Virus record (IMG/VR): IMGVR_UViG_3300045988_039227
Coordinates: 41,364-105,363 of that record
DNA length: 64,000 nt
Source: a virus
Reading direction: 5' to 3' (one strand)
In this document: positions 1-64,000 of the stretch, piece after piece
How the letters are laid out: each line of letters starts with the position of its first letter
Numbering within the stretch: the first letter of the stretch is position 1
The notes under the pieces: model-generated
Database searches by the model: none
What the model saw: the letters and a program-made list of their open reading frames with translations, nothing else
What the model was told of the DNA's origin: nothing
Position numbers and translations under genes: made by a program

Positions 1-3000
1 CTATACCAAGACTAACGGCTTTATCTACCTCAAGTTCGTACTGCTCCTAAAGTGTTAAAGCCATTATCTACTCTTGCTCTTCTCTAGACTTATCAAAGAA
101 CTGTTCATTAAGAGTCTTAAGCTATTCGTCAGGAGACATATTGCTTATTTCGTAGCGTTTAATCTAGCCGTCTTCATACACTCTAAGTGTCGTAAGTGAT
201 TTAAACTGAATACCACCAGGCTACTTTCCTTTCTTGCCGATGTGATAATTCATTATCTTGTCTTCATCATTAAGTACGGGTAAGCCCTTAGGGTTATCTA
301 CATGTAAACCAAGTTGTTCTCTACAATCAAGTATAGCTTCACGCTCTGTATAAGCATATTCGATAAACTGATTTAATACAGATTGATTAGGCTGCAAATA
401 GTAGTGAGAGCTATCTAAGAATATCATCTTTGGTGCACCGGATACAGTATAAGCACCATTGTCTAACTACCCGAACTACATTCCAGGGATATTTATACCA
501 CCAAGAACCATATATGTACCCTTATCGGCAAGGGTTGGGAATACACAATATCCATTCTGAAGCATTGCGAACTTATTAATATAATCTTCAGCTTCAGCAA
601 GATTGCTATATTTAGAACCATTGTCACCACGATTATCAGACTTGAAGCCAATAGGAGTATAAATACTAATATTGAAATCTTCTCCGTTCTGCAATTGCTT
701 TGCAACAATAGAACCCATGTTCACGCCATTATTATTCATAATGTTGTAACTAGACTACAAAATAGTCCTTACTACCATATTGTTCTTATCATGACTATTA
801 AGGTTCTCTGTAGTATTGCTAATACTATTGTTCTATGACTCGTTATACAGCTTAGTACCATCCATACCATTAGACATCTTATCTGTAGTAATCTTCATAT
901 AGGCTCCAGCCCAGTTACCTAATTCGCTAACAAAACCAGTCTTAAATATCTCGTCTACAGCCTTCTGTGTTGTATAACCATTTGTTTGTACGACTTTGCC
1001 GACTGCATCAATAAAACTATTAATATTAGATACACCAGTAGATGCAATCCACTTTTTAAGGGCTTCTCTACCAACGCCATTATACTTTGTAGATAACATA
1101 TGATCGAGCATTTCTTTTGTAAAGTTTATACCAAGCATATTAAACTCTTTGCATATATCATCTTTAAGTACCTCGATATCACTATTAGATGCTGCGCTTC
1201 TAATCCTTCCGTTTATCTTAAATTCACTAGCAGAATCATTAAGTATCTACGATTGTAAATCAGAGAAGAACTGAGATATAAATCTAAATGCGTTTCTTGC
1301 TACAGTCGTAGGCATATCTACCTAAGTATTCTTTGTGTTATACTTTGTAGAAAGAAGCAATTGTCCATTCTACCCAACATACCTCTACAATAAGCCAGAT
1401 TGACCAGAAGATAAGAACGAGTTCCAAAGCTTAGGGTACATTCTGGCATCTCTGTCGAAGTTTGCATCAGATATTTTGACTTCAACACCTCCGTTCTTAT
1501 TACGTATAGACCTACCAATAATAAAGTTGTGTTCATGGCCCTTTATAGCTGTAAAGATTTGTATCATAAACGCTTCTTTATCGAAGTCTATCTTTTCAAG
1601 CTAATTATCGTCGTTGAATGTATAGATAGAATTGTATAGATCGCTATACTTCTAATAGATTGCCATATACATAGGGTTCTGCGTAGATAACTCCTGCAGT
1701 CTATTTAATAAGTCTAAAGGAGTTTTAACATCATGTAACTTGCTAACAACTACATTAAATACCTGCTTAATAGGCATAAATGTAGGAACGCCATATATGT
1801 TCTTAGATGTATCAAGAGCAAGTTTACCGTTATCATCAAACTTATAGTAAGGTATTGTAGCAAAGAACATCTTCACTGGCTTACTTACAGAATCAAGCTT
1901 ATTGAACTCAAATGCGGACTTATCGTATCTTTCGATAGACTTTCCATAATCATTCTCTTCCTGGTCACTTGTCTCAGAATCGTCATCATGCTGATATTTG
2001 CCGTCATAGGCATCCATTATTTCGGTAAGATACTTCTATACTTCTTTTGATATAGCTGAGAAGTTAGGGAATACAACATCACCTTTATCATTTAATTCTG
2101 CGTAAAACACTTCTCTAAATGCTTGCTGTGTAGGAGTAACTGAATCAACAGACATATACTATCCATTCAGAACGGGCTTAACAGAACCTGGCTCGCCAAT
2201 AAGGTTGTTTATAACCTTCATTGGTATATATTTAATAGGAAGTTCTGAAGAGCTGTGTACTGCATCATATATATCAGTAGCATCTTTAGCAGACTTTACT
2301 ATAATATATCCAAGAGCTCTAGCCATATGTTCCTTCTCAGCGGCAGAGCCTATATGATCGAATTTGCGTCCATTTATTTCATAATGCAAGTCTTCGCCAA
2401 ACAGCTTTTTAAATCTATCTTGCTGTTCTTTGCTTACCTATTTATCTGCATATTTTCCAGACTTAATATCGTTGAACAAAGTAAGAACCGTTTTAGCATT
2501 GTTTCTGTAATGCCACAAGATACTTAATCTGTTAGCTACTTTCTTTATATTCCTCTTAATCCAGCCTTGTTTCTTTATAGCATTAGCGTCTTTTGTGCCG
2601 AGCATATAATCGACGAATAAATCAGCCAATCCCTCAGCTACATCTCTTTCTGTAGCAGCTTCTGGATGAGCTTTTCTGTATGCAGAATACATCTATTCTC
2701 TTACAGATGGCTCTACAAGTAATTCTAATGCCCTATGGAATCCTTCATGGAAGCCAATAGTATAAGGAACTGAATTAGACATCTAGATAACAGCATCTGT
2801 ACACCTAGCAAGTACTGCGCTATTCTTTTTATAAGCTACATCTGATAACCTTTCGCTTTCTACCCACTATGGAGTAATACCTGTTGTCTTTCTGACCCAT
2901 TCATCAACGGCACTAGCAAATGATGGCTTTTGTTTCTAGCCTTCAAACTCTGATAAATCTTGTTCATAGAACAAAGACATAAATGTGTCTTCGGCCTACT

Positions 3001-6000
3001 TTTGCTGCTATTGAATATCTTGTTTAGCAACTGTTTTAGATGCTTGCTGAGCGCTTCCATTTGGATGATTTTGTACAAGCTCTACATTATCTACGTATAC
3101 TGTAGGAGGATCAAGTTTAGCTGCATATGACATTAAATAACCATTGCGCAGCATATAACCAAGACCGGTAGTACCTTTGCCATCATGAGTAAAGTCTTCT
3201 CTTGTAAACGTAAGACCATTTGGAAGTTCTACTTTATCAAGGTTAGGATTTGATGCATATTGCGCATTAAGCTTAGCTAATACACTATTATGTGATGACT
3301 ATATATATTGCTGCATATTCTACTGAACAAATGCAGCATCTTTTGTCATATACATATTACACAGAGCATTGTAGATATTAGCGTAGTCTACACTAGGATT
3401 TTGCGTAGGGTAAATAACATTACCTATTATAACTCTCTTATTAGCCGGATCTAATGTAACAAGACCTTCTATTGAGTTATATTTCTCATTTAATACTTTA
3501 TTGTCAGCCTTAATATAAAGAACCTGCTTAAGTAAATCGTCTATAGAATATCCTTGATACTCATTTAAACCTTGATAACATTTATACCATATAAGGTCTG
3601 CAATCTTATTAGCCTAACCACCTTGACCAGCAGTAAATTTAGGCTGTATTAACGGCGTACCAATACATCTATTATCTACAGCTTTCTCAGTCTGACCAGT
3701 ATCATAGAAGTATACAATATTACCAGATTGTGTTATAGCTGTACGTTTTATATATTCTAGATCAAATCCACTAATTAAAGTTGATAATTCTGGGCCACCA
3801 TATACCATCTTCGTTACGTCACCAGTGTTTACGTTTTGTGTAGCCTTAAGGAAACCTATTCTGTTACCAGCGTCGCATGTAATATTGTACAAATCATGCT
3901 AATTAAGCGTTCCTGCGAACAAGAATTTACTTACAGGCTATAATTCACTACCGTTCTTAATTGAACCCTTAGAACGGCTTAATTTCATGCTTATATGGTA
4001 TCCTGGATGTGTTTTCATAAAGTCGAGCATATACTTAACTTTCTATACAAACACAGCATCTGCAGCTTTCTTTCTAGCAAAATATACCGGATCAACACCC
4101 CTTGGACCAGCGTCATTACCCTGGTCGAATGTCATAAAGATTGTTCTGCCTTTAGAATCTGTAAGCTTAAGCTATACTTCATTATTTCTCCACACAAGCT
4201 CAGCATTACCAGATTTTCCAGAAGCATCTGGGTAAATCAAATGCGGATCAAGCGCTATAGAGAAGTAATGCGGGTCAAGTTTAGCCCTAAATGCAGGGAA
4301 ATGTTTAGTAGTATCACTATACAGCTCTCTCCATTGATCGTCAATCATATTGATACTCTACGCGCTGTTTGTATCAAGTATATCGTCAACATTTGGATCT
4401 ACAGGGAATCTCTGGTTATATTCTCTAATGAAGTCTTCTGCATCATAAATAGTATCAGTAAGCGCATTATCAAGAGCTGTATTTGTTTTCTATACATTCT
4501 TTGTATTATCAGTCAAGAACTTAAGCTAATTATTTATAACCGTACTCCAGAATCTTTGCAAACTCTTGTTGCCAACAAGGCTATTCATAAACTCGCCATC
4601 AAATGTAGCAAGGAATGACTTAATCTTGTTAAAATAAGTAAAGCTAGGATTACCAATATTAGATGAAAATTGAGTCTGCCACATTTGTAAGGCCTTATTT
4701 GCAGCGTCTCCGTACATCATCCTATTGTCTACTAGCTTATTAATAGCTGCTGCTATAAGCTTCTGCTCTGGAAGGGTATCGCCAACTTCAAACTAATCGC
4801 TACCGTAGAATTGGTCAAGAGCTGTCTAGGCATCATATATTGAGTAAATAAGCTCATTAACTTGAGCTCGTTCGTCTGCTGTTGTAATATTAAGGTTTGT
4901 AATAGAACTTAACAGCGTATCAAGTTTCTTGCAGATTTCATGAATAGTATCAAGACCCGCCTAATATTGTTCATCTACAATAACGTGATCAAACGCATCT
5001 TCTGGGTAGAATCCAGGTACAGTATTCTCGTGCTATTTAGGCTACATGAGCTAATTTAAGCGCATCTGAGCGTCTTCTTTTAAGCTCTGGATAGATTCTA
5101 TAGCTGAGTAAAGATCTCTCATCTGAAGTAATAATTCGTCCTTATTTGAGCCTTCTTTAAATATATCGTAAGATGGTACAGTTTTATGTTCGCCACCAGC
5201 TTCAGCAATACTATCGTATATACTTTGCAAATCAGACATAAGATCGTTTACTTTATTCTGCAAAGGTCTGACAACTTCGTTAGAAATATCTTCATTAGAT
5301 TTATTGTAATATGGTGTTACAGGCTTGTTGAAATCAAGCATTTCTACTTTAAATACAGGTTCTGCTACAATTCCACTCGCTGTTCTATCATAGTAGAATG
5401 GCATTACGTATGTGCCTTCAATATTAGAACCAAATGTATCGTAAAGTACCTAATTTAATCTTTGAAGCTATCTCTATTCCTACTGGATCATTGTTTCTTT
5501 AGCTCGACTATTGGACTTCTAATTACCAAGCATTCTGGTTTTTATGTCTGGTTTAAATGAAGATCTAACATCTATAACAAGAAGCTATCCATCATTATCA
5601 ACAAGTACAATATCAGCCTATGATTGTATAGCTCTGCCTTTGTCATCATAGCCATAAATAGGAATGTCTGTATCAAGTACTCTATACTGACCGCCGTTGA
5701 GCATTCTGTCTCTAACAGACTTAACATACTGCTTAGCATCTTCTAGTCCATTCGGATTATCTAACAGCGTGTCGGCAAAACTATCGTCATTTCCTAACAT
5801 TATAGCCTATGCTAGTTCCCTAATAGTTTCTCCATCCCTTATAGACTGAGAATTAAAATAAGCTGTATCTATTGATGCTAAATAATGAGCAAATCCCTAT
5901 AATAATTCCCCTTTATTTGGCTGAGAAAATATTGTGTCAATTATATCAGAATAATCTTGATCTCCGAATCTATCTGTATTATCTGCAAGATATCCAAGTA

Positions 6001-9000
6001 TCTACTATTTGTCAGAGATGTTTATATTTTCCTCAATTTCTGGATAATGAGACTGATATTCAAGTCTGTCTATCTCGTCTATATTTTCAAATACATGTAG
6101 ATTATTATTATCGTCGTACGCTATTGTTGTATGGAAACAATGTACAATAGCTCTGTTCTATTGACGCTTTAAAGCCTTTCTGTATCCATCGAATGATGTA
6201 TCTTGAGAGGCATGTGTGGCAACTTGTGCTCCATAAGATTGTACATCCATAGGAGTATTCATATTCTCCTTTTCTTTACGTGTTGATGTAAGGTAATGGC
6301 GAATATACATTGCTTTTGCTAAAGCTAATACTGAAGGTCCGCCGTCCTAACCAGTCTCTTCTTGAAGAATAGTTTTTATATCATTGTAGAGCTATTCAAA
6401 CTTATAGAAACCAACCTTAGCGTTCTCCATAAGACCATCGAATGACTACATTGCAAGTTCATCAAATCCAAGTAAAAATGATACTCTTGCTTTATTGCGC
6501 CTAGCTTTGCGCTTCTTTCTATAATGCTCTCTAGCCTTATCTCTACGACGTTTATATTCTTCTGCGTGTTTCTAAAGCTCCTCTGTAGTAGCTATATGCT
6601 TTTGCTAAGTTTCTGTTGGGTCTACAGCTTGCTTAGCTTGAGTATTAATGTCTTTTATATCTTCCTATGCAGCTTTAAGTATATCATTCTAGTAATCCTC
6701 TGTAAGCTTTGTTACAGCGTCTCCAGAATATATATCGGATAACATCCAGTCTATATTTTCATTCTGTTTGTTTGCATCGATAATCTTTGTGATACGCTCG
6801 TTAAGCTTACTCTTTGACCCGTCTTTAGCCGCAGCTCTAGTATGTTCTTCTGGCTTATATTTATCACCGAGCTTCTGCTTTAACTCAGCCTGCTTTCTCT
6901 GATACCTAAGCTCATCTGGATTATACTCAAGATTACCATTATCATCACGTGTAACGCCTTCTGTGTGAATTGATAATGTAGAGTTAAGTAAGGATTCGTT
7001 AGCTGTATACATAGCTCTAGCTTGTTCGAGCTCCTGGATCTCGTTATCATTAAATCCAACAGACTCGCTAAAATTGTTCAAGAATTGTAATGTCTATTCG
7101 TCTGTAGACTTCTCGTCGAAATTCTTATAAGCTTTAGCTAAACTTTGCTTTGCGCGAGCAATTTGTTTATCTATATTAGCAGACAACAACTTAGCGTCAG
7201 GTCTAACGGTCTTTAATCCAAGCTTATCGTGAGCAAACTTAAATATGTCATCAATAGAATTCATCTTTGCTTTAAGTGTAAGCAATGCTTTCATTCTATT
7301 GTGAGCTTCAGAATTTCTCTGGAAGTTATTTATATGTCTATCGTGCTCTTCTTTCTATGAGCGCTCAACAAACTTTTCGCCATATTCGTTTGCTTCATCT
7401 TTGATAGATTCTTTGTATTCTACTACAGATTTTTCTACTTCCTCTTGAGGCAAAGCTGCTGTATCAAGAGACTTCTTGTACTCATCCACCTTTCTGTTAA
7501 CATAAGACTCGATTGCCTTAGTCTTTGCTGTAGCTGCATTTATAGCAGTTAGCATAGGATCTCTTGACTATTCCTATCTATTTACAGCCTGTTCTACCTG
7601 ATTTTGATAACCTTGCTGTCCGTAAATCTACTGAAGTCTAGCCTCGGCTTCCTACTAAGCTTTTCTGTTAGCAGTTAACTATTGCTCGATGTTAGCCCTA
7701 TCAGCTATAGCTACATTGTATTGTTCTGTACCTTTACTGATACCTTTAAGACGATATTGCTGTTCAGTCTACTTATTGTTTACGAGAGCAGAAATACGCT
7801 CCACATTAGACTGTAAATCATTCCAATACTGTTCACCAAAACGTGGTCTCTCTCGCTTCAAATCAGCCTCTCTGAGCTACTATATTTCTGTAGTCAGCTA
7901 ATTATACCTTCCCTTAGAGATCTGGTCTGAAATAACAGCATTACTAGCTCTATTCATCTTTCCTTGTTCTCTATCAAGAAGCGCACTGTGCATTATAGCG
8001 TCTTTTACTTGTACGGTGTTCTTAATGTCATTAACGGCATGATAGATGTTCATGGCTACCATAGGATGCATACCACCCATAGCAAAACCACCTCGCCAGT
8101 TTGACAACATCTCCATATCGTTATAAAGTTCAGATTCGCCAAGACCAAACATACCTTTATAGAAGTCTGATACCTCTTTGCTATGAGCCATATCCTGGAA
8201 TGCAAGACTGAGCAAATCAGCTGATCCGTATCCATATGTCTTAGCAAACTCTTCAGCAGCATTAGCATTCAACTGCTGTACAATTTCTTCATTTCCTTCA
8301 GACGCTCTATCTATAATACCTTTTCTAACCGTATTGATACCGTATTTGTTAAGCATTTTGAGAGCAGTAACTGTATTAGGATTCTTTACGGCTGCTTTCA
8401 GTAGTTTTCTCTTCAGCGTTTTAGCTCCAACCATAGTTGCTAATGCTTCAGCCTTCTTCGCTATAGCCTCACTAGCCATAACTCCTGCGTCTTTTAGAGC
8501 TTGCGGCATGACTTCTTTTGCAAGCCCCTTTACTCCCCTAGCAACTTCTCCTGCGGCAGCACCAACTCCAGCGCCAACATAATGTCCAAGAACACCACCA
8601 CCAAGTACATCCATTGTTGTTGAGCCAATCTTTGCACCAGTTTTGCCAGCTGCACTTGTAAGAGAGTTAACATACTGTCCAGCCTGTGCAAATTTACTTT
8701 CAACAGCTCCGTTTAATCCCGCGAGAGCATAGTCTGTACCAATAACCAATCTTCCAGCTTTACTAGTGGCAAGCTTTGCCCCAAGTTTTGTTGTAGGAAG
8801 TTTATAGATGGCTTGTCTATAAAGACTTGATAGACTATTGCCTGGCTATACATATGATATAACGTTTTGAACAACTTCTGTACCCATCGTTCTAGCGTTA
8901 TCTACCATAAATTGCTATTCAAGACCTTTTGTTGTACCGAGTTTAGCTTTAGATAAACGTGGATCATTACTCTTTGTAACGCCCATTAGGTAATCACTAA

Positions 9001-10585
9001 GAACTTTTTCCTTACCTTGCTGTGTATTAAGATTATATCTATCCTCGGCATCTTTCTTAGACATACCATTCTACATTGCAAATTTTACAGACTGCTTTTG
9101 CAAATCTTTATACGATGCAGAAATACCTTGTGCTTTACCGGAAGCTTCCTACGCTTCGTATTTATTAAGATTCTATTGATAGTTCTAGGTCCAACGTTGA
9201 GCAATTTCAGCGTAGTTCTCATCTTCTGCACCTTGCAGATTAAATGGAAGTGCAGCTGCATTAGCAGCGTTGTACAAAGCAAAACCAGCTTCTGGATGTC
9301 CGGCTGCTCCCAAAGCAAAAGAACCGACAGTACCAGCAGTTGTTATAAGATTACCAATATTACCTGTGTCTGAAGACCAAGAAGAACCCATCTGTTGAGG
9401 CAAATTCCACAACCAATAATCAGGTGTTAATAGATCATCATTAGCATGTATATTTGCAAGATTCTCAGCATGTTTACTAACGTTCCAGAACTTCTTCCAC
9501 TTAGACGCTCTACGCATCTAATCGTCAAGAGTTTCTTTGTAATCCTTAAGATCTTGCTAACGCTTAGCTTTAAATTGATTTGCTTCTATTTCTTTTTGAT
9601 CCAAACTCATTCCTTGATGAGCCTTTTCAAATCTATTGGATAGCTACTTATTATAGTTATCAAGCCAATCCCTAGCCATCTACTCTTTGGATCTACCTGT
9701 GCCGTCAAACATATCATTTGTGACAGCAAATGCCTTAGTCATAGCAGCCTGAAATCCTTCCCACATAGATGTATGATCTTTCATCCATGTAGCCTTGTAT
9801 GCATCGGCGAGTTCATTTAAATCTTTGTCTTGCAGCTAATCGTATGTTGACAAGATTTCTTTACCAAGTAAATACGTATCTTTCCACGCATCTCCTTTAA
9901 CCTAAGCTTTAGGATTAGCTTTAAGGTAATTCCATTGGTCTTCCTTTGATTTAAGATCTCTTTTAAGTCGCTCCCTTTTGGACCATGCATCAGCTTTTGC
10001 CTAGTCTGTCTAAGCTAAAGCGATTTTACCCTTTGTGCTTTCAATTCCAAGATCGCTAGACTGATTTGAAAACAAACCAATTCTCTAGCCAATCTTCCAT
10101 AACGTGAATTGAAAACTATCTTTTCCAAGTTCGTTTATACCGCCAATATCAGAGCCAACAGAATTTTTGTAGATATCAGTCTTTTTAAAGTCTTCAAACA
10201 GCTTATCTTCCTCAAGCTATGTTTGCTTCTCTTTCTCTGCGTCAGAAAGTATACCTTCCGAGTCATCTTGGGCATCAATCTTTTGTCTGTTTGATCTTTC
10301 TTGTTGCTTGTATAAGCTGTCAATATGTTTATTCCAGTCATATTCAGCTATAGCATTTTTCTATCTCTGAATAGATTTTTGACTAGGCTTATACCAATCC
10401 CCGTGCGGCATTATATCAGACTCTAATCTAGAACCAGATTGTCTTGATATGTAACTTGGTACATTAGCCTAAGTCCTTTTATTAGGAACGGATTGGCGTT
10501 GATTTGGTAGCGTTATACCAAATCTTTTAGCCTATCCTCTAAAATAGTCCTCTGCTGGGGACTTAAGTAAATTGTAATTTGCCAT
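1..10585 (-). CDS. giant virion-associated protein, first >=3528 codons (3' end runs off the left edge of the window)
   Basis: The ATG is at 10585..10583. I read every codon of this frame (plus-strand triplets starting at positions = 2 mod 3) down to position 2. There is no TAA or TGA, and about 90 in-frame TAG by hand count. The 16 track ORFs from 221..427 to 9185..9517 all lie in this frame, and every 3' end I checked is TAG. Gly/Ala-rich hydrophobic stretches occur near the N-terminus (track ORFs 7898..8749 and 9185..9517). Function is not recognisable by eye. Its size and its position after the tail genes resemble the giant ejected/cargo or virion-RNAP proteins of crAss-like phages (inference). 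Confidence 0.8.
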
Positions 10586-10592
10586 AATTTAA

Positions 10593-12047
10593 TTAATTTG
10601 CTTTGTTAGGTGCTTTTCCTATATATCCAGGTTTGACTTCAACCCAGATTGTTTGTCCAACTGCTCCAGCTGATTGATTATTATTTACAGATACAACGTT
10701 AGCCTTGATATAATACCTACCAAGTTTCTTGTTATATGTAGGACCAGATGTTACTGTTGCAGTAATCTTCCTTCCAGGTGTTCTATAGAGTCCAAAGTTA
10801 ACTCTCTTTGATCTACCTTCATTTAACTATCTAAACGCTCCAGACTTGGCTATATATTGTCCGTCATTAACGGTAATAATCTATTGTTTAGTAGATTGTG
10901 TCTATTTATTATCGCTATCACCCTGCGATCGAGACTATGTATATTCATTCCATTGAGCATCTGGGTCTGCAAGTGTTACACCGTTAGCTCTAAGGTCATC
11001 TATTGATGTTGATACTGGAGTATAAGGCTACTCTCTAGCTGTATCAAATATAGTCTTATAATTACTTCCGGAGGAACTGTGATCCGGAATACCATTTGCA
11101 GCTCTTTTTACATCATCTGCGTATTTGTAATCCAAAATAGCCTTTTGATTAGCGAGGTCTCTAGCAGATTTCTTTGCATCAAGCTAATCAGCAAGTATAT
11201 TCTAATAGTTGAGTAAAGAATATTTATTAGGATCCCATGCTATATTCTTCTTTCCTTCCCAAAGTTGCGCAACAGTACTCTACAATTGCTGTTTAACCTA
11301 ATCGTCTGTAGGATTAGTTACACCAGCCTACTGTAACTGCTATTTGGCTTTATCGTAATAATATTCGCCTGCTGCTGTAGACATAACAGACGGGATTGCC
11401 TTGCCGGCTGTATCCATGATCATCTAATCTGTAATACCAGTGTAATCATTCTTTGGATCATACTTATATCCCATAGCCTCAACTTGTTTCTATGTAAGAT
11501 TACTAGGTTTGAGTATACTATAAGGAATCTTTGTAAGATCTTCTAGTGTGTCCATCTTCGTTGGAGCTAATGTATTCCAACTTTGTGTATATGGGTCAAA
11601 CTTATCATAATCTAACCCATACTTCTACATTTGCCAACCAAGCTAATCCTATGTAAGTTTTCCTTCAGCAACCATAGAAGCAGCTGCTTTCTAAAATGTC
11701 TTCATATTGTCAGCGTCAGCTTTCCATTTAGAGATCTTATCATAAGGTGTCTCTCTAATGATCTTGGCTATATAAGCTCTACCTTCTGCAGATCTAAGTG
11801 GGTCTATACCGTTCTAATACAAGTAATTAAGACCAGCGTTAACCCTGCCCTTTGTCTAATCATAGTAAGCTTTATTTAAACTAGCGCTTGGGCTATATAG
11901 GTCTCCGAATTCCTTAGCAAACTCCTTCTATTCTTGTACAGCCTAATTATATTGTTCTCTTGCAGCACTAATGTACTACGACATCATACTGCTATCCAGT
12001 AGGTCTATAATAGGGACCGCTACTGGTTCATCATACATTCCTATCAT
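10593..12047 (-). CDS. hypothetical virion protein (484 aa with TAG as sense)
   Basis: Frame 0 mod 3 was checked codon by codon. The ATG at 12047..12045 overlaps the upstream stop as TAATG; an alternative ATG is at 12038. There are about 22 in-frame TAG, and the first TAA is at 10593..10595. TAG sits in Gln-rich contexts, e.g. AAA-TAG-CAG-TTA-CAG-TAG-GCT. TAG density leaves no track ORF of >=60 aa here. Confidence 0.75.
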
Positions 12048-13648
12048 TATCTCAATCTTAAGCTAGTTATATTGTATGGGTTGTAATCAAATATACCTCC
12101 AGCCCATGTTGGTAAGAATAATCCATTAGGACCAAATCCGCCAGTATAATCGCTAGAGAAATTAATTCTCTCATACGGCGTACCAAATGCGCCTCTCTAG
12201 TATTGCTCTTTAGATTTAGCCCAATTTCTTGTATACTTTGCAGAATCGGCAACTTTATCTGGATCTATGTACCAATACTTTCCATATGGTGCCTTTAAAT
12301 TATTTAAAGAATAATCATCATATTTTAAATCAAGCACACCTCTATTTATTCCTGTGTCCTAATTTGGTACATTAGGTGATCCAGAAAACAACTAATACTT
12401 ACCAGGAGTCCAACCTGGAGCTATGTTTTTATAATTAATAGAGGTTGATCCAGGTGTATTGTCTGCTTTGTTTGTAGATCCGCCCTTTATACCATCTGCA
12501 CCTATACCGTATATTGCTTTTAAAGCAGCATTCTTATTATCTATATCCTATTGATACATATCAAGAATATCGCCATACTGCTTGTTTTTAATACGCTGAG
12601 ACAGCCATTTCTGACCAATAAGACCAAGGTTAGACAAGTGTGTTTCAATACCCTTAGTCTTAGCGCCGTGTGCTCTATTATAAGCCTCCCATCCATATTG
12701 GTTAGACTGCTGTAATCTCTATGCGTCACTATCACCAAGTCTAGCAGCCATTTCGGCATAAGCGTTTCTATATGCAGCGTTCTTCTCCTGCACATTCATT
12801 AGCGCATCTGCAACGTTTCTCTAATTACCCAAAGCTAAGGCTACTCTATTAGCCTATCTTTGACCACCTGTATAACCACCAGAATTAGCGAGCTAATAAG
12901 CAGCCTATCTATCTTGAGCGTACAGCTTTTCAAGAATAGGATTAGCTGATACTCTATTACCAGCCATAGTCTGTAAAGCTATTGGCGCGTATTTATTAGC
13001 TGCATATATATTTGGCATTACAGGATTTTCTCTACGCCAATGATTAAGCATCTGTGTTTCAAGCAGCGCTGGGAATGCATATCCTGCATCAAGCATAAGA
13101 TTTGACACCTTTCCTTTACCTGATTTAGACCAACTCGAAATAGCCTATTTTGTTTTATCCCATAAGCTTTTGCCATTATCAAATCTATCTTTGCCACAAT
13201 TATGCTTAATCTGAGCTGCATAATCCTCGATCTAATGCTACTTCTCTTGTCTATCTGTAATATTCTTCATAGCCTACAAAATAGGGGCTTTAGCGCGATC
13301 CAGCTGATTCTTCTAAAGTTCCATCGTCTATTTTGATAAAGAGCTAAGTTCGGATTTCTTTCCAGCTCTTTTCTCAATGTTGTTATACATCTAAAGCTTT
13401 GCTGTTAATGGGGCTATTTGATCAGAAAATTTCATACCGTTGCTCCAGTCTACATCATTACCAGCTATAACATTATTATCGTTTACACTAACAGAGCTAG
13501 GCTAATTATCAACTCCAACCTTTCCTTTGGTTACAAGAGTTCCTGTGCCATTAGTATAATCTATAATGGACTCCCCTTTGCCAACTAAACTATTTACAGG
13601 ACCACTCTAATATCCATTAGGTGTCCATACTTTATTTCCTTTTAACAT
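12047..13648 (-). CDS. hypothetical virion protein (533 aa)
   Basis: Frame 2 mod 3 was checked codon by codon. ATG at 13648, about 18 in-frame TAG, first TAA at 12047..12049. It contains track ORF 12905..13108. Confidence 0.75.
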
Positions 13649-14342
13649 ATCTTGGTTTTATTAAATCTTTTCCTCGGTTGGCGTATAATACATCATCATA
13701 CGTGTTACCATTATCTAAATAATATTGCTATGTAAGACCTTCTGTTGCAGCTGATGATTGATTAACCTAGTTAACAAGATTAACTTTCTATTGCGCATTA
13801 AATATTTTTCTACGCTGTCTTTCTCTAGCTTTCTTACTTCCAAACAGACCTCCGAATAATCCTGTGATGGCTCCAACCGCTCCACCTATAACAGTTCCAA
13901 GTCCAGGGAAACAGGAACCTATAGCAGCTCCTGCAGCAGCTCCAGATCCAACCATGCCTAACGTTGCGTTTCTGTTTGACTTGGATATATCTTCCATTGC
14001 TTTCTGTCTGTTAATATCATTCTACGCTTGGTAGTTTACACCAAATGCCTAGTCTGTTCTTTGTCCAGAGTAAGCCATAAGTTCATTTGATCCCTTTACT
14101 GCGTCCTACATGGAATTATATCCCTGTATCATTCCTATTGTGCCATTAACAGCTCCTGTTACTGCACCAGCGCTTATTCCGCCTCCTCCGAAATTTGTAC
14201 TGCTAGGAATTTTCATTCCATTTATTTCTTTAATTGTTGGTAAAGATGTCAGCTATTGCTTATACGTATTAATTCCAGATATATCACCACCAATACTCTT
14301 TACACTACTTGATAAGTCTATACCATTATTGTATTTTGGCAT
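13632..14342 (-). CDS. small Gly-rich membrane-type virion protein (236 aa)
   Basis: Frame 0. ATG at 14342 (an upstream in-frame ATG at 14375 is possible), several TAG, TAA at 13632..13634 overlapping the next gene's start. It contains track ORF 13788..13997, which has a glycine-zipper-like GSGAAAGAAIGSCFPGLGTVIGGAVGAITGLFGGLFG segment. Confidence 0.7.
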
Positions 14343-14365
14343 ATTATTTATCTTCTTTCTCTATT

Positions 14366-17300
14366 TTAGCTCCATGACTATCTATATTTTGTTATTATAT
14401 ATTGTATTGCCATAGCTGGATTTGGTTTTATATCTTCTATACTGCAAATCATAACCTTGCCTCTAGCTCTATTGCCAAATAATCCATCAGCCCTAGGTAT
14501 GGCAAATCTATGATTATTTTCTCTAAGTGTTATCTGCGCTTCTAGGTTGGATTCTATCTTCTAAGATTCTGTCTACCATACGTATTTATGATTCTTTGAA
14601 AAATAATCATCCTAATCAGATATCATTGCCTATAACTATAGGTTTTCATATGTAACAATTTCTTGATTATCAAACACCTTTGTAACAAGCGGCTATTGAG
14701 CAACAACGTATTTAACGTAGCTTGAAAGCAGCTGCTGAGTTGTTGATTTAGGTGATCCATCAAGGTAGTCATACTAATATATGCATACGGTATCGTTTTT
14801 CTTTACAAGATATTCTCCGTTAAAGAACTGTATAGCTCCATCAAATGGTATTGTTAATGTTGATGTAAACTTGCCAAGCATTTCGTTGTACACAATCTAC
14901 ATATCATTACTTAAGACATTAAATACAACTTCATTATATCTATTATTGTAGAACACCTTAAAGTTGTAGTCCTTTTTATACTTGTTCAGTATATTCTATA
15001 CTTTACCTTGCTTTGAAAGCTATGTTACACTCTATCCATCAAACAAACAAATTACATTATTATGACTATCAAACCAATACAAACCACCGGTAGTGCATGC
15101 TGCACAGAATTGCTGTTTATGCATTCCATAGGTATTGCTGTAGTAGTCGTATCTATCAAGTACTCCTCCTGTTCCGAGCACTATGTTTTGCCCAGAGTTG
15201 TCTGTAGCAACACTACGGTCATTAACACTTAATATGCCAAACGATTGTTCTTGACAAAATGTAAGAACATTCTTAAATGTGCATATATCAGTTATAGGAC
15301 CATACTCCTGATCAACATCTATAAAGTTAGAGCTTCTAAATTTACACCAACTATCTATGATTTCATCATTTTGTTTCAAATCAGAATAATATACTCTTGT
15401 ATCTATAGTTTTATTATAATCTTGTGGATTAAGATCATCGTATACAGCAAGTGGAATACTTGTATTCTATACACTATAGACAGAATTATAAACATACTCT
15501 GGCTCCTTTTGTACGTAAGCCTCGGTTATCTCGCATGGTTCAGCCTATATAAAAGATGCATAGTTATCTCTTGCATTAGAACTGAATGTCCATCCATATT
15601 GGAACTTGCACCATATATTTGATTCTGTTGGTATAGAGTATGTTATCATATGTGTGTTAGGGAACTATAACTCATCTTTTCCGCCCTTTGTATAAGCTCC
15701 GTACACTTTGTGCATGGATGTATATTCGAATGTCTCTACATGACAATCTCCGTCGAATACGGTATTCCAATCGTTTTTAGACTCGAAGTAGTTACCGTCT
15801 CCGTAATATATATTTGTAAGTCTATTTGTAAACGAATACCCGCCATAAGGAGTTATTTGCTATCTAAGATTAGTTAAATAAGTTCCAAGTAGAGTCGGCC
15901 TAATTATCTTGAGTATTTCACCAATTTCACCAGGTTCTGTCTAATATGCTTCCTGTTTAAAACTATCGTAATAATTGCCATTCTCTGGATAATAATAAGA
16001 AGTTGCACCAGCTGTACCATTTTCTTTGTACTAGCAGCTCAACAGTAAACATTTTCCGCCAGTTCCAAAACATGCGTTTTTATTACCATGCTTACCAGTT
16101 CCATCGCCTTTAAATCCACCATTATAATTACCAAATGATTCAAATATATTGCCATTAGTGTCATTACAAATGCCACCGGTAACCATATTTGCAAACAGCG
16201 CTCCTCCAGCAGAAACTGCATAGTTAGGATAAGATTTTGATGATGCCTATTCGTCATTATCTTTATTAAAGTTTCTTTTGAATGCCTAATCCCATTTTAT
16301 CTGGTCAACTAACTAAAAGTCTTGTATATACTATGTTCTCTAAAACGCATTATTCCACCAATCACCTGGATCAAAAACACCAGTACTAAATTCGTATGGC
16401 TAAGTGCTCTATTCATACAATTTTATATACGCAAAAGCTTTCTGTATTATAAATTTACCAGCTTTTTCCTACCTTTTGTCTGCCGACTCATTATCCTTAT
16501 TGTATAGTCTATCAAAATTTAAAATACAATCTTTAACCAAAGAGTATGAATAAGGTCTCACATTTCCCAATCCGCCAATTGTTCCGGAATCTAAAATATT
16601 ATCTATAATTTCGTTGCCAGTATTACCACCTCGTGCTTTATGTGATTGTGGATTCACTTTATAGAAGTAGCTAGGATTATATGGTGTATCTAAATAGCAT
16701 ATTGTACTGTCTTTGCTAAAATGGCTATCTACAGTTAAATCATTAACATAAAATATTCCTCTTGAATCATCACTATCTTTTGGACCAGGAAATAGCTCTA
16801 CGGCACAGTTTGATATACATGGTATTATAAATTTGAAGCTTGTCCTACCATTAAAGCCTCTTAAGCTTCCATAATCTGTATTTGTTTCACCATCCCTATG
16901 TGAATCATATTGGTTGTCTTTAAACTTATAATCTCCTCTAGCTCCAAACAAAAAAGACTGTTTTTGCAAATAATATTTTTTGTCTTTTGTAAATTGTTTA
17001 AATGATTCTGGCTGATAACAAATTTCTTTTGAGACAAATTGCAATAATTTATCATTATCTATATTTGTCATACACTGTGATGAAAGATCGTCTCCGTCTC
17101 CAATAAGCTATTTGAGTGAATTATATCCTTCTATAAACTTGTTGGTTGTTAAAAATCCGGTTGGGCAAAACATATGATATTTCGTTACCTGATACTCGCC
17201 ATTTGCTTCATATTGCTTACTATACGTGTTAGACACAGGAGAGCTAAGTACACCTTGTGATATTGTAGCAATATCAGATTCGTGTCTAGCGCATCTAACT

Positions 17301-19078
17301 ATCTGATAGCCAGTACATCCTTCTGGCAAACTTTTTATCATGAACTATATTCCTAGATTTCTGATAACTAGTTCATAACGTTTACCATTAACAATAGTAT
17401 TTGATGACATCAACTAAAAGCCTTCTTCTGTAACATTTGGAGTTCTTATATCAGCGATCCATTTAACTGGGGATGCTTGGCAATATTTATCATACAAAAC
17501 AATTCCATAACGATAAATCTCGTTTCGTCTAAGTGACTTTATTAACCATGTGTTGTTATTTATTCCTGGATCAAATTCTGCTTTCTCTATTTCAGATGGT
17601 TTAAAATCTTTATCTATGTAAAAGACGTTGTTCTACTTTACGTTTTCTTTTTGAGAATAATTGTACAATGTTCCTATTTTTCTTGTATTATTCTCTTTTA
17701 CGCAGGAGTCTTCAACCTAAGGGCTTATAACAAATCTCCATTCTATGTTTTTACCAGATCCACCTACCCATCTATATTTTGAATCGAATACAAAATTAGC
17801 AGAATATAATGAAGCTTCTTTATTTATGTTATTATAAGTATCATCATAACAATCGTGATCAAATGGAGGAACGGCAACGGAGTCACTTTCTATGTCGTAT
17901 TTGTGCGCATCTATTGTAAATGTGTCATTACCATTAACATCTGTTACGATACTTTTGTTTTCGTAATTGAACCTAAATGCTCTCGCGTCCCATTTATCGA
18001 AATCCTTAATAGTAGTCTGTATTGTCTTTGTGTTTGCAGCAAACAGGAAACCATCTTTAGACGCTAATGAGTTAGGTATTATTCTAACACCTTGTAATGA
18101 ATTTAACTCTTCGACACTGATCTATTCTATTGGATCATTGCCAACGTCGTTTATTATTAATTCCGAAGAATTATATTCATCAAAATTTATTTTAGCATCG
18201 TATATCACAGATACTATTGGCATCTATCCGTTTTGTGTATACTGTACCCTAAATACTTTGATGTAATCAAGGTGCCAATAATCGCTAGGAATTTGTATAG
18301 ATATCTTTACTCCACAATTTGATTGCGCGCCCTATTTGCCACCGCACTTTACATATTTGCTATCGAAGTCATAATTACCAATTGGTATTTGCTGACATTG
18401 TATAGATGCTCCCGTATGTATTCCGTACCTATTGTATAACTGGTAACAATAGCTTACAACACCAAACTCTATCTTTCCTGGCACATACTCTTCAAATACT
18501 GGCGGTTTACAAACCGCTTCTGGATAAGATAAACATTTGTTAAGATCACTGTATATTAAAGGATCATCTCTATTTATATTAAAAACCATTATCGGATGCT
18601 TAGAGTCAGCCAAGTATAGCTTGATATTATTTTCGCTCTCATAATTAAGCTAAATATCAAACACATCTGGATACTTCTCTCCTTTATCTAAAGGTAATAA
18701 TTCTGCATCTACAACAAGTTTACTCTTCTATATATCGTTGAAGTCCTGGTCGTGCACTGTTCCACCTATCGCATTTTTAAAACTATAGACCTTAAGTCTG
18801 TTTTCATTTTCATCAACGCAAACAACTACTCCATAATCTCTTATTGAACCAGTAGCAACAACTTTGTTACCCTCACCAGCAAGTAATCCAGCTAGCTTTA
18901 CACCCTAGACTGGCATTAATGATCCATGTCTATTATCTCTACCTTCTCCACCTCTGTATGATGATATTTTTATATTTCTAGCATCAATATACTAGTTTGT
19001 AGCAACAACAGAGAGATCATCATCACTATTTAATCCTCCTGCGAAACTATTAATTTGTGGTTCAGTATTAGTATCCAT
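14366..19078 (-). CDS. large tail structural protein (1570 aa), possible tail hub/muzzle-type protein
   Basis: Frame 2 was checked codon by codon. ATG at 19078 (preceded by in-frame TAA at 19097), about 37 in-frame TAG, first TAA at 14366..14368. It joins track ORFs 15032..15379, 16469..17071, 17108..17341 and 18332..18613. The functional label comes only from size and position. Confidence 0.75.
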
Positions 19079-19931
19079 AGCAATAATCGTTAAAGTTTAA
19101 CTATTTCTTTCCGGTGTTATTGAAGAAGTTCTCATCATCATCCCATTCTGGTATAAGCTTAGTCCACTCATTCTTAATAGTGAGCATCTCACTTTCGTTT
19201 GGCATCATTGCCTCAGCGTAAGCCTGGTTTCTATAGAAATTCCACTGCTGCTATATATAGAAGTATGTGTTCTAATTGTATCTAGCTTTTCCTCCAAGTG
19301 ATCCTCTAAGGAATTTTGGGAAGCTTAACTTCATCATTACGTACCAGTATATAGCTTCCTAATATGAAGCTAAGTCTGGAATAAGTGGGTAACCCCTTTC
19401 ATCTGTAGCTATTGCCTTGTATGACAATTTAACAAAGCCTTTGTCTTTATTAAAGACTATCCAACCTGGTTTAATCCAGTATGTAGGAACATCTATTTTC
19501 TTGTCTCTAATAGCATCCATCAGCGCAGTGCTACCATTGATGCCAAGAAGCTATGATCTATGCGTAATCAACGGTACGCCAGCAGGCTACTCTGGATGAT
19601 GGTGATGCATAGGTTTTGTATCAGCCTTAGACTTAAATGAGCTCTCATCTTTTAGTGCCTATACCCAATTTGTTCCATTGTTTGAATAGGCTACAGTTGT
19701 CAATGATTCTAAGTCTTCTGGTATTGGAACTTGATGTTCGTGTATTTCAAATATTGGAACGCAATCTTCACCAGACTCCTTCTATACATACTATACAGGG
19801 GCACCAATTTTTTCAACAGCTTCAAAGATCCATTCTCGTATATCTGTAATACGCATGTTCTTTTCTTGCATGTTTGAGTCAGCCATAATTTTAGCTATAA
19901 CTGACTCACATTTTGTATACTTGTATATCAT
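19068..19931 (-). CDS. hypothetical structural protein (287 aa; 276 aa if the TAG at 19101 terminates)
   Basis: Frame 0 was checked. ATG at 19931 (others at 19886, 19871 and 19856), upstream TAA at 19938. A TAG at 19101..19103 is followed 10 codons later by TAA at 19068..19070, overlapping the start of the 1570-aa gene. Confidence 0.65.
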
Positions 19932-20376
19932 CTATATTTATATAATCTTGTTTATTAAATATAAGTTGAGCAAGGTGCCTTTTGTTTTCCCTAACCATAC
20001 ATAGCTAGTATTTATATCTATCAGAAAACATCCTGGGTATTTTTGACCAATATAATCTATATTTATATCCATTAGAGTGCTCGTTTAAATGATAAACCCT
20101 TTTGCCTACTTCTTTAGTTGATTTGTAATCTGTAGACAATGACTAACTAGAGTAGCTCTTTGGTTTATATTTTACTATGCATACAGTGCCTAGCCCATAA
20201 GGCATTTTAAAGGGCTGTGAGCGCTCTAAAATTTCTTCCTTGACAACTTTATTAAATTCGTCTATAATGCGCTTATATCGCGCGTAATTAAGCTCTACAT
20301 CGTTCTTTTTAATGTAGTCTCTATATATATCAGCTATTGTGTAGCTTTTCTTATTCTTCCTTATCTTGAGGACCAT
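19906..20376 (-). CDS. hypothetical basic protein (156 aa)
   Basis: Track ORF 20143..20376 ends at TAG. The same frame (1 mod 3) stays open to TGA at 19906..19908 with one further TAG. Confidence 0.55.
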
Positions 20377-21043
20377 TTGGTTTAACGCTTGCTAATGTTG
20401 AATTATTGCTATCGTCACTAGGTCTTTTTAACATAAATGCCAATTCGTTGGTCATGATAGCTCTTTTTATGTCAGGTATCATCCACCCAGGTATTATTAC
20501 ATCATCTTCACTATCAGCCGTTTGCGTTGGATCAAATATTCCTGTAACGTATATATATTTAAAATTTTCCACACCATCACCATCAACATATATATACTAG
20601 TCGTCAAACCAACATATTGGCTCGTTGTATGTATATCTCCTAAAGTTATGATAATGTTTTCTAGACTTATTCATGATCTAGATAACACAACCGCTAATAT
20701 CTGCAACATTAACTATGTCGTCGCTACTATCTTCCATTGTGTACAATTTCTTTTTTGTTCTCTTCCTTGTACTACAATGACAGCAACAAGAGTCCTCTGA
20801 TCCAGGAGTTGGATCGTCTATAAGCTCAAGTGGTCCAATGGTTGATAGCTAACTATCATCTGGATCTTCATCATCTCCAGTTTCAGAATCTTTATCATTC
20901 TACTTCTTGGACAAATAGGCCTTATACTACATTATCCAAGATAAGATCTAATCCCTAGACATATCCTCGCTCTCGCTTATGTTATTATTTCGTACAATAA
21001 GAAGTATGTCATCTATCAATGTACGAGCTGAGAATGTTTTCAT
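20351..21043 (-). CDS. hypothetical acidic protein (230 aa)
   Basis: Frame 2 was checked. ATG at 21043 (upstream TAA at 21074), several TAG, genuine TAA at 20351..20353. It includes track ORF 20351..20572. There is a CCCHC cluster (..DSCCCHCSTRKR..). Confidence 0.65.
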
Positions 21044-21705
21044 ATTGCTTCTATTATTCTTATACTATCTTCTTTAAGTATATCATTTGTATTATGTATC
21101 TTATATTTATACACATCTTTCTTTTTCCAGTCAAATGTTATTAATCTCTTAAAGAAGTTCTTTTTGTTCTTATATTCTCTATGCTTATAAATGTAGAGGT
21201 ACTAAGTATTCTATACATCTAGCTTAATATTAACACTATCTTTACCGATTGTATAGTATACTTTAGTTAGGTTGTTATACTGTAAACTATCTCTGTAAAC
21301 AGAGTCTTTAAGTATAGTTATAATATTACCCCCTACCCCCTTACTTTTATTAACGTTTATAATCTACTTCTAAGTTGCTGCTACCTAAATTTCTTTACTC
21401 TTTAGCTTCTCTACTTTGCGTACAGAGTCCAACTACTATACAAGCTTATCATTATAATCTTTAAGCTTTTTCATGTCTAGCCTTAAAACACCAGAAGCCT
21501 ACTAGGCACCATTTAAGGCATCCTAATAGGCTTCGATGTTATTATTAGCCATTTTAAGCTCCTCTGAGAGCCTATTAGCTTTGTTGTGGTAGAATATACC
21601 AGACGCTAAACAAAAGGCTATTAGAAGCCCAGCAATGGCGTTAAGCAGCGTTTTGTAGTTGTTCTTTATCTTGTTTAATATCTACTACATCAGCATTGCT
21701 TTCAT
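21040..21705 (-). CDS. membrane-anchored coiled-coil protein (221 aa), possible spanin/lysis accessory
   Basis: Frame 1 was checked. ATGs at 21705, 21696 and 21690; about 10 TAG; TGA at 21040..21042 forming an ATGA overlap with the next gene. There is an N-terminal hydrophobic helix (IAGLLIAFCLASGIFY) followed by heptad-like charged sequence. Its start lies inside the 3' end of the holin-like gene. Confidence 0.5.
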
Positions 21706-21946
21706 TATTGTTCAAATATTCTTTTAAATATGTTTTTATCTCACCAAACTTACCTTGTATATAAATAGATACTCCATAGATACTAGCTGAATAAACTAAT
21801 GTTTGGGCTACAAACCCTAGTACACCTGTGGAGATTTCACCCTACTATAAATACTGTACCCAGGTGAGAACCTAACCGCTCAAGAACGCGAGACATGCGG
21901 TTGAATACTAAATTTTCTCGCGCCATGTTCCTGTTACTTTGCTCAT
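21641..21946 (-). CDS. holin-like small membrane protein (101 aa)
   Basis: Frame 2 was checked. The ATG at 21946 overlaps the upstream TGA (ATGA), there are 4 TAG, and TAA is at 21641..21643. Two hydrophobic segments (ACLAFLSG-Q-VLTWV and VLGFVAQTLVYSASIYGVSIYI). It sits directly after the putative cell-wall enzyme gene. Confidence 0.5.
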
Positions 21947-22368
21947 TTTATCTCAATAGTTACCTTTCCTTTAGCACAAGCATCCTTTATAATTGGATAG
22001 AACTTGTTTATGGTAGCTCTTGAGTTAAGGACCATTCCAACTTTCTTATTTTCCCCAAGCAGCAAACAACCGGCCGTATCTTCATGTGTTGAGCCAGCGT
22101 GTATACGAATACCTTCAAATGATGGTACATTCATCAGTTGAGGAGTATACTTCTTAAATCTAGGCGAATAGGTCCACTTAATCTCATAAGTTCCGTAAGG
22201 TATTGCTGTTTTGGCATATACCTTTTTCTCTCCGTTATCAAATTTACCGTTCTTATTAAGATCTCTAACTGTATCTTCAAGTGTGTCGCAAAAATAATTA
22301 CCATCAATATATAATCGTCCGATGGTATACGTAGAGCGTAAGGCTATTCTTTTAAGTGTTAATTTCAT
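21943..22368 (-). CDS. DUF5675-like protein, possible cell-wall hydrolase (141 aa)
   Basis: Intact track ORF, TAG-free, ends at TGA. The sequence pattern (TIGRLYIDG..FCDTLED..IP.G.Y....YSPRF....P.L..VP.F.GIRIH.G....DT.GC.L.G) matches my memory of the DUF5675 family common in Bacteroides phages. The lysis role is an inference from the neighbouring holin-like gene. Confidence 0.55.
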   Translation of the reverse strand: MKLTLKRIALRSTYTIGRLYIDGNYFCDTLEDTVRDLNKNGKFDNGEKKVYAKTAIPYGTYEIKWTYSPRFKKYTPQLMNVPSFEGIRIHAGSTHEDTAGCLLLGENKKVGMVLNSRATINKFYPIIKDACAKGKVTIEIK

Positions 22369-24356
22369 TAATAATTAAGCGTATAGGGGCATACGAGTAC
22401 ACCGTTGTCAATATGTATTAAACGCACATGTATATTATATTGCAGGTTAAAGCTATCTATAGACGTAAGCTTAGGGCCACCCTAAGTTGTTTTCATCACT
22501 TTAAATAAATTTTTGTAGTCTCCTGAAGATAATTTTCCTCCCATCAAACCACATGGATACATGTCTAAGACATTTCCTATAGAACTATAATCGTACCAAT
22601 CGGAAATACTATAATTACCTGATGTATCTAATAAAACAATCTACTGAGCACTTGTAAAGTTAATACTAAACCCATTAGCGCTACCTGGATATACAGAGCC
22701 CTTTTTAGACGAAAGACAGTCGGATGTAAGGGCAAATGTACCAGATTTAGAAGGAAAATCAATATGATGACTAGCACTATCAGGCATACCAATATCTATT
22801 CCGTTATATCCGTATTTAGCACTGTGGTCGTCATTATCTACCACAAGAAGGCTATCTATAGAATTATCATAACTCTAAGATAATCCATTTATATGTGCAT
22901 AAGCAATACCGTTGTTATCAACACAAATTGGCCACTAAGTTCCAGTTGCCTTAGTAGTAACCTTAATGCCTCCTAAAGTAGTAGTTGAAGCTACAGGTAA
23001 AGTATATTTGTTAGCACCTTCTTCTATTCCATCAAGTTTACCCTTGTCCTTTTTGCTCATAAAGCCATCTGTACCGTTAGAGACATTCTCTATTGTTATC
23101 CATTCATCTTCACCGTTAGCCTTAATTACCCTTAGTGCCTGTGTAACTTTCGCTGAAGTTTGTGTCTAACCTACCTTCTGAATATAAATATTACTTACCG
23201 TCTCATCTTTCTATGAATAAGAAGATAAATCGCTAGAATTAGCTTTGCTATCAATTAGTCCTTTTAATACTTTTCCTTGAGCTGCGCTTAAACTATCAGA
23301 TGTAGAGTTACTTGTTAGATTATTCTGAATACCACGCCAGGTATTTGTATCCGTGTATTTATCTTGTGTCCATGCGCTCCAAGTTCCATTTAAACAAGTG
23401 CGTCTGTATGTATCTTTTGAATCAGTAGTTAAAATCTAGGTATAATAACTTCCTGATGCATTGTGCGTTACAATAAGTCCGATAGCATTTACTCCACTTG
23501 GTTTATTTAAAACATTATTAGAACCTCCGCAGTTATAAAATCCGGGAGCAATAATCTTATTTAAATCCGCATTTGCATCTAAGGTGATATTCACTGCTTT
23601 TGCTGCTAATTTAGAATTAATCTCAGACTCTGTATAATACCGATCATCGTGTGTATGTGAAGATGGTGTAAACGAACTAGGCTTTCCAGTAACTTCTCCC
23701 CATGAAGGCCATCTCGTAGCTGTAGATGGCGCACCTGTAACCTAAGACCAAGTATGAGTATGACTAGAGTTAGCCTTACCATCAACTAATCCTTTCAGTA
23801 CCTTGCCCTAGTTTGCGCTAAGTGAATCTGATGTACTAGTTGATGTTAAGTTATCTTGTATACCTCTCCATGTATTGGTGTCTGTAAATTTAGCTCCTGA
23901 TGGTACATCAGTATTAACTGTGTGCCCATTAACTTTGGATGCATTAGATGCTGTAGAAGCGTTGCCCTCAAGTGCTCCTTTAAACTTAGCAGCTGCAACA
24001 ATTCCAGGAAAAGATGTATTTCCATTAGCGTCTAGCAAAGTAGCAGTACGCTTAATAGTTGCGAACACGCCTATATACTATCTTACATATATTGGTTCGG
24101 TTGCATTTTCAGCAGTAGCTATCTCCATAAAGCCAGCGCTTTCCGCAGTCGCTCCTCCTCCTATTCTCCAAAAATCGTTCCCGCCACAAGTGCCCTTTAT
24201 CTGTCGAAATGTTGTTCCGCTATCGCTGAACAACAAATCGCCTGTTAAGGTTCCACCAGATAAAGGTAGGTAATTATGTGAATGATTTTTTAATGCAAAT
24301 TTAGTTTTGCATATGGACCATAATAAGCCTACGCCTGTTTTATCGAGAAAATTCAT
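22368..24356 (-). CDS. tail fibre protein (662 aa)
   Basis: Frame 0 was checked codon by codon. The ATG at 24356 overlaps the upstream TAA (TAATG), and TAA at 22368..22370 overlaps the next ATG. It joins track ORFs 24078..24356, 23808..24068 and 22641..22844 through TAG codons. There is an N-terminal MNFLDKTGVGLLW fibre motif and an internal duplicated TDTNTWRGIQ(D/N)NLTS.STSDSLSA segment. Confidence 0.75.
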
Positions 24357-25054
24357 TAAACTAGCAATGCTTTAAGGTCTGCATCAGATATAGCAGCAAT
24401 ACCATCAAGTTTAGCCTTGTCGCCAGCAGACATAAGACCATTAGATGATGATGTAGCTAAACCATATGTAGTGTTATGGTCGGTCCATGGAACATTAACA
24501 TACATCTGGTTATCGCTTAACTGTACAGCATAATTTCTATTAGCAGAGTTTGTTGCAAATCCAATCTTTACACCACCAAGTGCAGATGTAGTAGCTGCCG
24601 GAAGTGTATATTTGTTTGCTCCGGTCGCAATTCCTGCAAGTTTATTTTTCTCAGCTGTAGTATAATCATTAGTAGATAAACCCATTCCAGATACCTTATC
24701 TACTTTTGTGCCAAGCTTATTGTTTACATATTCTGTTTTTGCATAAGGCGCCAAGTCTACAGAACTTCTAAAGTCACCAAGTTTTTCCCATTTACCACCT
24801 ACATACATATACTCTGAATAAGAGTTGTTTTCTATCGCAGAGTCTTTAACTAAATAAATCTTAGTTGTATCAATATTTTCTGTAGGAAGTGTTGTAACTA
24901 CCTTGTAAAGAGACAGGTCAATCTAAATATTGCCTGCACCCTTTACACTTGTGCCGTTAATTGTTTTAAACTACTAAGCGTCTATAGAAGATTTTACATG
25001 TTTTTTAACGGAGCCCCAAAGGGTTGCGACTCCGGTAGTATCAAGAAATTCCAT
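24356..25054 (-). CDS. tail fibre protein (232 aa)
   Basis: Frame 2 was checked. ATG at 25054 (in-frame TAA at 25079 upstream), 3 TAG, TAA at 24356..24358. N-terminus is MEFLDTTGVATLW. It carries LSTNDYTTAEKNKL and ATTSALGGVKIG motifs typical of phage fibre repeats. Confidence 0.75.
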
Positions 25055-25056
25055 AA

Positions 25057-25305
25057 TTATTTCGATTTGTATAAAGCCTTAGCCGTAATAGTATATGGTG
25101 TTGTATCATCCATATCTTTTCTAATGTATTTAGAATCATTAATAGAGGCTGTAGGCAAACTGTTAATTGTTGTTTGTAATTGTGTTATAGTAGTCTAAAG
25201 ATTATTAACCAACTACTGTAATGTGTTTATTTCGCTCTATGTTGCGAATTTCCCTTTAATCTTAGACCACAATACCTCAACACCAGTTTTATCAAGTATT
25301 TCCAT
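25057..25305 (-). CDS. small fibre-associated protein (82 aa)
   Basis: Frame 1 was checked. ATG at 25305, 3 TAG, TAA at 25057..25059. Its N-terminus (MEILDKTGVEVLWSKIKGKF) is paralogous to the neighbouring fibre N-termini. Confidence 0.6.
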
Positions 25306-25306
25306 A

Positions 25307-27172
25307 TTAAGTTAAGATTAAATTAAGTGTGTCAGAACTGATAGGGGTAGCTACTGTGCCATCAGCTAGCAATATCTATTCACTAGTACCACCTGTCTTT
25401 ATATACTTAGGTGATGTTAAATCGCCCGTAAGTGTACCACCGGTCAAACGGAGATACTTATTAGCATCAGCTTTAAGATTAAGTGCATTCTGTGTGGCAG
25501 TAGAGATAGGTTTATTGATATCTGATGTATTATCAACATTATCAAGACCTACCTAAGCCTTAGTAACCTTATGAGGATTTTCGTAATTAGAAGTATGCTT
25601 GCTAAGGTTTGATGTAATTGTAGCTTCAGCCTACTTAGCACGCTGTATTTCGGCATTTAAAGCCGCTGTAGAGCCCTATTCAGACTGAGTTATACTATTC
25701 TTGATCTCTGTATCAGCAGCCTCTCTAGCAGCCTTCTCTGCGTTTACAGCTGTATTAATAGCATTCTATACACCTGTAATCTTTACGCCAGTAGAAGATA
25801 CTGATAAGAAGTTTTCTGACAGAGGATCTATTTTAACGTAAACCTTATGATTTTTTACTTCTAAACCATCAGAGAATTCAGTTTCCTCAAGGAATTTAGA
25901 ATAATCAAGTTTAGCCAATTTGTAAGTACCATCAGCAAGGATGTATGATATACATAAGGCTGTAGATCCTACAGGATTACCAGCTTGAATTGTTCCATCA
26001 TCTTTAAGCGTAGCATTCATATCAAGGACTTCAATATCCTTGATAGACTAGTCTTTGGCGATATCGATTGTAACGCCTTTAGCTTCTCCGTTAACCTACA
26101 GCTGATATGATACTGCTGTAGATGAATCATTAGGAGTTACTTTTACTATTGTAGCACTACCAACCTTAGCTTCGAGGGCCTATTCTGCAGCTTTAGCTCT
26201 ATCTGATTCAGCTTTAATAGCTTCTTTTCTATCTGATATTTCAGAATTTAAGTTATCTGTAAGAGTACCCTCTGCAGCTATGGCTCTATTCTATTCTGCT
26301 GTAATTCTATCTGAAAGACCATTCTCAGCAGTAGTAGCCCTACTTACTTCTGTAGCAATACTAGCTGAAAGCTTAGATTCTTCAGACTTAGCTCTACTAA
26401 CCTCTGTATTCAACAATGTCTTAATAGCATCGTCTGCATCTGATCTATTTTTAGCCTCCTACTATTCAGCTGCCTTTGCTCTGTCAATCTCGTTACTAAG
26501 GTTATTAGAAATAACCCTCTCAGCGCTTTCGGCTCTAGTCTATTCCTATTCAACCTTAGCTCTAATAAGATTATCTTCACTCTATCTTTCAGCTTTCTCA
26601 TTAGCGTCGGCAGACTCTCTAGCTAACTTCTCTTTGTTATCAGCATCTTGTCTAGCTACTGTTTCAGCATTAATACTAGCAGTAAGAGATTCATCACCAG
26701 CTACTCTATTGTTAATTTCGTTAACAATATCATTGGTATTCTTCTCTATCAGAATTCTGTTATCTTTTTCAGAGGCTTCTGCTCTATTCTTTTCTGCTGC
26801 TATAGTAGCTCTAATATCAGCCTCTTCAAACTTGGCCCTATCTATTTCAGCATAAAGACTATCAGCAAGCTATTTTCCCTTATCTCCAGGATAAGCTGTA
26901 TTTGGCGTTTCGCCCAAAGCGATAGACTAACCTATCTCTACATATGTAGAACCACTCCATCTATATGTCAGATTAGTGTCTGTCGCTACATATATTTTAC
27001 CTTCTTCGCCCTACTTAGGAAACGAAGATAAACTTCCGTATTCTTCAACATCATCAACATAAGAAGGTAACTATGAAGCAGGAACTTTACCATTATTGCT
27101 AAGATTAGCAAAGTTGCGTTTAATTCTACCCCAAAGGTATTCAACGCCATATTGATCTAAATATTGTTTCAT
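25307..27172 (-). CDS. tail fibre protein with long coiled coil (621 aa)
   Basis: Frame 2 was checked codon by codon. ATG at 27172 (TAA at 27182 upstream), about 20 TAG, TAA at 25307..25309. The N-terminal motif YVDDVEEY....FP..GEEGKIYVATDTN.TYRWSGSTYVEI is the widespread phage fibre N-terminal domain. It is followed by Ala/Glu/Arg-rich heptad repeats. Track ORF 25766..26020 lies inside. Confidence 0.8.
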
Positions 27173-27173
27173 A

Positions 27174-27443
27174 TTACTCTATTACTAAGATTTGTGAAAG
27201 AATACTCAAAGGAATGCCTTCGTTATCATTGATGTTATCAATTCTAGTATTTATATTGTATACGTTATCTGTAAGTACATCGACTTTATTCTTAAAATAC
27301 TAGTTAATATCATTCTGGCGACCAGTGTTTACATACTTAAGCATTCCATCATCGTATAACTAAAGGGCATCTGCTATGATGCCCTCAGTTGATACGCTTA
27401 CTATTTTACCATTAATCTATAAATCTTCGTTATTTGGTTCCAT
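27174..27443 (-). CDS. small fibre-module protein (89 aa)
   Basis: Frame 0 was checked. ATG at 27443, 3 TAG, TAA at 27174..27176. The N-terminus MEPNNEDLQINGKIVSVSTEGIIADALQ is paralogous to the N-terminus of the 31954..32757 gene. Confidence 0.6.
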
Positions 27444-27490
27444 GGTGTATTATTTTATAATCACGATAATACTTTCTCTTATGTTTAAAA

Positions 27491-30400
27491 TTAAGTGCTC
27501 TATTTCTGTATTGTTACAGTATTATCTACGAAATACTTATTACTAAAAGTTGTTGCAATCATTTTATCTTCTGATATTGAATGATAAAAACGATCATACC
27601 ATAAATTAGGATATATTTCCGCAGAATTATTATCTCCAAATTTTATAAGCCCGATAAAATCATTTATTGGGGCACTAAAGTTAATTCTATAAGGTAATTT
27701 TCCAACTTCTATTTTAATAGGTTTTATATATACATCTTTACTTGGACTGGTTTGAGTAAAATACACTTTACAGTTAATCGTATCGTCATCATTGGCATAT
27801 GTTGAGTCAATGGAATCAATATTGATTCCAAAATAAACATTCATGCCATCATTTATAAATTCCAAACTACTATAAGACATAGAGGTATTCTCAGTTTCCC
27901 AAGTAACTCCTTTTTGCCATTTGCCAACATTGTCTTTATTTGTATCAAATGCAAAAACTCCACTATTAAAATAGTATGTAAACTTAGCACTTAATGTATA
28001 AAAATTACTTGGACCATCTAGGTCATAACTTGTACTATAAGCTCCATATGAATAGCATAAAGCCTATTTTTCACTTTCAGATTTCTTTGTATACCCTGTT
28101 AATATAAACTATTTATCTTTTGATTCAACACTAGCATCTTCGGAATCCTTATTATAAACACTATATGATAACCTTATGCTTTCCTTTTCTTTTACCCCAT
28201 ACCAATTAGTATAAAGATTACACTGTATAGAAATTATGCCATTTTCATTAGTTAATGATTGCAATACGGTTTTACCATCAACTGTTGATTCATCACCTCC
28301 GTGTTCATTTAAATATTTAGATATAGATTTAAAGTCTATAAATGAATATTCATTTCCTAGTCCAGTGTTATCTCCTGCAAAATACAAGAATTTTTGATAA
28401 TCTGATATAATGGTGCCTTTATATCCTGCATAATTCCAGTTGTTTTTAGAGCTATCTAATACAGAATTAAGATTTACATAAGTAGCCTAATCTAAGTCTT
28501 TTCCAGAATTCCAGTTGTAAGTAAACATTACAGCGTCTCCAGAAATGATCTATATACCCTTTTTCTCTTGAATAAGCTATATTGTGCAGAATTTATTCTT
28601 CTATCCCGTTATACTTACACGGAATACAACTCCTTTAGATTCTGAATAGTCTGTATTCTCTTCTAATGGATAGAAGTCTACTAATGTACCACGTTTGTTA
28701 ACGGAAAATTTGCTCTAAGGCGCATAACTTGTCACACTATACTCTACAGCTTCTGTTGATACAACTTCATTTGATTCGTTTATAAATTCTTTATAAGCGT
28801 TTACATATACTGTCTTTTTAGAAGATTCACCATACTGGTCGCTCTACCAAACTAATGACACTGTATTATCATTGATTTTATCTGCACTTAATCCAACATA
28901 TAGATGATACTTAGCAGTAAGCACTACGCGTTTACCATCCTATGTACAATCAATAGTAACAGACTTATCGTTCTTGGTTATAGTTTCGGTCCATTCTTTC
29001 TACTGTGTAGATGTATTAGCTTCTGCTGTTATTTCTTCCTCTGTTGTAGTTTCTTCAAACTTCTGATTATCATTGTCGTTAGTTTGCCAAGTGTACCAAG
29101 TAGTTACAGAGACACTTTGTGTTCCACCAGCTGCCTCAAAATGCAAAGATGTAGGATCTGCAGAAATACCCCAAACTTTAACATTAGCTTCTTGAGTATA
29201 TGACCACTAAAGTTCTTTATTTGAACCATCTTGAATAAGTTTGCCACTCTCAGTTACCTCTTGATCACTGTAATTATATCCAGATGGTCTTCCTATTTGT
29301 CCAGAATACTAAACGTCCTCTTTCTTAACTGTACCAAATGTACCTGTTTTAGTTCTATAAGAAGTTATGCCATCTAACGTAAAGCCATCAGCATGCTTAA
29401 TCTCTTGACCATTTGCATAGTATTGTCTACTCCATGATGTACCAGTGCTAGATCCGCCATTGGTATCGCTTATATTATACTCAAATACATATGTCCAATC
29501 TTCAGGGAACTCTTCAGCTTTGTTTGGTTGCGTCCAAAAAACTTCAGCAGTAGGAGTCTGAGATGAATCGTTATTATAGTAATACGTTTTACTACCACTT
29601 CTAGATGATTGTGTAGTATTTGCATCTACTGTTATCGTATCAGATATACTACCAATCTCCTTTCTTGTGCCAAGCGTTCCAGTTAAACCATACGTTCCAG
29701 TTATATCTACTGATCCACCATCTGCAGGGAACGCAAACTGTGTTGGAGAAACATCTATCCATCTATGTTCTGTGTCATCTGGGAACTCTTCAGCATATGT
29801 TACTATAGATGTTGCCTTTAATCCATTATATTGTACAGATATTGTTCCGGTACAATTAACACTAGATGCAGCAGAAGTAAACTGCATTCCGTCTTTAGAA
29901 TGTGAGAAAGACTGACCAGACACATGAGTATCACTAATAGTATAATCAATAGTAGGATGCTCTATTGTATCAGAAGCATTTAGCACAACATTTACTGATC
30001 CATCTCTAGAAATAGTACCAGAAGTATTATCCCAAGTTTTTGTTGTCTTTACTCTACTGTAGTTAACAGTAAACTATTTTGACAAACCTTCATTCAAACT
30101 CCATGACGATGGTAATAAAGAAATAGTGCCATCATTATATGATTCGCCTACTCCACCTCCATTTACAGTAAAACCAACAGACTATGGTGCCTCACTTTCG
30201 GTTCTTACTCTAACGGTGTATTGGAATGTATAATTATTACCAGATGTTGTATATCTTGTAATAGATGTCCCATTTATAGTTACAGTAGGTACAGAATCAC
30301 ATGTGGCTACAAGTGTATAAGTACAATCTACATCAGCCTCTTTAGCTTCCTGTATAATAGTAATAGTATCAGACTTTCCTGTAGCATTAGAACCAGTTAT

Positions 30401-30799
30401 ATGACCAGTTCTCTAATCACCAATATTTGGACTTACAGTAAATCTTATTTCGGTACCGTTTATCACGATATTTGTAATCCAATCTACGTCAGATGTAGCA
30501 TTGTATGGTATTGTGTTACCATCTATATCTCTTGATGATACAGACGTTGTATATGTATTACCTGAAGCCTGTGGATTATATCCCTTATTAGTAAAAGAGA
30601 AGTTGCTAAGATCCGGTTTATCTTCAACAGAGAATATATCTATATACTCATTGTTAAGATACTGCGACAAATTAGATGTAATATCCTTTCTGTGAGCCTG
30701 TGCTATTTCTACAGCAGCAGACTTAGTTATGCATTCATTTGTACCAGATGCGTCGTCTCCTACAAGCTAATAAACTTTTTTATATGTTAATATTTCCAT
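27491..30799 (-). CDS. large fibre/spike protein with BACON-like Ig repeats (1102 aa)
   Basis: Frame 2 was checked codon by codon. ATG at 30799 (TAA at 30809 upstream), about 27 TAG. A TAG at 27500 is followed 3 codons later by TAA at 27491..27493. It joins track ORFs 30413..30670, 29309..29986, 28109..28387 and 27500..27880. Segments such as DVDWITNIVINGTEIRFTVSPNIGDQRTGHITG look like BACON-type repeats (recognised by eye). Confidence 0.7.
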
Positions 30800-30801
30800 T
30801 T

Positions 30802-31947
30802 TTATGATTTATTAGTCTCAATACTAAACATTCCGCTATTAAAGTAATATGTAAACGTAGCTGATAATGTCATATTCAACTAAGGGTTATTGTAATTATT
30901 TTTGCCTTGTGTATCACAATATGACTGAATGGCATTACGACCAGATTCTCTAACGCCATTTATATTAAATGTGTAGTCTCCAGCGTCATTCCAACTAAAG
31001 TTGTCTCCAGACTTATTGTATGCGATATAATTAATATTTATATCATGACCATTAGTATTATACCATACAGTATATAGATATACTTTACAAGTAAGAAGAC
31101 CGTTCTGGTCCGTAATAGCCTATATCATCGTCTGACCAGTTGTTGATATTTTGTCTCTATTTTCGCTTATATACTTAGCTATAGAATCGAAATCAACCAA
31201 AGCGTGCTCTTGACCCATTCCAGTGTTGTCTCCAGCAAATCCTAGAACGTTAATTCCATTAGGGAGTGATACTCTGCTATTTGTTCCAAAACCAACATAT
31301 ATATCTTGCACACCATTTACAAAGCATGCAACAGTTGTTGCCTGGTTAAGATCTGTACCAGTACTCCAACTATAAGTAAAGTCGACAACATCGCCACAAA
31401 CTAATTCAATACCAGTTCTAACCTATATCAAATTAATTTTACACTCCTTTGATTCGTCTTCGCTGTTTATTACTTTAATATTTTCTACTACAAACTAACT
31501 ATTTGTATTTTCGTCTTTAGGCCAAAAAGAATAACCATCTGTATTATTTACGTATTCAAACTTTTCTGGTTCTATCAGAATTCTACATTCGACAGGATTG
31601 TCACTAAGCTTCTATCCAGTGATAAGATACGTATGTTTGAGAGCCTTTACATATATTCTTTTTGCATCGGAATTATTCTTAGCCTATGCTGAAAATATTG
31701 CTTGAGCAGTATCGCTCCAGCTCTCATTGTCATACGATACCTGTATAGAATATTCGACCCTAGTCTAGCTTTCACATTCGAACTCATCTATAAGTTCTGA
31801 ATCAGAATAGCTAGAAAGGTCGTTAGTTATTCTCTTTAGCTTCTAACTAGCAATATCTTGAGCTTCACTTTTAGTAATAATCTCATTTGTACTTAATGAA
31901 GTAGCTCCGACTTCATTATATACTTGTTTTTGTGTTAGAAGCTCCAT
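30802..31947 (-). CDS. fibre/spike paralog (381 aa)
   Basis: Frame 1 was checked codon by codon. ATG at 31947 (TAA at 31954 upstream), about 9 TAG, TAA at 30802..30804. Its N-terminus (MELLTQKQVYNEVGATSLSTNEIITKSEAQDIA) and a C-terminal block (FAGDNTGMGQEHALVDFDSIAKYISEN) are paralogous to the 1102-aa protein. Confidence 0.7.
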
Positions 31948-31953
31948 AATAGA

Positions 31954-32757
31954 TTAATCTGTAATTTTAAAGAAATGCTGAGCATTTACATTGCTAATAC
32001 CGGCTGCAGGAGTAAGTGTACCTCCGTTCTTAACCCAGTATCTATTGAGAACCTGCTCAATCTTGCTCTCAATATCATTACCACCAATAGCTTGCTGAAT
32101 CAACTGGTTTATTTTGTTTTCGATGTAGTTTGTAACATCGTTGTTCTACTTAATAGTAGAGCTAAGATCACCAGCTACCCACCGGCCATTTGTGTAGACA
32201 AGTACATTGCCCTCTCTACCTTCTGGCAAGAAAGCTTGTGCTCCTGTACCGTTAATCTTTCCGTTGATAGTAATATTGTTAAGAGTTGTATTTCCGTCAA
32301 CTCTAAGGTCGCCTTCGCTCTTTATAAGATTATGAACTGTAAGAGTATTACAGTCTAACTGAAGAGCTTTAAATACGCCCATTACATCGAGGTCGTTGCA
32401 AGTGATCTTATGGTCAGCCTGGATACTAACAGGATTACCATGAGCTGTAAGCTTGTCATAAGCATCAAGTGTGCCACGAATTTCCTGATTGCCATTTATA
32501 TCCTAGTTACCACGAACAGTCTGATCACCTTCTACGGTAGTATTACCCTCGAACACAGCATCGCCATGGAATGTAGCTCTATTAAACTCCGGATTACTTT
32601 TAAAGTCTTCCATTTTGTTATCGATGCTCTTTACAACATCTTCAATAGAAGACTTGTTTTTCTCAGACCAGATCTAACTAGCATCTGCAACAATGCCTTC
32701 TGTTGAGACATTTACAAGCTTACCATATATCTGAATATCTTCGTTTGTTGCGTTCAT
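31954..32757 (-). CDS. fibre-module protein with beta-helix-like repeats (267 aa)
   Basis: Frame 1 was checked. ATG at 32757 (TAA at 32764 upstream), 3 TAG, TAA at 31954..31956. It contains track ORF 32146..32382. Confidence 0.65.
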
Positions 32758-32759
32758 GA

Positions 32760-34142
32760 TTATTTATTCTTAAATTTAACATAAACAGTAGAACCGCCTG
32801 TAGAAACGTTTCTCTTCATTGGATTAGGGCAGCAATAATAATATCTAGAATCATTAAGCTTATGCTGAGGCTTAGTGAGAGGGATGTATGTTGCTGCGCC
32901 AACATTACCAACGCCCTGTGTATTAATGTTAGCAGCGTACAAGATAGGTTGACGTGTAACAATCCACAAGTACTGTCCATCTGTATCGTTCTCTACAGTA
33001 GTAGCGTCTGTAAGACTATTTACCTTTGTAAGAAGTGCAAGGTTTACATTCTCTACACCAACTGCATTGAAAGATTCTTGATCCTTTGTCTCGAAAGACT
33101 GATCCTTACGGTTAAATCCATATTTGTAATCGTCTTCCATATTCTCTGGGAATGGACGTACTGGCAAGAAGCCAATGTAATCATAATCGCCACCAATTAC
33201 AGTAACGTTAAAACCGGTGCTAACTTCGTTATTTTTAGCTGACACTGTTACGTATGTTGATACTGTATCATTCTAATCAAGAGCCTTAATAAGACCCGTG
33301 TGCTGATCAATTACTACAACACCAGTCTTAGCTGCATGGAAGTCGAGCTGTTCGTAAGGCCAGTTGTCTGGAGTATACTCAAGTACCGAACCATTCTCTA
33401 GCTCTACTTCAATATAATACTGATGATCTCTTGTGTCGAGTTCTCCTAGTCTAAGAGATGTATTGCCATACATGTTAAGGTCGCCCTTAACTCTAATGGA
33501 CAAAATATTCTTATTCATAAGATCGTCCTTATCTACATCAAGTGTAATGTCGCCACTTGCACCAGACTTATCGTCTACAAGTTGAAGAACGTCACCGTAG
33601 TCCATTGTGTATGTATGGAGATCTGTGCGACCCCAACCTGGTTCATAAATCATAGCCTGTACAACGAGTTTGTATACACCACAGAACATCTGATCCTTTG
33701 CAGGGAAGTAGCACTGAATAGAGTTAGCCTTAGGCAGAACTCTAGAGTATGCCAAATATGTAAAGTCCTCACAAGCGCAGCAATTTACAGCATCATATGC
33801 CTTTCTGTACTTTGGTGGCAATATGCCAGGTCCTGCTGCAGGATTGCAACCATGAGGGTCAAGCATGCATCGGAAGTTATGACTACAATAATAGTCATTG
33901 TGACAGCAGTCATGATGATCACAGTGTGGCAATACATGATATTTTGGATGACCACACATATTCGTCATATATCCACAACCATGAACATGCTTATTGCAGA
34001 AGCAATCGACTGGAAAATAGTCGAGCATTGATGTGTTAATTAAATAACACTTAAGCTGTTTGATATTAGCTTGATCGTACGTACGTGGACCACGAAGTGT
34101 AAGATTTAATCTTATATCGTTTCCAATTCTAATTCTTTGCAT
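32760..34142 (-). CDS. structural protein with Cys/His-rich insertion (460 aa)
   Basis: Track ORFs 33273..34202 and 32760..33245 are in the same frame and are separated only by the TAG at 33273, with no stop in 33246..33272. The likely start is ATG 34142 (MQRIRIGNDIRL); sequence upstream of it is a terminator hairpin. It ends at TAA 32760..32762. Confidence 0.7.
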
Positions 34143-34158
34143 ATTATAATATGTGTTT

Positions 34159-34200
34159 AAAAACAAAAAGCCGAGATAGGGTAAGAACCCCCACCCCGGC
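34159..34200 (-). terminator. Rho-independent terminator
   Basis: On the minus strand GCCGGGGTGGGG-GTTCTTA-CCCTATCTCGGC forms a 12-bp stem including G:U pairs, followed by TTTTTGTTTTT. It lies just after the stop of the 34207..35331 gene. Confidence 0.7.
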
Positions 34201-34206
34201 AATTAA

Positions 34207-35331
34207 TTAAAAGTTTGCTTTATCGTAAGCAGCAGAGTTGTCAACTGGGTTAACAATGTTCTGACGAGAAGCGATCATAGTCTAGAGCTTTGTAATAAAG
34301 CCATCTGCAATCTGATCAGCACCCATAGCCTCACCATTGTTAGAAGCGTAGATCTCAACTGTCTGCTTTGTTCTACGCCAAAGATCATCAGCTGTACGGT
34401 ACTGGTTCTCAAATTCGATAGTAATACCGTCGTACTTGTTATCGAGATTTGTTACCATAGCTGGCTGAGGATCGTACCAGCAGCAACGGTGCAAAACGCC
34501 CTGATAGTCAAATGTAGCACGCTCGCGATCACGTACCAATTTAGCTGTTGCTGGGTATGTAACGCCTTCCTTCTTAGAGAAGACAACACCGAGGTCGTAC
34601 TTGTTATTTGAAGCCCAACCTGGAGCAGCAGGGTTCATCCAATACATGTTTGCATCGAAACGACCCTTCATGTAAACGTTCTCTGTTCTATTAGACTCAT
34701 CGTCATCATACTTCATCTGTGTAAGAACGAGCTTCTGACCATCGATCTTAGCATATACACGCTGACGCTTTGGAGCGCGGATAATATCCTTGATCAAGCC
34801 AGCAATAATGCTTTCTACAGTGTCACCAACCTTTGTTACGTAGCTGTATGACTCTGTCCATTTACGATAGCGCATTGGCATATCCTTGAAAGTAAGACGG
34901 AGAACAACTGGGCAACCACCCTATGCGAGGAGATCCATAGTCTCAGGAGCAATACCGCTGAAATCGATTGTAATCTCATCCTCAGAATCCTCCTTATAGT
35001 CAAGCTTAGCAACAGACTTGATATCTGCCACATTGATAATGTTAGACCACTTTACAACTGGTACAAATGTAACATTACCAAGCTTATCAACCTTCTGGAA
35101 GCTATCAGATGTAACAACACCAATCTTAAAGCGATCAGCTGCTGCATCCATCTTATAAACATCCTCAATAGCAGTACCATCCTGCTTAGCTGGATCACAG
35201 TTCATAAATACGAACTTACCAACCAATGGCTTAAGATCTTCCTTCTTAGCCTTACCCTTCAACTCTTCTGCAGTAGCGAGGGTTTCACCGTTCTTGTTAG
35301 AAACGAGAACTGAATTTACGTATGTAATCAT
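34207..35331 (-). CDS. abundant virion structural protein (374 aa)
   Basis: Track ORFs 34921..35331 and 34282..34881 share frame 1 and are joined through the TAG at 34921. A TAG at 34282 is read through to TAA at 34207..34209. GC and codon usage are visibly richer than the neighbours, and a strong terminator follows, which suggests high expression. The exact role (head fibre, auxiliary capsid or tail) is not resolvable by eye. Confidence 0.7.
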
Positions 35332-35410
35332 ATTAAAATTAATTTTTTCTACTCACCCTATAATATTAACACTAGACCTAACTAGCTGGGCTTTCCACGT
35401 TAAAATTATG

Positions 35411-36106
35411 TTATTCTTGTGTATCTACCTCTTGAGTTATAGTTTTATAGCGCTCATCTTTTTTGTTTTCCAAATACATCTGAGCTGCAATTTTTATAAT
35501 CTCGGGCATAATAATATCCTCGAAATCCTCATATTCATCATAAGGATTATCAAGTGTTATTTCTGTAGGCTTTCTGAGATAACCTAAAGAATATTTACTA
35601 ATCTTGTATTGCTTGTCTGTAAGCAACATGCATCCATTAGAGTTTCTTACACGTAGAGGTCTAGCTCTATGAAATCTGTAATGGAAGTCTGTAAGACTGT
35701 TGTTGACTCTGTACATAAAACTATCCTGTGTACATTCAAACATACATGTATTGATTTTATTCTCTCCATCAAGGTCGCTTATCACGACGTCCTCATTGAG
35801 TGAGAACATGAAGTCTTCTGGATAGATTATTGTATAAGATGTATATGACGGTTGATTTTCATCTACAATCATACTTCTTAATGTATAAGTTTTCTATTTG
35901 TATAGCTTAATAAGATCAGTTCTACGCTTTTCATTTTGTTCATACGAAGTTCCGTGAACAAGATCGCTATTAAACCTAAGCTTAATAAACTTACCAACAG
36001 CCTAATTAAGCCAGAATAAAGATTCGTCAGTAGATGGTTTGTCTAACTGGCTATCAAATTTATTTATCTCTCTTTCTAGCCCCACCAAAATATCTATATT
36101 CTTCAT
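35411..36106 (-). CDS. hypothetical head-tail joining-size protein (231 aa)
   Basis: Frame 2 was checked. ATG at 36106 (TGA at 36110 upstream), 2 TAG, genuine TAA at 35411..35413. It contains track ORF 35411..35872. Confidence 0.65.
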
Positions 36107-36849
36107 TACTCAGCCTCCTACTATTTTGGTTGTGATTGTTTAGAATTACCCTAAGCAAGCTTTAGTTTATACCGATTCAAATACATGTCCACAGCTCCTG
36201 ATACAAGTTCCTCAAAACATGAGTACGGGAGTGAACAGTAGCTATGTACAGCTCCAGCCGATTGATCATTATCATCAAACTTTAATACATTGAATGCATT
36301 AGGCTGGCAGTAGTATGTAAGATCTACACTTTCTATCTATGTATATGTGTCAGATATAACTTTAAACTAATTACTTGTATAACTAGTATTTTCGAATACA
36401 ACTAATGGGTTCTTTATGATTCCCTTGTAGTTGTAATATGCATTGATTACATTGTCTACATCTTCTTGCTTAACAAGTATGTTAGGCGTAATTACGCCAT
36501 TTTCTAAAACCTTATCACTTTTGTAATTTTTTGTAACGATGCTTTCAGATCTTACGTACATTGCATAATTGTCTGGAAGGTTATATATGCCATCATCATT
36601 TGATGTCTTTATATTAACTCGCCTAATTAAAGATCTACTAACATCGCTTATTCTTTTAGCTCGTCTAGTACCACGCTGAAAATCGTCTTCGGTAGAATAC
36701 AGTATTTTAACATACTGTGTCTAGAACTCGCTTAAGAATGAATATATCGCATCGGTATTAAGTTTTTGTTCTGATGCAAACTAAGGATATACTTCAATCA
36801 GTCTGCGCTCAAACTCAATACCAAGTTTTCTTGTTTCTTCTCTTGTCAT
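36106..36849 (-). CDS. hypothetical structural protein (247 aa)
   Basis: Frame 1 was checked. ATG at 36849 (TGA at 36853 upstream), about 7 TAG, TAA at 36106..36108 sharing its A with the next ATG (TAATG). It contains track ORF 36367..36561. Confidence 0.65.
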
Positions 36850-37574
36850 GATTCAAGTGGTCTAGTATTAGCTTTAGTAGCAAGTCTACTAGATTCTACA
36901 ATCTCAGTAGACATAATAATTGCCAAATTAATTAATTCTTCAGCCATGCTATCAGATAGTTCAAATTCAGTCTATCCGAAATCATAGTCGGTTACTGACA
37001 GTCCTTGTCCGACAGCGAATTTTGCAGGACGTTTAATAAACGTAAATTCAGCTTTTGACTGAGCTCCATTATATTGTACATCCATTGGATCTACGTATAT
37101 TACAACGTTATTATTTTCTATACACCCTACAGGCTATTCAACCCAAGGTAAATTTATTTTTGTAGCTCTAAACTTTTTGGCAATATCATGCGATACGAAT
37201 ACTATGTTTTCATACTGATGATCAATATCGTCATGAGAGGTAATGCTTCCCTTAATTTCTATTTCTCCATCAATTATGTACAAAATAAGATTATTCATAG
37301 TGTGTGTACTAAATGTATAGCTATTATCGCCAGATAAACTACCAATGGCTGTGAATTTATTAATCAATGGCTACAAATCTTCAGTTGCTTTCATATCTGA
37401 CTCAAACGCTGACTTTCTTGGATTATTCCCTGTATATTTTTGAGCTATAAGAGCTAAGTAGGCTTTGTCGAGTATTGTTGCAACTTCATATTTAGTTAGC
37501 GACGGATATGACGAAGTTATATTTGCCTTGTCATATTCAATCATAAACTTAGTATAAATATCACTATGCGTCAT
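36846..37574 (-). CDS. hypothetical structural protein (242 aa)
   Basis: Track ORFs 37371..37574 and 37134..37367 are in one frame, joined through the TAG at 37371. The frame continues through TAG at 37134 and 36970 to TGA at 36846..36848 (ATGA overlap with the next gene). Confidence 0.65.
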
Positions 37575-37589
37575 ACGTCGTTAGTTTAA

Positions 37590-38342
37590 TTATTTATTTT
37601 CGACCTGATTAATAATCGAGATCTTTAAGTCTTGATTCTTCTTTGCGTCCAAGTATGCAATACAATCCTGTAATGAGTCTGCAAGCATCTCAGAACCATA
37701 GTAATACTGTGTTCTATCCTTACGGATAATACCTTTGGCAATAGCACTCTCGATCAAGAACTCTGTTTCCTTTGTCTTATTATTAACCCACTTTGTAAAG
37801 AAGTTCTGTGGCTACTTATCAACCAATGAGAACAGTGTAGACTCTACAAGCTCATTAGACATTGTATCAGCACTAACACCGAACAGTCTAAGACACTTAC
37901 GCATCTCTTCAAGAGAAAGCTTACCAAAGGCGATAATAGCGTCTCTACGAAGCTTGTTAATCTTATTCTTCTCAATAGCTTCAGCCTGTCTATTAATAAG
38001 CAGGTAATCTTTGCCAGCATTGAGTTTATCGAGTGATGTAGCTACTCTCTTATGTCCCTCAAGGAACTTAATGATCATAGCCTGACGTGGGAATGAGTCA
38101 TCGAGGATTGTGCTCTTAGATCCAACCTTAACACAGAATGTATTCCAGAATGGGGAATTCTTAGCGAGATGGCCTTCTGGATAGCCAAGCTCCTTTTCAA
38201 ATTTCTTTTCGTCCTCAGGTGTTAAACCTGTGTATATCGACCCAGATCTGGTAAAGTAAGGTGCAATATAATCAAAGCAATGCTTGTACTTTAACAATCC
38301 AGCCCAGGGATTTTTCTTTCTGATTTTTAATTCAACTACCAT
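37590..38342 (-). CDS. hypothetical protein downstream of the capsid gene (250 aa)
   Basis: Track ORF 37812..38342 ends at TAG. The frame stays open for 73 more codons to TAA at 37590..37592. Confidence 0.65.
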
Positions 38343-38484
38343 AATTTTTCAATTAGTTGTTGCAATGCCAAGCTCCCGTGTACTATCCGTCTTTTATCGT
38401 GTAGCACGCCCGTTGCCGAATAGTCAAATCCCACGGAAGATTATTGGAATCCACGGGGTTGAACATTGTATATTATTTAATTAA

Positions 38485-40017
38485 TTAGAGCTCTGCTGCT
38501 CTGTTTTCAACTGCAATAGACTCCTGGTCTTCAGCATCACAGTACAAGATACCACATGACAATGGGTTTCTCAACATGATACCCTCTTCACCGAGGAAGT
38601 GTACCTGGTAACCATCACGGCTGTTAGAACGCATAGTGTTAATGTTGTTTGCATAACCGTTTGGCAATACAGAACCACCAGTGCACCACTGTACGAACTC
38701 GCGACCCTTACGACATACCTTAACTATGTTAGCCTGACCGTCACGACGACCGAGGTCAACAAACAAGAATGTGTAAGACATCAATGGTTTACCTGTCAAT
38801 GGGTGAAGCTGACGGAACATCTCCATGTTATCAAACATAGCGCAACGCTTAACTGTCAACTCAATACCATTAGTCATAGTGTAAGTTGTGAACTGACCAC
38901 CCAACTTCAGATCCTGGCCAGAACCTGTAATGAAGTGTGTATCAATCATATTGAAGCTAGCTGCCTTCTCCTTCAAGATGCGGTCGAACTCACGAATACC
39001 CATCTCACCGGTCAAAGCAACGAACTTGCGCTCGTTAGTACCAATGATATTGTAGCAGAGGTCGAACAAGTAATCCTCGAACAACTCTGTAGTCAGCTTG
39101 GTGTAGTAACGTACGTTAGCTGGAGCAATCTGCTCGAACAAACCTGCAGAGATTGGAACGAAACGACCATTGGTACCCTTCAGGTTATAAGTACCATCTG
39201 CATTACGGTTAGAGTGAGCGAACAGCAACTGCTTCTCCTCTCTCTTCTTCCACTCACGAAGAGCCTTCCAATACTGATAGTCAGACCACAAATAAGACTT
39301 CTTACCTGTCTCAGGATCAGTCAAAGCGATAGCCAATACTGTAGAGTAAGCATCACCTGTGATATCGTAAGTAAGACGCATAGTCATCAAGCTATTACGC
39401 ATCTTAAATGGAGTCTGATAGTTGATGATATCTGCCTCATCGCTGTACTCCTCGTATGCAGAACCGATACGGTCTACCTGACGACCTGGGAGCAAGTACT
39501 CGCAAGGGATATAAGAACCCTGGAAGCCTTCTGCTACATAGCACTCATATACCCATGTGCTACCATCCTGGTATGGAGTACCGTTTACACGTACCTGGAA
39601 GTTTACATTGTCAAATGCAAGAATTGCACCTGGGCCAAACCACTTCTCTTCAAGACCAAGATAAATAGGAGTATTGTTAATACCTGGAGTCAAACCATCT
39701 GTAATTGACTTAGGAGTAATCTCCTTACCATTCCACTTGGCATAGCGGATATTAACAGCGTGATCAGCATCGATCATTACAGACCACTCATATTCTCTGT
39801 TTTCGATAGTCATGGTTGAACCAAGACCACCAGTTAACAAGTCGATGGTAGTTGAAATACCATCATCCTTTGTACCAAAAACCAATGACAACAAGCCTGC
39901 TACTTCATGAGGCTTTGTAAGCATTGCATTAGCAATCATGTTTTCGTCTACCAAGTCAGCAAAACGCTTACCACGGTAGAGCTGAAGATTATTTAATAAA
40001 GAACTTGAATTATTCAT
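38485..40017 (-). CDS. major capsid protein (510 aa)
   Basis: Intact 510-aa ORF with no TAG at all, ending at TAA, and visibly the most GC/codon-optimised gene in the window. It lies directly after an acidic, Gln-rich scaffold-like gene and in the same module as portal and TerL. Size fits crAss-like HK97-fold capsid proteins. The call rests on context and size, not on alignment. Confidence 0.7.
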   Translation of the reverse strand: MNNSSSLLNNLQLYRGKRFADLVDENMIANAMLTKPHEVAGLLSLVFGTKDDGISTTIDLLTGGLGSTMTIENREYEWSVMIDADHAVNIRYAKWNGKEITPKSITDGLTPGINNTPIYLGLEEKWFGPGAILAFDNVNFQVRVNGTPYQDGSTWVYECYVAEGFQGSYIPCEYLLPGRQVDRIGSAYEEYSDEADIINYQTPFKMRNSLMTMRLTYDITGDAYSTVLAIALTDPETGKKSYLWSDYQYWKALREWKKREEKQLLFAHSNRNADGTYNLKGTNGRFVPISAGLFEQIAPANVRYYTKLTTELFEDYLFDLCYNIIGTNERKFVALTGEMGIREFDRILKEKAASFNMIDTHFITGSGQDLKLGGQFTTYTMTNGIELTVKRCAMFDNMEMFRQLHPLTGKPLMSYTFLFVDLGRRDGQANIVKVCRKGREFVQWCTGGSVLPNGYANNINTMRSNSRDGYQVHFLGEEGIMLRNPLSCGILYCDAEDQESIAVENRAAEL

Positions 40018-40035
40018 AATATGTTAATTGTCTCA

Positions 40036-41232
40036 TCATAGGTATTTTGACGCGAGATCCCATGCCTGAGGTTGTTTTTCATGCCCAACATTGTATGATG
40101 TATGATTTTTTGTTTGGTGTTTGAGCATTTGTCTAAGTTTACTCGCAGCAGATGTCTGACCATTGCGCTGTGCTTCGCCCAGTAGAGCATCACCCTTCAT
40201 TGTGAAGTAGGCTGATTCTATCAAATTGTTAACAAGGTTATTATTAAAAGCCTTCTGATACTCTGTTAAACCGTCTGCATCAGTTCTTGTAATATAATCG
40301 AACAATGCCTTTCTATCCTCTTTTGGGATATTTATACCTCTAATATTAGTAAGACCATTTATACTATAAGTAAGGTCATCCATGAACTGTGCAGCTTGCT
40401 GCTCCTACTATTGTCTTTGAGCTTCCTGTTGCTGAGCCATATACTCTTGCTGTTGCTGTTCGTACGCCTTAAGATAATTTACAGCATCAGCTGCTTCATC
40501 TTCCAGCATGTCAGCATCTTCATAGCGCTCAATCTTGCGACTAATCTGTTCGTCATTCATGCCCTATAATTTGTAGAACTCACGAACAGCTGCTTTCTGA
40601 TTAGATTCGTCCTCCAAATCTATGCTATCGTAAGACATAGATTTCTGTTGTGTCTGATAGAAGTCTTCAAATTTACCACCATTCTTTACGTACTGATCAA
40701 GTTTAGCAATACGATCATCGGCGTACTGTGGGGTTGAATTCTCATCTACGACATCTTTGATATACTCCACGAGGTCCTCGACTGACTTAGGCTTCTCGTC
40801 TGCATCAACACTCCAACCATTAGCTTCAGCGAATGCGTCAAAGAAAGCACCAATCTATTCTGCTTCTCCAGGATCTACGACGTCAGTGTCAGTCTGCTGA
40901 TTATTATCATCATTGTCGTTATCCTATTCGTTGTCAACTGTAGTTGTGTCGGACGTATTATTATTTAAAATATTATCTGGTATCTCTGTCTCATCATCAT
41001 GAGCATTAGGGTCACCAGTTACATTCTTATTATCTTTATTATCCTCAGAAGACTTATCGTCATCTGGATTGTCTAAATTTTCAACATCATCATTAGGGTC
41101 GTCTAACACCTGATTAACCACATCCTGGTTATCGATGTTTGTAACGCTGTCGCCACCTTCCTGGCCACTGAACCCGAGAGAGTTCAAAGCGTCTTCAAAA
41201 TCACCTAATGGATTTTTCTTCTTTCTTGCCAT
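40036..41232 (-). CDS. scaffolding-like protein (398 aa)
   Basis: Track ORFs 40924..41232, 40564..40770 and 40036..40383 share frame 1. The gaps between them were checked and contain only TAG. It ends at a genuine TGA, 40036..40038. It has a very acidic Asp/Asn-rich N-terminal third and a Gln-rich helical middle (AYEQQQQEYMAQQQEAQRQ..). It sits immediately upstream of the capsid gene. Confidence 0.6.
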
Positions 41233-41304
41233 AATTTAAATTATAACTAAGTTAATATTTTTAATTGTTGTACGCTACACTGGAGTCGAACCCGTGTAAT
41301 GTTA

Positions 41305-43197
41305 TCATTTATTCCACTTTGCTGCATTACGCGCAAAGTTGGCTTTCTTTCTCATAGCTGCACTATACTTACTTGGATTCCTTAAAACTTTATTAGCAAA
41401 ACTTTGGACACTCATACCATGCTATTTAGCTGCTTTAGTAAATGTACCACGCTTAGATGGCTTAATATAGATATCCTTCCCAGAATTATGAAATTGTAAA
41501 AGCTGTGGATATATCTTATTTTCTAATGGTGTTGGAGTTCTACCAAGGCCAATGTTTATTTTATGATCCTAAATATGGAACGGAAGATCGTATTGTATAT
41601 CAAATGGTTCTGCGCCAATATATTTACCAACCTCCAAATTATTAAGATAATTATAAAGATTTGTATTTTTATAATTGAAATTCTGCAAATAATTTCCAAG
41701 TTTTATTCCAGATCTACCAAGCGTTCCTCTTAGCCCGCTATTATTTGTAGCTGTTCTAGTAGCGCCGCCTTTATCTACGATATCTGATAGCTTTATTTTC
41801 TAACTTATTGTCATCCAGTCTTGGTAATCCATTCTGTCAAATAAGCCCTAATTTCTATATCCGATAAAGTCTTTTGATTTTGATTTTAATCTCGTACCAA
41901 ATTTATTTATAGACTTAGTTCTGTGCTCATTAAAGAAATTAGATATCTTTTTATTTATTCTCTATCCAGGCATTAAATCCCAAGTATCGTTTACTTTTAT
42001 AATGCCTTCTATTGGATTTTTATTTAACAATTTAGTTGAAACAGACACATTTCCACCAGCACTAGTAACAAAGTCTTTATCAACGAATGGCGTTCCGGCA
42101 TTAACTACTTCTATATCCCTAGCACCACCACCGTAGCCTTTTCCTTTTAATTGTTTTAAAGCATCTATATTGGTTAATTTCGTTCCATCAGCTGCAGACT
42201 GCGTAAATTGATAGTCTCCAGATTGTGGTAATTTCAAATACTTTCTATACGCATTAGCTCTTGCCTATAAAGCAACATCTCCATCTATATTATATGCTTT
42301 TTCAAATACATTTTTAAGAGCTCTACCAGCAAAATTATCCTAAGCCCAAAATGCTTTATTAATATCTGGAGCACTACCTTTTAAAACATAATACGGCCAC
42401 GCAAGAGTTGGAGTAACAAGTTTTCTTGCTGAATAAGAGGCAGGAGGAAGATAGCTATATAATACAGATCTTGTGAAAGCGTTATTAAATGGATTATGAT
42501 TTTCTTTTGATAATTCCAACAACTCCTTAGTGCTCTAAATTTTATCAGAAAACTTTTCGCCAATTTTAGATCCTATCATTATGTCAAATAACTAATCAGC
42601 AGCTCTTCCTGTTTCTCCGTAACCACCATAAAGACCCTAATTGCTCTCTTCCCATGGCATTCCTGTTCCACGCAAAGTCCCAATCCATTTAGTAGGCGAT
42701 AGAGCTGTCATAGCTTTACCAATCTTACCAATCTTATCGTAATATCCGGATGTATCGTATCCGTTTTGCTCCGCAATCATTGCTGGATATTTTATTGCAG
42801 CTTCTACTGATTTATCAAAACCATGAACAACGCCGTTAGGATCCCAATATGAAGACGTGTTATGTCTACCAGCTGCAGCCCATGGATTAACTTTTGATTT
42901 GTCTCCAACAACCTCAACTTCAGGCAACTATAATCCGGCACTATAAAATGGCTCTCCCGTCTCTTTGTAGTAAAGCATTCCATCTTTAACTACCAACGGA
43001 GCTCCTGTTTCAGACTTTATTCCTTTACCATCTCCAAATTTAGGCAACTTCAACTTCTTTCTAAGCTACTTCTCAGCTATCTACTACTCTGCTTCAGCCT
43101 ATGCTTTTCTTCTGCGCTTAATCTTACGAAAGAGCTTATGACGCTGATAGTCATTCTTCTTCTGCATCTTTCGCTTTGGACTTTCCATCTGTGTCAT
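41305..43197 (-). CDS. hypothetical virion protein (630 aa)
   Basis: Frame 1 was checked codon by codon. ATG at 43197 (TGA at 43204 upstream), about 20 TAG, TGA at 41305..41307 followed by TAA. It joins track ORFs 42637..42927, 42340..42522 and 41962..42237. Confidence 0.7.
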
Positions 43198-43198
43198 A

Positions 43199-44221
43199 TT
43201 ATCTCAGTTTAAGATTATTGCCTCTTCTCCACCAGAACTTCTACCCATAAGAGTCTTTGCCAAAGTTATTAGATGGAAGCAAACTTAATATATTTGGCAG
43301 ATTTGTAGATGTAAGTTGTTCGTACATTTTCTACTTCTGATCGTTCAGCATCTTCTGCTGCTAAGCTTTTATCTCTTCCTAAGTAGGACCAAGTAGTGTT
43401 ACAGGAACATTAGCCCTAATGGTGCTAGGCTACCTTGTAGATGGAGTGTTTATAATTATAGGACTAGCATTCTTAGCGTCCTAGTAATCCTATTCAAGAT
43501 CGTTAAGCTGCACATTGTAGTTATAAGCGTCCTTATGTTTATTCCTATGATAATAAGCAGCCTTAACAAGACTATCCATACCCCTAAGATTTCTAGAGTA
43601 GTTCTCAAGAGAGTCTTCATAATAACCCTTCTGTTTAAGAGCTCTAGCATAATCCTGTGTAGATTTAGCTCTAAGAGCTGCTCCATATCTTGTATGCATA
43701 AGTCTTACATAATCCTTAACAAAGTCTGCATCAGTCTTGTAAGTATTGTAAGTCTTACCATTCCAGCCTACGCCTCCATAGTTATGCTATCTTCTAGCAA
43801 CCCTAGATCTACCGTAGTTAGACTCGTATGCAAGCTGACGCATTACATTGTAATATGCAGCATCACCGTAACCATACCTGTTTAGCTATTGTCCTACAAG
43901 AGGACCCATTCTGTTAACAAAAGTATTAATAGAATCATTCTTTCCTCCTTTATATTTATGCAGTATAGGATGTTCTTCGCTTAATGGAGTATCAAAAGGT
44001 AATGGCTTAACAATGTCTTCAGCTATATTAACATCTTTACCTTCATTGTAAGCATTTAGTATAGACTGAACACTCTAGTCAATCTACTACTACTCTTCTG
44101 GACTAGGTTCATCAGCCTGGGTGTCTCCACCCAAGTTGATTCCTCTAATATCCTTCCAGTAATCAGCGCCATTCTTCCACGCCTCATACTTCTACTAAAA
44201 TGTCTTATTGTCAAACTTCAT
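43199..44221 (-). CDS. virion-associated peptidoglycan hydrolase, glucosaminidase-like (340 aa)
   Basis: Frame 2 was checked. The ATG at 44221 overlaps the portal stop (TAATG); about 20 TAG; TAA at 43199..43201. The segment YNVMRQLAYESNYGRSRVARR-Q-HNYGGVGW....F..Y..LMHTRYGAALRA....YARALKQKGYYEDSLENY matches the mannosyl-glycoprotein endo-beta-N-acetylglucosaminidase (FlgJ-type) pattern, recognised by eye. Confidence 0.55.
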
Positions 44222-46692
44222 TACTTCTCGCCAACCGTTTTGTTCTTAAGGGCCGTGCGAGCCTTAAGTTTCTCGCGTTCGTAAGCAGCATCATCCTTAG
44301 CCTTCTACAGCTCTGTTTCATGCTTCATCTTATCCTTCTCAAGCTAAATCTTCTGATCCTCTATCTCACGCTTCTACTTAGCTTCATAACGCTTATTATA
44401 AGCCTCTTGATTAATCTTCTGCTGTTCAAGAGCCTGCTTGCCGATCTCTATTGGGTCTGGGATTCCGTTTTGATCCTGATCTAACTATTCTGTTCCACGA
44501 TAAGCATTAATTTGTGCTACAGCTATCTTAGTCTGATTATCTTGATCAATCTGATATCTCTGAAGATCCATCTGAGCTTCCTGTAACATGAGCTCCTGCT
44601 GCTTAGCTTCATTCTGCATCTGCTGTAACTGCTGTTGCTGCTGAGCCTCTGCTTCCTGCTGCTGTTGCTGCATCTACTCCTATCTGGTCTGCATATCCTT
44701 AAGCTTCTGCTTAATGATATTAAAGTTATCGTTTGTAAGGATTTCTGCTGCTTCAAGTAAGCTAGCACCATTTTGCATAGCTGGCTGTATAAGCTGCTGA
44801 AGTTTCTGTATGTTCTCGAGATCCTTAGATGTATCACTTACAAATACATCCATATCTTCGTAGTAGAACTTAGGAGTAATATCTAAGAATGCTCTTTCTC
44901 CATTATCAAAGATGTACTGGAGTTTTTGTTTACCAGTCTCTTCCCAGGCGCCCTTAGCTGTATTAAGAAGCATATTGAGAACTCTTCTCTTACACTGATT
45001 GTGAACCCAGAACAACGGCTCAGTAATATGCGAGCTCTGTACAACAGATCTCTCTACGTTACCCACCATCTCTGATGAGCTTACTGCTCCTTCACGCTGC
45101 TGTGTAATACCAGAGATTGTACCAGCAAGCTCCTCTATTTTATCCATTAGCTGTATGTATTCAGCTATGACGTTAGACATTGTAAGATCCAATGCTGTAA
45201 TCTAATTGAATTGTGCAGGCTTACCGCCTTCTCTTCCAGGAATATTCCAGCCCTCTTCATATGGGTTAATAAAGTTAACACCAACACTAGACAAGTAATG
45301 CATCCACTTAGCTGGACTAATATTCATAGATTTAGGAATCTATGTAATATCCATATTAACAACCTTGCCTTTATCTCTAGCAATAGCTAACTCAAGTCTG
45401 TACCACAATACAATATACATATACTGTAATGGCTTAAGTATACTAACCAATGATCTAGGCTTGCTATTAGTGTTGCTGTAAATAGCTCCACAATAAGGGA
45501 GCTTCTGGCTATTAGGGTTATCGATACTTACGTGCTGATACTCAATAGGCTATATACCAAAGTACAAGTCGCTACCAGCTCTATATCCTTCCCATACCTC
45601 TACAATCCAATCTGGTTCTACACTAATCTCATTACCAACAGGCTGATATGTTTCATCAACTATGTTAATCTGAGGCTGTCCTGCATCGTCTGTAGTAGTT
45701 ACGTAGAAGATCTTCTTAAAAGACTTCCAACAACAATGCCATACGTTTACAAGAGATTTACCTGCTCCTTCAAATATAGGATTATCGTATATACGTAATT
45801 GTATACCCATATCAACAGGACTTCTGTCTCCGAGGTTTCTACCAGGAGTAGAGCCAATCATCTCCTCAAGCTTATCAAGATCTTTCTCTTCAAGCTTGTC
45901 GTAGTATCTATCGTATACTTCAGTAATAGGCATACGCATCTTTCTGCAGCACCATGAGCCATCCTCAACAAACTCTAAATCTGGACTCTTGTCATAAGAG
46001 AAGTATATAGGATTAACTCTTTCGACATATGGCTCTGCGTTAAGCACGCCAACATAATAAATTTCTCTACCTGAGATCAATCCATCCTTCCAGCCTTTGA
46101 TAAACTCGTTGTCAAGATCAAGTTTTTCTCTCAGATAGGTAAGCGTATGATACGCTGTGTTTTCTACAATATCTTTATAATCCTTATCCATGTACTTAGC
46201 TATCTACTCTGGTGGCATAACCTCTCCAGATTGTAGCTATTCCTGGAACTACTGAGCCTCTTCTGGGCTCATTCTAGCTGTGATAGCTGCTTCTATATAT
46301 TGTAGAATCATCTATTTCTCTTTCTCCTGCATTTCAGATGTAGCCTCCTATGAAGTTCTGATAACTCTGAAGTTAAGAGGCCTCTTTGTCTCCTCACCTA
46401 TAAGCAAGTCTACTTTAGGTCTTATAATATTAAAGTCATGAGGAGTAGCAGGAAAACCATCCTCGACCTTGAATGGGTTTGTAATTGATTTAAAATCCTT
46501 CTCGTCGAAGATGCTGTTATATAAGTTATAATAGGTCTACAGCTCTCCGTAATATGATGTACTATTTCCTCCAGATGTTACGTTACCTTCACCTATAATA
46601 TAGTTAACGCAGTCTTCTTGCCACTTCTTTCCTTTCTTTGAAAGAGGGAGCTTTTGTCTGGGGAAAGCTGAATTGTATAAGTTATCTTCCAT
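44221..46692 (-). CDS. portal protein (823 aa)
   Basis: Frame 1 was checked codon by codon. ATG at 46692 (TAA at 46696 upstream), about 15 TAG, TAA at 44221..44223. It joins track ORFs 45550..46191, 44680..45192 and 44485..44673. It lies immediately downstream of TerL, and its size is typical of crAss-like portals. Confidence 0.7.
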
Positions 46693-46695
46693 GTA

Positions 46696-48759
46696 TTAAA
46701 ATGTGAATATCGGCATACCGTCTTCACTTGTGCTGCTATCTTCTTCAAACCATTGTTTGCTAAATAACGGCATCTCGAAGAGTTCAACCTATTTGTTTTG
46801 TTCTTTTGCAGACGAAACCTTCAGCTAATAAAGCTCTTCTCTATATATCATAACCATGCATAGAGCAATCAAGCGGTCAACGTTCTTTACTCCATCATTG
46901 GCCATAAGCTCTTCTATCAAGGCTTCGCTGTATACTCTTTCTACATTAGGGTGACCTGGTTCATACTCATCTAGCAGCCACTCTAATATTAATCCTTCGC
47001 CATATGCCCTAATCTGTTTGGTCATGTGGCATCCTTTTCTTCTTTGCACTTTGCTGTCTTTAAAGACTTCAGATATGATTTTATCTGGCTAATCAGCCAA
47101 GAGGTAATCGCAGTGTTTATTCGTAAAGTAAGGGTAGATTCCTTTTCTTTCATTCTCAAATAATAATCTAGCGTTATAAAATGTAAGTAGCTTACGCACG
47201 TTCTCGTAGTACTCTTCTGCTGTATCTGGTCTTCCAGAATATTCTGCTACTATTACATCTGTCCATGCCTCACCAGCTCTTACACGTTTAAATATAAATG
47301 TAGAACCGAGAGAGTTTGTAAAGCTATCATCATGATCATAAGGGTCACAGCCTCCTATGTATAAACCTAAAGGAGGATCCTTTACTGGGTACTCCCATAT
47401 AACTACAGATCCATGAGGCTTATCTCCTTTCTTAAGAGGGTAGTTAGTTATATCCCCGCTAGGCTTTTCTGTAGCCTTTACTTGACCATTTCCATCCCAT
47501 TCTAGATCAACTATATGCTTCATGCTCTAAAGTTTCTTGTTGGTCCTTATTCTGGTCAACTGGTCCATCAATAACTTTCTAGGGAATATATTCTTACCAA
47601 GCTCAAGTACAGCCTCTGCTGGTCTAATAGGACGCTCTGATATAAAACGGTCCATAGACTACTGGCTGGCACCTCCATCTTTAACTTTATTGCGTTGTTC
47701 AAGAAGATTCTCAATAGCTTTCTCTTTATAGCTATTACCATCTTTGTCCATGTAAATCTAGTTGCCATCGTCATCGAATGACTCTAGATTAGAATAAGCT
47801 GGTACAAAGAATCCGCATTCTGTATTTTCTCTACCTTCATCCCACTTGTTTGGGAAGCTAAGTACATTATATGCCTTAGGTTTGTAAAATAATTCTTTCA
47901 AACCATCGAATGATGCACCTTCTGTACCACCTGTACCAAACGCAATCATTGTACCGAATGCTTTGCCATCGTCAGTTTCTACTGAAGGTTGTTCAATACG
48001 CCATGCGTCAAGAAGGCTAGGGAATTTACCTCCCTCCTCCCATAGTACAAGTTTACCACGGGTACCACGAATACGTTCAGGGTCATTCTTCAACGTAATG
48101 CCTACTATGCTAGAAAGGTATCCTCGTTCAGTCTATTTACCAAACTCATCGGTAACTTTGTAACCTGATACTCTTTCCATACGGGTTGACACAAGCCTCT
48201 GTTTAGCCCATGCTGTGTGCTGGTCAAGGAAGTCCATTATCTACCATGCTTTAGTAAGCAAGCCATCACCGATAAGGAATTTCTGTTCTGAAGCTACAGC
48301 AAAGTTCTTAGAACCAGGAATAAGCATATAATTTCGTACGAGCATCGAAGCTCCTTTAAATGAATATCCACGCTGTCTGCATTTAAGTACAGCCATATGC
48401 TTACCTTCTAGTTCTGCTTGCTCTATGGCGCAGAAATAATAGTAATCATAGTCCCAGAAGCTAGGGAACTTAAGAATACGTTCTCTTCGCTTTCTAAGAT
48501 TACCTTCCCTATCAGTGTACTCTGTTTCCTTAAGGGCCATGATAGGACTATAGTTGAGATAGAAATAATTAAAACCTGTTATACCTTCTCCATCTGGAGC
48601 TGTATAACCGTTAAGGCATCTATCTGTTTCTTGATCCCAATATTTGTTATAATCAGTAGTACCCATAGGAGCTAAAGTATAACATCCGTGTTCCTAAAAG
48701 AAGATAGCTGCCTATCTAAACTTATCGGTGTTATGGAGTTTTTGTTCGAAGTCTACCAT
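46696..48759 (-). CDS. terL: terminase large subunit (687 aa)
   Basis: Frame 1 was checked. ATG at 48759 (TGA at 48769 upstream), about 10 TAG, TAA at 46696..46698. It joins track ORFs 48241..48666, 47758..48093, 47089..47523 and 46825..47049. It has a Walker-A-like CRQRGYSFKG, a Walker-B-like KLVLWEEGG, and a nuclease-domain GGCDPYDHD motif. Confidence 0.85.
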
Positions 48760-48764
48760 AATAA

Positions 48765-49274
48765 TTATTCATACATGCCAATAGTGCCACCACCTTTGAC
48801 TCTACCAGCTTCTGCTTGTTCTGCTTTTGCCTACTTCATAGCCATGTCTAACGACTTAATAATACCACTAACATCTTTCAATATAGCTGAAAGCTTTTTA
48901 GCAGTATCTATATCAAGTTCTTCTTCAGCATAGCTATCCATCGTGTTCATAATGCCCTCTGCTGCGCTCTTAGAAGATTTAAGCAAGCGAGTAGCAGGAG
49001 TCTCTTGCAACTCCTGAAACTTTTTTGCCAATTCTTTTACAGCATCATCAGGTTTGTAATTCTTATCATTAAGTACAGCTTCAGCTACTCTCCATGTGCG
49101 CTCTTTCTCTGGATACGCCTCATATGGGCTATTCCATTTATAACGCCATATAACAAACTCTATCTTTCTTAATGCGTCTTGTTTATCTTTAGCATTGTTA
49201 TAGAAGTCTTTAAATGGTGGTATAGCTAAATCCTCTGTGCTTAATTGTATTTTGTTCTATATGATGTCAAACAT
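48765..49274 (-). CDS. small helical protein upstream of TerL, terminase small subunit candidate (169 aa)
   Basis: Frame 0 was checked. The ATG at 49274 shares its A with the upstream TAA; 2 TAG; TAA at 48765..48767. It contains track ORF 48831..49031. The function is inferred from position only. Confidence 0.45.
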
Positions 49275-52200
49275 TACTAAATTCTCCTACCCCTAATATG
49301 AACTACGTGATCTTCATATACATTATCCATATTATCTGTTACATTATCAGAAACTAAGAACATTTCGCTCTCATGTAGATTACTATCAGAGTATGCGCTA
49401 GTTAAATTCGGATAGGATGGAAGCCCTACTATACGTATGCCGCATTTGCCATTAGAAACGAATTCGACCGCTAAATCGCCCTCTTGTACATATGTCGAAA
49501 AATATGCCAGAGATTTAGATCCAATACCTATTCCGGTACCAATGCCAGTTCCAATATACAACTAAGCATCATTGTCTCTAACATTAGAGAAAAACTTAGT
49601 TTTGCTATCTGTTGATATTCTCAATCCAGACTAAGATTGTGAACCAGACTAGCTTTCTGATAAATAGTAAAGCTGCGCTATATTATTACCAGTTGTGTCA
49701 TTTATAAACATTCCAGAAGATACCGCTTTTGCGTTTGTATCAGGACCAGTATAAACGGTTTGTTCTTTTGTTGTTATACAGGTCTATCCATTAGGGTTAA
49801 TAAACGTTGCATCTGTTAAATTCGCCTTTTTTAAAACAACATTTTCAAGCGTTGCGTCATTAGCTTTCAAAACACCGGTACTTGTAACAGTGAATGGGGC
49901 CGTTGTTAAATTAGCGTCAGATATTTCTCCGGCCCATATACGAACATCGCCTTTTCCTTCAGTTGTAACCTTACCACTCAATGGTGACGATTCGTCTACG
50001 GCTTTACTAGATGTCATACCAGCAACTATCTTATCACCATCAAAAATAACAAGTTCGTTAGATGAAATTTCTTTTATAAACGCCTTATTAGCAATAACAA
50101 GATCAGCCACAACATTAGGAGATATAGTAAACGCTGAGAAATATGGAGCAGTATCAGGAGTTTTTTTCCATTGATCCTATTCTCCAAGATCAGTGTTCAC
50201 ACAAGCGTAATACATGTTATTATAAAGTACAACATCTTGATAGAATATACCATTTTCGGCATCTCTCTTTCCATCATAATATTTAAAGCCTTTATTCCAA
50301 TCGGTTGTTATCTATCCATCAACTTCTCTAGACATTCTTAAAGGTGAGCCTTTAAATGTTTGCCCAGTAGATGAATCTCCTGGATCTCCCTTTTTACCAG
50401 ATGCTGACACTGGGATAGCCATAGATGTAAGATATGCACCATTTTTGTTATAGGCATATATAGTGACAACACTAGACTTAGATTGTACTGTTGTATTTAC
50501 TGTGGCAACCCAATGATCAGAGCTATATTGTAAGTCTGTTTTATCATTTGAATTTAACTACAACCTTATATCAGCATCATTACCACCTACGCTACTTCCG
50601 TTTTTGTACAAATTAACATCGCAGCTCATCTGTAAGTTGTAATTCTAATCTGCTGGAGCATATGATAATGATATATTTGAAAGCTACAACTAATATGTTA
50701 CACCGTTCAATCCATCTATACCAGACTTAACGATTGGAACATATTCGCTTAATGTTATTGTTCCATTTGTAGCTTTAAATAACATTCCACTCTCACCCTC
50801 TGTTTGGATCTAATCTGTTGATATAGTATTCCATGAATCACCGTCATTTATACTATATGAGAACTACCAATCAGAGCTATTTGATGGAGTTATATTTGTA
50901 ATCTTTGAGCCATCACTCTTTGCAACATATACACTAATGAGATTTGGATACATTGCTCCATCTTGGAGATTAATAGCAGCAGCAGATGTTTTAATATCGT
51001 ACGAAATAGCATTATCTCCTGGTATACCATCAGCACCTCTAACAAGACCAAATAACTAAATTTCAGCCTATCTAACCTATGATGACACAGATGTAGATGT
51101 TGGAGTGCCGACAAGGATTATTTTATAATATATATCGTTGTCAAAAGATAAAGTATTCTCTGGTATGTTTATATTAACCTAATTTCCCTCTATTGTGAAA
51201 TACTGATCTTTGTTTGAGCTATAATCATTTCCTGCAGAATCAGTAAAAGAACCTATTGATAACGTAAAGTCAATTGGATCACCATCATTATACATATACG
51301 CCGTAGATGATGATTCAAATCTCTTATTCTTATTATCCTGTGTCAAATAAAGATATTTGTTCTCTCCGACAACATCCATGATAAGAGCACTTGCTATACC
51401 ATCTTTAGAATAATAACTCCACAATGCAGGACTAGAATAAGCGTGCCAATAAACATTTTCGCTACCAGCATCGGCATATTTCTTTCTTACGCAAACCCAC
51501 TGCTTATAACCAGGACCTTTCTTTTCTAAATCCTATGGATCATCAGTCCATTCAGAACCTTCCCTGATGTATTCGTTATTCTAAAAACCTTCGTCGTTAG
51601 TCCATGTTTCTGGGAGATTATGTGTTGGAGCAATCAATGCAGCGTAGTATATGTATTCTACTCCATCTCCATCCATACCATTCTATCCAAAGTGCGACCA
51701 TACAAATGGCTGGCTCCACTGAGGACTCCACTGTCCTTTAGTATTTATGGCTACCGAGCAATACTCATAAGGACGATCTTTAGTGACTCCATTTGGGTGA
51801 TCGGTCCATCCTTCTGGTACAACTGGAACGCCATCTTGTATAGATACATTTCCAGGACTATATATATTTTCTCCTTCAATAGCTGTTTTGTATATGAAGT
51901 TAACGCCACTACCATCTTCTCCTGCGGTACCGCTTCCTGTAAGACATATTGGATTTATATATTCTCCATACTAGCCATTACCGTTTATGAATACCTATGT
52001 CATCCATACGAGGTGACCTTCTCTGTAATTAGGGGCATTCTCCAGCCAACCAGAACCTTCCTCTGGTTGTCTATTATCAGCAGGTTTAGTTACAGATGTG
52101 ACTTTATTAGAAGTCTCTTTAAAATAAGACTTGTAGTATCCATACTTTGTAGGATCTACATCTGACCCACCTCCGCCAACAGGGATTTTTATATCACCGC

Positions 52201-52900
52201 CGTCTTCAATTGAATAATATATGTCATTTATAATTAATCTTGATAATGTGCCTTTTCTTATATAATTCTTAAGCTGGTCCTAAACATAGCTAACATCAAC
52301 ATAATTGCCAACTCCGCTACCTGATAAAGCAACCTCAAATTTACCGCCATTCTTCTGTATGAGAATAAGCTTATTATCTTTTATTGTAAATTCAGATATA
52401 GAGTAATCTTTTGCTATATCAGAATTTTTAAGCATATTATTTATCTCTGCTTTGGTATAATAGCTATCAGCATCAAACTTTGTATAATCTACTATTTTTA
52501 GATATGTAGAATCAGCGTAATCCTTTGTAACATATCCATCAAGCTTGATACTTTTGATGGCATCGTCTACATATTTCTTTTTAGCATAATCACCTAAGTT
52601 TAAATCAGCTATAGCACTAGCTATCAGCTTTGTTACCTCAAGTAATATCTCCTGCTTAATGGAACCACTTCCATCACCAGTTATTTCATTTAGCTGATCC
52701 TAGATATCTTTTAAAGCTTCTTTGCTAGCTTTATTATTCCATCCATCTCTCTCTTCCTGTGTTATATGAACAACTGTATCATTGATATGTTTACATAACC
52801 TAGAATAGATTGATGAATAGTACTGATCTACCTTTAGATCCAGTTCTCCAATTGGATCTCTATGGCAGTGTTTTTCTGGTTCAACACAAAAATCAATCAT
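49274..52900 (-). CDS. large fibre/spike protein (1208 aa)
   Basis: Frame 2 was checked codon by codon. ATG at 52900 (TAA at 52919 upstream), about 33 TAG. The terminal TAG at 49277 is followed directly by TAA at 49274..49276. It joins track ORFs 52700..52900, 51179..51424, 49784..50110 and 49277..49561. Confidence 0.75.
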
Positions 52901-52978
52901 ATTAATTCGTTTAAATTGTTAACAATTATAGTACTGTGGTGTCATTGAAGACCACGTCTAAAACGCCACAGTTATAGG

Positions 52979-53461
52979 TTAAATGAAGTTGTTCCAATCT
53001 ATTGCATCGTTTTTACCCATTACATCGGCAATGTATCTACAGAACTGTATACCTTCATATCCGTCTTCATCATTAGCTACAGCCATAGCATAATCTAAGC
53101 ACTATCTCTCATTAATCAATGATGGATAGAAATCAGCGTAAGCCATATTAGCTGTATATGTAATATCGTATATTGTAGACGTACTAGGTATGCTAATCTT
53201 ATTAACGTTTATAAGACTCTGTATCTAATCTGCTGTCCATGTGTGTGAAGTGCCGTTATAGTTTACCATCTACTTACAAGCATGCTCACATAACTTCTTG
53301 TTGAAATGCTTTCCATACTTGTCTATGTACTTATGATAATCTGTATCTTTGTAAGAACCAAAGGTAGCTGTATAGCTACCATCTTCATTCTGTTTTACAT
53401 TAGCAGCGTACTTTGTATCGTGCTAATCATCACTGTGCCGTATTACTATTACTTTGTGCAT
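52979..53461 (-). CDS. hypothetical protein (160 aa)
   Basis: Frame 2 was checked. ATG at 53461, 4 TAG, TAA at 52979..52981. It overlaps the 3' end of the preceding gene by about 30 nt. Confidence 0.6.
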
Positions 53462-53933
53462 GGCTAAAAGAATTAATAAAGTTATTAACAGTTGATTCCA
53501 TTCTACTTATAGACTCCTCTATCTTTGAGAATCTCTATTCGGTCTCTTTCTTCTCTTTATAGATAGGATTAAGCTCAGACAGTAATGCTGTCGTCTTATC
53601 TACTACCTCCTTCTGTTTAGGAACTGACTCAAGTATCTTTTCAGCAGTATTCTTCATCTGCTCTACTTCAGCCATAAGACCTTGCTTATCTGTAGACAAT
53701 ACTACATCTCCTGCGTATGTAACAGACAAGTTCTCTGGTATTGAGTATGTTGCTGTCTTTGAGTTAGCCTCTATGGTTACATCTACAACCATCTGAGACT
53801 AACCCATTGTAGGCTTTGTATTTAAGTCTAAATGCGGAAATCCAACTGATATAACCTTGCCATCTGTAATAGTTATATCCTGTTTATTCAGTATATATAC
53901 TGAATAGTTTTGTTTTACATCTTTAAATGCCAT
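53430..53933 (-). CDS. hypothetical protein (167 aa)
   Basis: Frame 0 was checked. ATG at 53933 (TGA at 53973 upstream), 2 TAG, TGA at 53430..53432. It contains track ORF 53535..53792. Confidence 0.6.
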
Positions 53934-53950
53934 AAGCTTTATCTTTATAT

Positions 53951-53973
53951 GTAAAGGCTCCCGAAGGAGCCCT
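53951..53973 (-). terminator. Rho-independent terminator
   Basis: On the minus strand GGCTCC-TTCG-GGAGCC forms a UUCG tetraloop hairpin followed by TTTAC. It lies just after the double TAA TAA stop of the 53991..54794 gene. Confidence 0.65.
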
Positions 53974-53990
53974 CACATAAATTAAACTTA

Positions 53991-54794
53991 TTAAGCTGTA
54001 GCAGTTGTCTTAAGTGCAGCAATCAAAGTAGCATTCTACTTCTGCTGTGACAATTCAAGGCGAGCATCATTGTATCTCTGCTACAAATCTGACTGCCAAT
54101 GATTGTTTAAAACGTCTACTATTCGCTGAGTATTGGTATTTGCGTTCGTCTTAAGATCGCAAGCCATCTAACTCATCTGGAAACCAAGGTTACTTGCAGC
54201 TCTCTCCAAACCTGAGTTTGTGTAGCTGAAACCTGTCTGCATCTGGTTAACGATGTCCTTCTGCCCAAGTTGATTCTCGTAGCCCATCTTGATAATGTTC
54301 TATTGCGTCTGGCAGCAGCAGTTCTGCAATGCAGATGTAAGGTTAGCATCTCCGAGATTAATAGCGTTAATAACGCGTTCTGCAGAGAAGTTTACATTAC
54401 CTGCTACTTCCTGGATACCGGACTTAACGCAGCAAATAGCATTATTCAATGCGTTGAAGTCACAGTTCAGGTTAGAGGCTAACTATGTAATTGCATTAGC
54501 ATTGCCTCTTATGGCATCCATTACCAATGAGCTATTCTGATTATCAGCGATCTGTGAACGCATTGCGTCGATCTGACTCTGGATTGCGTTGCCCTGGTTA
54601 CCATCCTGGTTGTTCCACATACGCATAGCGAAGATCATCCAGATAAGATAAGCAAATGGGTTATTCATATAATCATTCTAGTTCATCATGGCTGCCATAG
54701 CCATTGGATCACAGTTATTCTTAGAAGCCAAAGCGGCTACTAAAGCGTCGTTATTGTCGTGTCCTGTACAATAAACTTTCTCGATTGTATCCAT
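53991..54794 (-). CDS. hypothetical, probably highly expressed protein (267 aa)
   Basis: Frame 0 was checked codon by codon. ATG at 54794 (TAA at 54807 upstream), about 7 TAG, TAA TAA at 53991/53988. It contains track ORF 54483..54668. It is Asn/Gln/Cys-rich (..LQNCCCQT..), GC-richer than its flanks, and followed by a terminator. Confidence 0.65.
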
Positions 54795-54993
54795 AATTAA
54801 CAAGTTTTATAGTAAAACAATATGGAACTAGGACTGGAATAATCCTAGTCCCGTTTAATCTAAAAAGCGTATTACTACGCGAGCCCTAGTATATTCCATC
54901 TAGGGGTGATAAAGGTCCTACCGTAATACATGGTAGAATCTATTGTGCTAGGCGGGGCAGCGAACCCCGTCATGCTTTCATTAAGACCTAGCT

Positions 54994-57264
54994 TTATACA
55001 GCAGCTTCTGTATGCTTAGCTTCAAGTGCTGCAATACGAGCCTCAAGAGCTGCAATCTTTTCGTCATATACTGACTTTTGTACGTAGTTATTAATATCTA
55101 TAGTAGTTGCAGCAGATGTTAACACATGATTTGTATCGCCATTAGGAAGATATACACCATTAGTATTTAATGTTACTTGAGAATCAGCTATTGACAACTT
55201 TATACCATCATGCGGACTTATTTTAAAATCACTGGTACTATTATTGTATGGAACTGATATAGATATTAACTCTCCATTATTAGTCTGTGTAACTGCAGAT
55301 TTTTTCCCAATACGCAATCCGTCATAACTTAACTTAAAACCATTGCTATCATCACTAGTGCCTGACAAGCATTGTATTCCGCCAAGATATTCGTTAATCT
55401 CACAAGAGGCGTTTCCGTCTGAAAGCTTCATTACACTAGGAGTTATATTTACATAAGAAGTGTCGCTATTAGCTACTTTAACACCACTATATGGGTTAAT
55501 ATAAGCCATATGACCACTACCACAATCTATATAAAGAGGTTTGTCTGTCTAATACTTATCAGTTATACTAGTATCATATGGAATACCACTTGATTTATTA
55601 ATGTTTGTAATAGCAGTAGTATTGGCAGTAACCTTCTGTTCTACTGCAGTCAATGCTTCTATTGTAGCATATGGAGTAAAATCAATATCATCATCTGTTA
55701 TGAAGTTAGAGTCATTCGTAAGCTGACTAACCTTTGTAGGAACAGTAGGGAGTTCTGTCTTAAGCGCATATTGAGTTATATCTATAGTTCCTGAATTAGA
55801 TGTAAGAACATGGTTATTGTCTCCGTCTTTTAACGATATGCCCTACTTCTAAATGATAAGATCAACATTATGATTTCCAGTAGAATTAAATATTCTGAGG
55901 CCGTCTTCGTCGATATAAATATCTTTGTAGGCGTTTCGTATAGTTAAACCTTCAGTATTTAATTTGGCAGTATACCCATCTTTTTCAACAAGAATATTGC
56001 CCGGCTATAATGTGCTTCGATTATTTCCACTGGCATCGCTATATGCTTCAATATTATTACCTATTGTTCTTAAAGTTCTATCTGGTACGTAAGCCTGCTC
56101 ATACTGATCATCATAAGGAATATAATTGCCTGCATCCTACTTAGCACTAATAGCAGCATTCAGCGTATCAACCTGCTCATTAAGTGTAGTAGTATCAGCC
56201 TTCTGTGCAAGCTTATTATCAAGCTCTGTCTTAGCACTCTCTAAAGCTGTAGTATCAGCCTTAGTATTTATAAGGTTCTGAAGATATGCTTCCTGACCTT
56301 TAGCACGCTCAACCTCTGTATTAACAGCTTCATTGATAGCTTCTTCTGCGTTTGTAGCTCTAGATGTTTCATTCTGAATAGCGAGGGCATTATCACCTTC
56401 AACTTTCTTGGCTCTAGCTGCCTCTGCTGTAATCTCAGCCTTATTCTCTGCCTCTGCTGCCTTAGCTCTTGCGATCTCTTCGTTAAGGGCAACTGTAGTA
56501 GCCTTAGTAGCAATAGCATCATTAATAGCTGCATGTAAGTCATCGTTCTCATTAAGCTTATCAGCAATCTCCTTCAATGTATCATAAGCCTCTGGAGCTG
56601 CACCAACTACATCAGCAATAGCCTTTCTGAATGAACCTTCAGTTGTAGAGTCACCATTAATAACATCTACCTCAGCCTTAATCTCGTTCTCCTTAGCTGT
56701 AGCACGTGTTACCTCAGCATTAAGGTTATCCTTGATTGTATTGTCGTCGTTCTCACGCTTTGTAGCCTCAGCCTGTATGTCTGAATCAAGAGCATTCTCT
56801 CTAGCCTTAGCACGATTAACTTCAGCTGTAAGATCATTACGAAGCTGAGTATCAGCGTTTACTCTTTCCTGCTTCTCTGTATCGATGTTCTACTGAAGTG
56901 TATTGTCTCTTTCCTTTGACTCTCTTTCCTTCTGATCAATCTTCTCATCAAGAGTCTTATCACCCTGGATTCTATTAGCAGTCTCTTCCTCTGCTTTTTC
57001 CTAGAATACCTCAAAGCTCTGATCTGTAGCGTCTCTAAGATTATGGAGTTCATCTACTACTTCTTCAAGAGAATCGTGTTCGCTATCAACGTTGCCCTTA
57101 AGCTCGTCAAATGCCTGGATTACAGCATTAGCATCCATAATATCACCACGAACATATTCGCCAGCATGTTCGCCCATCAAGAGGTTAACTGTTCTTGTAC
57201 CAACATCTTTAGCGCCATGTACATAAACACCCTTCAAAGGTGTCTTAATAAACTTTTTCTTCAT
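54994..57264 (-). CDS. coiled-coil tail fibre protein (756 aa)
   Basis: Frame 1 was checked codon by codon. ATG at 57264, about 8 in-frame TAG (57001, 56890, 56137, 56005, 55846, 55843, 55549 ..), TAA at 54994..54996. It joins track ORFs 57001..57264, 56137..56577 and 54994..55509. There is a long Ala/Glu/Lys heptad region and a C-terminal AALEARIAALEAK helix. Confidence 0.8.
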
Positions 57265-57301
57265 TATATATAATGTCTAATTTGATATATGTGTTTAAAC
57301 A

Positions 57302-57331
57302 GTAAAAGGGAACTACCTTTCGGTAATCCCC
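57302..57331 (-). terminator. Rho-independent terminator after dut
   Basis: On the minus strand GGGGATTACC-GAAA-GGTAGTTCCC forms a 10-bp stem with a GNRA loop, followed by TTTTAC. Confidence 0.65.
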
Positions 57332-57345
57332 TTTATGTAAGCGAA

Positions 57346-57903
57346 TTAGGCCTATCCTTCACTTACCTCAGCACCATCTTGTGCCGCCGCTGGCTCTGGT
57401 ACGGACTCAACCTGTTCCTTAAGCTGTGACTGAGTTCCCGTAGCTGCGCTACATTCGTTTTCAGCTCCTGTGCCAGTAGAACCAAATCCACCTTCACCTC
57501 TCTCTGTTGATGAAAGTTCGGAAACTTCTGTGATTGTATACTCTGGTATAGGAACGATGACTAACTGACAGAAGCGCTCACCCTGCTTATAAATAGCAGG
57601 AACAGTATCAGTTGTAGCCTTCATAAATGCTACGATCTCGCCTCTAAAGTCACTGTCGATAACACCGACATTATCAGTAAGCCATAATGACTTCTTCCAA
57701 ATACTAGAGCGTGGTATAAGTAAACCAACATATCCGGCAGGAACCTCAACTGCCAATCCTGTATGGTAAACCAACATTAGCTGATTTGCTTCATTAAGAG
57801 CTGTTTCAATCTTAGTACAAGTCAAATCAATTCCTGCAGCACCTTTTGTGCCACGAATAGGGAGGATAGCGTTATCCTCAAGTCTCTTAAATTTTAACTC
57901 CAT
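57346..57903 (-). CDS. dut: dUTP diphosphatase (dUTPase) with acidic C-terminal extension
   Basis: All five dUTPase motifs are visible: AGIDL, IPRSS, GVIDSDFRGEI, RFCQLV and RGEGGFGSTG. There is no internal TAG. The ORF reaches TAG at 57352, then GCC, then TAA at 57346..57348, giving 183 aa to the TAG or 185 aa to the TAA. Confidence 0.9.
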
Positions 57904-57927
57904 AGTATTCTTTAATATTTATTATTG

Positions 57928-57999
57928 TTACCCCACCAGGATTCGAACCCAGACTAAGAGGGTTAGAGCCTCCTGTGCTAGCCGTTACACCATAGGGCA
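57928..57999 (-). tRNA. amber suppressor tRNA, anticodon CUA (probably Gln-accepting)
   Basis: A hand-folded 72-nt cloverleaf on the minus strand. Acceptor TGCCCTA/TGGGGTA; D arm GTGT-AACGGCTA-GCAC; anticodon arm GGAGG-CTCTAAC-CCTCT (U33, CUA, A37); variable TAGT; T arm CTGGG-TTCGAAT-CCTGG; discriminator A. U1:A72 and the GGUGUAACGGCUAGCAC D arm resemble Gln/Glu-type tRNAs (from memory). Confidence 0.85.
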
Positions 58000-58104
58000 A
58001 TATTGTAGAAGCTCACCTTAGGCTATCGAGCTTTTTATGTGCCTAAAACTACTTTGTTGCGAAGACTCGATTCGAACGAGTGACCTCAAGGTTATGGATT
58101 AAGA

Positions 58105-58178
58105 TGCGGAAGTAGGATTCGAACCTACGTAGAACAGCTTATGAGACTGTGCTGGAACCACCTCCAGTCTATTCCGCG
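58105..58178 (-). tRNA. tRNA-like element with CAU anticodon loop, non-canonical D region
   Basis: On the minus strand: CGCGGAA-TAGA-CTGG-AGGTGGTT-CCAG-C-ACAGT-CTCATAA-GCTGT-TCTAC-GTAGG-TTCGAAT-CCTAC-TTCCGCA. The T arm, anticodon arm and acceptor are good (again with C1*A72). Two extra nucleotides lie between the acceptor and D stems. It overlaps the 3' end of the endonuclease ORF. Confidence 0.5.
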
Positions 58179-58594
58179 ATGTTAATCTTATTTAAAATGG
58201 AATCAAGCTTATAATCACTTGCCAAGTTTATATTGTAATAACAATCACTTGGATAATCTAGTCTAAATGTCATGCTGTTTACGACATCGCCAGTTACAGG
58301 AACCATGTACACAACACCGTTTACGATTGTTGCTATAAAATCAACTTGATCTTTTGTATAAGTTTTTGATACGGATCCATTAGCACTCGATCGCTTATTT
58401 TTAAACGGAATTGTAAATCGCTTTGCGTCTAGCATGTGTGCCGTTTTTATTTGGATTCTATATCGTTTATTTTTAAAATCGAATATACAATCATATCTAG
58501 CATTGTTCCCGTAGGGAATACTAACTATTCCGTATTTCATTAATTCAGCAATAACAAGTAATTCTGTTATACTTCCGTTCTGTTTATAATCCAT
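58139..58594 (-). CDS. PD-(D/E)XK homing-endonuclease-like protein (141 aa to TAG at 58169; 151 aa to TAA at 58139)
   Basis: Track ORF 58169..58594. The pattern GSITELLVIAELMKYGIVSIPYGNNARYDCIFDFKNKRYRIQIKT ... VDFIATIV...VYMVP matches my memory of the group-I-intron-associated PD-(D/E)XK endonuclease family (the I-Ssp6803I type), with D..(Q)IK in the catalytic position. There is no internal TAG. Confidence 0.6.
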
Positions 58595-58656
58595 ATTTAA
58601 TCATTTTTAATGAGCCTTGCGAGCTACCAACTGCTCCACTTCGCGATAAATTATTG

Positions 58657-58738
58657 ACCCGTCACATCGAATCGAACGACGGCCTACTGTGGGCTTAGGA
58701 TCCTTACCACAGGGGTGCTACCACTACACCATGACGAG
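58657..58738 (-). tRNA. tRNA-like gene with expanded 14-nt anticodon loop
   Basis: 82 nt on the minus strand. Acceptor CTCGTCA/TGACGGG; D arm GTGT-AGTGGTA-GCAC; T arm CGTCG-TTCGATT-CGATG. The anticodon arm is a 6-bp stem CTGTGG/CCACAG closing the loop TAAGGATCCTAAGC, and no standard U33-anticodon-R37 reading is possible. Confidence 0.45.
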
Positions 58739-59058
58739 ATAAGCACGTAACCTTTAGCTGGAGTTACGTAGAACCAGTATTGGCGCCATTTGGATCCTGC
58801 AGCTCCGAGCGCTGCTAGGGCAGAAAGATTTTCTTTCACCCGGATGTCCCAGTTTATAGAGATTTCAGAAATGGCGGAAACCTCTCGGCGAACTGTATAT
58901 TCGCCCGTTTTCTTTGACTCTTATAAGTTTTAGCTGGACTTATAACCAGTATTGGGTCCATGTGTCAGCTTACCATGGTAGCTTTTTATTTATAGTGTAC
59001 GCACATGGACGCCACTTTATAGATAAACTAAATTTAATAATCTAAAAAATTATGAGTG
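58739..59058 (-). ncRNA. ~320-nt ORF-free structured RNA candidate with two tandem pseudoknot modules
   Basis: No ORF on either strand, and GC-richer than the flanks. Multiple perfect hairpins on the minus strand: GTCCATGTG...CACATGGAC, GGCGAA-TATACAG-TTCGCC, AGAGGTTTC...GAAATCTCT and GCAGC-GCTCGGA-GCTGC. Two copies of CCAATACTGGTT-N-CCAGCTAAA lie at 58920..58956 and 58743..58784. In each copy the hairpin loop pairs with the sequence just downstream (TTATAAGT/ACTTATAA and ACGTAAC/GTTACGT). Confidence 0.55.
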
Positions 59059-59132
59059 GAGTCTATGCAGGAGTCGAACCTGCTAACTATTCCCTTTGTA
59101 TCGGGTCGTCTTTACCGTTTGACTAATAGACT
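59059..59132 (-). tRNA. tRNA-like gene with weak anticodon stem and 8-nt loop
   Basis: On the minus strand: perfect acceptor AGTCTAT/ATAGACT, D arm GTC-AAACGGTAAA-GAC, T arm GCAGG-TTCGACT-CCTGC. The anticodon arm has only CCC/GGG pairing around GATACAAA. Confidence 0.45.
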
Positions 59133-59142
59133 CTAAAGGTGA

Positions 59143-59466
59143 TTACTTAGTACGAGTAATCCAATTCCATAATCGTTTGTACCAAGGTTTCTTGACCTTC
59201 TCTTCTGCTGGTACAGCTGTGCATCTTCTGTAAACCCCACCATCCTTTATTATGGCTGAGAGATTCTCTGGCAAAAGCTCGTCGAGCAAATAATCTGTAA
59301 AGATTGATATGATTGTATCGTAATCACAATCAGTTATCTTCATACCAAGAGAAATCTTCTTGCCAATGAAATATGCTGTAACATCGTTTGCGTTAGCAAT
59401 GTCAAGCATAGAGATTACATACTTAGGTCTTTTTACCTTAACTGTCTTTTTAATAGCTTTCTTCAT
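59143..59466 (-). CDS. hypothetical protein (107 aa)
   Basis: Intact TAG-free track ORF ending at TAA. Confidence 0.6.
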   Translation of the reverse strand: MKKAIKKTVKVKRPKYVISMLDIANANDVTAYFIGKKISLGMKITDCDYDTIISIFTDYLLDELLPENLSAIIKDGGVYRRCTAVPAEEKVKKPWYKRLWNWITRTK

Positions 59467-59476
59467 AACTTAAATA

Positions 59477-59863
59477 TTAACATGACTCACAACAAGAATC
59501 TCCACATTCGTCGCAATCAAGATCCCTAGGCTTATTCTCCTTCTGCTTAGCTGCCCACTCTTCCTTTCTCTTCTGGTCAGCTTCTTTAGCATTATTAAGG
59601 GCTTTCAACCAATCTTCAGACTTAACTATAACGAAGTCTGCGCCAAGATCTCTATCGTAGAATGTGATAAGGATATCATCTTTCTTTACATCCGCCTCAA
59701 TGGTCTCATTAGGGAAGAACTTAGATGTCCACTCTATATGAGCATCTTCTGGAACAACGTAAACGTCGTCAATTCCTCTTGCGGATCTTTCGATTGCCTT
59801 AACCTCAGTTGTTTCTACATCAACAACAATAGGCTTGCGATCAATGTTTATTATCTTTTTCAT
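59477..59863 (-). CDS. hypothetical protein with C-terminal Cys cluster (128 aa)
   Basis: Intact TAG-free track ORF ending at TAA. The C-terminus reads CDECGDSCCESC. Confidence 0.6.
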   Translation of the reverse strand: MKKIINIDRKPIVVDVETTEVKAIERSARGIDDVYVVPEDAHIEWTSKFFPNETIEADVKKDDILITFYDRDLGADFVIVKSEDWLKALNNAKEADQKRKEEWAAKQKENKPRDLDCDECGDSCCESC

Positions 59864-60071
59864 ATGGGCTTAATGGTTTATTTTTATTATCTTTAAATCT
59901 ATTCTTAAGCTTGAATCTAAATAGTTTGTTTATTAATACGTCTCTAGTATCATCTTGATCTTTCATAACATCGACTACGAACTAAAACTAATGCATAACT
60001 ATTTGTTTTACTAGCTATGGGTCATCGTTCAATGTACGTCCAATCTATCTACAAACTTTATCTATATTCAT
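59841..60071 (-). CDS. small hypothetical protein (76 aa with 4 TAG read as sense)
   Basis: Frame 0 was checked. The ATG at 60071..60069 shares its A with the upstream TAA (TAATG). There are 4 TAG, and TGA at 59841..59843 overlaps the next gene's start by 23 nt. It fills an otherwise ORF-free gap. Confidence 0.45.
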
Positions 60072-60499
60072 TACTTCTCTACTATTTCAGTTGCTACAAT
60101 ATCGTAAAGTGATACGAGTTGAGAGTCCTTAAGCAAATCGAAATACATAGCACCTCTAGATGATCTATATATAACGATATCTCCAACCTTGATAGGCATC
60201 TGCTGTATCTTTTCATCGTCATATGGATGCGTGTACTCATATGGCAACTTAAGTACAACGGCTCTAGAGAAATCTGAATCAACTTCCTTAATCTCTGTCT
60301 TTACTTCATCATAATCAACTGCCTCGATCCCATCCTTATCCTTCTTAGGCTTAGTGTCTTTAGCCACAGGTTCGGAGATCTTCTTCTTAACTTTAACAGG
60401 CTCAAGCGGCTTTACCAAGAACATCTGTCTGAACTCATACTTTATTTTTGAGCTCAAGTCTTCAGCCAACTGGGTCTGATCTATCATCTTCTCATCCAT
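60071..60499 (-). CDS. GroES-like co-chaperonin candidate (142 aa)
   Basis: Intact TAG-free ORF. The pattern LVKPLEP...(long charged loop)...AVVLKLP...IKVGDIVIYRSSRGAMYFDL...LVSLYDIVATEI follows the Cpn10 layout (recognised by eye). Confidence 0.4.
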   Translation of the reverse strand: MDEKMIDQTQLAEDLSSKIKYEFRQMFLVKPLEPVKVKKKISEPVAKDTKPKKDKDGIEAVDYDEVKTEIKEVDSDFSRAVVLKLPYEYTHPYDDEKIQQMPIKVGDIVIYRSSRGAMYFDLLKDSQLVSLYDIVATEIVEK

Positions 60500-60500
60500 A

Positions 60501-60917
60501 TTACTTCTTCAATCCTTTAAGGTACTCAAGTAATTTAATCATGTTTCTCAATACTGTCTCCTTCTCAACAAGCAAACACTGAGGAGTATCCTCGTTGTTT
60601 CCTCTGCTAAGATTATAAAGCTCCTCGTTGTATTCTGAGAGCTTATTGTCGATCTCGTCAAAGATATTTACGAATCTCTTCTTTTCGTCAACCTCCTCAA
60701 CATACCCGTTATCGAGAAGCATCTTGGCATATTCCTTTGAGATTCTATAAACAGAATTATAAGAAGAAACAACCGTTGAATTGTCTTCGTTTGAGCTATT
60801 ATGCTCTTCGTTATATACACTTTCGTACTGATCTGTATCAGCGTTGTACTCAAATGTATCACCATTCTCCATTACGAAGAAAGGCTTAATAACCTTTAAA
60901 ATCTTTGTCATATCCAA
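60501..60917 (-). CDS. hypothetical protein (138 aa)
   Basis: Intact TAG-free track ORF ending at TAA. It is the first gene of the minus-strand block. Confidence 0.6.
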   Translation of the reverse strand: MDMTKILKVIKPFFVMENGDTFEYNADTDQYESVYNEEHNSSNEDNSTVVSSYNSVYRISKEYAKMLLDNGYVEEVDEKKRFVNIFDEIDNKLSEYNEELYNLSRGNNEDTPQCLLVEKETVLRNMIKLLEYLKGLKK

Positions 60918-61199
60918 TTGCTTTTATTGTTTTACGCTGCCATAACGAAATAATTTTCAAAAAGGTTGCAAATGGTGTATAAATTTTGTTGAAATAGCAT
61001 TTTTCTTGCAAATATGCAACTTTTTAGGCTTTTTTACGTTAGGGGGATAGTAGGGGTTAGTCAGACTAAGAACCCTTTCTCTTATATATTCTCTTTAGGA
61101 GATCTACTTTAGTAGTACAGCTATTACATTATAGTAAGACTATATAAGTATAGTAGAGCTATATATAAGCTTAATAATAATTGTAAGACTAATAATAAT
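60918..61199. promoter_or_regulatory. divergent intergenic control region
   Basis: A 282-nt ORF-free gap between the first minus-strand gene and the first plus-strand gene. TTGCAAAT occurs at 60966 and inside the near-palindrome TTGCAAATATGCAA at 61006..61019. GTAAGACTA repeats at 61134 and 61183. TAGGGG repeats occur around 61040..61065. Confidence 0.45.
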
Positions 61200-61595
61200 A
61201 TGGATAAGAAGAAGTGTATAATAGATAAATATAACACAGTATATGGATTTAATCTGTTCGTTATAATTAACCCAGATAAGTCTGTAATGGACAAAAGATT
61301 TGCATTTAGGCAAGATGAATCATCTATATATGATGGCGAATGGGCTAAATATACGGCTTATACAGTAACTGGGGCATATGATAAATCAACTGATGAAGAT
61401 TGTGAAATTATAGTAGTAAACAAGATCTGGAATGATGATAATGATATAAATACATTTGCTCACGAGTCATTTCATGCAGCTGTAGACGTACTTGAGGCTT
61501 GCCATATAAAGCTAACTGATGATACAAATGAAGTATTCGCATACTTAATTGGATACTTTACTGAGTGTGTAAACAAAACAGCAAGTAAACGATGA
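61200..61595 (+). CDS. putative zinc metallopeptidase-like protein (131 aa)
   Basis: Intact TAG-free ORF ending at TGA. It contains an HExxH motif (HESFHAAVD). Confidence 0.5.
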   Translation: MDKKKCIIDKYNTVYGFNLFVIINPDKSVMDKRFAFRQDESSIYDGEWAKYTAYTVTGAYDKSTDEDCEIIVVNKIWNDDNDINTFAHESFHAAVDVLEACHIKLTDDTNEVFAYLIGYFTECVNKTASKR

Positions 61596-61606
61596 ATTAG
61601 TTTGAG

Positions 61607-62062
61607 ATGAGTGCTGTACTATATTATGCCGACTTCTTATCTCTACAATACTAGAATAAACCGTGTACAGAATAGTGTAAATATTTCTTTATACATGGAG
61701 TACCAGTAAATATAGCATATATTGTAGAACAGGAGCCGATATATGACATTGATAACCAATGGTTCTAGAAGAGCCTTAAGGAATATAGTATGCTAAAGCA
61801 TAAATTTGGCGAAGATGGAGCTATGAGCTTTATTAAAAACCTATGCAATCTAGGGGTAGCAGGATCAGTAAATGCTACACAAATGATGAAATACATACAT
61901 AGATACGACGATAAATAGGAGCGAGATAAAGCGTTTAGAGCATTTAAATTCAATAGATCAAAGATGAAATATACTCACTTAACACATAACGACGATGGTG
62001 AAATTGTAGAGGAAGAGTGCACAAAATACATAGCCCATGCTGAGCGAAATAGCGAAAGATAA
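61607..62062 (+). CDS. hypothetical protein (151 aa with 4 TAG read as sense)
   Basis: ATG at 61607. Reading through TAG at 61652, 61673, 61772 and 61913 gives a continuous plausible protein ending at TAA 62060..62062. No track ORF of >=60 aa exists on this strand here. Confidence 0.6.
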
Positions 62063-62142
62063 AGAATATTTAAGAGCGGCAGAAATAATACAAAGAGCCG
62101 AGAAAAACGGTAGAAGATTAGGATTTTACGAACCAGATAAAG

Positions 62143-62250
62143 ATGAATCCATTTGATATAATATTCGTGTTTTTAATACTTCCAATAGTAGCTACTACTG
62201 CATGTTGGATAATACTTAAAGAGAGTAAAAATAATGGGAAAGATTAGTAA
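62143..62250 (+). CDS. small membrane peptide (34-35 aa)
   Basis: ATG at 62143, hydrophobic core IIFVFLILPIVATTACWIIL, ends in TAG TAA (62245..62250). Confidence 0.35.
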
Positions 62251-62632
62251 ATATAGCAATTTATACGATAAAGACGGAAAGTTTTTACATAAGCCAGGAA
62301 ATTATTCAATCTATGAACTTGAGGAACTTATAGACACGCTTGACAAAAACTCTAGAGAGTTTGCAAATGCCACAGCGATCCTCATGCATATGTACGAGAA
62401 AGAAGGTAATCCTCATAGAGACGAACTTATACAAAAGCTTATTGAGTAGTCTAAAACAAAAACTACCAAAGCTGAAGTTATAAACGCTTTAAACGATATA
62501 AAAGATGAAGAAGCAAGAGAAAATGAGCCAGGAACAGAGGGATGCGTATCAGAACCTACTGAAGGAGATGGAGAATCTAGGGGAGGAAGCGAATCCAACG
62601 AGACAAATACTACAATTAGCACTGCAGCTTGA
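62234..62632 (+). CDS. hypothetical protein (71 aa if TAG 62447 stops; 132 aa if read through to TGA 62630)
   Basis: Track ORF 62234..62449 ends at TAG. The frame then stays open for 60 codons of acidic low-complexity sequence and overlaps ORF 62505..62723. Confidence 0.5.
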
Positions 62633-62723
62633 TGAAAAAGGAGAGTTCTACAAATTTATAGAAGTATTCGGGAATAGCAGAATAGATGATAAAGATGTCT
62701 TAGGATTGTCCCGAAATAACTAA
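62505..62723 (+). CDS. hypothetical protein (72 aa)
   Basis: Track ORF, TAG-free, ends at TAA, with balanced composition. It overlaps the read-through extension of the previous gene. Confidence 0.45.
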   Translation: MKKQEKMSQEQRDAYQNLLKEMENLGEEANPTRQILQLALQLDEKGEFYKFIEVFGNSRIDDKDVLGLSRNN

Positions 62724-62743
62724 ATTTATATTAGACATAATAT

Positions 62744-63010
62744 ATGGAGATAAAGGAAACGGAATTTGTCCAATTGATTAGACAGCTTAGGGATTACGTA
62801 ATTCTAGACAGAAAGGATTACGAAAAACTCGTACAAAACAGTAAACCAACAGAGTGCAACAAGAGTGCTTTAGAGGCTAGAGATGCCCAAATAAAGCTGT
62901 TAGAGCAGCAATTAGCTCACCAGGAAGACTGGGCTAAATACTGGAAAGATAAGTACAATACATGTCTTAACGAGTTAAAGAAAGAGTCAACTAGATGGTG
63001 GAGATTTTAA
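62744..63010 (+). CDS. hypothetical helical protein (88 aa)
   Basis: Intact TAG-free track ORF ending at TAA. Confidence 0.55.
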   Translation: MEIKETEFVQLIRQLRDYVILDRKDYEKLVQNSKPTECNKSALEARDAQIKLLEQQLAHQEDWAKYWKDKYNTCLNELKKESTRWWRF

Positions 63011-63027
63011 AAATAGGAGATTAAAAT

Positions 63028-63348
63028 ATGTTGGTAGATATATGTGAGATTAGAAAAGAATTAAACGAAGAGGAGAAGGAGATATTTGATAAGGTAATAA
63101 AGGCTATGAATACAGAAAGCATTACAGTAAAGATGTTGAACTTAGCGTTCGCTGTAATATTCTTGTACGTATGCTTTGCAATCCTTCCTTTATGGGCTGC
63201 TATTTCTCTTATCGGAATAAAGCTTGCAATCCCTATTGCCGAGCTTGTCAAATACATAGTTATAGCAAAGAGGTTGGTTAAAAATGACAAGAACATTCAT
63301 AGAAAGTTATTATCAATTAGATTAAAGCTTGCTAGTTTAAAGAAATAA
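63028..63348 (+). CDS. small membrane protein (106 aa)
   Basis: Intact track ORF with a hydrophobic core (LAFAVIFLYVCFAILPLWAAISLIGIKLAIPI). Its TAA shares the A with the next ATG. Confidence 0.55.
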   Translation: MLVDICEIRKELNEEEKEIFDKVIKAMNTESITVKMLNLAFAVIFLYVCFAILPLWAAISLIGIKLAIPIAELVKYIVIAKRLVKNDKNIHRKLLSIRLKLASLKK

Positions 63349-63707
63349 TGAGTACAGTAGCAAAGTTTAAATACAAGGGGAATATATACGCTTATGAAGG
63401 CGTATGTAGATTTAAGATAGGTGATTCGTGGGTTGATGCCGTAATGTATAGCAAAGATAATCATATGTATGTTCGTGAAATACTTGATTTTATAGTAAAT
63501 TTCGAGTGCATAGAGGCTATGAATCCATTGCCTGGAGGAGACGTATACTTAAGGAAACAGAAGACAGTAACTGACATGGTACAAGATTCGCTTGGTCCTG
63601 GATATGTTCCTAGAGGCCATGAAGGAGGTAAGCAAATACTTGTAAAAGAAGTAGAATGTGAAGATCCTGCACAAGATGATTCTGAATCTGCTGACGAATA
63701 TTTCTAG
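63348..63707 (+). CDS. DUF1653-like protein (119 aa to TAG)
   Basis: FKYKGNIYAYEGV......W.DAVMY.......YVREILDF resembles the DUF1653 pattern (from memory). It ends at TAG 63705. Read-through would add 19 codons, to TAA 63765. Confidence 0.5.
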   Translation: MSTVAKFKYKGNIYAYEGVCRFKIGDSWVDAVMYSKDNHMYVREILDFIVNFECIEAMNPLPGGDVYLRKQKTVTDMVQDSLGPGYVPRGHEGGKQILVKEVECEDPAQDDSESADEYF

Positions 63708-63741
63708 AAAATAATAAAATTAAAAGAGAAAAAGTCAAACG

Positions 63742-63942
63742 ATGGAGATTCTAACAGAGCAAAATAAGCATCTTCCATGCGTAACAAATAAAGCGTATGA
63801 AATAACTCTGTTTTTAATGTTTAACAGAGAATTCATGAATGATGTATATAGAACATTTAGTATTATTAGCCGGGGTTTGCGCCTCGGCTTTTTTATTTTC
63901 TATTTTTTTTTATTTTACAAGTGTAAAGACGCGAAACAGTGA
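63742..63942 (+). CDS. doubtful small ORF (66 aa)
   Basis: Track ORF. Its 3' half runs through a strong terminator hairpin and a poly-T tract, so at least that half is unlikely to be coding. Confidence 0.2.
   Translation: MEILTEQNKHLPCVTNKAYEITLFLMFNREFMNDVYRTFSIISRGLRLGFFIFYFFLFYKCKDAKQ
63868..63900 (+). terminator. Rho-independent terminator
   Basis: AGCCGGGG-TTTGCG-CCTCGGCT forms an 8-bp stem followed by TTTTTTATTTT. Confidence 0.7.
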
Positions 63943-64000
63943 AATAGCGCTCCCCCGCCCAAGTACGCGATCCGGGATACCCCCGTCAAAGATTCTAGGC

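Follow-up and report, generated by a model that had tools for sequence, protein, structure and literature searches.

In-frame TAG codons, very probably translated as glutamine, in the virion and late genes of a crAss-like gut phage near Burzaovirus

When translated with the standard bacterial code (code 11), the DNA analysed here, a stretch of 64,000 nt referred to below as the window, yields strings of short reading frames interrupted by TAG. This raises the questions of whether TAG terminates translation in this phage, which residue it would otherwise specify, and how it would be decoded. The results indicate that TAG is a sense codon in the virion and late genes of the window, and that UAG is very probably translated there as glutamine by the phage's own suppressor tRNA. 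Judged by its sequence, the source is a crAss-like gut phage (Crassvirales, Suoliviridae, Oafivirinae, near Burzaovirus), the window amounting to about two thirds of the genome. A crAss-type major capsid protein (MCP), terminase large subunit (TerL) and portal, together with synteny with classified members, place it in Crassvirales/Suoliviridae (Delta group). The results of megablast against RefSeq Burzaovirus revealed blocks with 88–91% nucleotide identity to both Burzaovirus faecalis cr124_1 (NC_055899) and Burzaovirus coli cr7_1 (NC_055895), and no match in these two genomes for the left 12 kb of the window or for its fibre segment (22.4–34.1 kb). As this identity falls short of the 95% species threshold, the phage is probably another species. 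It shares with both relatives the gene order, in-frame TAG usage with zero in-frame TAA/TGA, a TAG-free MCP, a dUTPase ending TAG-x-TAA, and a syntenic tRNA(CUA) that RefSeq annotates as tRNA-Gln.

Under code 11, ORFs of at least 300 nt total 38.9 kb and the longest measures 1,539 nt, whereas with TAG as sense they total 89.6 kb, the longest reaching 10,588, 4,731, 3,645, and 3,318 nt. No long ORFs appeared in the window when TGA or TAA was made sense instead, and making TAA sense along with TAG lengthened no real gene. Coding density is restored by TAG-sense translation only, and TAA and TGA stay stops. In a greedy, non-overlapping TAG-sense gene map delimited by TAA/TGA, 51 tightly packed ORFs occupy 97.3% of the window and hold 433 in-frame TAG (415 when counted from the first ATG). 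Since the map is itself delimited by TAA/TGA, the absence of in-frame TAA and TGA is true by construction; the informative tests are how closely the ORFs are packed, how much of the window they cover, and how shuffled sequence behaves. None of 100 shuffles gave a TAG-sense ORF longer than 942 nt (10,588 nt observed), and in none did ORFs of at least 600 nt sum to more than 2.8 kb (59 kb observed). The base following in-frame TAG is T in 21% of cases, similar to the base after AAG/GAG, as against 31 of 48 after true stops. The ends were tabulated for 49 mapped ORFs (two minor plus-strand ORFs being dropped), and with the edge-open giant ORF excluded, TGA terminates 10 of 48 and TAA the other 38, mostly at tight junctions. 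Reassignment of both UAR codons (TAA and TAG), with TGA as sole stop, was also considered and is at variance with these TAA ends. The features to which the text refers are as follows.

2..10588, minus strand: giant virion-block ORF, 3' part, open at the left edge; 90 in-frame TAG
10593..12047, minus strand: ORF of 1,455 nt; 22 in-frame TAG; motif TAG-CAG-TTA-CAG-TAG at 11342
12047..13648, minus strand: ORF of 1,602 nt; 18 in-frame TAG
14366..19078, minus strand: "virion structural protein", 4,713 nt, named after the cr124_1 gp13 ortholog; 38 in-frame TAG
22368..24356, minus strand: tail-fibre protein (Pfam Phage_fiber_rpt, 5e-19); 10 in-frame TAG
38485..40017, minus strand: MCP (Pfam Crass_capsid, 1.5e-209); 0 TAG
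44221..46692, minus strand: portal protein; 15 in-frame TAG
46696..48759, minus strand: TerL, 687 aa; 10 in-frame TAG
57346..57903, minus strand: dUTPase, named after the cr124_1/cr7_1 ortholog; ends GGA TAG GCC TAA
57927..57999, minus strand: putative suppressor tRNA, anticodon CUA, with a tRNA-Gln-type body; heads the TAG-rich virion block
58104..58178, minus strand: intact tRNA-Met (CAU); C1xA72 mismatch, initiator-like
58172..58594, minus strand: PD-(D/E)XK endonuclease ORF (Pfam PF11645, 4.7e-19), within a split tRNA-Met
61592..62062, plus strand: gene with 5 in-frame TAG

By position and size, the giant ORF is the counterpart of the 16.3-kb gene of cr7_1, and the tail-fibre gene opens a variable fibre segment (22368–34142). 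TerL has 92% amino acid identity with that of cr124_1, and both TerL and the portal align end to end with homologs, past the TAGs, at 31–92% identity. A first-pass annotation made from the sequence alone had proposed TAG as sense across the whole window, including TerL, portal and fibres, and the map bears this out. Its estimates of about 90 TAG in the left-edge frame, 37 in the 4,713-nt gene, and 22 and 18 in the 1,455- and 1,602-nt genes agree with the counts listed, and the two Gln-rich motifs that it cited are both in frame on the minus strand (the second, GAA-TAG-TAG-GAG, at 26467). The TAATG and ATGA overlaps that it described were found at seven and three junctions, respectively. Its further statement that every gene ends at TAA or TGA is not demonstrable for the dUTPase and the endonuclease ORF, whose sole TAG lies 1 and 9 codons ahead of TAA, respectively.

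Codon exchange with the two relatives points to glutamine. In the alignment with cr124_1/cr7_1, window TAG corresponds to TAG at 149 positions, CAG at 32, CAA at 15, and any other codon at no more than 3; no TAA occurs among the window codons so aligned. The exchange from CAG to TAG is 35/215, compared with 3/436 for AAG, 3/290 for GAG, and 2/218 for TAC. In this comparison with relatives that are about 90% identical, TAG and CAG/CAA replace each other at the rate of synonymous codons. In the standard-code phages cr10_1 and cr50_1, which are without in-frame stops, Gln is found at 40% of the TAG sites and at 37–39% of the CAR sites, against a background of 5%. When seven standard-code homologs are considered, the likelihood at TAG sites is highest for Gln, which leads Lys by a delta lnL of 14, Glu by 20, and Ser, Leu, Tyr and Trp by more than 95. 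TAG is also the most used codon of the Gln family (415, versus 361 CAG and 295 CAA); with TAG included the family accounts for 5.2% of codons, the level seen in standard-code relatives, and with TAG excluded for 3.2%.

The tRNA(CUA) scores 51.5 bits against the Rfam tRNA model and folds into a canonical cloverleaf. In its body it corresponds to canonical tRNA-Gln(CUG/UUG), A36 standing in place of their G36; the acceptor stem and D-arm stem sequences equal those of the canonical tRNA-Gln(CUG) of phage Wildcat, and the body is also homologous to the tRNA-Gln(CUG) of Suoliviridae phage ProJPt-Bp1. Homologous CUA tRNAs, labelled tRNA-Gln, occur elsewhere in cr60_1 and cr125_1, directly upstream of TerL. 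Among four distinct sequences there are seven compensatory pairs, and the anticodon with its 5' flank (C32–A37, CUCUAA) is invariant. By these comparisons the body is of the Gln type and under structural selection, and we infer that the tRNA would be aminoacylated with Gln. Codon exchange, homologs, this tRNA, and the +4 context are four independent lines that support the first-pass proposal of amber-to-Gln recoding by a phage-borne suppressor, and the homolog alignment that it recommended as a check showed similarity continuing beyond the TAGs. In E. coli, supE is the glnV amber suppressor, a weak, chromosomal tRNA-Gln with a CUA anticodon which suppresses rare nonsense mutations. The tRNA of the window resembles supE in anticodon and type, and in its predicted insertion of Gln at UAG in rivalry with RF1, but it is phage-borne and would serve more than 400 codons.

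In the mechanism that we propose, the suppressor, a tRNA-Gln with CUA rather than CUG that heads the long minus-strand virion operon, would once made presumably be charged by the host's Gln-charging pathway. It would then vie with release factor 1 for UAG, and the TAG-rich late genes would thereby be read to their TAA/TGA ends. In the published late-gene timing model of phage recoding (Borges 2021 preprint, 10.1101/2021.08.26.457843), from which a standard-code host is taken here, genes needing no suppression would be expressed first, and recoding would thereby delay late-gene translation. The distribution of TAG can be compared with this scheme. In cr124_1, whose counts are used here as the window is without the replication module, the replication/early block has 15 TAG in 7,820 codons (1.9 per 1000) and the virion block 391 in 19,901 (19.6 per 1000); in that genome the known late bias thus holds. 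The first-pass annotation had extended recoding beyond the late block, on the basis of a plus-strand gene with four TAG. There are indeed four from its start at 61607 and five from the first ATG at 61592, all five are kept as TAG in cr124_1 and cr7_1, and the protein aligns along its whole length with the Bohxovirus ortholog at 47% identity. This is the one solid TAG-rich gene on the divergent (non-late) strand, and a simple early/late switch does not predict it. Both TAGs of ORF 61014–61595 lie upstream of the probable true start of that ORF (~61203).

The MCP has 16 CAG, 0 CAA, and 0 TAG (P = 4e-4), i.e., TAG is avoided there, and in the portal TAG is under-used (15, versus 44 CAG; P = 7e-4). 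The MCP would be the most highly expressed gene, encoding the most abundant virion protein, and as it is purged of TAG, suppression capacity appears limiting. The TAG-GCC-TAA end of the dUTPase makes it probable that TAG has kept its stop function in some pre-suppressor genes, at least this one, with TAA as back-up. The endonuclease ORF, apparently a homing endonuclease, in which an in-frame TAG follows 141 codons and read-through adds 9 codons, is a second candidate. Taken together, the nearly TAG-free replication block of cr124_1, the dUTPase end, and the MCP point to suppression that may be conditional and less than fully efficient. More tentatively, the meaning of TAG in the window seems to depend on timing, a terminator backed by TAA before the suppressor accumulates, and Gln later.

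These same patterns bear on the alternative that TAG already means Gln in the host bacterium, in which case the phage would simply conform to its host and its tRNA would supplement decoding without switching the code. The TAG-rich gene in the divergently transcribed block could be read in this way. However, the patterns of the replication block, dUTPase, and MCP would be expected only where TAG terminates translation before infection; in addition, standard-code Bacteroidota hosts have been predicted (10.1101/2021.08.26.457843), and Prevotella for the sister genus (PMC12697116). Recoding of the host is therefore very unlikely.

Translation by the phage's tRNA as some residue other than Gln (Lys, Glu, Tyr, Trp, Leu, Ser or pyrrolysine) is a slightly poorer prospect still. 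Distant homologs also often carry K, N, R, D or E at TAG-aligned positions, and ARAGORN gives the default label "Pyl" to any CUA anticodon. The identity elements of E. coli GlnRS include G73, G2-C71 and G3-C70, and the tRNA of the window has discriminator A73, a G-U pair at 2:71, and C-G at 3:70, so that some E. coli-type elements are missing. Against this stand the likelihood ranking, in which the one-step neighbours other than Lys and Glu all fall more than 95 units behind, the near-exclusive exchange with CAG/CAA, and the homology of the body to tRNA-Gln. Pyrrolysine decoding in particular is not supported, as the tRNA is a standard cloverleaf homologous to tRNA-Gln and the part of the window's ORFs that was scanned gave no pyl-like (pylSBCD) family. 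There was likewise no release factor or aaRS gene in the ORFs scanned, a set exclusive of the giant ORF and several others. In other crAss-like phages, proteomic peptides spanning TAG-encoded sites showed Gln (Peters 2022, PMC9523058).

There is a negligible probability that TAG continues to terminate translation here, with the short code-11 ORFs as the true products, or with decayed genes or faulty sequence: many code-11 ORFs of 300–1,500 nt do exist and one GenBank relative is annotated so, but codon exchange (TAG positions conserved or replaced by CAR), homology of TerL, portal, fibre, and the MCP block crossing TAGs at 50–92% identity, and a 10.6-kb frame without TAA/TGA beyond chance in shuffles refute it. 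The sense-like +4 context and the many independent contigs sharing the same structure also speak against it.

With Gln as the reading of TAG, the recoding holds for this phage and was on record before for its closest published relatives, as the first-pass annotation had anticipated in calling the phenomenon not new: the RefSeq records of cr124_1 and cr7_1 annotate the read-through TAG and this tRNA-Gln, and TAG-to-Gln reassignment with suppressor tRNAs has been described in Delta-group crAss-like phages (Yutin 2021, PMC7886860) and confirmed by proteomics. Compared with "genetic code 15" gut phages, which likewise have TAG in late/structural genes, a phage tRNA(CUA), TAA/TGA stops, and Gln, nothing essential differs. 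The window brings no new principle; it illustrates phage code switching cleanly and with good controls, and adds three small testable refinements: TAG avoidance in the most abundant virion protein, a pre-suppressor gene with a TAG stop and TAA back-up, and one recoded gene within the divergently transcribed block.

For annotation, code 11 produces about 84 short fragments where there are about 50 genes, and the hallmark genes can no longer be recognised. Such misannotation, of which the first-pass annotation had warned, is real in the related phage PV686213 (GenBank 2025), where Prokka with code 11 split TerL into six "hypothetical proteins". In PV686213, of a sister genus, in-frame TAA was observed at sites that are TAG, CAG or CAA in the window. 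This suggests, from sequence comparison, that the clade may move on to reading UAA and UAG with UGA as sole stop; we found no description in the literature of a phage reading both in this manner. The wider notion that amber reassignment in this Oafivirinae clade is incomplete and not final, of which the two timed meanings of TAG in the window form a part, is tentative, and we consider it somewhat likelier to fail than to hold.

Unlike cr124_1 and cr7_1, in which tRNA-Met is sited elsewhere, the window has an extra tRNA cluster beside the suppressor, where a split tRNA-Met carries the endonuclease gene and the intact tRNA-Met is also located inside the splitting insert.

The 64 kb of the window (36.7% GC) were scanned under each possible set of stop codons. 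When TAG, TAA and TGA are all read as stops (code 11), the ORFs of at least 300 nt add up to 38.9 kb, with a maximum length of 1,539 nt. Once TAG is taken as a sense codon the sum is 89.6 kb, and the longest ORFs are 10,588, 4,731, 3,645 and 3,318 nt, the first being open at the left edge. Nothing comparable in ORF length was obtained in the window when TGA or TAA was made sense in place of TAG, and in a shuffle control (n=100) no TAG-sense ORF was longer than 942 nt. A greedy non-overlapping TAG-sense map, delimited by TAA and TGA and hence free of both in frame by construction, includes 51 ORFs and covers 97.3% of the window. Almost all of these ORFs lie on the minus strand, between 2 and 60,923, with a short divergent plus-strand block from about 61,000 on. 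Counted from the first ATG, they contain 415 in-frame TAG codons. After two minor plus-strand ORFs were dropped, the ends of 49 mapped ORFs were tabulated; 38 are TAA and 10 are TGA, the open giant ORF being excluded. The window is amber-only, in-frame TAA being absent.

The first-pass annotation had observed that TAG is a sense codon across the window, and the coverage of the re-called genes, set against the code 11 total, confirms this. Its TAG counts were reproduced for the left-edge frame (90), for the 1,455-nt and 1,602-nt genes (22 and 18) and, when counted from the start it had used, for a plus-strand gene (4), while the 4,713-nt gene, credited with about 37, contains 38. Both motifs that it quoted (TAG-CAG-TTA-CAG-TAG and GAA-TAG-TAG-GAG) were found in frame, as were the TAATG and ATGA junctions.

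The results from megablast indicate that the window is closest to the RefSeq crAss-like phages cr124_1 (Burzaovirus faecalis) and cr7_1 (Burzaovirus coli), both assigned to Crassvirales, Suoliviridae, Oafivirinae, with 88-91% identity in the conserved blocks at 12.5-22.4, 34.1-55 and 56-63 kb. The major capsid protein (MCP; 38485-40017, minus strand) matches Pfam Crass_capsid (1.5e-209), and TerL has 92% identity with the TerL of cr124_1. The RefSeq CDSs of cr124_1 are already annotated with TAG read through (0-60 in-frame TAG per CDS) and lack in-frame TAA and TGA, and this genome carries a tRNA with a CUA anticodon, annotated as tRNA-Gln, beside the dUTPase gene and syntenic with that of the window. 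In a database of 5.8 billion proteins, full-length 687-aa TerL entries are 93-98% identical to the window TerL, so TAG is already treated as sense for this lineage in public pipelines. As evidence for Gln, the TerL search was rejected, because it returned only these close relatives, pre-translated with TAG as sense, in which Q is a convention; codons were therefore read in DNA loci instead.

The interpretation of TAG as Gln, which the first-pass annotation had considered most likely, is supported by four independent lines, namely codon exchange, distant standard-code loci, the tRNA and base context. Aligned to the codons of cr124_1 and cr7_1, the TAG codons of the window correspond to TAG (149), CAG (32) and CAA (15), and to no other codon more than 3 times. 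Conversely, 35 of 215 CAG codons are replaced by TAG; for the other one-step neighbours the values are 3/436 for AAG, 3/290 for GAG, 2/218 for TAC and 0/118 for TGG. This exchange pattern indicates that TAG acts as a synonym of CAR (CAG/CAA). Codons were also taken directly from the DNA of eleven more distant TerL-portal loci, seven of which (cr10_1, cr50_1, ProJPt-Bp1, cr116_1, crAss001, FpV4 and IAS virus) are free of in-frame stops and thus use the standard code. The two at about 55% identity, cr10_1 and cr50_1, have Q at 40% of the window TAG sites, compared with 37-39% of canonical CAR sites and a background of 5%, which places TAG with CAR in the alignment to standard-code homologs. An empirical likelihood over all seven standard-code loci placed Gln first, ahead of Lys by 14 lnL units, of Glu by 20 and of Ser, Leu, Tyr and Trp by more than 95. 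T follows 21% of the in-frame TAG codons, as it does for AAG and GAG, and 31 of 48 true TAA/TGA stops. When TAG is counted, the Gln family makes up 5.2% of codons, the level of standard-code relatives, and TAG is its most used member (415 versus 361 CAG and 295 CAA).

The tRNA which would read these codons is the following:
57927-57999, minus strand: suppressor tRNA(CUA), Rfam tRNA 51.5 bits

The anticodon together with its 5' flank (C32-A37, CUCUAA) does not vary among five homologs, which represent three Suoliviridae subfamilies. In the stems, compensatory changes affect 7 pairs across four distinct sequences; the paired fraction of cells is 97.6% and falls to about 45% if the partners are slid. 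The cloverleaf was not recovered by MFE folding of this tRNA on its own (z = -0.5), and the relevant evidence comes from the covariance model and the compensatory pairs. The closest relatives outside the homolog group are mostly annotated as tRNA-Gln, and ARAGORN assigned CUG or UUG anticodons to three of these, including one from the standard-code Suoliviridae phage ProJPt-Bp1. The tRNA-Gln(CUG) of Wildcat is identical to tRNA(CUA) in the sequences of the acceptor and D-arm stems, and the sole difference inside the anticodon is G36 in place of A36. The ORFs scanned yielded neither a release factor nor an aminoacyl-tRNA synthetase. The tRNA is located close to the beginning of the long minus-strand operon, just upstream of the dUTPase gene, and the TAG-rich tail, TerL, portal, capsid and fibre genes lie downstream.

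Use of TAG is uneven. The MCP gene contains 0 TAG, 16 CAG and 0 CAA, compared with a genome-wide TAG share of 39% (P = 4e-4), and the cr124_1 MCP exhibits the same avoidance. Since the MCP is the most abundant protein, this suggests selection there against suppression-dependent codons, and also that suppression falls short of ordinary decoding in efficiency. TAG is under-used as well in the portal gene and in genes 40036-41232 and 32760-34142, while it provides 50-90% of the Gln-family codons in several tail and fibre genes; the variable segment at 22.4-34.1 kb encodes TAG-rich tail-fibre proteins. Across the complete cr124_1 genome, TAG accounts for 15 of 7,820 codons in the replication/early block, where the core replication genes lack it altogether, and for 391 of 19,901 in the virion block. 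The dUTPase gene (57346-57903, minus strand), immediately downstream of the suppressor tRNA, ends in GGA TAG GCC TAA, as it does in cr124_1. This TAG is probably the terminator, and the TAA one codon on a back-up when suppression is on. The TAG distribution and the end of the dUTPase gene fit the published model, in which the standard-code host translates TAG-free genes before the phage suppressor gives access to the recoded late genes (PMC7886860; 10.1101/2021.08.26.457843).

The gene at 61592-62062 (plus strand) is an exception to this early/late pattern. All of its 5 TAG codons are conserved in cr124_1 and cr7_1, and its protein shares 47% identity with the Bohxovirus ortholog from end to end. 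Scans against Pfam and PHROGs assigned no function to this gene or to the neighbouring small ORFs. In the ORF at 61014-61595, two TAGs precede the probable real start and are therefore disregarded. To our knowledge, crAss-like and Bacteroidota promoters are not of the sigma-70 type.

TAG-to-Gln recoding with suppressor tRNAs is documented for crAss-like phages of the Delta group (Suoliviridae; PMC7886860), and metaproteomics has validated TAG-to-Gln in two crAss-like phages (PMC9523058). By its in-frame TAG in hallmark genes, its coding density with TAG as sense, the correspondence of TAG to Gln and the tRNA(CUA), the window belongs to this recoded class, and both the recoding and its use by this lineage are already known. 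The expectation that standard-code annotation would fail is borne out by GenBank PV686213 (Bohxovirus sp. 'endotrachealis'), a record annotated with the standard code, in which Prokka cut TerL into six hypothetical proteins; recoding goes unmentioned in PMC12697116. The ochre codons of this genome and the tRNA genes invaded by endonucleases are worth a further look.

In the late block of PV686213.1 (about 2.1-65.3 kb), TerL, portal, MCP and giant genes all contain in-frame TAA together with TAG. Long ORFs of orthologous size are obtained only when both codons are sense and TGA is the sole stop, with a coverage of 95% versus 74% for TAG sense and 54% for code 11. TerL is then exactly 2,064 nt, and a 16.1-kb ORF resembles a 16.3-kb gene of cr7_1. 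The regions aligned to window proteins include 21 in-frame TAA, 51 TAG and 0 TGA. At 11 of the 21 sites TAA stands opposite TAG, CAG or CAA of the window, and TAA is also aligned to these codons in IMG/VR relatives. Eight IMG/VR contigs with a TerL identity of 96-97% have TAG only (13-15) and no TAA, which makes in-frame TAA specific to the PV686213 lineage. An origin of the TAA as an artefact is not supported, as substitutions relative to five relatives form a symmetric spectrum and the sequence derives from Illumina/metaSPAdes data. We found no paper describing TAA recoding in phages.

The tRNA(CUA) homolog of the Bohxovirus clade is broken exactly between anticodon U35 and A36 by a 977-nt insert encoding an HNH-like protein of 301 aa. 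The interrupted form is present in PV686213 (65192-66242; 15192-16242 of its segment L018) and three IMG/VR relatives, complete in contigs L019 and L021 and visible only as the insert/3'-half junction in L020. One IMG/VR contig carries the uninterrupted allele (L022 6429-6502, loop CTCTAAC). A second conserved tRNA family of this clade (42.7 bits; L018 28071-28142, about PV686213 78071-78143, and contigs L023-L031) has an unusual T-loop and a variable anticodon loop, which may be CUUUGG (UUG, Gln-like), CGUUAG or CGUUACG (UUA, putative ochre/amber reader) or CAGUAUG. A test for co-occurrence of the UUA-loop tRNA with in-frame TAA failed, since one UUA-loop contig (L030/L032) has no in-frame TAA in TerL or portal; the UUA form alone thus does not predict in-frame TAA.

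In the window, a small tRNA cluster adjoins the suppressor tRNA:
58056-58645, minus strand: split tRNA-Met, initiator-like (C1xA72), 5' half 58645-58611 and 3' half about 58095-58056, broken in the anticodon loop
58594-58172, minus strand: PD-(D/E)XK endonuclease ORF inside the insert (Pfam PF11645, 4.7e-19)
58178-58104, minus strand: second, intact tRNA-Met inside the insert, with an anticodon stem differing from the split copy
58656-58738, minus strand: tRNA-like element with good acceptor, D and T arms and an abnormal anticodon arm (6-bp stem, 14-nt loop with CCUAAG)
59059-59132, minus strand: tRNA-like element with good acceptor, D and T arms and an abnormal anticodon arm (6-nt loop); Rfam tRNA 38 bits in sensitive mode

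The 516-nt insert looks like a homing-endonuclease cassette carrying its own replacement tRNA, and a search of the split tRNA-Met region for a group I intron core gave nothing at E <= 1. The last two elements could be pseudogenes or non-standard tRNAs. A tRNA-Met whose acceptor end is initiator-like adjoins tRNA(CUA) in several Suoliviridae lineages (loci L008 3196-3485, L009 2690-3410 and L022 6083-6502; window 57927-58178), cr124_1 and cr7_1 being exceptions. The pair may be a small translation module.

The Bohxovirus genome also has RAGATH-15 and RAGATH-12 RNAs (Rfam 226 and 104 bits) and a permuted tmRNA, none of which occurs inside the window; cr124_1 has a tmRNA in its RefSeq annotation, also called by ARAGORN. 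The RAGATH RNAs and tmRNA are located at:
L018 (PV686213) 22765-23054, 23588-23666 and 30579-30768
L003 34357-34713

A reverse transcriptase gene is found in the relatives cr7_1 (L005 4850-5809) and cr130_1 (L006 1-90), and none is present in the window between 53991 and 57264. In cr7_1 it lies beside a tail-protein gene, a possible diversity-generating retroelement.

What the first reader, a model, noticed from the sequence alone, without database searches (positions are those of the whole stretch)
58057..58645. Initiator-like tRNA(CAU) gene split in its anticodon loop by a 516-bp endonuclease cassette that does not look like a standard group I intron
The two halves (58610..58645 and 58057..58093) join into a perfect cloverleaf with loop CUCAUAA, a C1*A72 mismatch and an A11:U24 pair, the bacterial initiator signatures. 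The interruption carries an ORF resembling the PD-(D/E)XK homing endonucleases. The best-known member of that group, I-Ssp6803I, is encoded in the group I intron of a cyanobacterial tRNA-fMet gene at the same kind of site. Here, however, the ORF and a tRNA-like element fill almost the whole insert. Only about 15 nt (5') and about 75 nt (3') are left for any ribozyme core. No choice of the CAT-ambiguous junction gives an intron ending in G. Possible explanations are a highly reduced or novel self-splicing or protein-assisted intron, a free-standing homing cassette that killed the resident tRNA while bringing its own copy, or an RNA matured by tRNA-processing enzymes. I do not know of such a configuration in a crAss-like phage.
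Basis: partly seen in the sequence, partly recalled or inferred. Interest (0 to 1): 0.85.

Follow-up and report, generated by a model that had tools for sequence, protein, structure and literature searches.

The report
Mobile endonuclease-plus-tRNA cassette splitting tRNA
A crAss-like gut phage has its initiator-type tRNA gene cut in two by a 516-bp mobile insert that carries a DNA-cutting enzyme and a spare tRNA but no self-splicing RNA; this variant of a "homing" element has not been described and belongs to a wider, overlooked class in phage tRNA genes.

Summary
On the minus strand, 58645..58610 and 58093..58057 join into a perfect initiator-like tRNA(CAU). Related phages carry the same tRNA uninterrupted (75/75 identical) at the same locus. 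The 516-bp insert holds a 15-nt leader, a 141-aa I-Ssp6803I-type PD-(D/E)XK endonuclease gene, a complete second tRNA(CAU) overlapping the ORF end, and an 11-nt spacer.

No group I core exists. Rfam gives no hit at E<=10, only 26 nt are unassigned, and no junction choice gives a terminal G.

The cassette is mobile. Ten independent assemblies hold it in seven exon alleles and three phage backbones that differ by 16-38%. Filled and empty sites occur on near-identical backbones.

The endonuclease (pN/pS 0.05-0.12) and the inner tRNA (0.5% divergence against pS about 0.3) are under purifying selection. Three of seven split exon alleles carry lesions seen in at most 1 of 150 uninterrupted alleles.

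Best reading (about 0.5): an intron-less homing cassette that disables the resident tRNA and brings a replacement. Main rival (about 0.3): protein-dependent splicing.

Relatives with a longer endonuclease split Met, Trp, Cys, Thr, Gln and Pro tRNA genes at 36|37. Each insert ends with the cognate codon, paired to the anticodon.

The parts
58610..58645 (-). 5' half (nt 1-36) of the outer initiator-like tRNA(CAU), ending in the anticodon CAT
   Evidence: Sequence. ARAGORN -i. Identical to nt 1-36 of the uninterrupted alleles in L040/L086.
58595..58609 (-). 15-nt leader of the insert (TAAAAATGATTAAAT). It is invariant in 10 copies except for the length of its T/A run.
   Evidence: Alignment of 10 loci.
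58169..58594 (-). Homing-endonuclease ORF of 141 aa, I-Ssp6803I-like PD-(D/E)XK. It ends at TAG. If TAG is read as Gln it runs on to the TAA at 58141..58139, inside the inner tRNA's anticodon loop.
   Evidence: Pfam PF11645 at E 4.7e-19. PDB 2OST by sequence and by fold, TM 0.77. pN/pS 0.05-0.12. Codon 5 is CAG here and TAG in the other 9 copies. Database homologs are called at 151 aa.
58103..58178 (-). Complete inner tRNA(CAU) with C1xA72. Its first 10 nt overlap the end of the ORF.
   Evidence: ARAGORN. Rfam 36.7 bits. Cloverleaf fold with z = -2.9. Mean pairwise divergence 0.5% against pS about 0.3 in the adjacent ORF. The same tRNA type stands alone in L130.
58094..58104 (-). 11-nt spacer TCTTAATCCAT between the inner tRNA and the 3' exon, invariant in all 10 copies. 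Its last 8 nt (58101..58094) are the exact complement of the ORF start AUGGAUUA (58594..58587). Its last 3 nt repeat the anticodon CAT (58612..58610).
   Evidence: shuffle p about 0.01-0.02.
58057..58093 (-). 3' half (nt 37-73) of the outer tRNA
   Evidence: Sequence. ARAGORN -i. Identical to the uninterrupted alleles.

Best explanation
The 516-bp insert is a mobile, ribozyme-less homing cassette of the form [leader - PD-(D/E)XK homing endonuclease gene - tRNA(CAU) - 11-nt spacer]. It sits in the anticodon loop of the phage's own initiator-like tRNA gene.

Proposed mechanism. Steps marked 'inferred' are not shown by the data.
1. In mixed infections the endonuclease cuts the uninterrupted tRNA gene of a related phage in the DNA that encodes the anticodon stem-loop, as its relative I-Ssp6803I does (inferred).
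2. Repair copies the cassette from the filled allele, using the tRNA halves and flanks as homology arms. Variable lengths of exon are co-converted (inferred).
3. The insertion destroys the cleavage site, which makes the carrier immune (inferred).
4. The interrupted outer tRNA is most probably not repaired at the RNA level and is a pseudogene (inferred from relaxed constraint).
5. The cassette supplies its own tRNA(CAU). This tRNA has a different anticodon stem (ACAGU/GCUGU against CAAGG/CCUUG), so it is presumably not a target (inferred).
6. The inner tRNA is released from the transcript by the ordinary tRNA-processing enzymes (inferred).
7. The conserved 3' spacer pairs with the endonuclease start codon. 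It may hold translation off until the inner tRNA is cut out (inferred).

The CAT...CAT direct repeat at the two junctions fits the original capture of an [endonuclease + adjacent tRNA] unit at a 3-nt staggered break flanking the anticodon.
For: (1) No ribozyme. Rfam finds no Intron_gpI or other ribozyme hit at E<=10 over 57300-59600. None is found in 14 related loci at the gathering threshold or in eight related loci at E<=5-10. The ORF and the inner tRNA leave only 26 nt. No junction choice ends in G.

(2) Empty sites. L040 and L086 are uninterrupted, 75/75 identical and syntenic. L229 is uninterrupted and 75/75 identical to the exons of L138. L229 and L138 differ by 0.9% in dUTPase.

(3) Horizontal spread. 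The cassette differs by only about 5% on average (at most about 12%) between copies. It occurs in three backbone clades whose dUTPase differs by 16% and by 33-38%. It sits in 7 distinct exon alleles with differing flanks. Filled and empty alleles occur in the same IMG dataset, 3300045988.

(4) Active endonuclease. pN/pS is 0.05-0.12 at pS 0.28-0.39. The YD...IQIK motif is invariant in 14 homologs. The fold matches I-Ssp6803I.

(5) The inner tRNA is strongly constrained, with 0.5% divergence and 3 variants in 10 copies. It belongs to a tRNA type that also stands alone (L130). It is the only intact tRNA-Met in the 64-kb window.

(6) The outer exons show relaxed constraint. C55 occurs in L136 and L142, and a double C.A mismatch in the anticodon stem occurs in L139. 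Among 150 distinct uninterrupted alleles, U55 is present in 150/150 and these stem pairs are intact in 149/150.

(7) The family also occurs free-standing. In L133 an endonuclease 87% identical to the window's lies between tRNA genes, followed by a decayed copy of the inner tRNA. Other free-standing cases are L124, L126, L134 and L151. In the cultured phage My1 the ORF stop overlaps the start of a tRNA gene.

(8) The tRNA is dispensable in this genus. cr124_1 and cr7_1 lack it altogether.
Against: Nine of ten copies keep a fully paired outer cloverleaf. Two exon alleles are identical to functional-looking uninterrupted alleles even though the endonuclease genes differ by pS about 0.3. This needs frequent re-homing or recombination, or else selection on the exons.

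The 11-nt 3' spacer and the leader are invariant and complementary to each other, which also suits a splice-site helix.

Related 'long' endonuclease inserts have covarying closing stems in which the anticodon pairs with a terminal cognate codon. That looks like an RNA-level function, so a protein-dependent splicing route may exist in these phages.

No RNA data were available. Cleavage specificity and the immunity of the inner tRNA gene are inferred, not shown. The 3-nt staggered cut of I-Ssp6803I is recalled from Bonocora & Shub 2001 and could not be checked in the held library.
Confidence: 0.5

Rival explanations
1. The insert is a genuine intron that proteins remove from the precursor. A helix between the insert ends and the anticodon marks the junctions. 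An endonuclease cuts there: a host or phage RNase, or conceivably the PD-(D/E)XK protein itself. An RNA ligase of the Rnl or RtcB kind reseals the anticodon loop. Both the outer and the inner tRNA would then be made.
For: The outer cloverleaf is intact in 9 of 10 copies, with covariation across the insert at 5:68, 27:43 and 28:42.

The leader and the 3' spacer are invariant. An 8-bp helix forms between AUGGAUUA and UAAUC+CAU, where CAU is the anticodon if the junction is placed at 33|34.

In the related long-endonuclease inserts, the junction at 36|37 is proven by an empty allele. The last 3 nt are the cognate codon paired to the anticodon in Met, Trp, Cys, Thr, Gln and Pro tRNAs. The closing stems run 6-10 bp and carry compensatory changes. 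In most of these loci at most 5 of 500 shuffles give a stem as long as the one observed.

The PD-(D/E)XK superfamily includes the tRNA-splicing endonucleases (PMC3424549).

Lak megaphages have conserved, unexplained tRNA introns, including a nested tRNA (PMC6784885).
Against: No protein-only tRNA splicing pathway is known in bacteria or their phages.

The window-type insert does not follow the codon-cap rule at its 3' end (CAU, not AUG). Sixteen unpaired nt lie between U33 and the helix.

No bulge-helix-bulge can be drawn.

The endonuclease model matches I-Ssp6803I, Hjc and EcoRV, and EndA is not among the top 50 hits.

Three of 7 exon alleles carry damaging changes.

A cassette that is spliced out would have little need to carry a second tRNA(CAU).

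RNase P and RNase Z cuts at the inner tRNA would not leave ends that can be joined into the mature loop.
Confidence: 0.3
2. The insert is a group I intron, perhaps much reduced or with its core hidden in the coding sequence, that splices itself like the Synechocystis tRNA-fMet intron carrying I-Ssp6803I.
For: The endonuclease family is the same, the target gene type is the same, and the site is compatible. The classical fMet intron sits at CU/CAUAA (10.1101/2020.01.27.920355), which lies within the CAT ambiguity here.
Against: No Intron_gpI hit at E<=10, although that model detects bacterial tRNA group I introns at 18 bits or more (10.1101/2020.01.27.920355).

Only 26 nt lie outside the ORF and the tRNA, against about 205 nt of non-ORF intron in Synechocystis (655 nt with a 150-aa ORF, PMC1995217).

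There is no terminal G for any junction. No P1 guide complementary to AAGGCU is seen in the leader.

The ORF evolves as a protein, with synonymous changes free. That leaves no room for a conserved RNA core inside it.
Confidence: 0.02
3. The arrangement is an assembly artefact, or a chance juxtaposition of two unrelated tRNA fragments.
For: None found.
Against: Ten independent assemblies from different studies give the same structure. The uninterrupted allele is identical over 75/75 nt.
Confidence: 0.01

Closest known systems
I-Ssp6803I and the group I intron of the Synechocystis PCC 6803 tRNA-fMet gene
   Same: Same endonuclease family: Pfam PF11645, fold TM 0.77 to 2OST, YD...(I/V)Q(I/V)K motif. 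Same kind of target, the anticodon loop of an initiator tRNA gene. The insertion site is compatible with CU/CAUAA.
   Different: There is no group I ribozyme here, only 26 nt of non-assigned sequence against about 200 nt. There is no terminal G. The insert carries a whole extra tRNA gene. The host is a crAss-like phage of the gut, not a cyanobacterial chromosome.
Free-standing homing endonucleases in phage tRNA gene clusters (T4 SegB, T5-like phages), i.e. intron-less homing
   Same: The endonuclease gene lies in a phage tRNA cluster and targets a tRNA gene of related phages. Neighbouring tRNA genes are inherited with it. Family members here are also free-standing next to, or overlapping, a tRNA gene (My1, L133, L134, L124). 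What is stated about SegB rests on my own knowledge of the literature.
   Different: Here the unit lies inside its target gene, like an intron. It does not sit beside a resistant allele. The co-inherited tRNA is nested within the disrupted one.
MobE insertion that splits nrdA of Aeromonas phage Aeh1 ('genes in pieces')
   Same: A homing endonuclease gene without intron or intein is inserted within a conserved phage gene, splitting it into two pieces. This rests on my own knowledge of the literature.
   Different: The split NrdA pieces reassemble as protein and stay functional. A tRNA nicked in its anticodon loop cannot decode, and here function is apparently supplied by a cargo tRNA.
'Enigmatic' tRNA introns of Lak megaphages (Devoto et al. 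2019, PMC6784885)
   Same: Gut phages of Bacteroidota with recoded TAG. Their tRNA genes have conserved inserts that Rfam does not classify, and alleles exist with and without the insert. One intron 'itself may encode a tRNA'.
   Different: No endonuclease gene was reported in those introns. Their mechanism was left open. The phage family and the tRNA (Thr) are different.
Archaeal and eukaryal protein-spliced tRNA introns (bulge-helix-bulge, anticodon-intron pairing), and archaeal rRNA introns carrying homing endonuclease ORFs
   Same: The intron extends the anticodon arm. An intronic segment pairs with the anticodon. The ORF sits in the distal loop. There is no ribozyme.
   Different: No bulge-helix-bulge can be drawn. 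The position is 36|37 (long type) or 33-36 (window type), not 37|38. No splicing endonuclease of the EndA type is known in these hosts. Splicing is not shown.

Membership tests
Group I intron | Conserved catalytic core (P3-P9) detectable by covariance model | tested here: not met
   No Intron_gpI hit at E<=10 in 57300-59600. None in related loci.
Group I intron | U at -1 in a P1 helix with an internal guide, and G as the last intron nucleotide | tested here: not met
   U-1 is possible at two junction choices. The insert ends in C, C, A or T, never G. No guide sequence complementary to AAGGCU is found in the 15-nt leader.
Group I intron | Enough non-coding RNA for a ribozyme (about 200 nt or more) | tested here: not met
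   516 nt minus the 426-nt ORF minus the remainder of the inner tRNA leaves 26 nt.
Group I intron | Self-splicing in vitro with guanosine | not testable with these tools
   Needs transcription and a splicing assay.
PD-(D/E)XK homing endonuclease, I-Ssp6803I family (Pfam PF11645) | Profile match above the curated cut-off | tested here: met
   69.2 bits against a cut-off of 26.1, E 4.7e-19, covering profile positions 1-137 of 138.
PD-(D/E)XK homing endonuclease, I-Ssp6803I family (Pfam PF11645) | Restriction-endonuclease-like fold and the D...(Q/E)xK catalytic motif | tested here: met
   Model pLDDT 86.7. Foldseek top hit 2OST at TM 0.77, E 1.7e-8. D35, Q48 and K50 are invariant in 14 homologs and align with YD...VQVK of 2OST.
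PD-(D/E)XK homing endonuclease, I-Ssp6803I family (Pfam PF11645) | Site-specific cleavage of the insert-less target gene | not testable with these tools
   Needs a cleavage assay on the L040-type allele and on the inner tRNA gene.
Homing (mobile) genetic element | Presence/absence polymorphism at one precise site in otherwise near-identical genomes | tested here: met
   L229 (empty) against L138 (filled): identical exons and 0.9% dUTPase divergence. L040/L086 (empty) against the window and L141 (filled).
Homing (mobile) genetic element | Element more similar between genomes than the genomes themselves (horizontal spread) | tested here: met
   Cassette mean pairwise divergence 5% (ORF pairs up to about 12%). 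dUTPase divergence 16% and 33-38% between the three carrier clades.
Bacterial initiator tRNA (outer gene) | CAU anticodon, 1x72 mismatch, A11:U24 | tested here: met
   C1xA72, A11:U24, loop CUCAUAA.
Bacterial initiator tRNA (outer gene) | Three consecutive G:C pairs at the bottom of the anticodon stem | tested here: not met
   The pairs are A29:U41, G30:C40 and G31:C39, so two of three. The same holds in the uninterrupted alleles.
tRNA (inner gene) | Cloverleaf scoring above the Rfam gathering threshold, and evidence of constraint | tested here: met
   36.7 bits against 29. ARAGORN. 0.5% divergence against pS about 0.3. Compensatory acceptor and T-stem changes relative to the stand-alone homolog in L130. 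It has C1xA72, but U11:A24 and only one G:C pair of the three, so initiator status is uncertain.
Bulge-helix-bulge (archaeal-type) tRNA intron | Two 3-nt bulges separated by a 4-bp helix with the splice sites in the bulges; usual position 37|38 | tested here: not met
   Inspection of the junctions and a fold of a junction construct give a 5-bp anticodon stem, an asymmetric loop and an 8-bp helix. Position 37|38 is excluded by the sequence.

The most novel reading that the evidence does not exclude
Gut phages carry a widespread class of tRNA introns that have no ribozyme. Each consists of a PD-(D/E)XK homing-endonuclease ORF closed by a stem in which the anticodon pairs with a cognate codon at the intron's end. 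These introns would be removed from the precursor by proteins, perhaps by the endonuclease itself acting on an RNA mimic of its DNA target, followed by an RNA ligase. The window's cassette would be a derived member in which a tRNA has been nested. That would be the first protein-dependent tRNA splicing system in the bacterial world. It would also be a living model for how the archaeal and eukaryal tRNA splicing endonucleases (PD-(D/E)XK superfamily) could have arisen from intron-borne homing endonucleases.
Probability: 0.15. Interest if true: 0.95.

Novelty: new variant of a known kind. Interest (0 to 1): 0.78.

Why it matters
Homing endonucleases are thought to survive inside essential or useful genes only by hiding in a self-splicing intron or an intein. 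This cassette appears to use a third solution: it carries a replacement copy of the gene it destroys. That would explain how tRNA genes move between phages. It would also explain why phage tRNA clusters are so variable.

The finding gives a concrete mechanism for the 'enigmatic' nested-tRNA introns reported in Lak megaphages.

It has a practical side. Standard tRNA finders missed the split gene here and misnamed related split genes (Trp called as Arg). tRNA counts and recoding inferences for gut phages are affected.

The related codon-capped inserts in Met, Trp, Cys, Thr, Gln and Pro tRNA genes raise a testable question: does a protein-only tRNA splicing route exist in bacteria-infecting viruses? 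That bears on the origin of protein-spliced tRNA introns.

Tried and rejected
Group I intron: rejected (Rfam; length; no terminal G; no P1 guide).

Other known ribozymes in the insert: none at E<=10.

Bulge-helix-bulge: cannot be drawn.

Splicing by RNase P and RNase Z cuts at the inner tRNA plus a ligase: rejected for this locus. The cuts would leave the whole ORF on exon 1 and 10 nt on exon 2.

Endonuclease as a relative of the EndA splicing enzyme: the fold search gives I-Ssp6803I, Hjc and EcoRV. EndA is not in the top 50.

GenBank phage records: none contains the cassette DNA. The two named relatives, cr124_1 and cr7_1, lack the whole block.

L127-L129 were examined as possible further split tRNAs. 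The 5' half and the endonuclease are present, but the 3' piece has a non-matching acceptor strand and is decayed.

The 80-nt ORF-less insert at the same site in L059/L110 was looked at. It belongs to large phages with several short tRNA inserts and was not pursued.

The cleavage pattern of I-Ssp6803I could not be verified. Neither primary paper is in the held library, so the '3-nt 3' overhang flanking the anticodon' rests on memory.

No positive control with a cyanobacterial fMet intron was run. The sensitivity of the Rfam model for bacterial tRNA introns is taken from 10.1101/2020.01.27.920355.
Full report
WHAT IS THERE

All features lie on the minus strand. Read 5' to 3', the region between a conserved 107-aa ORF (59466..59143) and the dUTPase gene (57903..57352) is a cluster of RNA genes:
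- a tRNA-like gene with an enlarged anticodon loop (59132..59059);
- a structured stretch with two copies of a pseudoknot motif;
- a tRNA-like gene with a 14-nt anticodon loop (58738..58657);
- the split tRNA with its insert (58645..58057);
- a 57-nt pseudoknot-forming spacer;
- the amber-suppressor tRNA(CUA) (57999..57927).

The split gene has a 36-nt 5' half (58645..58610) and a 37-nt 3' half (58093..58057). The joined sequence takes the cloverleaf as its minimum-energy fold. Only two of the three initiator G:C pairs are present.

THE INSERT

The insert (58609..58094) has four parts:
- a 15-nt leader;
- an ORF of 141 codons (58594..58169);
- a complete tRNA(CAU) (58178..58103) whose first 10 nt overlap the end of the ORF;
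- an 11-nt spacer, TCTTAATCCAT.

The ORF matches Pfam PDDEXK_5 at E 4.7e-19. It matches I-Ssp6803I (PDB 2OST) by sequence. An AlphaFold model (pLDDT 86.7) superposes on 2OST with TM 0.77, E 1.7e-8. The next hits are Hjc resolvases and EcoRV. D35, Q48 and K50 are invariant in 14 homologs.

The inner tRNA scores 36.7 bits in Rfam and folds as a cloverleaf. It also has C1xA72, but its D arm and anticodon stem are unlike the outer tRNA's. The same tRNA type stands alone in a 26-tRNA array of another phage (L130).

IT IS A PRECISE INSERTION INTO A REAL GENE

The window belongs to crAss-like phages of the genus Burzaovirus (Suoliviridae), about 87% identical to cr124_1 and cr7_1. Those two genomes lack the whole block.

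IMG/VR contigs L040 and L086 are the same kind of phage and carry the uninterrupted tRNA at the same place. It is 75/75 identical to the joined halves.

The only uncertainty is the 3-nt CAT that occurs at both junctions. The insertion point lies between 33|34 and 36|37. The classical cyanobacterial fMet group I intron sits at CU/CAUAA (10.1101/2020.01.27.920355), which is inside this range.

IT IS NOT A GROUP I INTRON

- A permissive Rfam scan (E<=10) of 57300..59600 gives tRNA hits only.
- Fourteen related loci at the gathering threshold give no group I hit.
- Eight related loci at E<=5-10 also give none.
- The Rfam model finds bacterial tRNA group I introns at 18 bits or more (10.1101/2020.01.27.920355).
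- Only 26 nt are not ORF or tRNA. The Synechocystis intron has about 200 nt beside its ORF (PMC1995217).
- No junction choice ends in G.
- The leader holds no guide sequence for P1.
- The ORF evolves with free synonymous change, which leaves no room for an RNA core hidden in it.

IT IS MOBILE

Nine further assemblies hold the same cassette (L122/L140, L123, L136-L139, L141, L142). They were aligned with the window.

Cassette copies differ by only about 5% on average (ORF pairs by at most about 12%). In contrast:
- they sit in seven different exon alleles with different flanking sequences;
- they sit in three backbone clades whose dUTPase genes differ by 16% and by 33-38%;
- inside a clade, filled and empty sites coexist. 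L229 (empty) and L138 (filled) have identical exons and differ by 0.9% in dUTPase.

This is the signature of homing.

SELECTION

Between cassette copies the ORF has pS 0.28-0.39 and pN/pS 0.05-0.12, so the protein is in use.

Nine copies have TAG at codon 5 where the window has CAG, and L142 has a second in-frame TAG. TAG is therefore read as Gln in these phages. The ORF's own TAG stop is probably read through to the TAA at 58141..58139. Database homologs are called at 151 aa.

The inner tRNA differs by 0.5% on average, and the 11-nt spacer not at all. Neutral sequence would have diverged by about 30%. Both are therefore constrained.

The outer exons differ by 5% (5' half) and 17% (3' half). 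Most of these changes are compensatory, including pairs that span the insert: 5:68, 27:43 and 28:42.

Three of the seven exon alleles carry lesions. C55 occurs in L136 and L142. Two C.A mismatches in the anticodon stem occur in L139. In 150 distinct uninterrupted phage alleles, U55 is invariant and these two pairs are intact in 149. That points to relaxed constraint on the split gene.

HOW IT MOST LIKELY WORKS (inference)

The endonuclease cuts uninterrupted alleles in co-infecting relatives. Repair then copies the cassette in. This destroys the target site and the outer tRNA.

The cargo tRNA is the only intact tRNA-Met in the window. It replaces the lost function and is released by normal tRNA processing.

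The CAT...CAT direct repeat is what a fill-in at a 3-nt staggered break around the anticodon would leave. That stagger is how I recall I-Ssp6803I cutting (Bonocora & Shub 2001). I could not check it.

The last 8 nt of the spacer (UAAUCCAU) are the exact complement of the ORF start AUGGAUUA (shuffle p about 0.01-0.02). This could mask the start codon until the inner tRNA is cut out.

The unit [endonuclease directly upstream of, and overlapping, a tRNA gene] also exists free-standing:
- L133, with an 87% identical endonuclease followed by a decayed copy of the inner tRNA;
- the cultured T5-like phage My1, where the stop codon lies in the first nucleotides of tRNA-Ile.

So the cassette probably began as a free-standing endonuclease next to a resistant tRNA gene. 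It was captured once inside a sensitive one.

WHY THE RIVAL IS NOT EXCLUDED

Nine of ten outer cloverleaves are intact, and the insert ends are conserved and complementary.

More telling is a sister group with a roughly 245-aa endonuclease, the same nuclease domain plus a C-terminal zinc-ribbon/helix-turn-helix part. These endonucleases fill 730-850-nt inserts in the anticodon loops of many tRNA genes of large gut phages.

With the junction at 36|37, the last three nucleotides of every such insert are the cognate codon, paired to the anticodon. This junction is proven for L277 by the uninterrupted allele L354, which also shows that ARAGORN's 'Arg(CCG)' is in fact Trp(CCA). The codon-anticodon pairs are:
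- AUG for CAU;
- UGG for CCA;
- UGC for GCA;
- ACA for UGU;
- CAA for UUG;
- CUG or CUA for UGG.

The helix continues for 6-10 bp and is followed by a second covarying helix. In most of these loci at most 5 of 500 shuffles give a helix as long as the observed one.

A staggered-cut duplication cannot produce this inverted arrangement, so it looks selected at the RNA level. It recalls the anticodon-intron helix of protein-spliced tRNA introns. No ribozyme is detected in these inserts either.

The window-type insert does not obey the rule at its 3' end (CAU, not AUG). It carries its own tRNA and shows exon lesions. I therefore keep the pseudogene-plus-replacement reading as the best one, at about 0.5, with protein-dependent splicing at about 0.3.

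COMPARISON WITH WHAT IS KNOWN

- The endonuclease is a member of the I-Ssp6803I family.
- The element is not a member of the group I introns.
- It behaves like an intron-less homing element such as T4 SegB or Aeh1 MobE, but it lies inside its target and brings a spare copy.
- Lak megaphage tRNA introns, one of which may encode a tRNA (PMC6784885), are the nearest published observation. They were left unexplained.
- I found no paper describing endonuclease-only inserts in phage tRNA genes.

VERDICT

The element is a new variant of a known kind (a homing element), with a wider, apparently undescribed class behind it. RNA data are the decisive missing piece.

Noticed in passing
Loci L135, L143-L146, L149 (tRNA-Met); L277, L281-L284, L292 (tRNA-Trp, miscalled Arg); L286 (Cys, miscalled Gly); L287 (Thr); L291, L293, L295 (Gln); L274, L276, L279, L280 (Pro): A roughly 245-aa relative of the endonuclease fills 730-850-nt inserts at position 36|37 of many phage tRNA genes. 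Each insert ends with the cognate codon paired to the anticodon, inside a covarying closing stem. No ribozyme is detected. One junction is proven by the empty allele L354.
   Followed up: partly
window 58955..58920 and 58783..58744 (minus strand); also L001, L002, L040, L086, L068, L026, L123: There are two copies of an H-type pseudoknot motif, CCAAUACUGG-UU-x6/7-CCAG-CUAAAR-x'6/7. Its second stem differs between the copies with full compensation (AUAAGU/ACUUAU against ACGUAAC/GUUACGU). In relatives the motif lies directly 5' of a tRNA gene (..CUUAU|tRNA). It has no Rfam match. It may be a leader or processing element, distinct from the theta ribozymes that lie 3' of phage tRNAs.
   Followed up: partly
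window 58738..58657 (minus strand): A tRNA-like gene has a normal acceptor stem, D arm and T arm, but a 6-bp anticodon stem closing a 14-nt loop (UAAGGAUCCUAAGC). ARAGORN and Rfam miss it. Compared with L137 and L139 it shows a compensatory C:G to A:U change in the T stem, so it is probably a functional RNA.
   Followed up: partly
window 59132..59059 (minus strand); conserved in cr124_1 and cr7_1, where it is not annotated: A tRNA (Rfam 38.3 bits, missed by ARAGORN) has one extra nucleotide in its anticodon arm, an apparent 8-nt loop GAUACAAA on a 3-bp stem. Related phages hold another tRNA next to the suppressor that ARAGORN reports with a 4-base anticodon (uaaa). These may be quadruplet or otherwise unusual decoders.
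   Followed up: no
window 58056..58000 (minus strand); also L068, L026: A 57-nt spacer directly 5' of the suppressor tRNA can form interleaved helices: UUAGGC/GCCUAA and AAGCUC/GAGCUU, enclosed by GUAG/CUAC. The same element precedes the suppressor tRNA in two relatives.
   Followed up: no
L026 about 1986 onward (TGCCCTATGGTGTAATGACAGCACAGGAGGCTCT|TTGGTGGAGC...): In this relative the amber-suppressor tRNA itself appears to be interrupted in its anticodon loop by a different insert.
   Followed up: no
L059 2655..2734 and L110 883..962: A nearly identical 80-nt ORF-less insert sits after CAU in two tRNA-Met genes that have different exons. Both are in large phage contigs that also carry other tRNAs with 50-70-nt inserts. 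L104 has a 740-nt insert with an HNH endonuclease ORF at the same site. No ribozyme is detected at the Rfam gathering threshold.
   Followed up: partly
window 58582..58580 (codon 5 of the endonuclease ORF) and 58171..58169: CAG in the window is TAG in nine other copies. This is direct evidence that TAG is read as Gln in these phages. It also indicates that the endonuclease depends on the suppressor tRNA encoded about 60 nt downstream of the split tRNA gene. The ORF's own TAG stop would then be read through to a TAA inside the inner tRNA's anticodon loop.
   Followed up: partly
L145 3211..3813, L127 1369..1973; L277 237..291: ROOL RNAs (343 and 261 bits) lie in the tRNA clusters of phages that carry the long endonuclease. 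An HDV-like (theta-type) ribozyme candidate (30 bits, below threshold) lies directly 3' of a tRNA.
   Followed up: no

Follow-up and report, generated by a model that had tools for sequence, protein, structure and literature searches.

The DNA analyzed here, a window of 64,000 nucleotides, comes from a crAss-like phage of the genus Burzaovirus and is ~92% identical to the phages cr7_1 and cr124_1 over the parts that they share. At the locus under study, a tRNA-Met gene is split by an insertion containing a homing endonuclease gene and a second tRNA gene with the same CAU anticodon; the host of this cassette is a gut crAss-like phage. All features discussed below lie on the minus strand, with a small tRNA-like cluster upstream and a suppressor tRNA(CUA) and a dUTPase gene downstream.

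58610 to 58645, minus strand: 5′ half of a split, canonical initiator-type tRNA-Met gene (positions 1-36, ending in CAU), CGCGAAGUGGAGCAGUUGGUAGCUCGCAAGGCUCAU
58595 to 58609, minus strand: leader of the insertion, 15 nt, UAAAAAUGAUUAAAU, with 1-nt indels in T/A runs among the cassette copies and a homologous leader in locus L009
58169 to 58594, minus strand: homing endonuclease ORF, 141 aa plus TAG, matching PF11645 (PDDEXK_5) over its full length (E 4.7e-19)
58104 to 58178, minus strand: nested tRNA(CAU), identified by ARAGORN, Rfam RF00005, its fold in isolation, its conservation and family covariation
58094 to 58103, minus strand: trailer of the insertion, 10 nt, CUUAAUCCAU, invariant in 10 copies
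58057 to 58093, minus strand: 3′ half of the split tRNA-Met gene (positions 37-73), AACCUUGAGGUCACUCGUUCGAAUCGAGUCUUCGCAA, 100% identical to positions 1319-1359 of contig L154
57928 to 57999, minus strand: amber-suppressor tRNA(CUA), found by ARAGORN, with an Rfam score of 51.5 bits and annotated as tRNA-Gln in cr7_1 and cr124_1

Joining of the two halves (58645 to 58610 and 58093 to 58057) gives a perfect 74-nt tRNA-Met of the initiator type, with C1*A72, an A11:U24 pair and a D arm nearly identical to that of Escherichia coli tRNA-fMet. The gene is interrupted exactly at CAU/AA, between CAU36 and A37 of the anticodon loop, and the sequence-only reading was thus correct in placing its tRNA-like element inside an insertion that splits another tRNA. 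The insertion measures 516 nt and consists of the 15-nt leader, the 426-nt ORF, the 75-nt tRNA, whose first 10 nt are shared with the end of the ORF, and the 10-nt trailer, the non-coding remainder outside the ORF and the tRNA being 25 nt. The last 8 nt of the trailer are the exact reverse complement of the endonuclease start AUGGAUUA, and in the minimum-free-energy fold of the precursor the trailer pairs with 58587-58594. The complementarity of an invariant trailer to the start-codon region suggests translational control of the endonuclease. The whole block is absent from cr7_1 and cr124_1, where both tRNAs are missing; the initiator tRNA is therefore dispensable for these phages, and any selection for its "rescue" need not be strong.

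The group I intron in the tRNA-fMet gene of Synechocystis PCC 6803 encodes the homing endonuclease I-Ssp6803I (PMC1995217). A family profile comprising the ORF product and 13 homologs matches the structure of this enzyme (PDB 2OST, E 2.6e-11); residues E11, D35, Q48 and K50 are invariant in the 14 homologs, and the conserved D…QxK catalytic motif is present. By its sequence, the ORF product is assigned to the I-Ssp6803I / PDDEXK_5 homing endonucleases. The TAG of the ORF (58171 to 58169) corresponds to positions 8-10 of the nested tRNA and lies, as noted earlier, in its acceptor/D region. It had also been proposed that reading of this TAG as Gln would extend translation to a TAA within the anticodon loop. 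Such an in-frame TAA is found at 58141-58139, and the resulting 151-aa product, ending at 58139, is exactly that of the 151-aa database proteins P0001-P0003. The suppressor tRNA(CUA) at 57928-57999 makes TAG readable. Moreover, codon 5 is TAG in nine of ten endonuclease ORFs (CAG in the window) and a second TAG occurs in the copy at L024, indicating that these phages read TAG as Gln; the 151-aa read-through protein is likely the product made in them. Among cassette copies the endonuclease gene shows dS values of 0.31-0.54 and dN/dS ratios of 0.04-0.09, i.e., it evolves under purifying selection and is thus maintained.

The nested element is called by ARAGORN as tRNA-Met(cat) at 58103-58178(-), with the anticodon at position 36. 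Rfam RF00005 matches it at 58104-58178(-) over model positions 1-71 with 36.7 bits, against a gathering score of 29 (E-value 2.2e-5 when 3 kb were scanned, 4.6e-6 for 621 nt). Folded in isolation, the 75-mer forms a cloverleaf of -24.7 kcal/mol (z -2.87), equalled by one of 200 shuffles. The earlier description of a 74-nt CAU tRNA-like element at 58105-58178 therefore captured a real tRNA, with its boundary only slightly off, since with the discriminator it is 75 nt long and spans 58104-58178. Read 5′ to 3′, the acceptor strand CGCGGAA is followed by UAGA, the D stem CUGG/CCAG enclosing the loop AGGUGGUU, a single C, the anticodon stem ACAGU/GCUGU enclosing CUCAUAA, then UCUAC, the T stem GUAGG/CCUAC enclosing UUCGAAU, the acceptor strand UUCCGCA and the discriminator U. 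The four stems are paired and differ from those of the split tRNA, and C1*A72 and the loops CUCAUAA and UUCGAAU can be read directly, all in agreement with the sequence-only reading. The anticodon loop has the expected seven nucleotides, with U33 and a purine at position 37, the T loop conforms to UUCRANY, and the D loop contains GG. The acceptor/D connector, normally two nucleotides (positions 8 and 9), has four (UAGA); these are the two extra nucleotides already noticed before the D stem, and Rfam aligns 'ag' as an insertion. With respect to initiator features, C1*A72 provides a 1:72 position without a Watson-Crick pair. Three consecutive G:C pairs at 29-31:39-41 were not found in the nested tRNA, which has A29-U41, G30-C40 and U31·G39, and neither were A11:U24 and A73, the D stem being CUGG/CCAG and the discriminator U73.

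Conservation of this tRNA among homologous cassettes, expected if the element is real, was indeed found. Over ten cassettes only 2 of its 75 columns vary, whereas the corresponding numbers are 71 of 428 for the ORF (Fisher p 6e-4) and 20 of 74 for the exons, and it differs at 0-1 of 75 nt in comparisons where the adjacent ORF has a dS of 0.3-0.5. The nested tRNA is the most constrained part of the cassette and is under purifying selection.

Relatives of the nested tRNA were searched for with an 18-nt anticodon-arm probe and then with a degenerate pattern. The probe found a free-standing near-twin in the tRNA array of an unrelated phage (L159), and the pattern at least 40 distinct free-standing homologs sharing the architecture CGCGnnn-UNGA-CUGG-(7-8 nt)-CCAG-C-nnnnU-CUCAUAA-Gnnnn-…-nnnCGC(A/U)-A. 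The nested tRNA fits all elements of this family, namely the CGCG start, UNGA, CUGG/CCAG, C26, the CAU anticodon and the unpaired 1:72. In 33 members the acceptor, anticodon and T stems are 93% paired and covary: double-change cells number 112, compared with 26±5 for shuffles and 9-14 for slid controls. RNAalifold independently recovers the same three stems; it made no D-stem call, 7-nt and 8-nt loops being misaligned. UNGA is present in 30 of 30 members recovered with an unbiased regular expression, and neither UNGA nor CUGG/CCAG varies, even in L138 and cr111_1, whose recovery did not depend on these bases. Without any such variation, covariation gives no information on the D stem. Of the 33 members, 32 lack a pair at position 1:72 (C*A or C*U) and 24 have U·G at 31:39, the consensus at 29-31:39-41 being G-C, G-C, U·G; the family is without the textbook three G:C pairs and A11:U24. 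Most members have A73, many homologs encode CCA, and some are annotated as tRNA-Met, both in Gordonia phages and in the crAss-like phage cr111_1. To the tRNA-Met of Gordonia phage Forza the nested tRNA is 86.8% identical.

In arrays of 20-30 tRNAs, family members are found beside elongator-Met-like and Ile2-like CAU tRNAs, while a canonical initiator is usually absent. This co-occurrence points to an initiator role of the family. The nested tRNA is a genuine, selected tRNA gene belonging to a distinct phage family, and its "two extra nucleotides" are an invariant hallmark of that family, reflecting neither degeneracy nor adaptation to the cassette. That they arose as a cassette-specific adaptation creating the TAG of the ORF was considered and rejected, since UAGA or UGGA occurs in free-standing members without an upstream ORF. 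A tblastn search of 276 loci (2.3 Mb) found no endonuclease homologs adjoining free-standing family tRNAs outside the cassette lineage.

Evidence for mobility is provided by L154, a 60.6-kb IMG/VR contig syntenic with the window at 87-94% identity. An empty site exists in this contig: at the same place its tRNA-Met gene is uninterrupted (Rfam 61.6 bits), with 72 of 73 positions identical to the joined halves. Nine further copies of the cassette, with endonucleases 93-97% identical, bring the number to ten, distributed over at least six exon alleles with unrelated flanks. The copies at L006 and L021 differ at 0 of 515 positions of the insertion and at 10 of 73 (14%) in their exons; conversely, the window and L023 have identical exons and insertions that are 6% different. 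The occurrence of identical cassettes in exons differing by 14% indicates ongoing homing. Exon alleles differ by compensatory pairs across the insertion (5:68, 27:43 and 28:42), and five of the six alleles (nine of the ten copies) keep all pairs that span it; the exons of L021 form a mismatched chimera, and a G*A mismatch is found in the T stem of the L006 type. We note that perfect pairing of most split exon alleles across the insertion is also predicted by selection on a spliced product. Repeated homing into tRNA alleles that already existed, with co-conversion of variable extent, would be expected to give this overall pattern of exons and cassettes. With its precise empty site in the closely related L154 and its identical copies in diverged exon alleles, the insertion is a discrete mobile unit and shows the two features expected of a homing element. 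The position of the insertion, the empty site and the decoupled histories of cassettes and exons suggest that the endonuclease cleaves the uninterrupted tRNA gene at the insertion site.

Relatives of the endonuclease are all viral and almost all located in tRNA clusters. A scan of bacterial and archaeal genomes gave a single weak partial match only, and the clade thus looks viral. Several relatives form ORF-only insertions in the anticodon loop of split tRNA-Met genes (L013, L032, L025-27, L031 and L278-282; at least five diverged endonuclease lineages), and one (L014) an ORF-only insertion in a tRNA-Asp gene. Decayed insertions that have lost the anticodon are found at L008-L012. L009 comprises a 5′ half, an endonuclease gene and a complete tRNA-Met overlapping the end of the ORF, its 3′ half being absent. 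Free-standing endonuclease genes are found at L035, L037 and L038. In the closest outgroup, L277, whose endonuclease is 87% identical, the same endonuclease-plus-tRNA module lies outside any split tRNA, the tRNA part being degenerate (~7 stem mismatches, anticodon UAU).

No Rfam match to Intron_gpI (RF00028) was obtained in 58040-58660 at E<=10, and none to group II introns; likewise, no endonuclease-bearing insertion in 20-21 related loci matched group I or II introns. As a positive control, Rfam finds a 189-nt group I intron in the suppressor tRNA of L154 (22.8 bits, E 0.004). The Synechocystis tRNA-fMet intron comprises 655 nt for an ORF of 150 aa (PMC1995217). This leaves ~200 nt for its ribozyme, for which there is no room in the 516-nt insertion. 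A group I intron is expected to follow a U and to have G as its last nucleotide; here a U does precede the insertion, but its own last nucleotide is U as well (…CCAU), and no shifted boundary gives G. A group I or group II intron was consequently rejected on the missing Rfam match at E<=10 and the mere 25 nt outside the ORF and the tRNA. Archaeal-type bulge-helix-bulge introns have, at their splice sites, a 4-bp helix with a 3-nt bulge on either side. Here, the junctions form a 2-nt strand opposite a 10-20-nt strand, followed by an 8-bp helix, and this type of intron was rejected too. The interrupted tRNA-Met is presumably non-functional and not repairable at the RNA level.

The locus is probably best explained as a ribozyme-less homing cassette that carries its own replacement, an initiator-like tRNA(CAU) from a widespread phage family. 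The endonuclease would cut uninterrupted canonical-type tRNA-Met genes of co-infecting relatives at or near the anticodon loop, in the way that I-Ssp6803I acts on tRNA-fMet genes. It would recognize the anticodon-arm DNA of canonical-type tRNA-Met, and the endonuclease gene together with a linked UNGA-type tRNA would have become inserted at the cleavage site. Repair would then copy the cassette, with the two tRNA halves as homology arms. The interrupted tRNA would be dead, because there is no self-splicing RNA, and the nested tRNA(CAU) with its unpaired 1:72 would replace the lost function, escaping the nuclease through its different anticodon arm and D region. The sequence-only reading had suggested a replacement initiator tRNA resistant to the nuclease of the cassette. 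This proposal is favored by the mobility of the unit, the missing ribozyme, the exceptional conservation of the nested tRNA, its initiator hallmarks and the difference of its anticodon arm from those of the targets, resistance and initiator function being predicted properties. Aminoacylation and formylation of the nested tRNA are likewise predicted, and an initiator role is suggested by the co-occurrence in arrays described above.

Immunity of the nested tRNA to the nuclease is plausible from direct comparison of the sequences. In its anticodon arm, 31:39 and most flanking positions are unlike those of all target alleles observed. The intact target core AGGCUCAUAACCU is absent from the window, the nested copy differing from it at positions 31 and 39. 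I-Ssp6803I is reported to contact 23 positions (PMC3384342). The nested copy differs at about half of these, which makes self-immunity plausible. Immunity through positions 31:39 would not be general, because the downstream tRNA of L009 has the canonical arm AGG-CUCAUAA-CCU.

A possible, if doubtful, alternative is that a free-standing-type endonuclease came to lie beside a tRNA that is kept for its own benefit, e.g., as an initiator that evades host anticodon nucleases, and is co-converted with it, any replacement being incidental. The endonuclease-plus-tRNA module of L277 outside a split tRNA would fit this, as would the frequency of free-standing family members in many phages. There are also precedents: SegB, encoded in the tRNA cluster of T4, drives the inheritance of flanking tRNA genes (PMC2330249), and evasion of host tRNases, for instance VapC, which cleaves tRNA-fMet, has been proposed for phage tRNAs whose anticodon arms are altered (PMC10264068). 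However, degeneration of the L277 tRNA would be unexpected were the tRNA beneficial alone, and the crAss cassettes always pair the nested tRNA with a disrupted canonical gene.

It is unlikely that the split tRNA is still matured, its insertion being removed without a ribozyme by RNase P/Z cuts and ligation or by protein-catalyzed splicing, with the nested cloverleaf as a handle. Such maturation would account for the full pairing of five of six exon alleles with their compensatory changes at 5:68, 27:43 and 28:42, for the complementarity, seen in several lineages, of the insertion ends to the 5′ junction or the ORF start, and for the recurrence of ORF-only tRNA-Met anticodon-loop insertions in at least five diverged endonuclease lineages. 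Nevertheless, no ribozyme was detected and inspection of the junctions revealed no bulge-helix-bulge geometry, while the finding of identical cassettes in different exons explains exon diversity by homing into pre-existing alleles. The mismatched chimera of L021, the lost anticodons of L008-L012 and the missing 3′ half of L009 are further difficulties. RNase P/Z cuts would, in addition, leave tails of 15 nt and 10 nt plus the ORF on the halves, and we know of no bacterial tRNA-splicing ligation pathway for such ends. Two roles previously suggested for the nested element, an RNase P/Z handle that frees the exon halves and a structural mimic serving in splicing, hence gained no positive support, given the lack of a ribozyme or bulge-helix-bulge and the decayed or chimeric split tRNAs (L008, L009, L021).

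The nested fold might also act in cis as a non-decoding RNA element, defining or stabilizing the 3′ end of the endonuclease mRNA or coupling read-through to termination. The ORF ends inside the fold, either at TAG or at the anticodon-loop TAA, and the trailer pairs with the start codon, but we consider this very unlikely, as more than 40 homologs stand free in tRNA arrays without an upstream endonuclease, many of them encoding CCA, and the 10-aa read-through extension is not conserved in L277. It is also very unlikely that the ORF-only anticodon-loop insertions are true introns removed by proteins, with cuts made by the endonuclease or a host RNase, RNase P/Z acting on the nested tRNA as a help, and rejoining by an RNA ligase. 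The tetrameric PD-(D/E)XK endonuclease has its fold superfamily in common with the archaeal tRNA-splicing endonuclease, and were this the case, a bacterial or phage counterpart of archaeal protein-dependent tRNA splicing would exist. Finally, a chance match or decaying pseudo-tRNA, which the modest Rfam score of 36.7 bits and the non-canonical D region might have suggested, is effectively refuted by the 0-1 changes in 75 nt at an adjacent-ORF synonymous divergence of 0.3-0.5 and by membership in a family with strong covariation.

A ribozyme-less homing cassette with a replacement tRNA would resemble several known systems. The Synechocystis intron shares the endonuclease family (PF11645), the initiator-type tRNA(CAU) host gene and the anticodon-loop insertion. 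Differently from this 655-nt self-splicing intron with its ribozyme of ~200 nt, the crAss-like phage insertion of 516 nt is ribozyme-less and contains a complete second tRNA. SegB of phage T4 is likewise a tRNA-associated phage endonuclease that targets tRNA gene sequence, shows presence/absence polymorphism and causes co-inheritance of adjacent tRNAs; however, it is a free-standing GIY-YIG enzyme with intronless homing, is encoded between tRNA genes and recognizes the T-arm region (PMC2330249). In the cassette, by contrast, the endonuclease gene interrupts the anticodon loop of a tRNA gene and takes a defined cargo tRNA with it when it moves. The nrdA gene of phage Aeh1 is split by mobE, an intron-less endonuclease insertion. 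In fractured genes with split inteins, too, an endonuclease interrupts a functional gene without self-splicing RNA and function is restored otherwise (PMC2677866). Restoration takes place there at the protein level, by split inteins or subunit assembly, whereas in the cassette a second, divergent gene copy within the insert would restore function.

In the synthetic Cleave-and-Rescue (ClvR) gene drives, a nuclease destroys the resident allele and a linked, recoded and immune copy supplies its function. The logic would be the same here, but ClvR is engineered, employs Cas9 and attacks an essential target, whereas the tRNA in question is apparently dispensable (cr7_1 is without it) and immunity is putative. 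There is also a likeness to the phage tRNAs that are proposed to evade nucleases (PMC10264068), as the family of the nested tRNA has an altered pair, U31·G39 in 24 of its 33 members, beside the anticodon loop. According to the same study, for the most part phages do not encode tRNA-fMet (PMC10264068). A literature search found nothing on a split tRNA combined with a homing endonuclease in a phage. Work by Winther and Gerdes in 2011 reportedly placed the cut of VapC-type enzymes in tRNA-fMet close to the 31:39 pair that is altered in the family.

The persistence of homing endonuclease genes is generally attributed to self-splicing introns or inteins, which conceal the harm done by these genes. 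In the phages studied here, the endonuclease family of the Synechocystis intron sits without a ribozyme in the equivalent tRNA site, and one of its lineages carries a divergent tRNA with the same anticodon. If this cargo tRNA truly replaces the broken gene and is immune to the nuclease, the cassette would be a natural cleave-and-rescue element, and homing endonucleases would then have, next to introns and inteins, a third means of reducing their cost. The arrangement combines known kinds of elements, homing endonucleases and phage tRNAs, and its main interest lies in being a candidate for such a natural system, with a bearing on how free-standing endonucleases become embedded elements. The analysis also defines a large uncharacterized class of initiator-like phage tRNAs whose D region is fixed and non-canonical; this class is relevant to the control or protection of translation initiation by phages. 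In other lineages, the insertion has a 3′ end with complementarity to the 5′ junction (e.g., CAUAAAAA/UUUUUAUG and CAUAAG/CUUAUG), and the final nucleotide is G in six ORF-only insertions.

The final 8 nt of the 516-nt insertion that splits the tRNA-Met gene, UAAUCCAU, match exactly the reverse complement of the start of the endonuclease, AUGGAUUA, and are unchanged in all ten copies of the cassette. The two segments are paired in the minimum-free-energy fold, a predicted interaction that may sequester the start codon. The window features dealt with here are as follows.

56859-57264, minus strand: ORFs upstream of the dUTPase gene
57928-57999, minus strand: amber-suppressor tRNA(CUA)
58094-58101, minus strand: final 8 nt of the insertion
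58587-58594, minus strand: start of the endonuclease
58653-58737, minus strand: tRNA-like element
~58757-58790 and ~58930-58960, plus strand: direct repeat of ~30 nt
59059-59132, minus strand: tRNA

Complementarity at the ends is seen in the ORF-only insertions made by other, diverged endonuclease lineages (loci L278-L282, L025, L013 and L014), where the 3′ end of the insert complements the 5′ junction, for example as CAUAAAAA/UUUUUAUG, CAUAAG/CUUAUG and CAUAUU/AAUAUG; in six of these lineages the last nucleotide of the insert is G. Endonuclease homologs of ~250 aa, from loci L025-L031 and L016, form a subclade whose C-terminal extension has the motif CxxC…CxxC and a tail resembling a helix-turn-helix, and this subclade likewise makes ORF-only insertions, of ~800 nt, in split tRNA-Met genes. 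Large structured RNAs also occur in the phage tRNA clusters that bear these endonucleases (L015, L027, L029 and L033; L013; L278): ROOL RNA is matched at 283-343 bits, OLE is matched partially, and a tmRNA adjoins the split tRNA.

Two further elements of tRNA type lie near the cassette. In the one at 58653-58737 the acceptor, D and T arms are well formed, and its anticodon arm consists of a 14-nt loop containing GGAUCC, closed by the 6-bp stem CUGUGG/CCACAG; neither ARAGORN nor Rfam calls it. It is found in the window and in two other loci (L019 and L021), among which its T stem shows a compensatory change from C-G to A-U, and is missing from the syntenic relative L154, in which tRNA-Met is uninterrupted, as well as from the close relatives cr7_1 and cr124_1. 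The second, at 59059-59132, is detected by Rfam (38.3 bits), is not called by ARAGORN, and is kept in cr7_1, cr124_1 and L154; its anticodon arm has an 8-nt loop, GAUACAAA, on a 3-bp CCC/GGG stem. In L007, L018 and L023, ARAGORN reports tRNAs with a four-base anticodon (taaa) immediately downstream of the cassette.

The ~30-nt direct repeat reads TTAGCTGGAGTTACG.AGAACCAGTATTGG. Since the segment that it flanks is present in the window and in cr7_1 and missing in cr124_1, recombination between the repeats is suggested to have deleted or inserted this segment.

TAG codons appear to break up the ORFs that lie upstream of the dUTPase gene, consistent with TAG recoding in the late genes of this phage. 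The amber-suppressor tRNA(CUA) is uninterrupted in the window; in L154 (1618-1798) its anticodon loop is split by a 189-nt insertion that matches the full Rfam model Intron_gpI (22.8 bits, E 0.004).

Follow-up and report, generated by a model that had tools for sequence, protein, structure and literature searches.

On comparative evidence, the region analysed here is a structured non-coding RNA: the compensatory changes in its helices exceed those of shuffled and slid-partner controls, and a coding signature is absent. With no matching Rfam family, it is by that measure a new RNA family. The RNA lies on the minus strand, at 59017..58739 of the window (the whole stretch of 64,000 nucleotides of viral DNA that was analysed), and consists of two homologous modules and a connecting linker hairpin. 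Each module comprises two classical H-type pseudoknots in succession, PK1 and PK2, with an invariant AAUAC junction between them.

The replicon that carries this RNA is an uncultured crAss-like gut phage that is TAG-recoded, TAG standing for an amino acid. Its stop-free ORF content rose from 5,892 aa to 22,183 aa once TAG was counted as sense, from which we infer that the amber-suppressor tRNA is essential to the phage. A TAG-reading (amber-suppressor) tRNA is included in the tRNA operon downstream of the double-pseudoknot RNA. The element is located between a 107-aa conserved gene with its tRNA-like gene on one side and a dUTPase gene on the other, and its orientation was that of the tRNAs in every case. 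Genes of tRNA shape flank it on both sides. ARAGORN called two tRNAs only and no tmRNA in the window, and no Rfam tmRNA match was obtained. A PF11645 homing-endonuclease gene and a split tRNA were found 100 nt downstream of the element; both halves of the split tRNA-fMet lie in order on a single strand, and the insert between them encodes its own PD-(D/E)XK endonuclease. The GC content of the element is 0.41 as against 0.367 for the window, so that the enrichment reported by an earlier, sequence-only reading of this DNA exists and is slight. No promoter could be placed: comparison of upstream sequences revealed no consistent promoter motif in the ~41-nt spacer upstream of module 1, sigma-70-type promoter-like sites were no commoner than in shuffles, and the Bacteroides-type TAnnTTTG motif was present in just 6 of 77 distinct upstream regions. 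A terminator scan returned a single terminator-like site within the element, on the opposite strand. In some genomes, another element of ~175 nt lies upstream of the double-pseudoknot element.

The repeat unit, taken to be ~40 nt in the sequence-only reading, is in fact a module of ~91–147 nt with two pseudoknots (Table 1). Its helices follow the order E5′-A5′-E3′-(B)-A3′ and then C5′-D5′-C3′-D3′, that is, the knots are consecutive and not nested. In PK1, the loop of a hairpin (helix E) forms helix A with a strand further downstream; the crossing loop of PK1 is the conserved A-rich AUAAA(U/C)AAAA, in which inserted hairpins are tolerated. PK2 is composed of a 4-bp stem (helix C), a 6–9-bp helix between the loop and the 3′ strand (helix D) and a short crossing loop. 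Hairpin B is missing from the minimal module (91 nt; L005:3359-3449), and module 2 has a 60-nt branched insert in its place. The loop of hairpin H is variable and has grown to about 40 nt in many genomes. AAUAC is kept in all homologs, those of distant lineages included. The covariance model R1 was built from short-type modules only; module 2, of the long type, scored 57.7 bits against it (E ~2e-10, model positions 1-107). As a side observation, hairpin B has a self-complementary apical loop in each of three independent variants (CCAUGG, CCGCGG and UAUA), and these palindromes are frequently broken by single substitutions.

Table 1. Features of the double-pseudoknot element and its upstream spacer, in window coordinates
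Feature	Position	Strand	Remarks
Module 1, short type: PK1 + AAUAC junction + PK2	58915..59017	-	covariance model R1: 117.6 bits, E 4e-24, full model
Module 1 helix E, 5′ strand AGUGGCG	59010..59016	-	partner CGU(A)CACU, 59001-58994
Module 1 helix A, 5′ strand UCCAUGUG	59002..59009	-	in the loop of hairpin E; partner CACAUGGA, 58964-58957; forms PK1
Module 1 conserved A-rich loop AUAAAUAAAA (PK1 loop 3)	58984..58993	-	(nearly) invariant columns in alignments A2 to A5
Module 1 optional hairpin B AGCUACCAUGGUAAGCU, inserted in PK1 loop 3	58967..58983	-	covariation in 4/5 pairs
Module 1 junction CCCAAUA	58950..58956	-	invariant AAUAC continues into helix C
Module 1 PK2: CUGG - UUAUAAGU - CCAG - CUAAA - ACUUAUAA	58921..58949	-	helices C/D pairing 100%/98%
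Linker GAGUCAAAGAAAACG + hairpin H (GGCGAA-UAUACAG-UUCGCC, 58905-58887)	58887..58920	-	linker conserved
Module 2, long type: PK1 with branched insert + AAUAC junction + PK2 + tail CUUAU	58739..58885	-	
Module 2 hairpin E (AGAGGUUU / AAAUCUCU)	58858..58885	-	loop bears helix A 5′ strand CGCCAUUU, 58876-58869
Module 2 branched insert, three sub-helices, in PK1 loop 3	58792..58851	-	compensatory changes by eye
Module 2 helix A, 3′ strand AAAUGGCG	58784..58791	-	aligned by R1 to the module 1 helix A 3′ strand
Module 2 junction CCAAUA + PK2: CUGG - UUC - UACGUAACU - CCAG - CUAAA - GGUUACGUG	58744..58783	-	
Tail CUUAU (consensus NUUAU)	58739..58743	-	tRNA-like gene begins at the next base, 58738
Spacer, AT-rich, poorly conserved	59018..59058	-	outside the structured element; separates the upstream tRNA-like gene from module 1

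The minus strand folded better than all of its 100 shuffled versions (z = -3.72; 0/100 shuffles as good), in agreement with the earlier proposal of a structured RNA on this strand; the plus strand gave z = -2.14. Among 36 distinct sequences, 91.3% of cells paired, as against 80.5% in shuffles, none of 500 of which reached 91.3%, and slid-partner controls paired in 29–43% of cells. The sequence-only reading had staked its proposal on homologs with compensatory changes; relatives were found, and 20 pairs have undergone double changes in the 36 sequences. The H-type pseudoknots covary between the two copies, as that reading had noticed, and so they do among the genomes of about 100 related phages. 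In helix A, each of the 7 pairs counted is altered on both sides among homologs, and the long type has GC and UA pairs where the short type has others. Pairing of helix A is likewise kept in variants of module 2: in one, CGUCGUUU pairs with AAAUGGCG through G-U pairs, and in another both strands are replaced (GCUCACC/GGUGAGC). Helix C occurs as five sequence types family-wide (CUGG/CCAG, CUAG/CUAG, CAGC/GCUG, CAGU/ACUG and CAGG/CCUG). Helix D covaries; that of module 2 has 9 bp, with UACG/CGUG replaced by UGCG/CGCG and G-U by A-U among homologs. Helix E of module 1 and part of helix D were also predicted, independently, by RNAalifold from an unfitted MAFFT alignment; helix E is doubly changed to AGCG/CGCU in L028 and L217. 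In the branched insert, compensatory changes (CAGC/GCUG to UAGC/GCUA; GGGU..GCCC to GGGC..GCCC) were seen by eye, without formal count. Numerous G-U pairs are possible only on the tRNA-sense strand and thus fix the sense strand of the element as that of the tRNAs. Judged from these alignments, the structure is strongly supported by evolution.

Two smaller motifs were considered and set aside. A CCA/UGG mini-hairpin returned by RNAalifold is disfavoured, the CUAG/CUAG double change being suited to helix C instead. A 'CCA' before AAUAC was considered as an acceptor-end mimic, but it varies (CUA, UCA, ACA, CAA, UGA) while AAUAC is constant.

Every string quoted in the sequence-only reading occurs on the minus strand where that reading had placed it. 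CCAAUACUGGUU (58955-58944 and 58783-58772) has just these two copies in 64 kb, in which 0.21 copies would be expected allowing up to 1 mismatch, and CCAGCUAAA is present at 58937-58929 and 58761-58753. The paired sequences are UUAUAAGU/ACUUAUAA (58945-58938 and 58928-58921) in one copy and ACGUAAC/GUUACGU (58769-58763 and 58751-58745) in the other. The strings AAGUGGCG (59017-59010) and AAAUGGCG (58791-58784) had been taken for equivalent copies of AA(A/G)UGGCG, both able to pair with CGCCAUUU (58876-58869) in alternative conformers. This equivalence does not hold: AAAUGGCG is the helix A 3′ strand of module 2, with CGCCAUUU as its partner, whereas in module 1 AGUGGCG supplies the 5′ strand of a hairpin formed locally, pairing with CGU-A-CACU (59001-58994). 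Genomes with a single module carry AGUGGC without any CGCCAUUU, and the base after AGUGGC covaries with its local hairpin partner (alignment columns 8 and 20: AU 14, GC 5, CG 2, UA 1), both of which argue against the alternative conformers.

The claim that the region has no ORF on either strand stood only in part. ORFs of 35–51 aa are present, and the plus strand, with TAG as sense, has a stop-free frame of 100 codons, but none is conserved as coding. The minus-strand ORFs lose their starts or gain stops in homologs, and the plus-strand TAG-sense frame lacks third-position bias. Variable sites fall about equally on the three codon positions (40/37/39, 27/33/31 and 21/22/21), and element lengths among homologs differ by non-multiples of 3. 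Thus, neither strand has a coding signature, and the conserved small coding frame that might have explained the conservation was found in none of the homologs.

Among related human-gut crAss-like phages, the modules occur in tandem in 0–3 copies, and related genomes differ by clean gain or loss of whole modules ahead of intact tRNAs. A close relative (L125) has its tRNAs back to back and lacks the leader; this genome and the range of copy numbers from 0 to 3 imply that the element is dispensable. In cr124_1, a deletion falls exactly between the two PK2 repeats, which indicates that these repeats do recombine. Diverged versions of the element exist in distant crAss-like lineages, where PK2 is sometimes 100–150 nt away from the tRNA. 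Other, unrelated-looking structured leaders abut the CUA (amber-suppressor) tRNA in distant crAss-like lineages, which suggests that a structured leader before the CUA tRNA meets a general need. Neither the close nor the distant form was found among cultured phages in the phage collection. Several candidate matches were discarded: those to the pattern GTACRCTATAAAYAAAA in IMG/VR outside crAss-like phages were mostly chance matches in coding DNA, three loci from the first scan (L007, L023 and L027) were chance matches, and five others (L085, L088, L090, L096 and L107), with R1 E~0.7 and the helix D pairing missing, were treated as chance.

With the entire window searched at the gathering threshold, and segments of 1.6 kb, 288 nt and 106 nt at E<=10, Rfam returned only tRNAs and chance-level matches, so that 'new RNA class', one of the labels offered earlier, is a fair description. 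Our literature search yielded no paper linking crAss-like phages to such a pseudoknot RNA, and the first 200 of the 408 files in the supplement of a structured-RNA catalogue (PMC8040213) contained no match.

The position of the element relative to tRNA genes bears on its function. In about 70 of 101 loci, the module end directly meets a tRNA called by ARAGORN, the gap being 0 nt (-1 once); the remaining loci mostly abut tRNA-like or split tRNAs, and in about 12 a small hairpin that is not a tRNA follows the last module. The last module ends with a conserved NUUAU, which usually leads straight into base +1 of a tRNA, and the downstream tRNAs are spaced 5–11 nt apart. This is the geometry of a pre-tRNA leader: co-oriented, contiguous with tRNA +1 and single-stranded from -1 to -4. 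RNase P prefers a U at -1. We tentatively favour the reading, which we hold with something less than confidence, that the element is a modular non-coding RNA forming the structured 5′ leader of the phage tRNA operon. The leader would be transcribed together with the tRNAs, and host RNase P would sever the two at the 5′ end of the tRNA. Until then, the compact pseudoknots may act in cis on the precursor: they could prevent mispairing between leader and tRNA, protect the 5′ end against nucleases, set the efficiency or timing with which the tRNA array, suppressor included, matures, or do several of these things. Such a role may be analogous to that of the plant-virus pseudoknot domain preceding a tRNA-like structure. 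The leader reading is weakened by the dispensability of the element, the distance of 100–150 nt in distant homologs, the dozen or so hairpin loci and the lack of a placeable promoter. Moreover, duplicated modules count against a purely cis role in tRNA maturation, for which duplication is not obviously needed, and the strictly conserved unpaired AAUAC and CU-AUAA hint at specific recognition or chemistry beyond passive structure.

These last features would be accommodated by a stable trans-acting RNA, freed by means of the flanking tRNAs as processing signals and serving as a decoy or sponge or as a GOLLD/ROOL-like scaffold, which we regard as somewhat unlikely. Its 3′ side would be released by RNase P and its 5′ side by the tRNA 3′ processing that acts on the upstream tRNA-like gene; a decoy or sponge might target a host defence or an RNA-binding protein, and a scaffold would self-assemble. 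The presence of 0–3 copies and the tandem duplication fit a dosage-dependent accessory or anti-defence function, the strictly conserved unpaired motifs and the tRNA-shaped genes on either side of the element are in keeping with it, and the self-complementarity of the hairpin B loop would permit kissing dimers. However, no partner was found and no co-varying protein gene was seen, short of a genome-wide comparison, the loop palindromes are often disrupted by single substitutions, and hairpin B is absent from the minimal and the long modules.

A more doubtful proposal makes the leader an active device, either a new self-cleaving or RNase-P-gating class that times array maturation or a released anti-defence pseudoknot RNA. 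In its first form, the device would set the moment at which the amber-suppressor tRNA matures along with the other tRNAs of the array, and would thereby belong to the trigger by which the phage changes, during infection, from the standard code to the TAG-recoded one; in its second, the released RNA would neutralise a host tRNA-directed defence.

It is improbable that the element is a processive antitermination or RNA-polymerase-modifying leader (HK022 put, EAR-like) sustaining transcription of the untranslated tRNA operon. It does head an untranslated operon, with unpaired motifs and compact folds conserved, but the array is short and highly structured, no terminators needing read-through were found, the ~175-nt other element comes first in some genomes, and Rfam shows no similarity to put or EAR. 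Slighter still is the chance of a new self-cleaving ribozyme class that generates the tRNA 5′ end or separates the modules, a 5′ counterpart of theta ribozymes. The module end lies exactly at tRNA base +1, invariant unpaired nucleotides adjoin the pseudoknots, and tRNA-adjacent ribozymes have a precedent in recoded gut phages (PMC10879173). Against this, no Rfam ribozyme family matched even at E<=10, the consecutive rather than nested pseudoknots are not HDV-like, the junction is already explained by RNase P, and PK2 is away from the tRNA in distant homologs.

A ligand-sensing, riboswitch-like pseudoknot (e.g. related to preQ1-I) that gates tRNA maturation is very unlikely. The preQ1-I aptamer has a similar 'stem - CUCUAUAAAAAAC' tail and shares the H-type topology with an A-rich tail, and we take the PK1 of the minimal module (AGAGGU...CCUCUAUAAAAUAACUA), judged by eye, to resemble the B. 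subtilis preQ1-I aptamer. Nevertheless, Rfam gave no preQ1 match, also within 106–288 nt at E<=10, the 5 nt before the tRNA leave no expression platform, a biosynthetic or transport gene is never the context, and the loop lengths are unlike those of preQ1-I.

The reading as a group I intron remnant or trans partner of the split tRNA, or as conservation acting on DNA or protein (a site of recombination or homing, a small antisense protein), for which the neighbouring endonuclease gene and split tRNA, the recombining PK2 repeats of cr124_1 and the long TAA/TGA-free plus-strand frame could speak, is largely refuted and hardly credible: intron models are unmatched, the element is present without the split tRNA in some genomes, compensated crossing helices and strand-specific G-U pairs are left unexplained at the DNA level, and variable sites even over codon positions and lengths out of phase with 3 oppose a protein. 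The sequence-only reading had raised both the intron likeness and the partnership with the split tRNA. For the first, Rfam gave no intron match at E<=10 (57800-59400 and 58735-59022) and no exons were found; the flanking tRNA(-like) genes are complete, and the same intact flanks occur with 0, 1, 2 or 3 modules. For the second, most genomes have the element ahead of intact tRNAs, the split tRNA is missing altogether from cr7_1 and cr124_1, which carry the element, and the tRNA-fMet halves lie in order on one strand.

Few viruses of the human gut are as abundant as the crAss-like phages, and the lineage studied here reads TAG as an amino acid. A conserved RNA, validated by evolution, is now defined at the head of its suppressor-tRNA operon. 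Experimenters are given its exact helices, a minimal version of 91 nt, natural variants in copy number and homologs that have diverged, and thereby have a concrete object for assays of processing, regulation, self-cleavage or protein binding.

Among known systems, the plant-virus UPD (TMV, SBWMV) has the same arrangement of tandem small H-type pseudoknots directly 5′ of a tRNA-shaped structure, and one stem-plus-tail is sequence-identical to the SBWMV UPD model (AGAG...CUCUAUAAAC). The UPD acts in eukaryotic translation and replication, whereas what follows the element, in a DNA phage, is a genuine tRNA that undergoes processing. The Rfam scores fall well short of the thresholds (SBWMV2_UPD-PKl, 16.5 bits against a threshold of 39, E 9; SBWMV1_UPD-PKh, 16.1 against 32, E 1.6, the latter on a neighbouring element in L014), and we therefore regard the similarity as analogy or convergence and not homology. 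The tmRNA pseudoknots and the T4 'species 1/2' stable RNAs, which lie in the T4 tRNA cluster, are likewise stable or rich in pseudoknots, and are encoded and processed together with tRNA-like units; unlike tmRNA, the element has neither a tag reading frame nor an acceptor/T-arm domain. With preQ1-I and SAM-II riboswitches it shares a compact H-type pseudoknot with an A-rich third loop along stem 1, but it lacks a model match (RF00522 gave none at E<=10, even within 106–288 nt), an expression platform and a metabolic gene context, and its loop lengths differ. preQ1-I is set in the 5′ UTR of queuosine-related genes, whereas here a tRNA follows after 5 nt. Type III antitoxins (ToxI-like) are also tandem pseudoknot repeats whose copy number varies among phages; their repeats, however, are sequence-identical and paired with a ToxN-type toxin gene, whereas the helices of the element differ between copies, the fold alone is kept, and no toxin gene is adjacent.

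Theta ribozymes, which are minimal HDV-like ribozymes, adjoin tRNAs, often suppressor tRNAs, in TAG-reassigning human-gut phages (PMC10879173), and the element resembles them as a small pseudoknotted RNA abutting tRNAs in TAG-reassigned phages of the human gut. They form a nested double pseudoknot (P1, P1.1, P2-P4; P1-P2-P3-P1′-P4-P2′) with the catalytic C in J4/2, and their cleavage site is within +/-5 nt of the tRNA, at its 3′ end (PMC10879173). The element instead has two consecutive, non-nested pseudoknots on the 5′ side of the tRNA, and no HDV-family Rfam match was obtained, also at E<=10. The comparison with GOLLD and ROOL made in the sequence-only reading holds for the context and nothing further. 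These too are elaborate, conserved non-coding RNAs beside phage or prophage tRNA genes, but each is a single non-repetitive fold of ~580–800 nt, the largest arrays of the element together with element X reach ~560 nt at 91–147 nt per module, and the Rfam covariance models of GOLLD and ROOL gave no match. The element is modular, variable in copy number and carried by another phage group, and with it a new family joins the few ornate RNAs that are found beside the tRNA genes of phages.

The window derives from a crAss-like phage of the Burzaovirus group (Suoliviridae, Oafivirinae), and the region containing the element is 88% and 87% identical to that of its relatives cr7_1 and cr124_1, respectively. 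Stop-free frames of at least 150 codons comprise 5,892 aa in the whole window with code 11; when TAG is treated as sense, they sum to 22,183 aa and reach 3,529 aa in the longest case. The phage is TAG-recoded, and therefore the CUA tRNA is an essential amber suppressor, despite its ARAGORN label. The phage thus depends on a suppressor tRNA carried in the array at whose head the element lies.

Features of the element and its surroundings, in local order along the minus strand
Feature	Positions	Strand	Remarks
Conserved 107-aa gene	59466-59143	minus	first in local order
tRNA-like gene	59132-59059	minus	Rfam tRNA 38.3 bits; no ARAGORN call
AT-rich spacer		minus	~41 nt, between upstream tRNA-like gene and element
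Element	59017-58739	minus	after spacer
Module 1	59017-58915	minus	helix coordinates verified
Linker GAGUCAAAGAAAACG + hairpin	58905-58887 (hairpin)	minus	joins modules 1 and 2
Module 2	58885-58739	minus	helix coordinates verified
Second odd tRNA-like gene	58738-~58655	minus	directly after element
tRNA-fMet, split by insert	58050-58650	minus	insert encodes PF11645 PD-(D/E)XK endonuclease; after second tRNA-like gene
ORF in insert	58169-58594	minus	PF11645 (I-Ssp6803I-family), E 5e-19
tRNA-Met-like gene in insert	58178-58104	minus	complete
tRNA, anticodon CUA	57999-57927/57928	minus	ARAGORN 'tRNA-Pyl (cta)'; tRNA-Gln in cr7_1 annotation
dUTPase		minus	last in local order, after CUA tRNA

The upstream tRNA-like gene, whose anticodon stem is 3 bp long with a loop of 8 nt (GAUACAAA), is near-invariant in relatives, even those without the element; a homolog in L297 is called tRNA-Cys(ACA). 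The second one has normal acceptor, D and T arms, and a 13-14-nt loop with a GGAUCC palindrome caps its 6-bp anticodon stem. Its acceptor and T-stem changes in the related phage L016 are compensatory, so its fold is maintained.

Comparison of the window with cr7_1, cr124_1, IMG/VR contigs and gut-metagenome contigs revealed the anatomy of the repeat unit, or module, which measures ~91-147 nt rather than the ~40 nt proposed by the sequence-only reading. From 5′ to 3′, it consists of the 5′ strand of helix E, the 5′ strand of helix A (inside the hairpin E loop), the 3′ strand of E ending in CU, the conserved stretch AUAAA(U/C)AAAA, an optional insert B (hairpin or branched), the 3′ strand of A, the junction (C)CAAUA, C5′ (CUGG), D5′, C3′ (CCAG), CUAAA, D3′ and the tail NUUAU. 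Helices E and A form one H-type pseudoknot (PK1), and C and D a second (PK2). The smallest natural module (91 nt; L005:3359-3449) is without insert B. Complementarity is kept in the three variable helices though their sequences differ between modules 1 and 2: E (AGUGGCG/CGU-A-CACU versus AGAGGUUU/AAAUCUCU), A (UCCAUGUG/CACAUGGA versus CGCCAUUU/AAAUGGCG) and D (UUAUAAGU/ACUUAUAA versus UACGUAACU/GGUUACGUG). The covariance model R1, trained on 20 modules (19 short-type plus one minimal), scored 117.6 bits on module 1 and, despite a 60-nt insert, 57.7 bits on module 2 over the full model length (E ~1e-10), so the two halves of the 320 nt originally noticed are homologous copies of one design. An oddity of the short modules is that the A 3′ strand is complementary to 8/8 hairpin E loop nucleotides and the closing E pair covaries too; full helix E and full helix A are incompatible, and their terminal pairs must fray or alternate. 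The hairpin B apex (58971-58978, minus strand, and its equivalents in homologs) is fully self-complementary in three independent variants (CCAUGG, CCGCGG and AUGUAUAUACAU, with UAUA as the third self-complementary loop), and may be a kissing-dimer site or simply a palindrome.

In 36 distinct sequences, standard pairs occupied 91.3% of cells as against 80.5% in column shuffles (0/500 reached the observed value), pairing dropped to 29-43% when the 3′ partners were slid by 1-3 columns, two-sided changes affected 20 pairs (8.8 expected) and helix A covaried at 7/7 counted pairs, in a model-fitted alignment that favours helices A, B and D, E and C being absent from the model. Helix E in its 7-bp form, and helix D in part, were independently predicted by RNAalifold on a MAFFT alignment not fitted to the model. 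The innermost E pair takes four forms (AU 14, GC 5, CG 2, UA 1), and AGUG/CACU changes to AGCG/CGCU in two separate backgrounds (L028 and L217). Numerous G-U pairs are found on the minus strand only, which implies a functional molecule that is single-stranded and has the tRNA sense. Folding relative to shuffles gave z = -3.72 for the minus strand and z = -2.14 for the plus strand.

These results bear out the initial proposal of a minus-strand structured RNA with covarying pseudoknots, and every motif it quoted was found in place. The window contains exactly two copies of CCAAUACUGGUU (0.21 expected with at most one mismatch). The stretch is indeed GC-richer than its surroundings, by a small excess (0.41 versus 0.367). 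It had also been called free of ORFs; small minus-strand ORFs and a 100-codon plus-strand stop-free frame (TAG as sense) do overlap it. The minus-strand ORFs have lost the start codon or gained early stops in most homologs, variable sites in the plus-strand frame show no preference for any codon position (40/37/39, 27/33/31, 21/22/21), and the element varies in length among genomes by amounts not divisible by three; therefore, none of these ORFs is a gene. In theory, AAGUGGCG could pair with CGCCAUUU instead, as first suggested, but single-module genomes have AGUGGC without CGCCAUUU, and covariation of the local hairpin also contradicts it.

The element is optional and modular. Relative L125 has no module and its tRNAs lie back to back; a single module is present in cr124_1, L028 and L064, two in the window and in cr7_1, and three in L016 and several metagenome contigs. 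Relative to window positions 58783-58955, cr124_1 (L002) has a deletion exactly between both CCAAUACUGGUU repeats. Its single module is a hybrid of module 1 PK1 and module 2 PK2 with the breakpoint inside the shared CCAAUACUGGUU, direct evidence that modules recombine. A metagenome scan yielded 119 contigs, many of them ~100-106 kb phage genomes; those with a source in the record name came from the human gut. Scanning one genome per bacterial species gave only chance matches and one true hit, a crAss-type contig of crAss size (L141; JAJXAL010000002.1, 101 kb). Its binning with a Segatella copri MAG hints weakly at the host. None of the cultured phages in the phage collection has the element.

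Among 101 terminal modules, ~70 end 0 nt (once -1) before an ARAGORN-called tRNA, of a Met-CAU type, a CUA suppressor or, in one case, Ile-UAU, and thus join tRNA base +1; most others adjoin tRNA-like or split tRNA genes. In ~12, a small hairpin comes next instead of a tRNA. This ~40-nt hairpin, (C/A)UCUAAUGGGGCGCAGGUGGUAAUACCCUAUUAGA, follows the last module in L019, L012, L022, L029 and others, with tRNA-Met ~120 nt farther on. Separately, some genomes (L014 ~4277-4460, minus strand; L016, L022, L026, L030 and ~10 metagenome contigs) have an extra ~175-nt conserved non-coding element between the upstream tRNA-like gene and the first module, reading ...GACCAGUUUGCUGG...GGUAUUGCACCAGAUGCC...GGGGUAAGAUACCAUG; Rfam gave no match to it, and folded as a single sequence it does not outdo shuffles (z = -1.0). 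At L121, L123 and numerous metagenome loci, the first tRNA of the array is followed after 8-11 nt by ARAGORN-called tRNAs with 4-base (taaa, tgaa, acac, aagg) or 2-base (aa, ca, ac) anticodons, which may be quadruplet-type or otherwise non-canonical.

The RNA had also been suggested to be the partner of the neighbouring split tRNA. This tRNA-fMet, of initiator type (C1xA72 mismatch), is interrupted after CAU in the anticodon loop by an insert of ~545 nt. Its halves lie in order around this insert, which has its own endonuclease, and in cr7_1, cr124_1 and numerous metagenome genomes the element is present although every tRNA is intact; both findings argue against a partnership. The insert matches no group I intron model, and its 3′ end is not G. 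In distant crAss-like contigs (L307, L310, L313, L315), the CUA suppressor tRNA is interrupted by a comparable insert, with AUGAUUAA(A/U)U near the start in common.

Distant crAss-like loci, fetched through the neighbouring 107-aa protein (identity down to about 25-30%), contain diverged modules that R1 missed. These read AGUCGG-...GCCUU...-CCGACU-AUAACAAAG-AGGC followed by CCAAUA-C5′-D5′-C3′-L3-D3′, with new D helices and CAGC/GCUG, CAGU/ACUG or CAGG/CCUG as helix C, which therefore has five complementary types family-wide. A simple PK2 scanner made 8 forward matches in 12 distant loci, against about 1.2 expected from a background of 0.03 per kb; 7 of the 8 lay no more than ~400 nt downstream of the conserved gene. 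The AAUAC junction and CU-AUAA after helix E are invariant across the family. In distant lineages, PK2 is not always adjacent to a tRNA, and a different structured leader abuts the suppressor tRNA with a gap of 1-2 nt. This leader (L296, L298, L301, L302, L304, L306) occupies about 50 nt before the CUA tRNA and consists of a 6-8-bp stem around ...UUUAGAC... and a hairpin of the form N5-AGCGUUA-N5 (or GAUCGUU). A related knot, CAGCC-AAUACAGGGG-A-GGCUG...CCCCUGU, is present as well in L302 and L296.

As to its role, we tentatively favour a leader that would be co-transcribed with the tRNAs, cut off by RNase P and, before removal, act in cis on pre-tRNA folding, stability or timing. A U at -1, as in NUUAU, is a favoured RNase P context. 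The main rival, which we consider rather unlikely, holds that the tRNAs only punctuate a stable trans-acting RNA serving as a decoy, sponge or self-assembling scaffold. It accounts somewhat better than a passive cis role for the variable copy number, the dispensability and the strictly conserved unpaired motifs, and the self-complementary hairpin B loops hint at kissing dimers, but these palindromes are often destroyed by single substitutions. Weaker than both readings are antitermination, which is improbable, a new self-cleaving ribozyme, slightly more so, and a ligand-sensing knot, which is very improbable. Least credible are intron, DNA-level or protein explanations; the suggested group I intron has no core match and no exons, and whole modules are gained or lost before intact tRNAs. 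The element is tied to the operon that holds the suppressor tRNA in an abundant gut phage lineage with TAG recoding; its importance is moderate to high, and would be high if the element gates suppressor-tRNA maturation or is catalytic.

The element represents a real, well-supported and apparently undescribed RNA family: Rfam gave no family match at the gathering threshold or E<=10, and no description was found in the literature searched. Theta/HDV-like ribozymes have nested double pseudoknots at tRNA 3′ ends (PMC10879173), whereas the element has two consecutive knots on the tRNA 5′ side, and we rejected this identity. The sole Rfam resemblance, sub-threshold, is to knots in the upstream pseudoknot domain of soil-borne wheat mosaic virus (AGAG...CUCUAUAAAC; E 9), whose pseudoknot arrays lie directly 5′ of a tRNA-like structure; it is an instructive analogy and no evidence of homology. 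The parts, classical H-type pseudoknots, and the neighbourhood, where ornate RNAs sit beside phage tRNAs, are known; the modular architecture is new.
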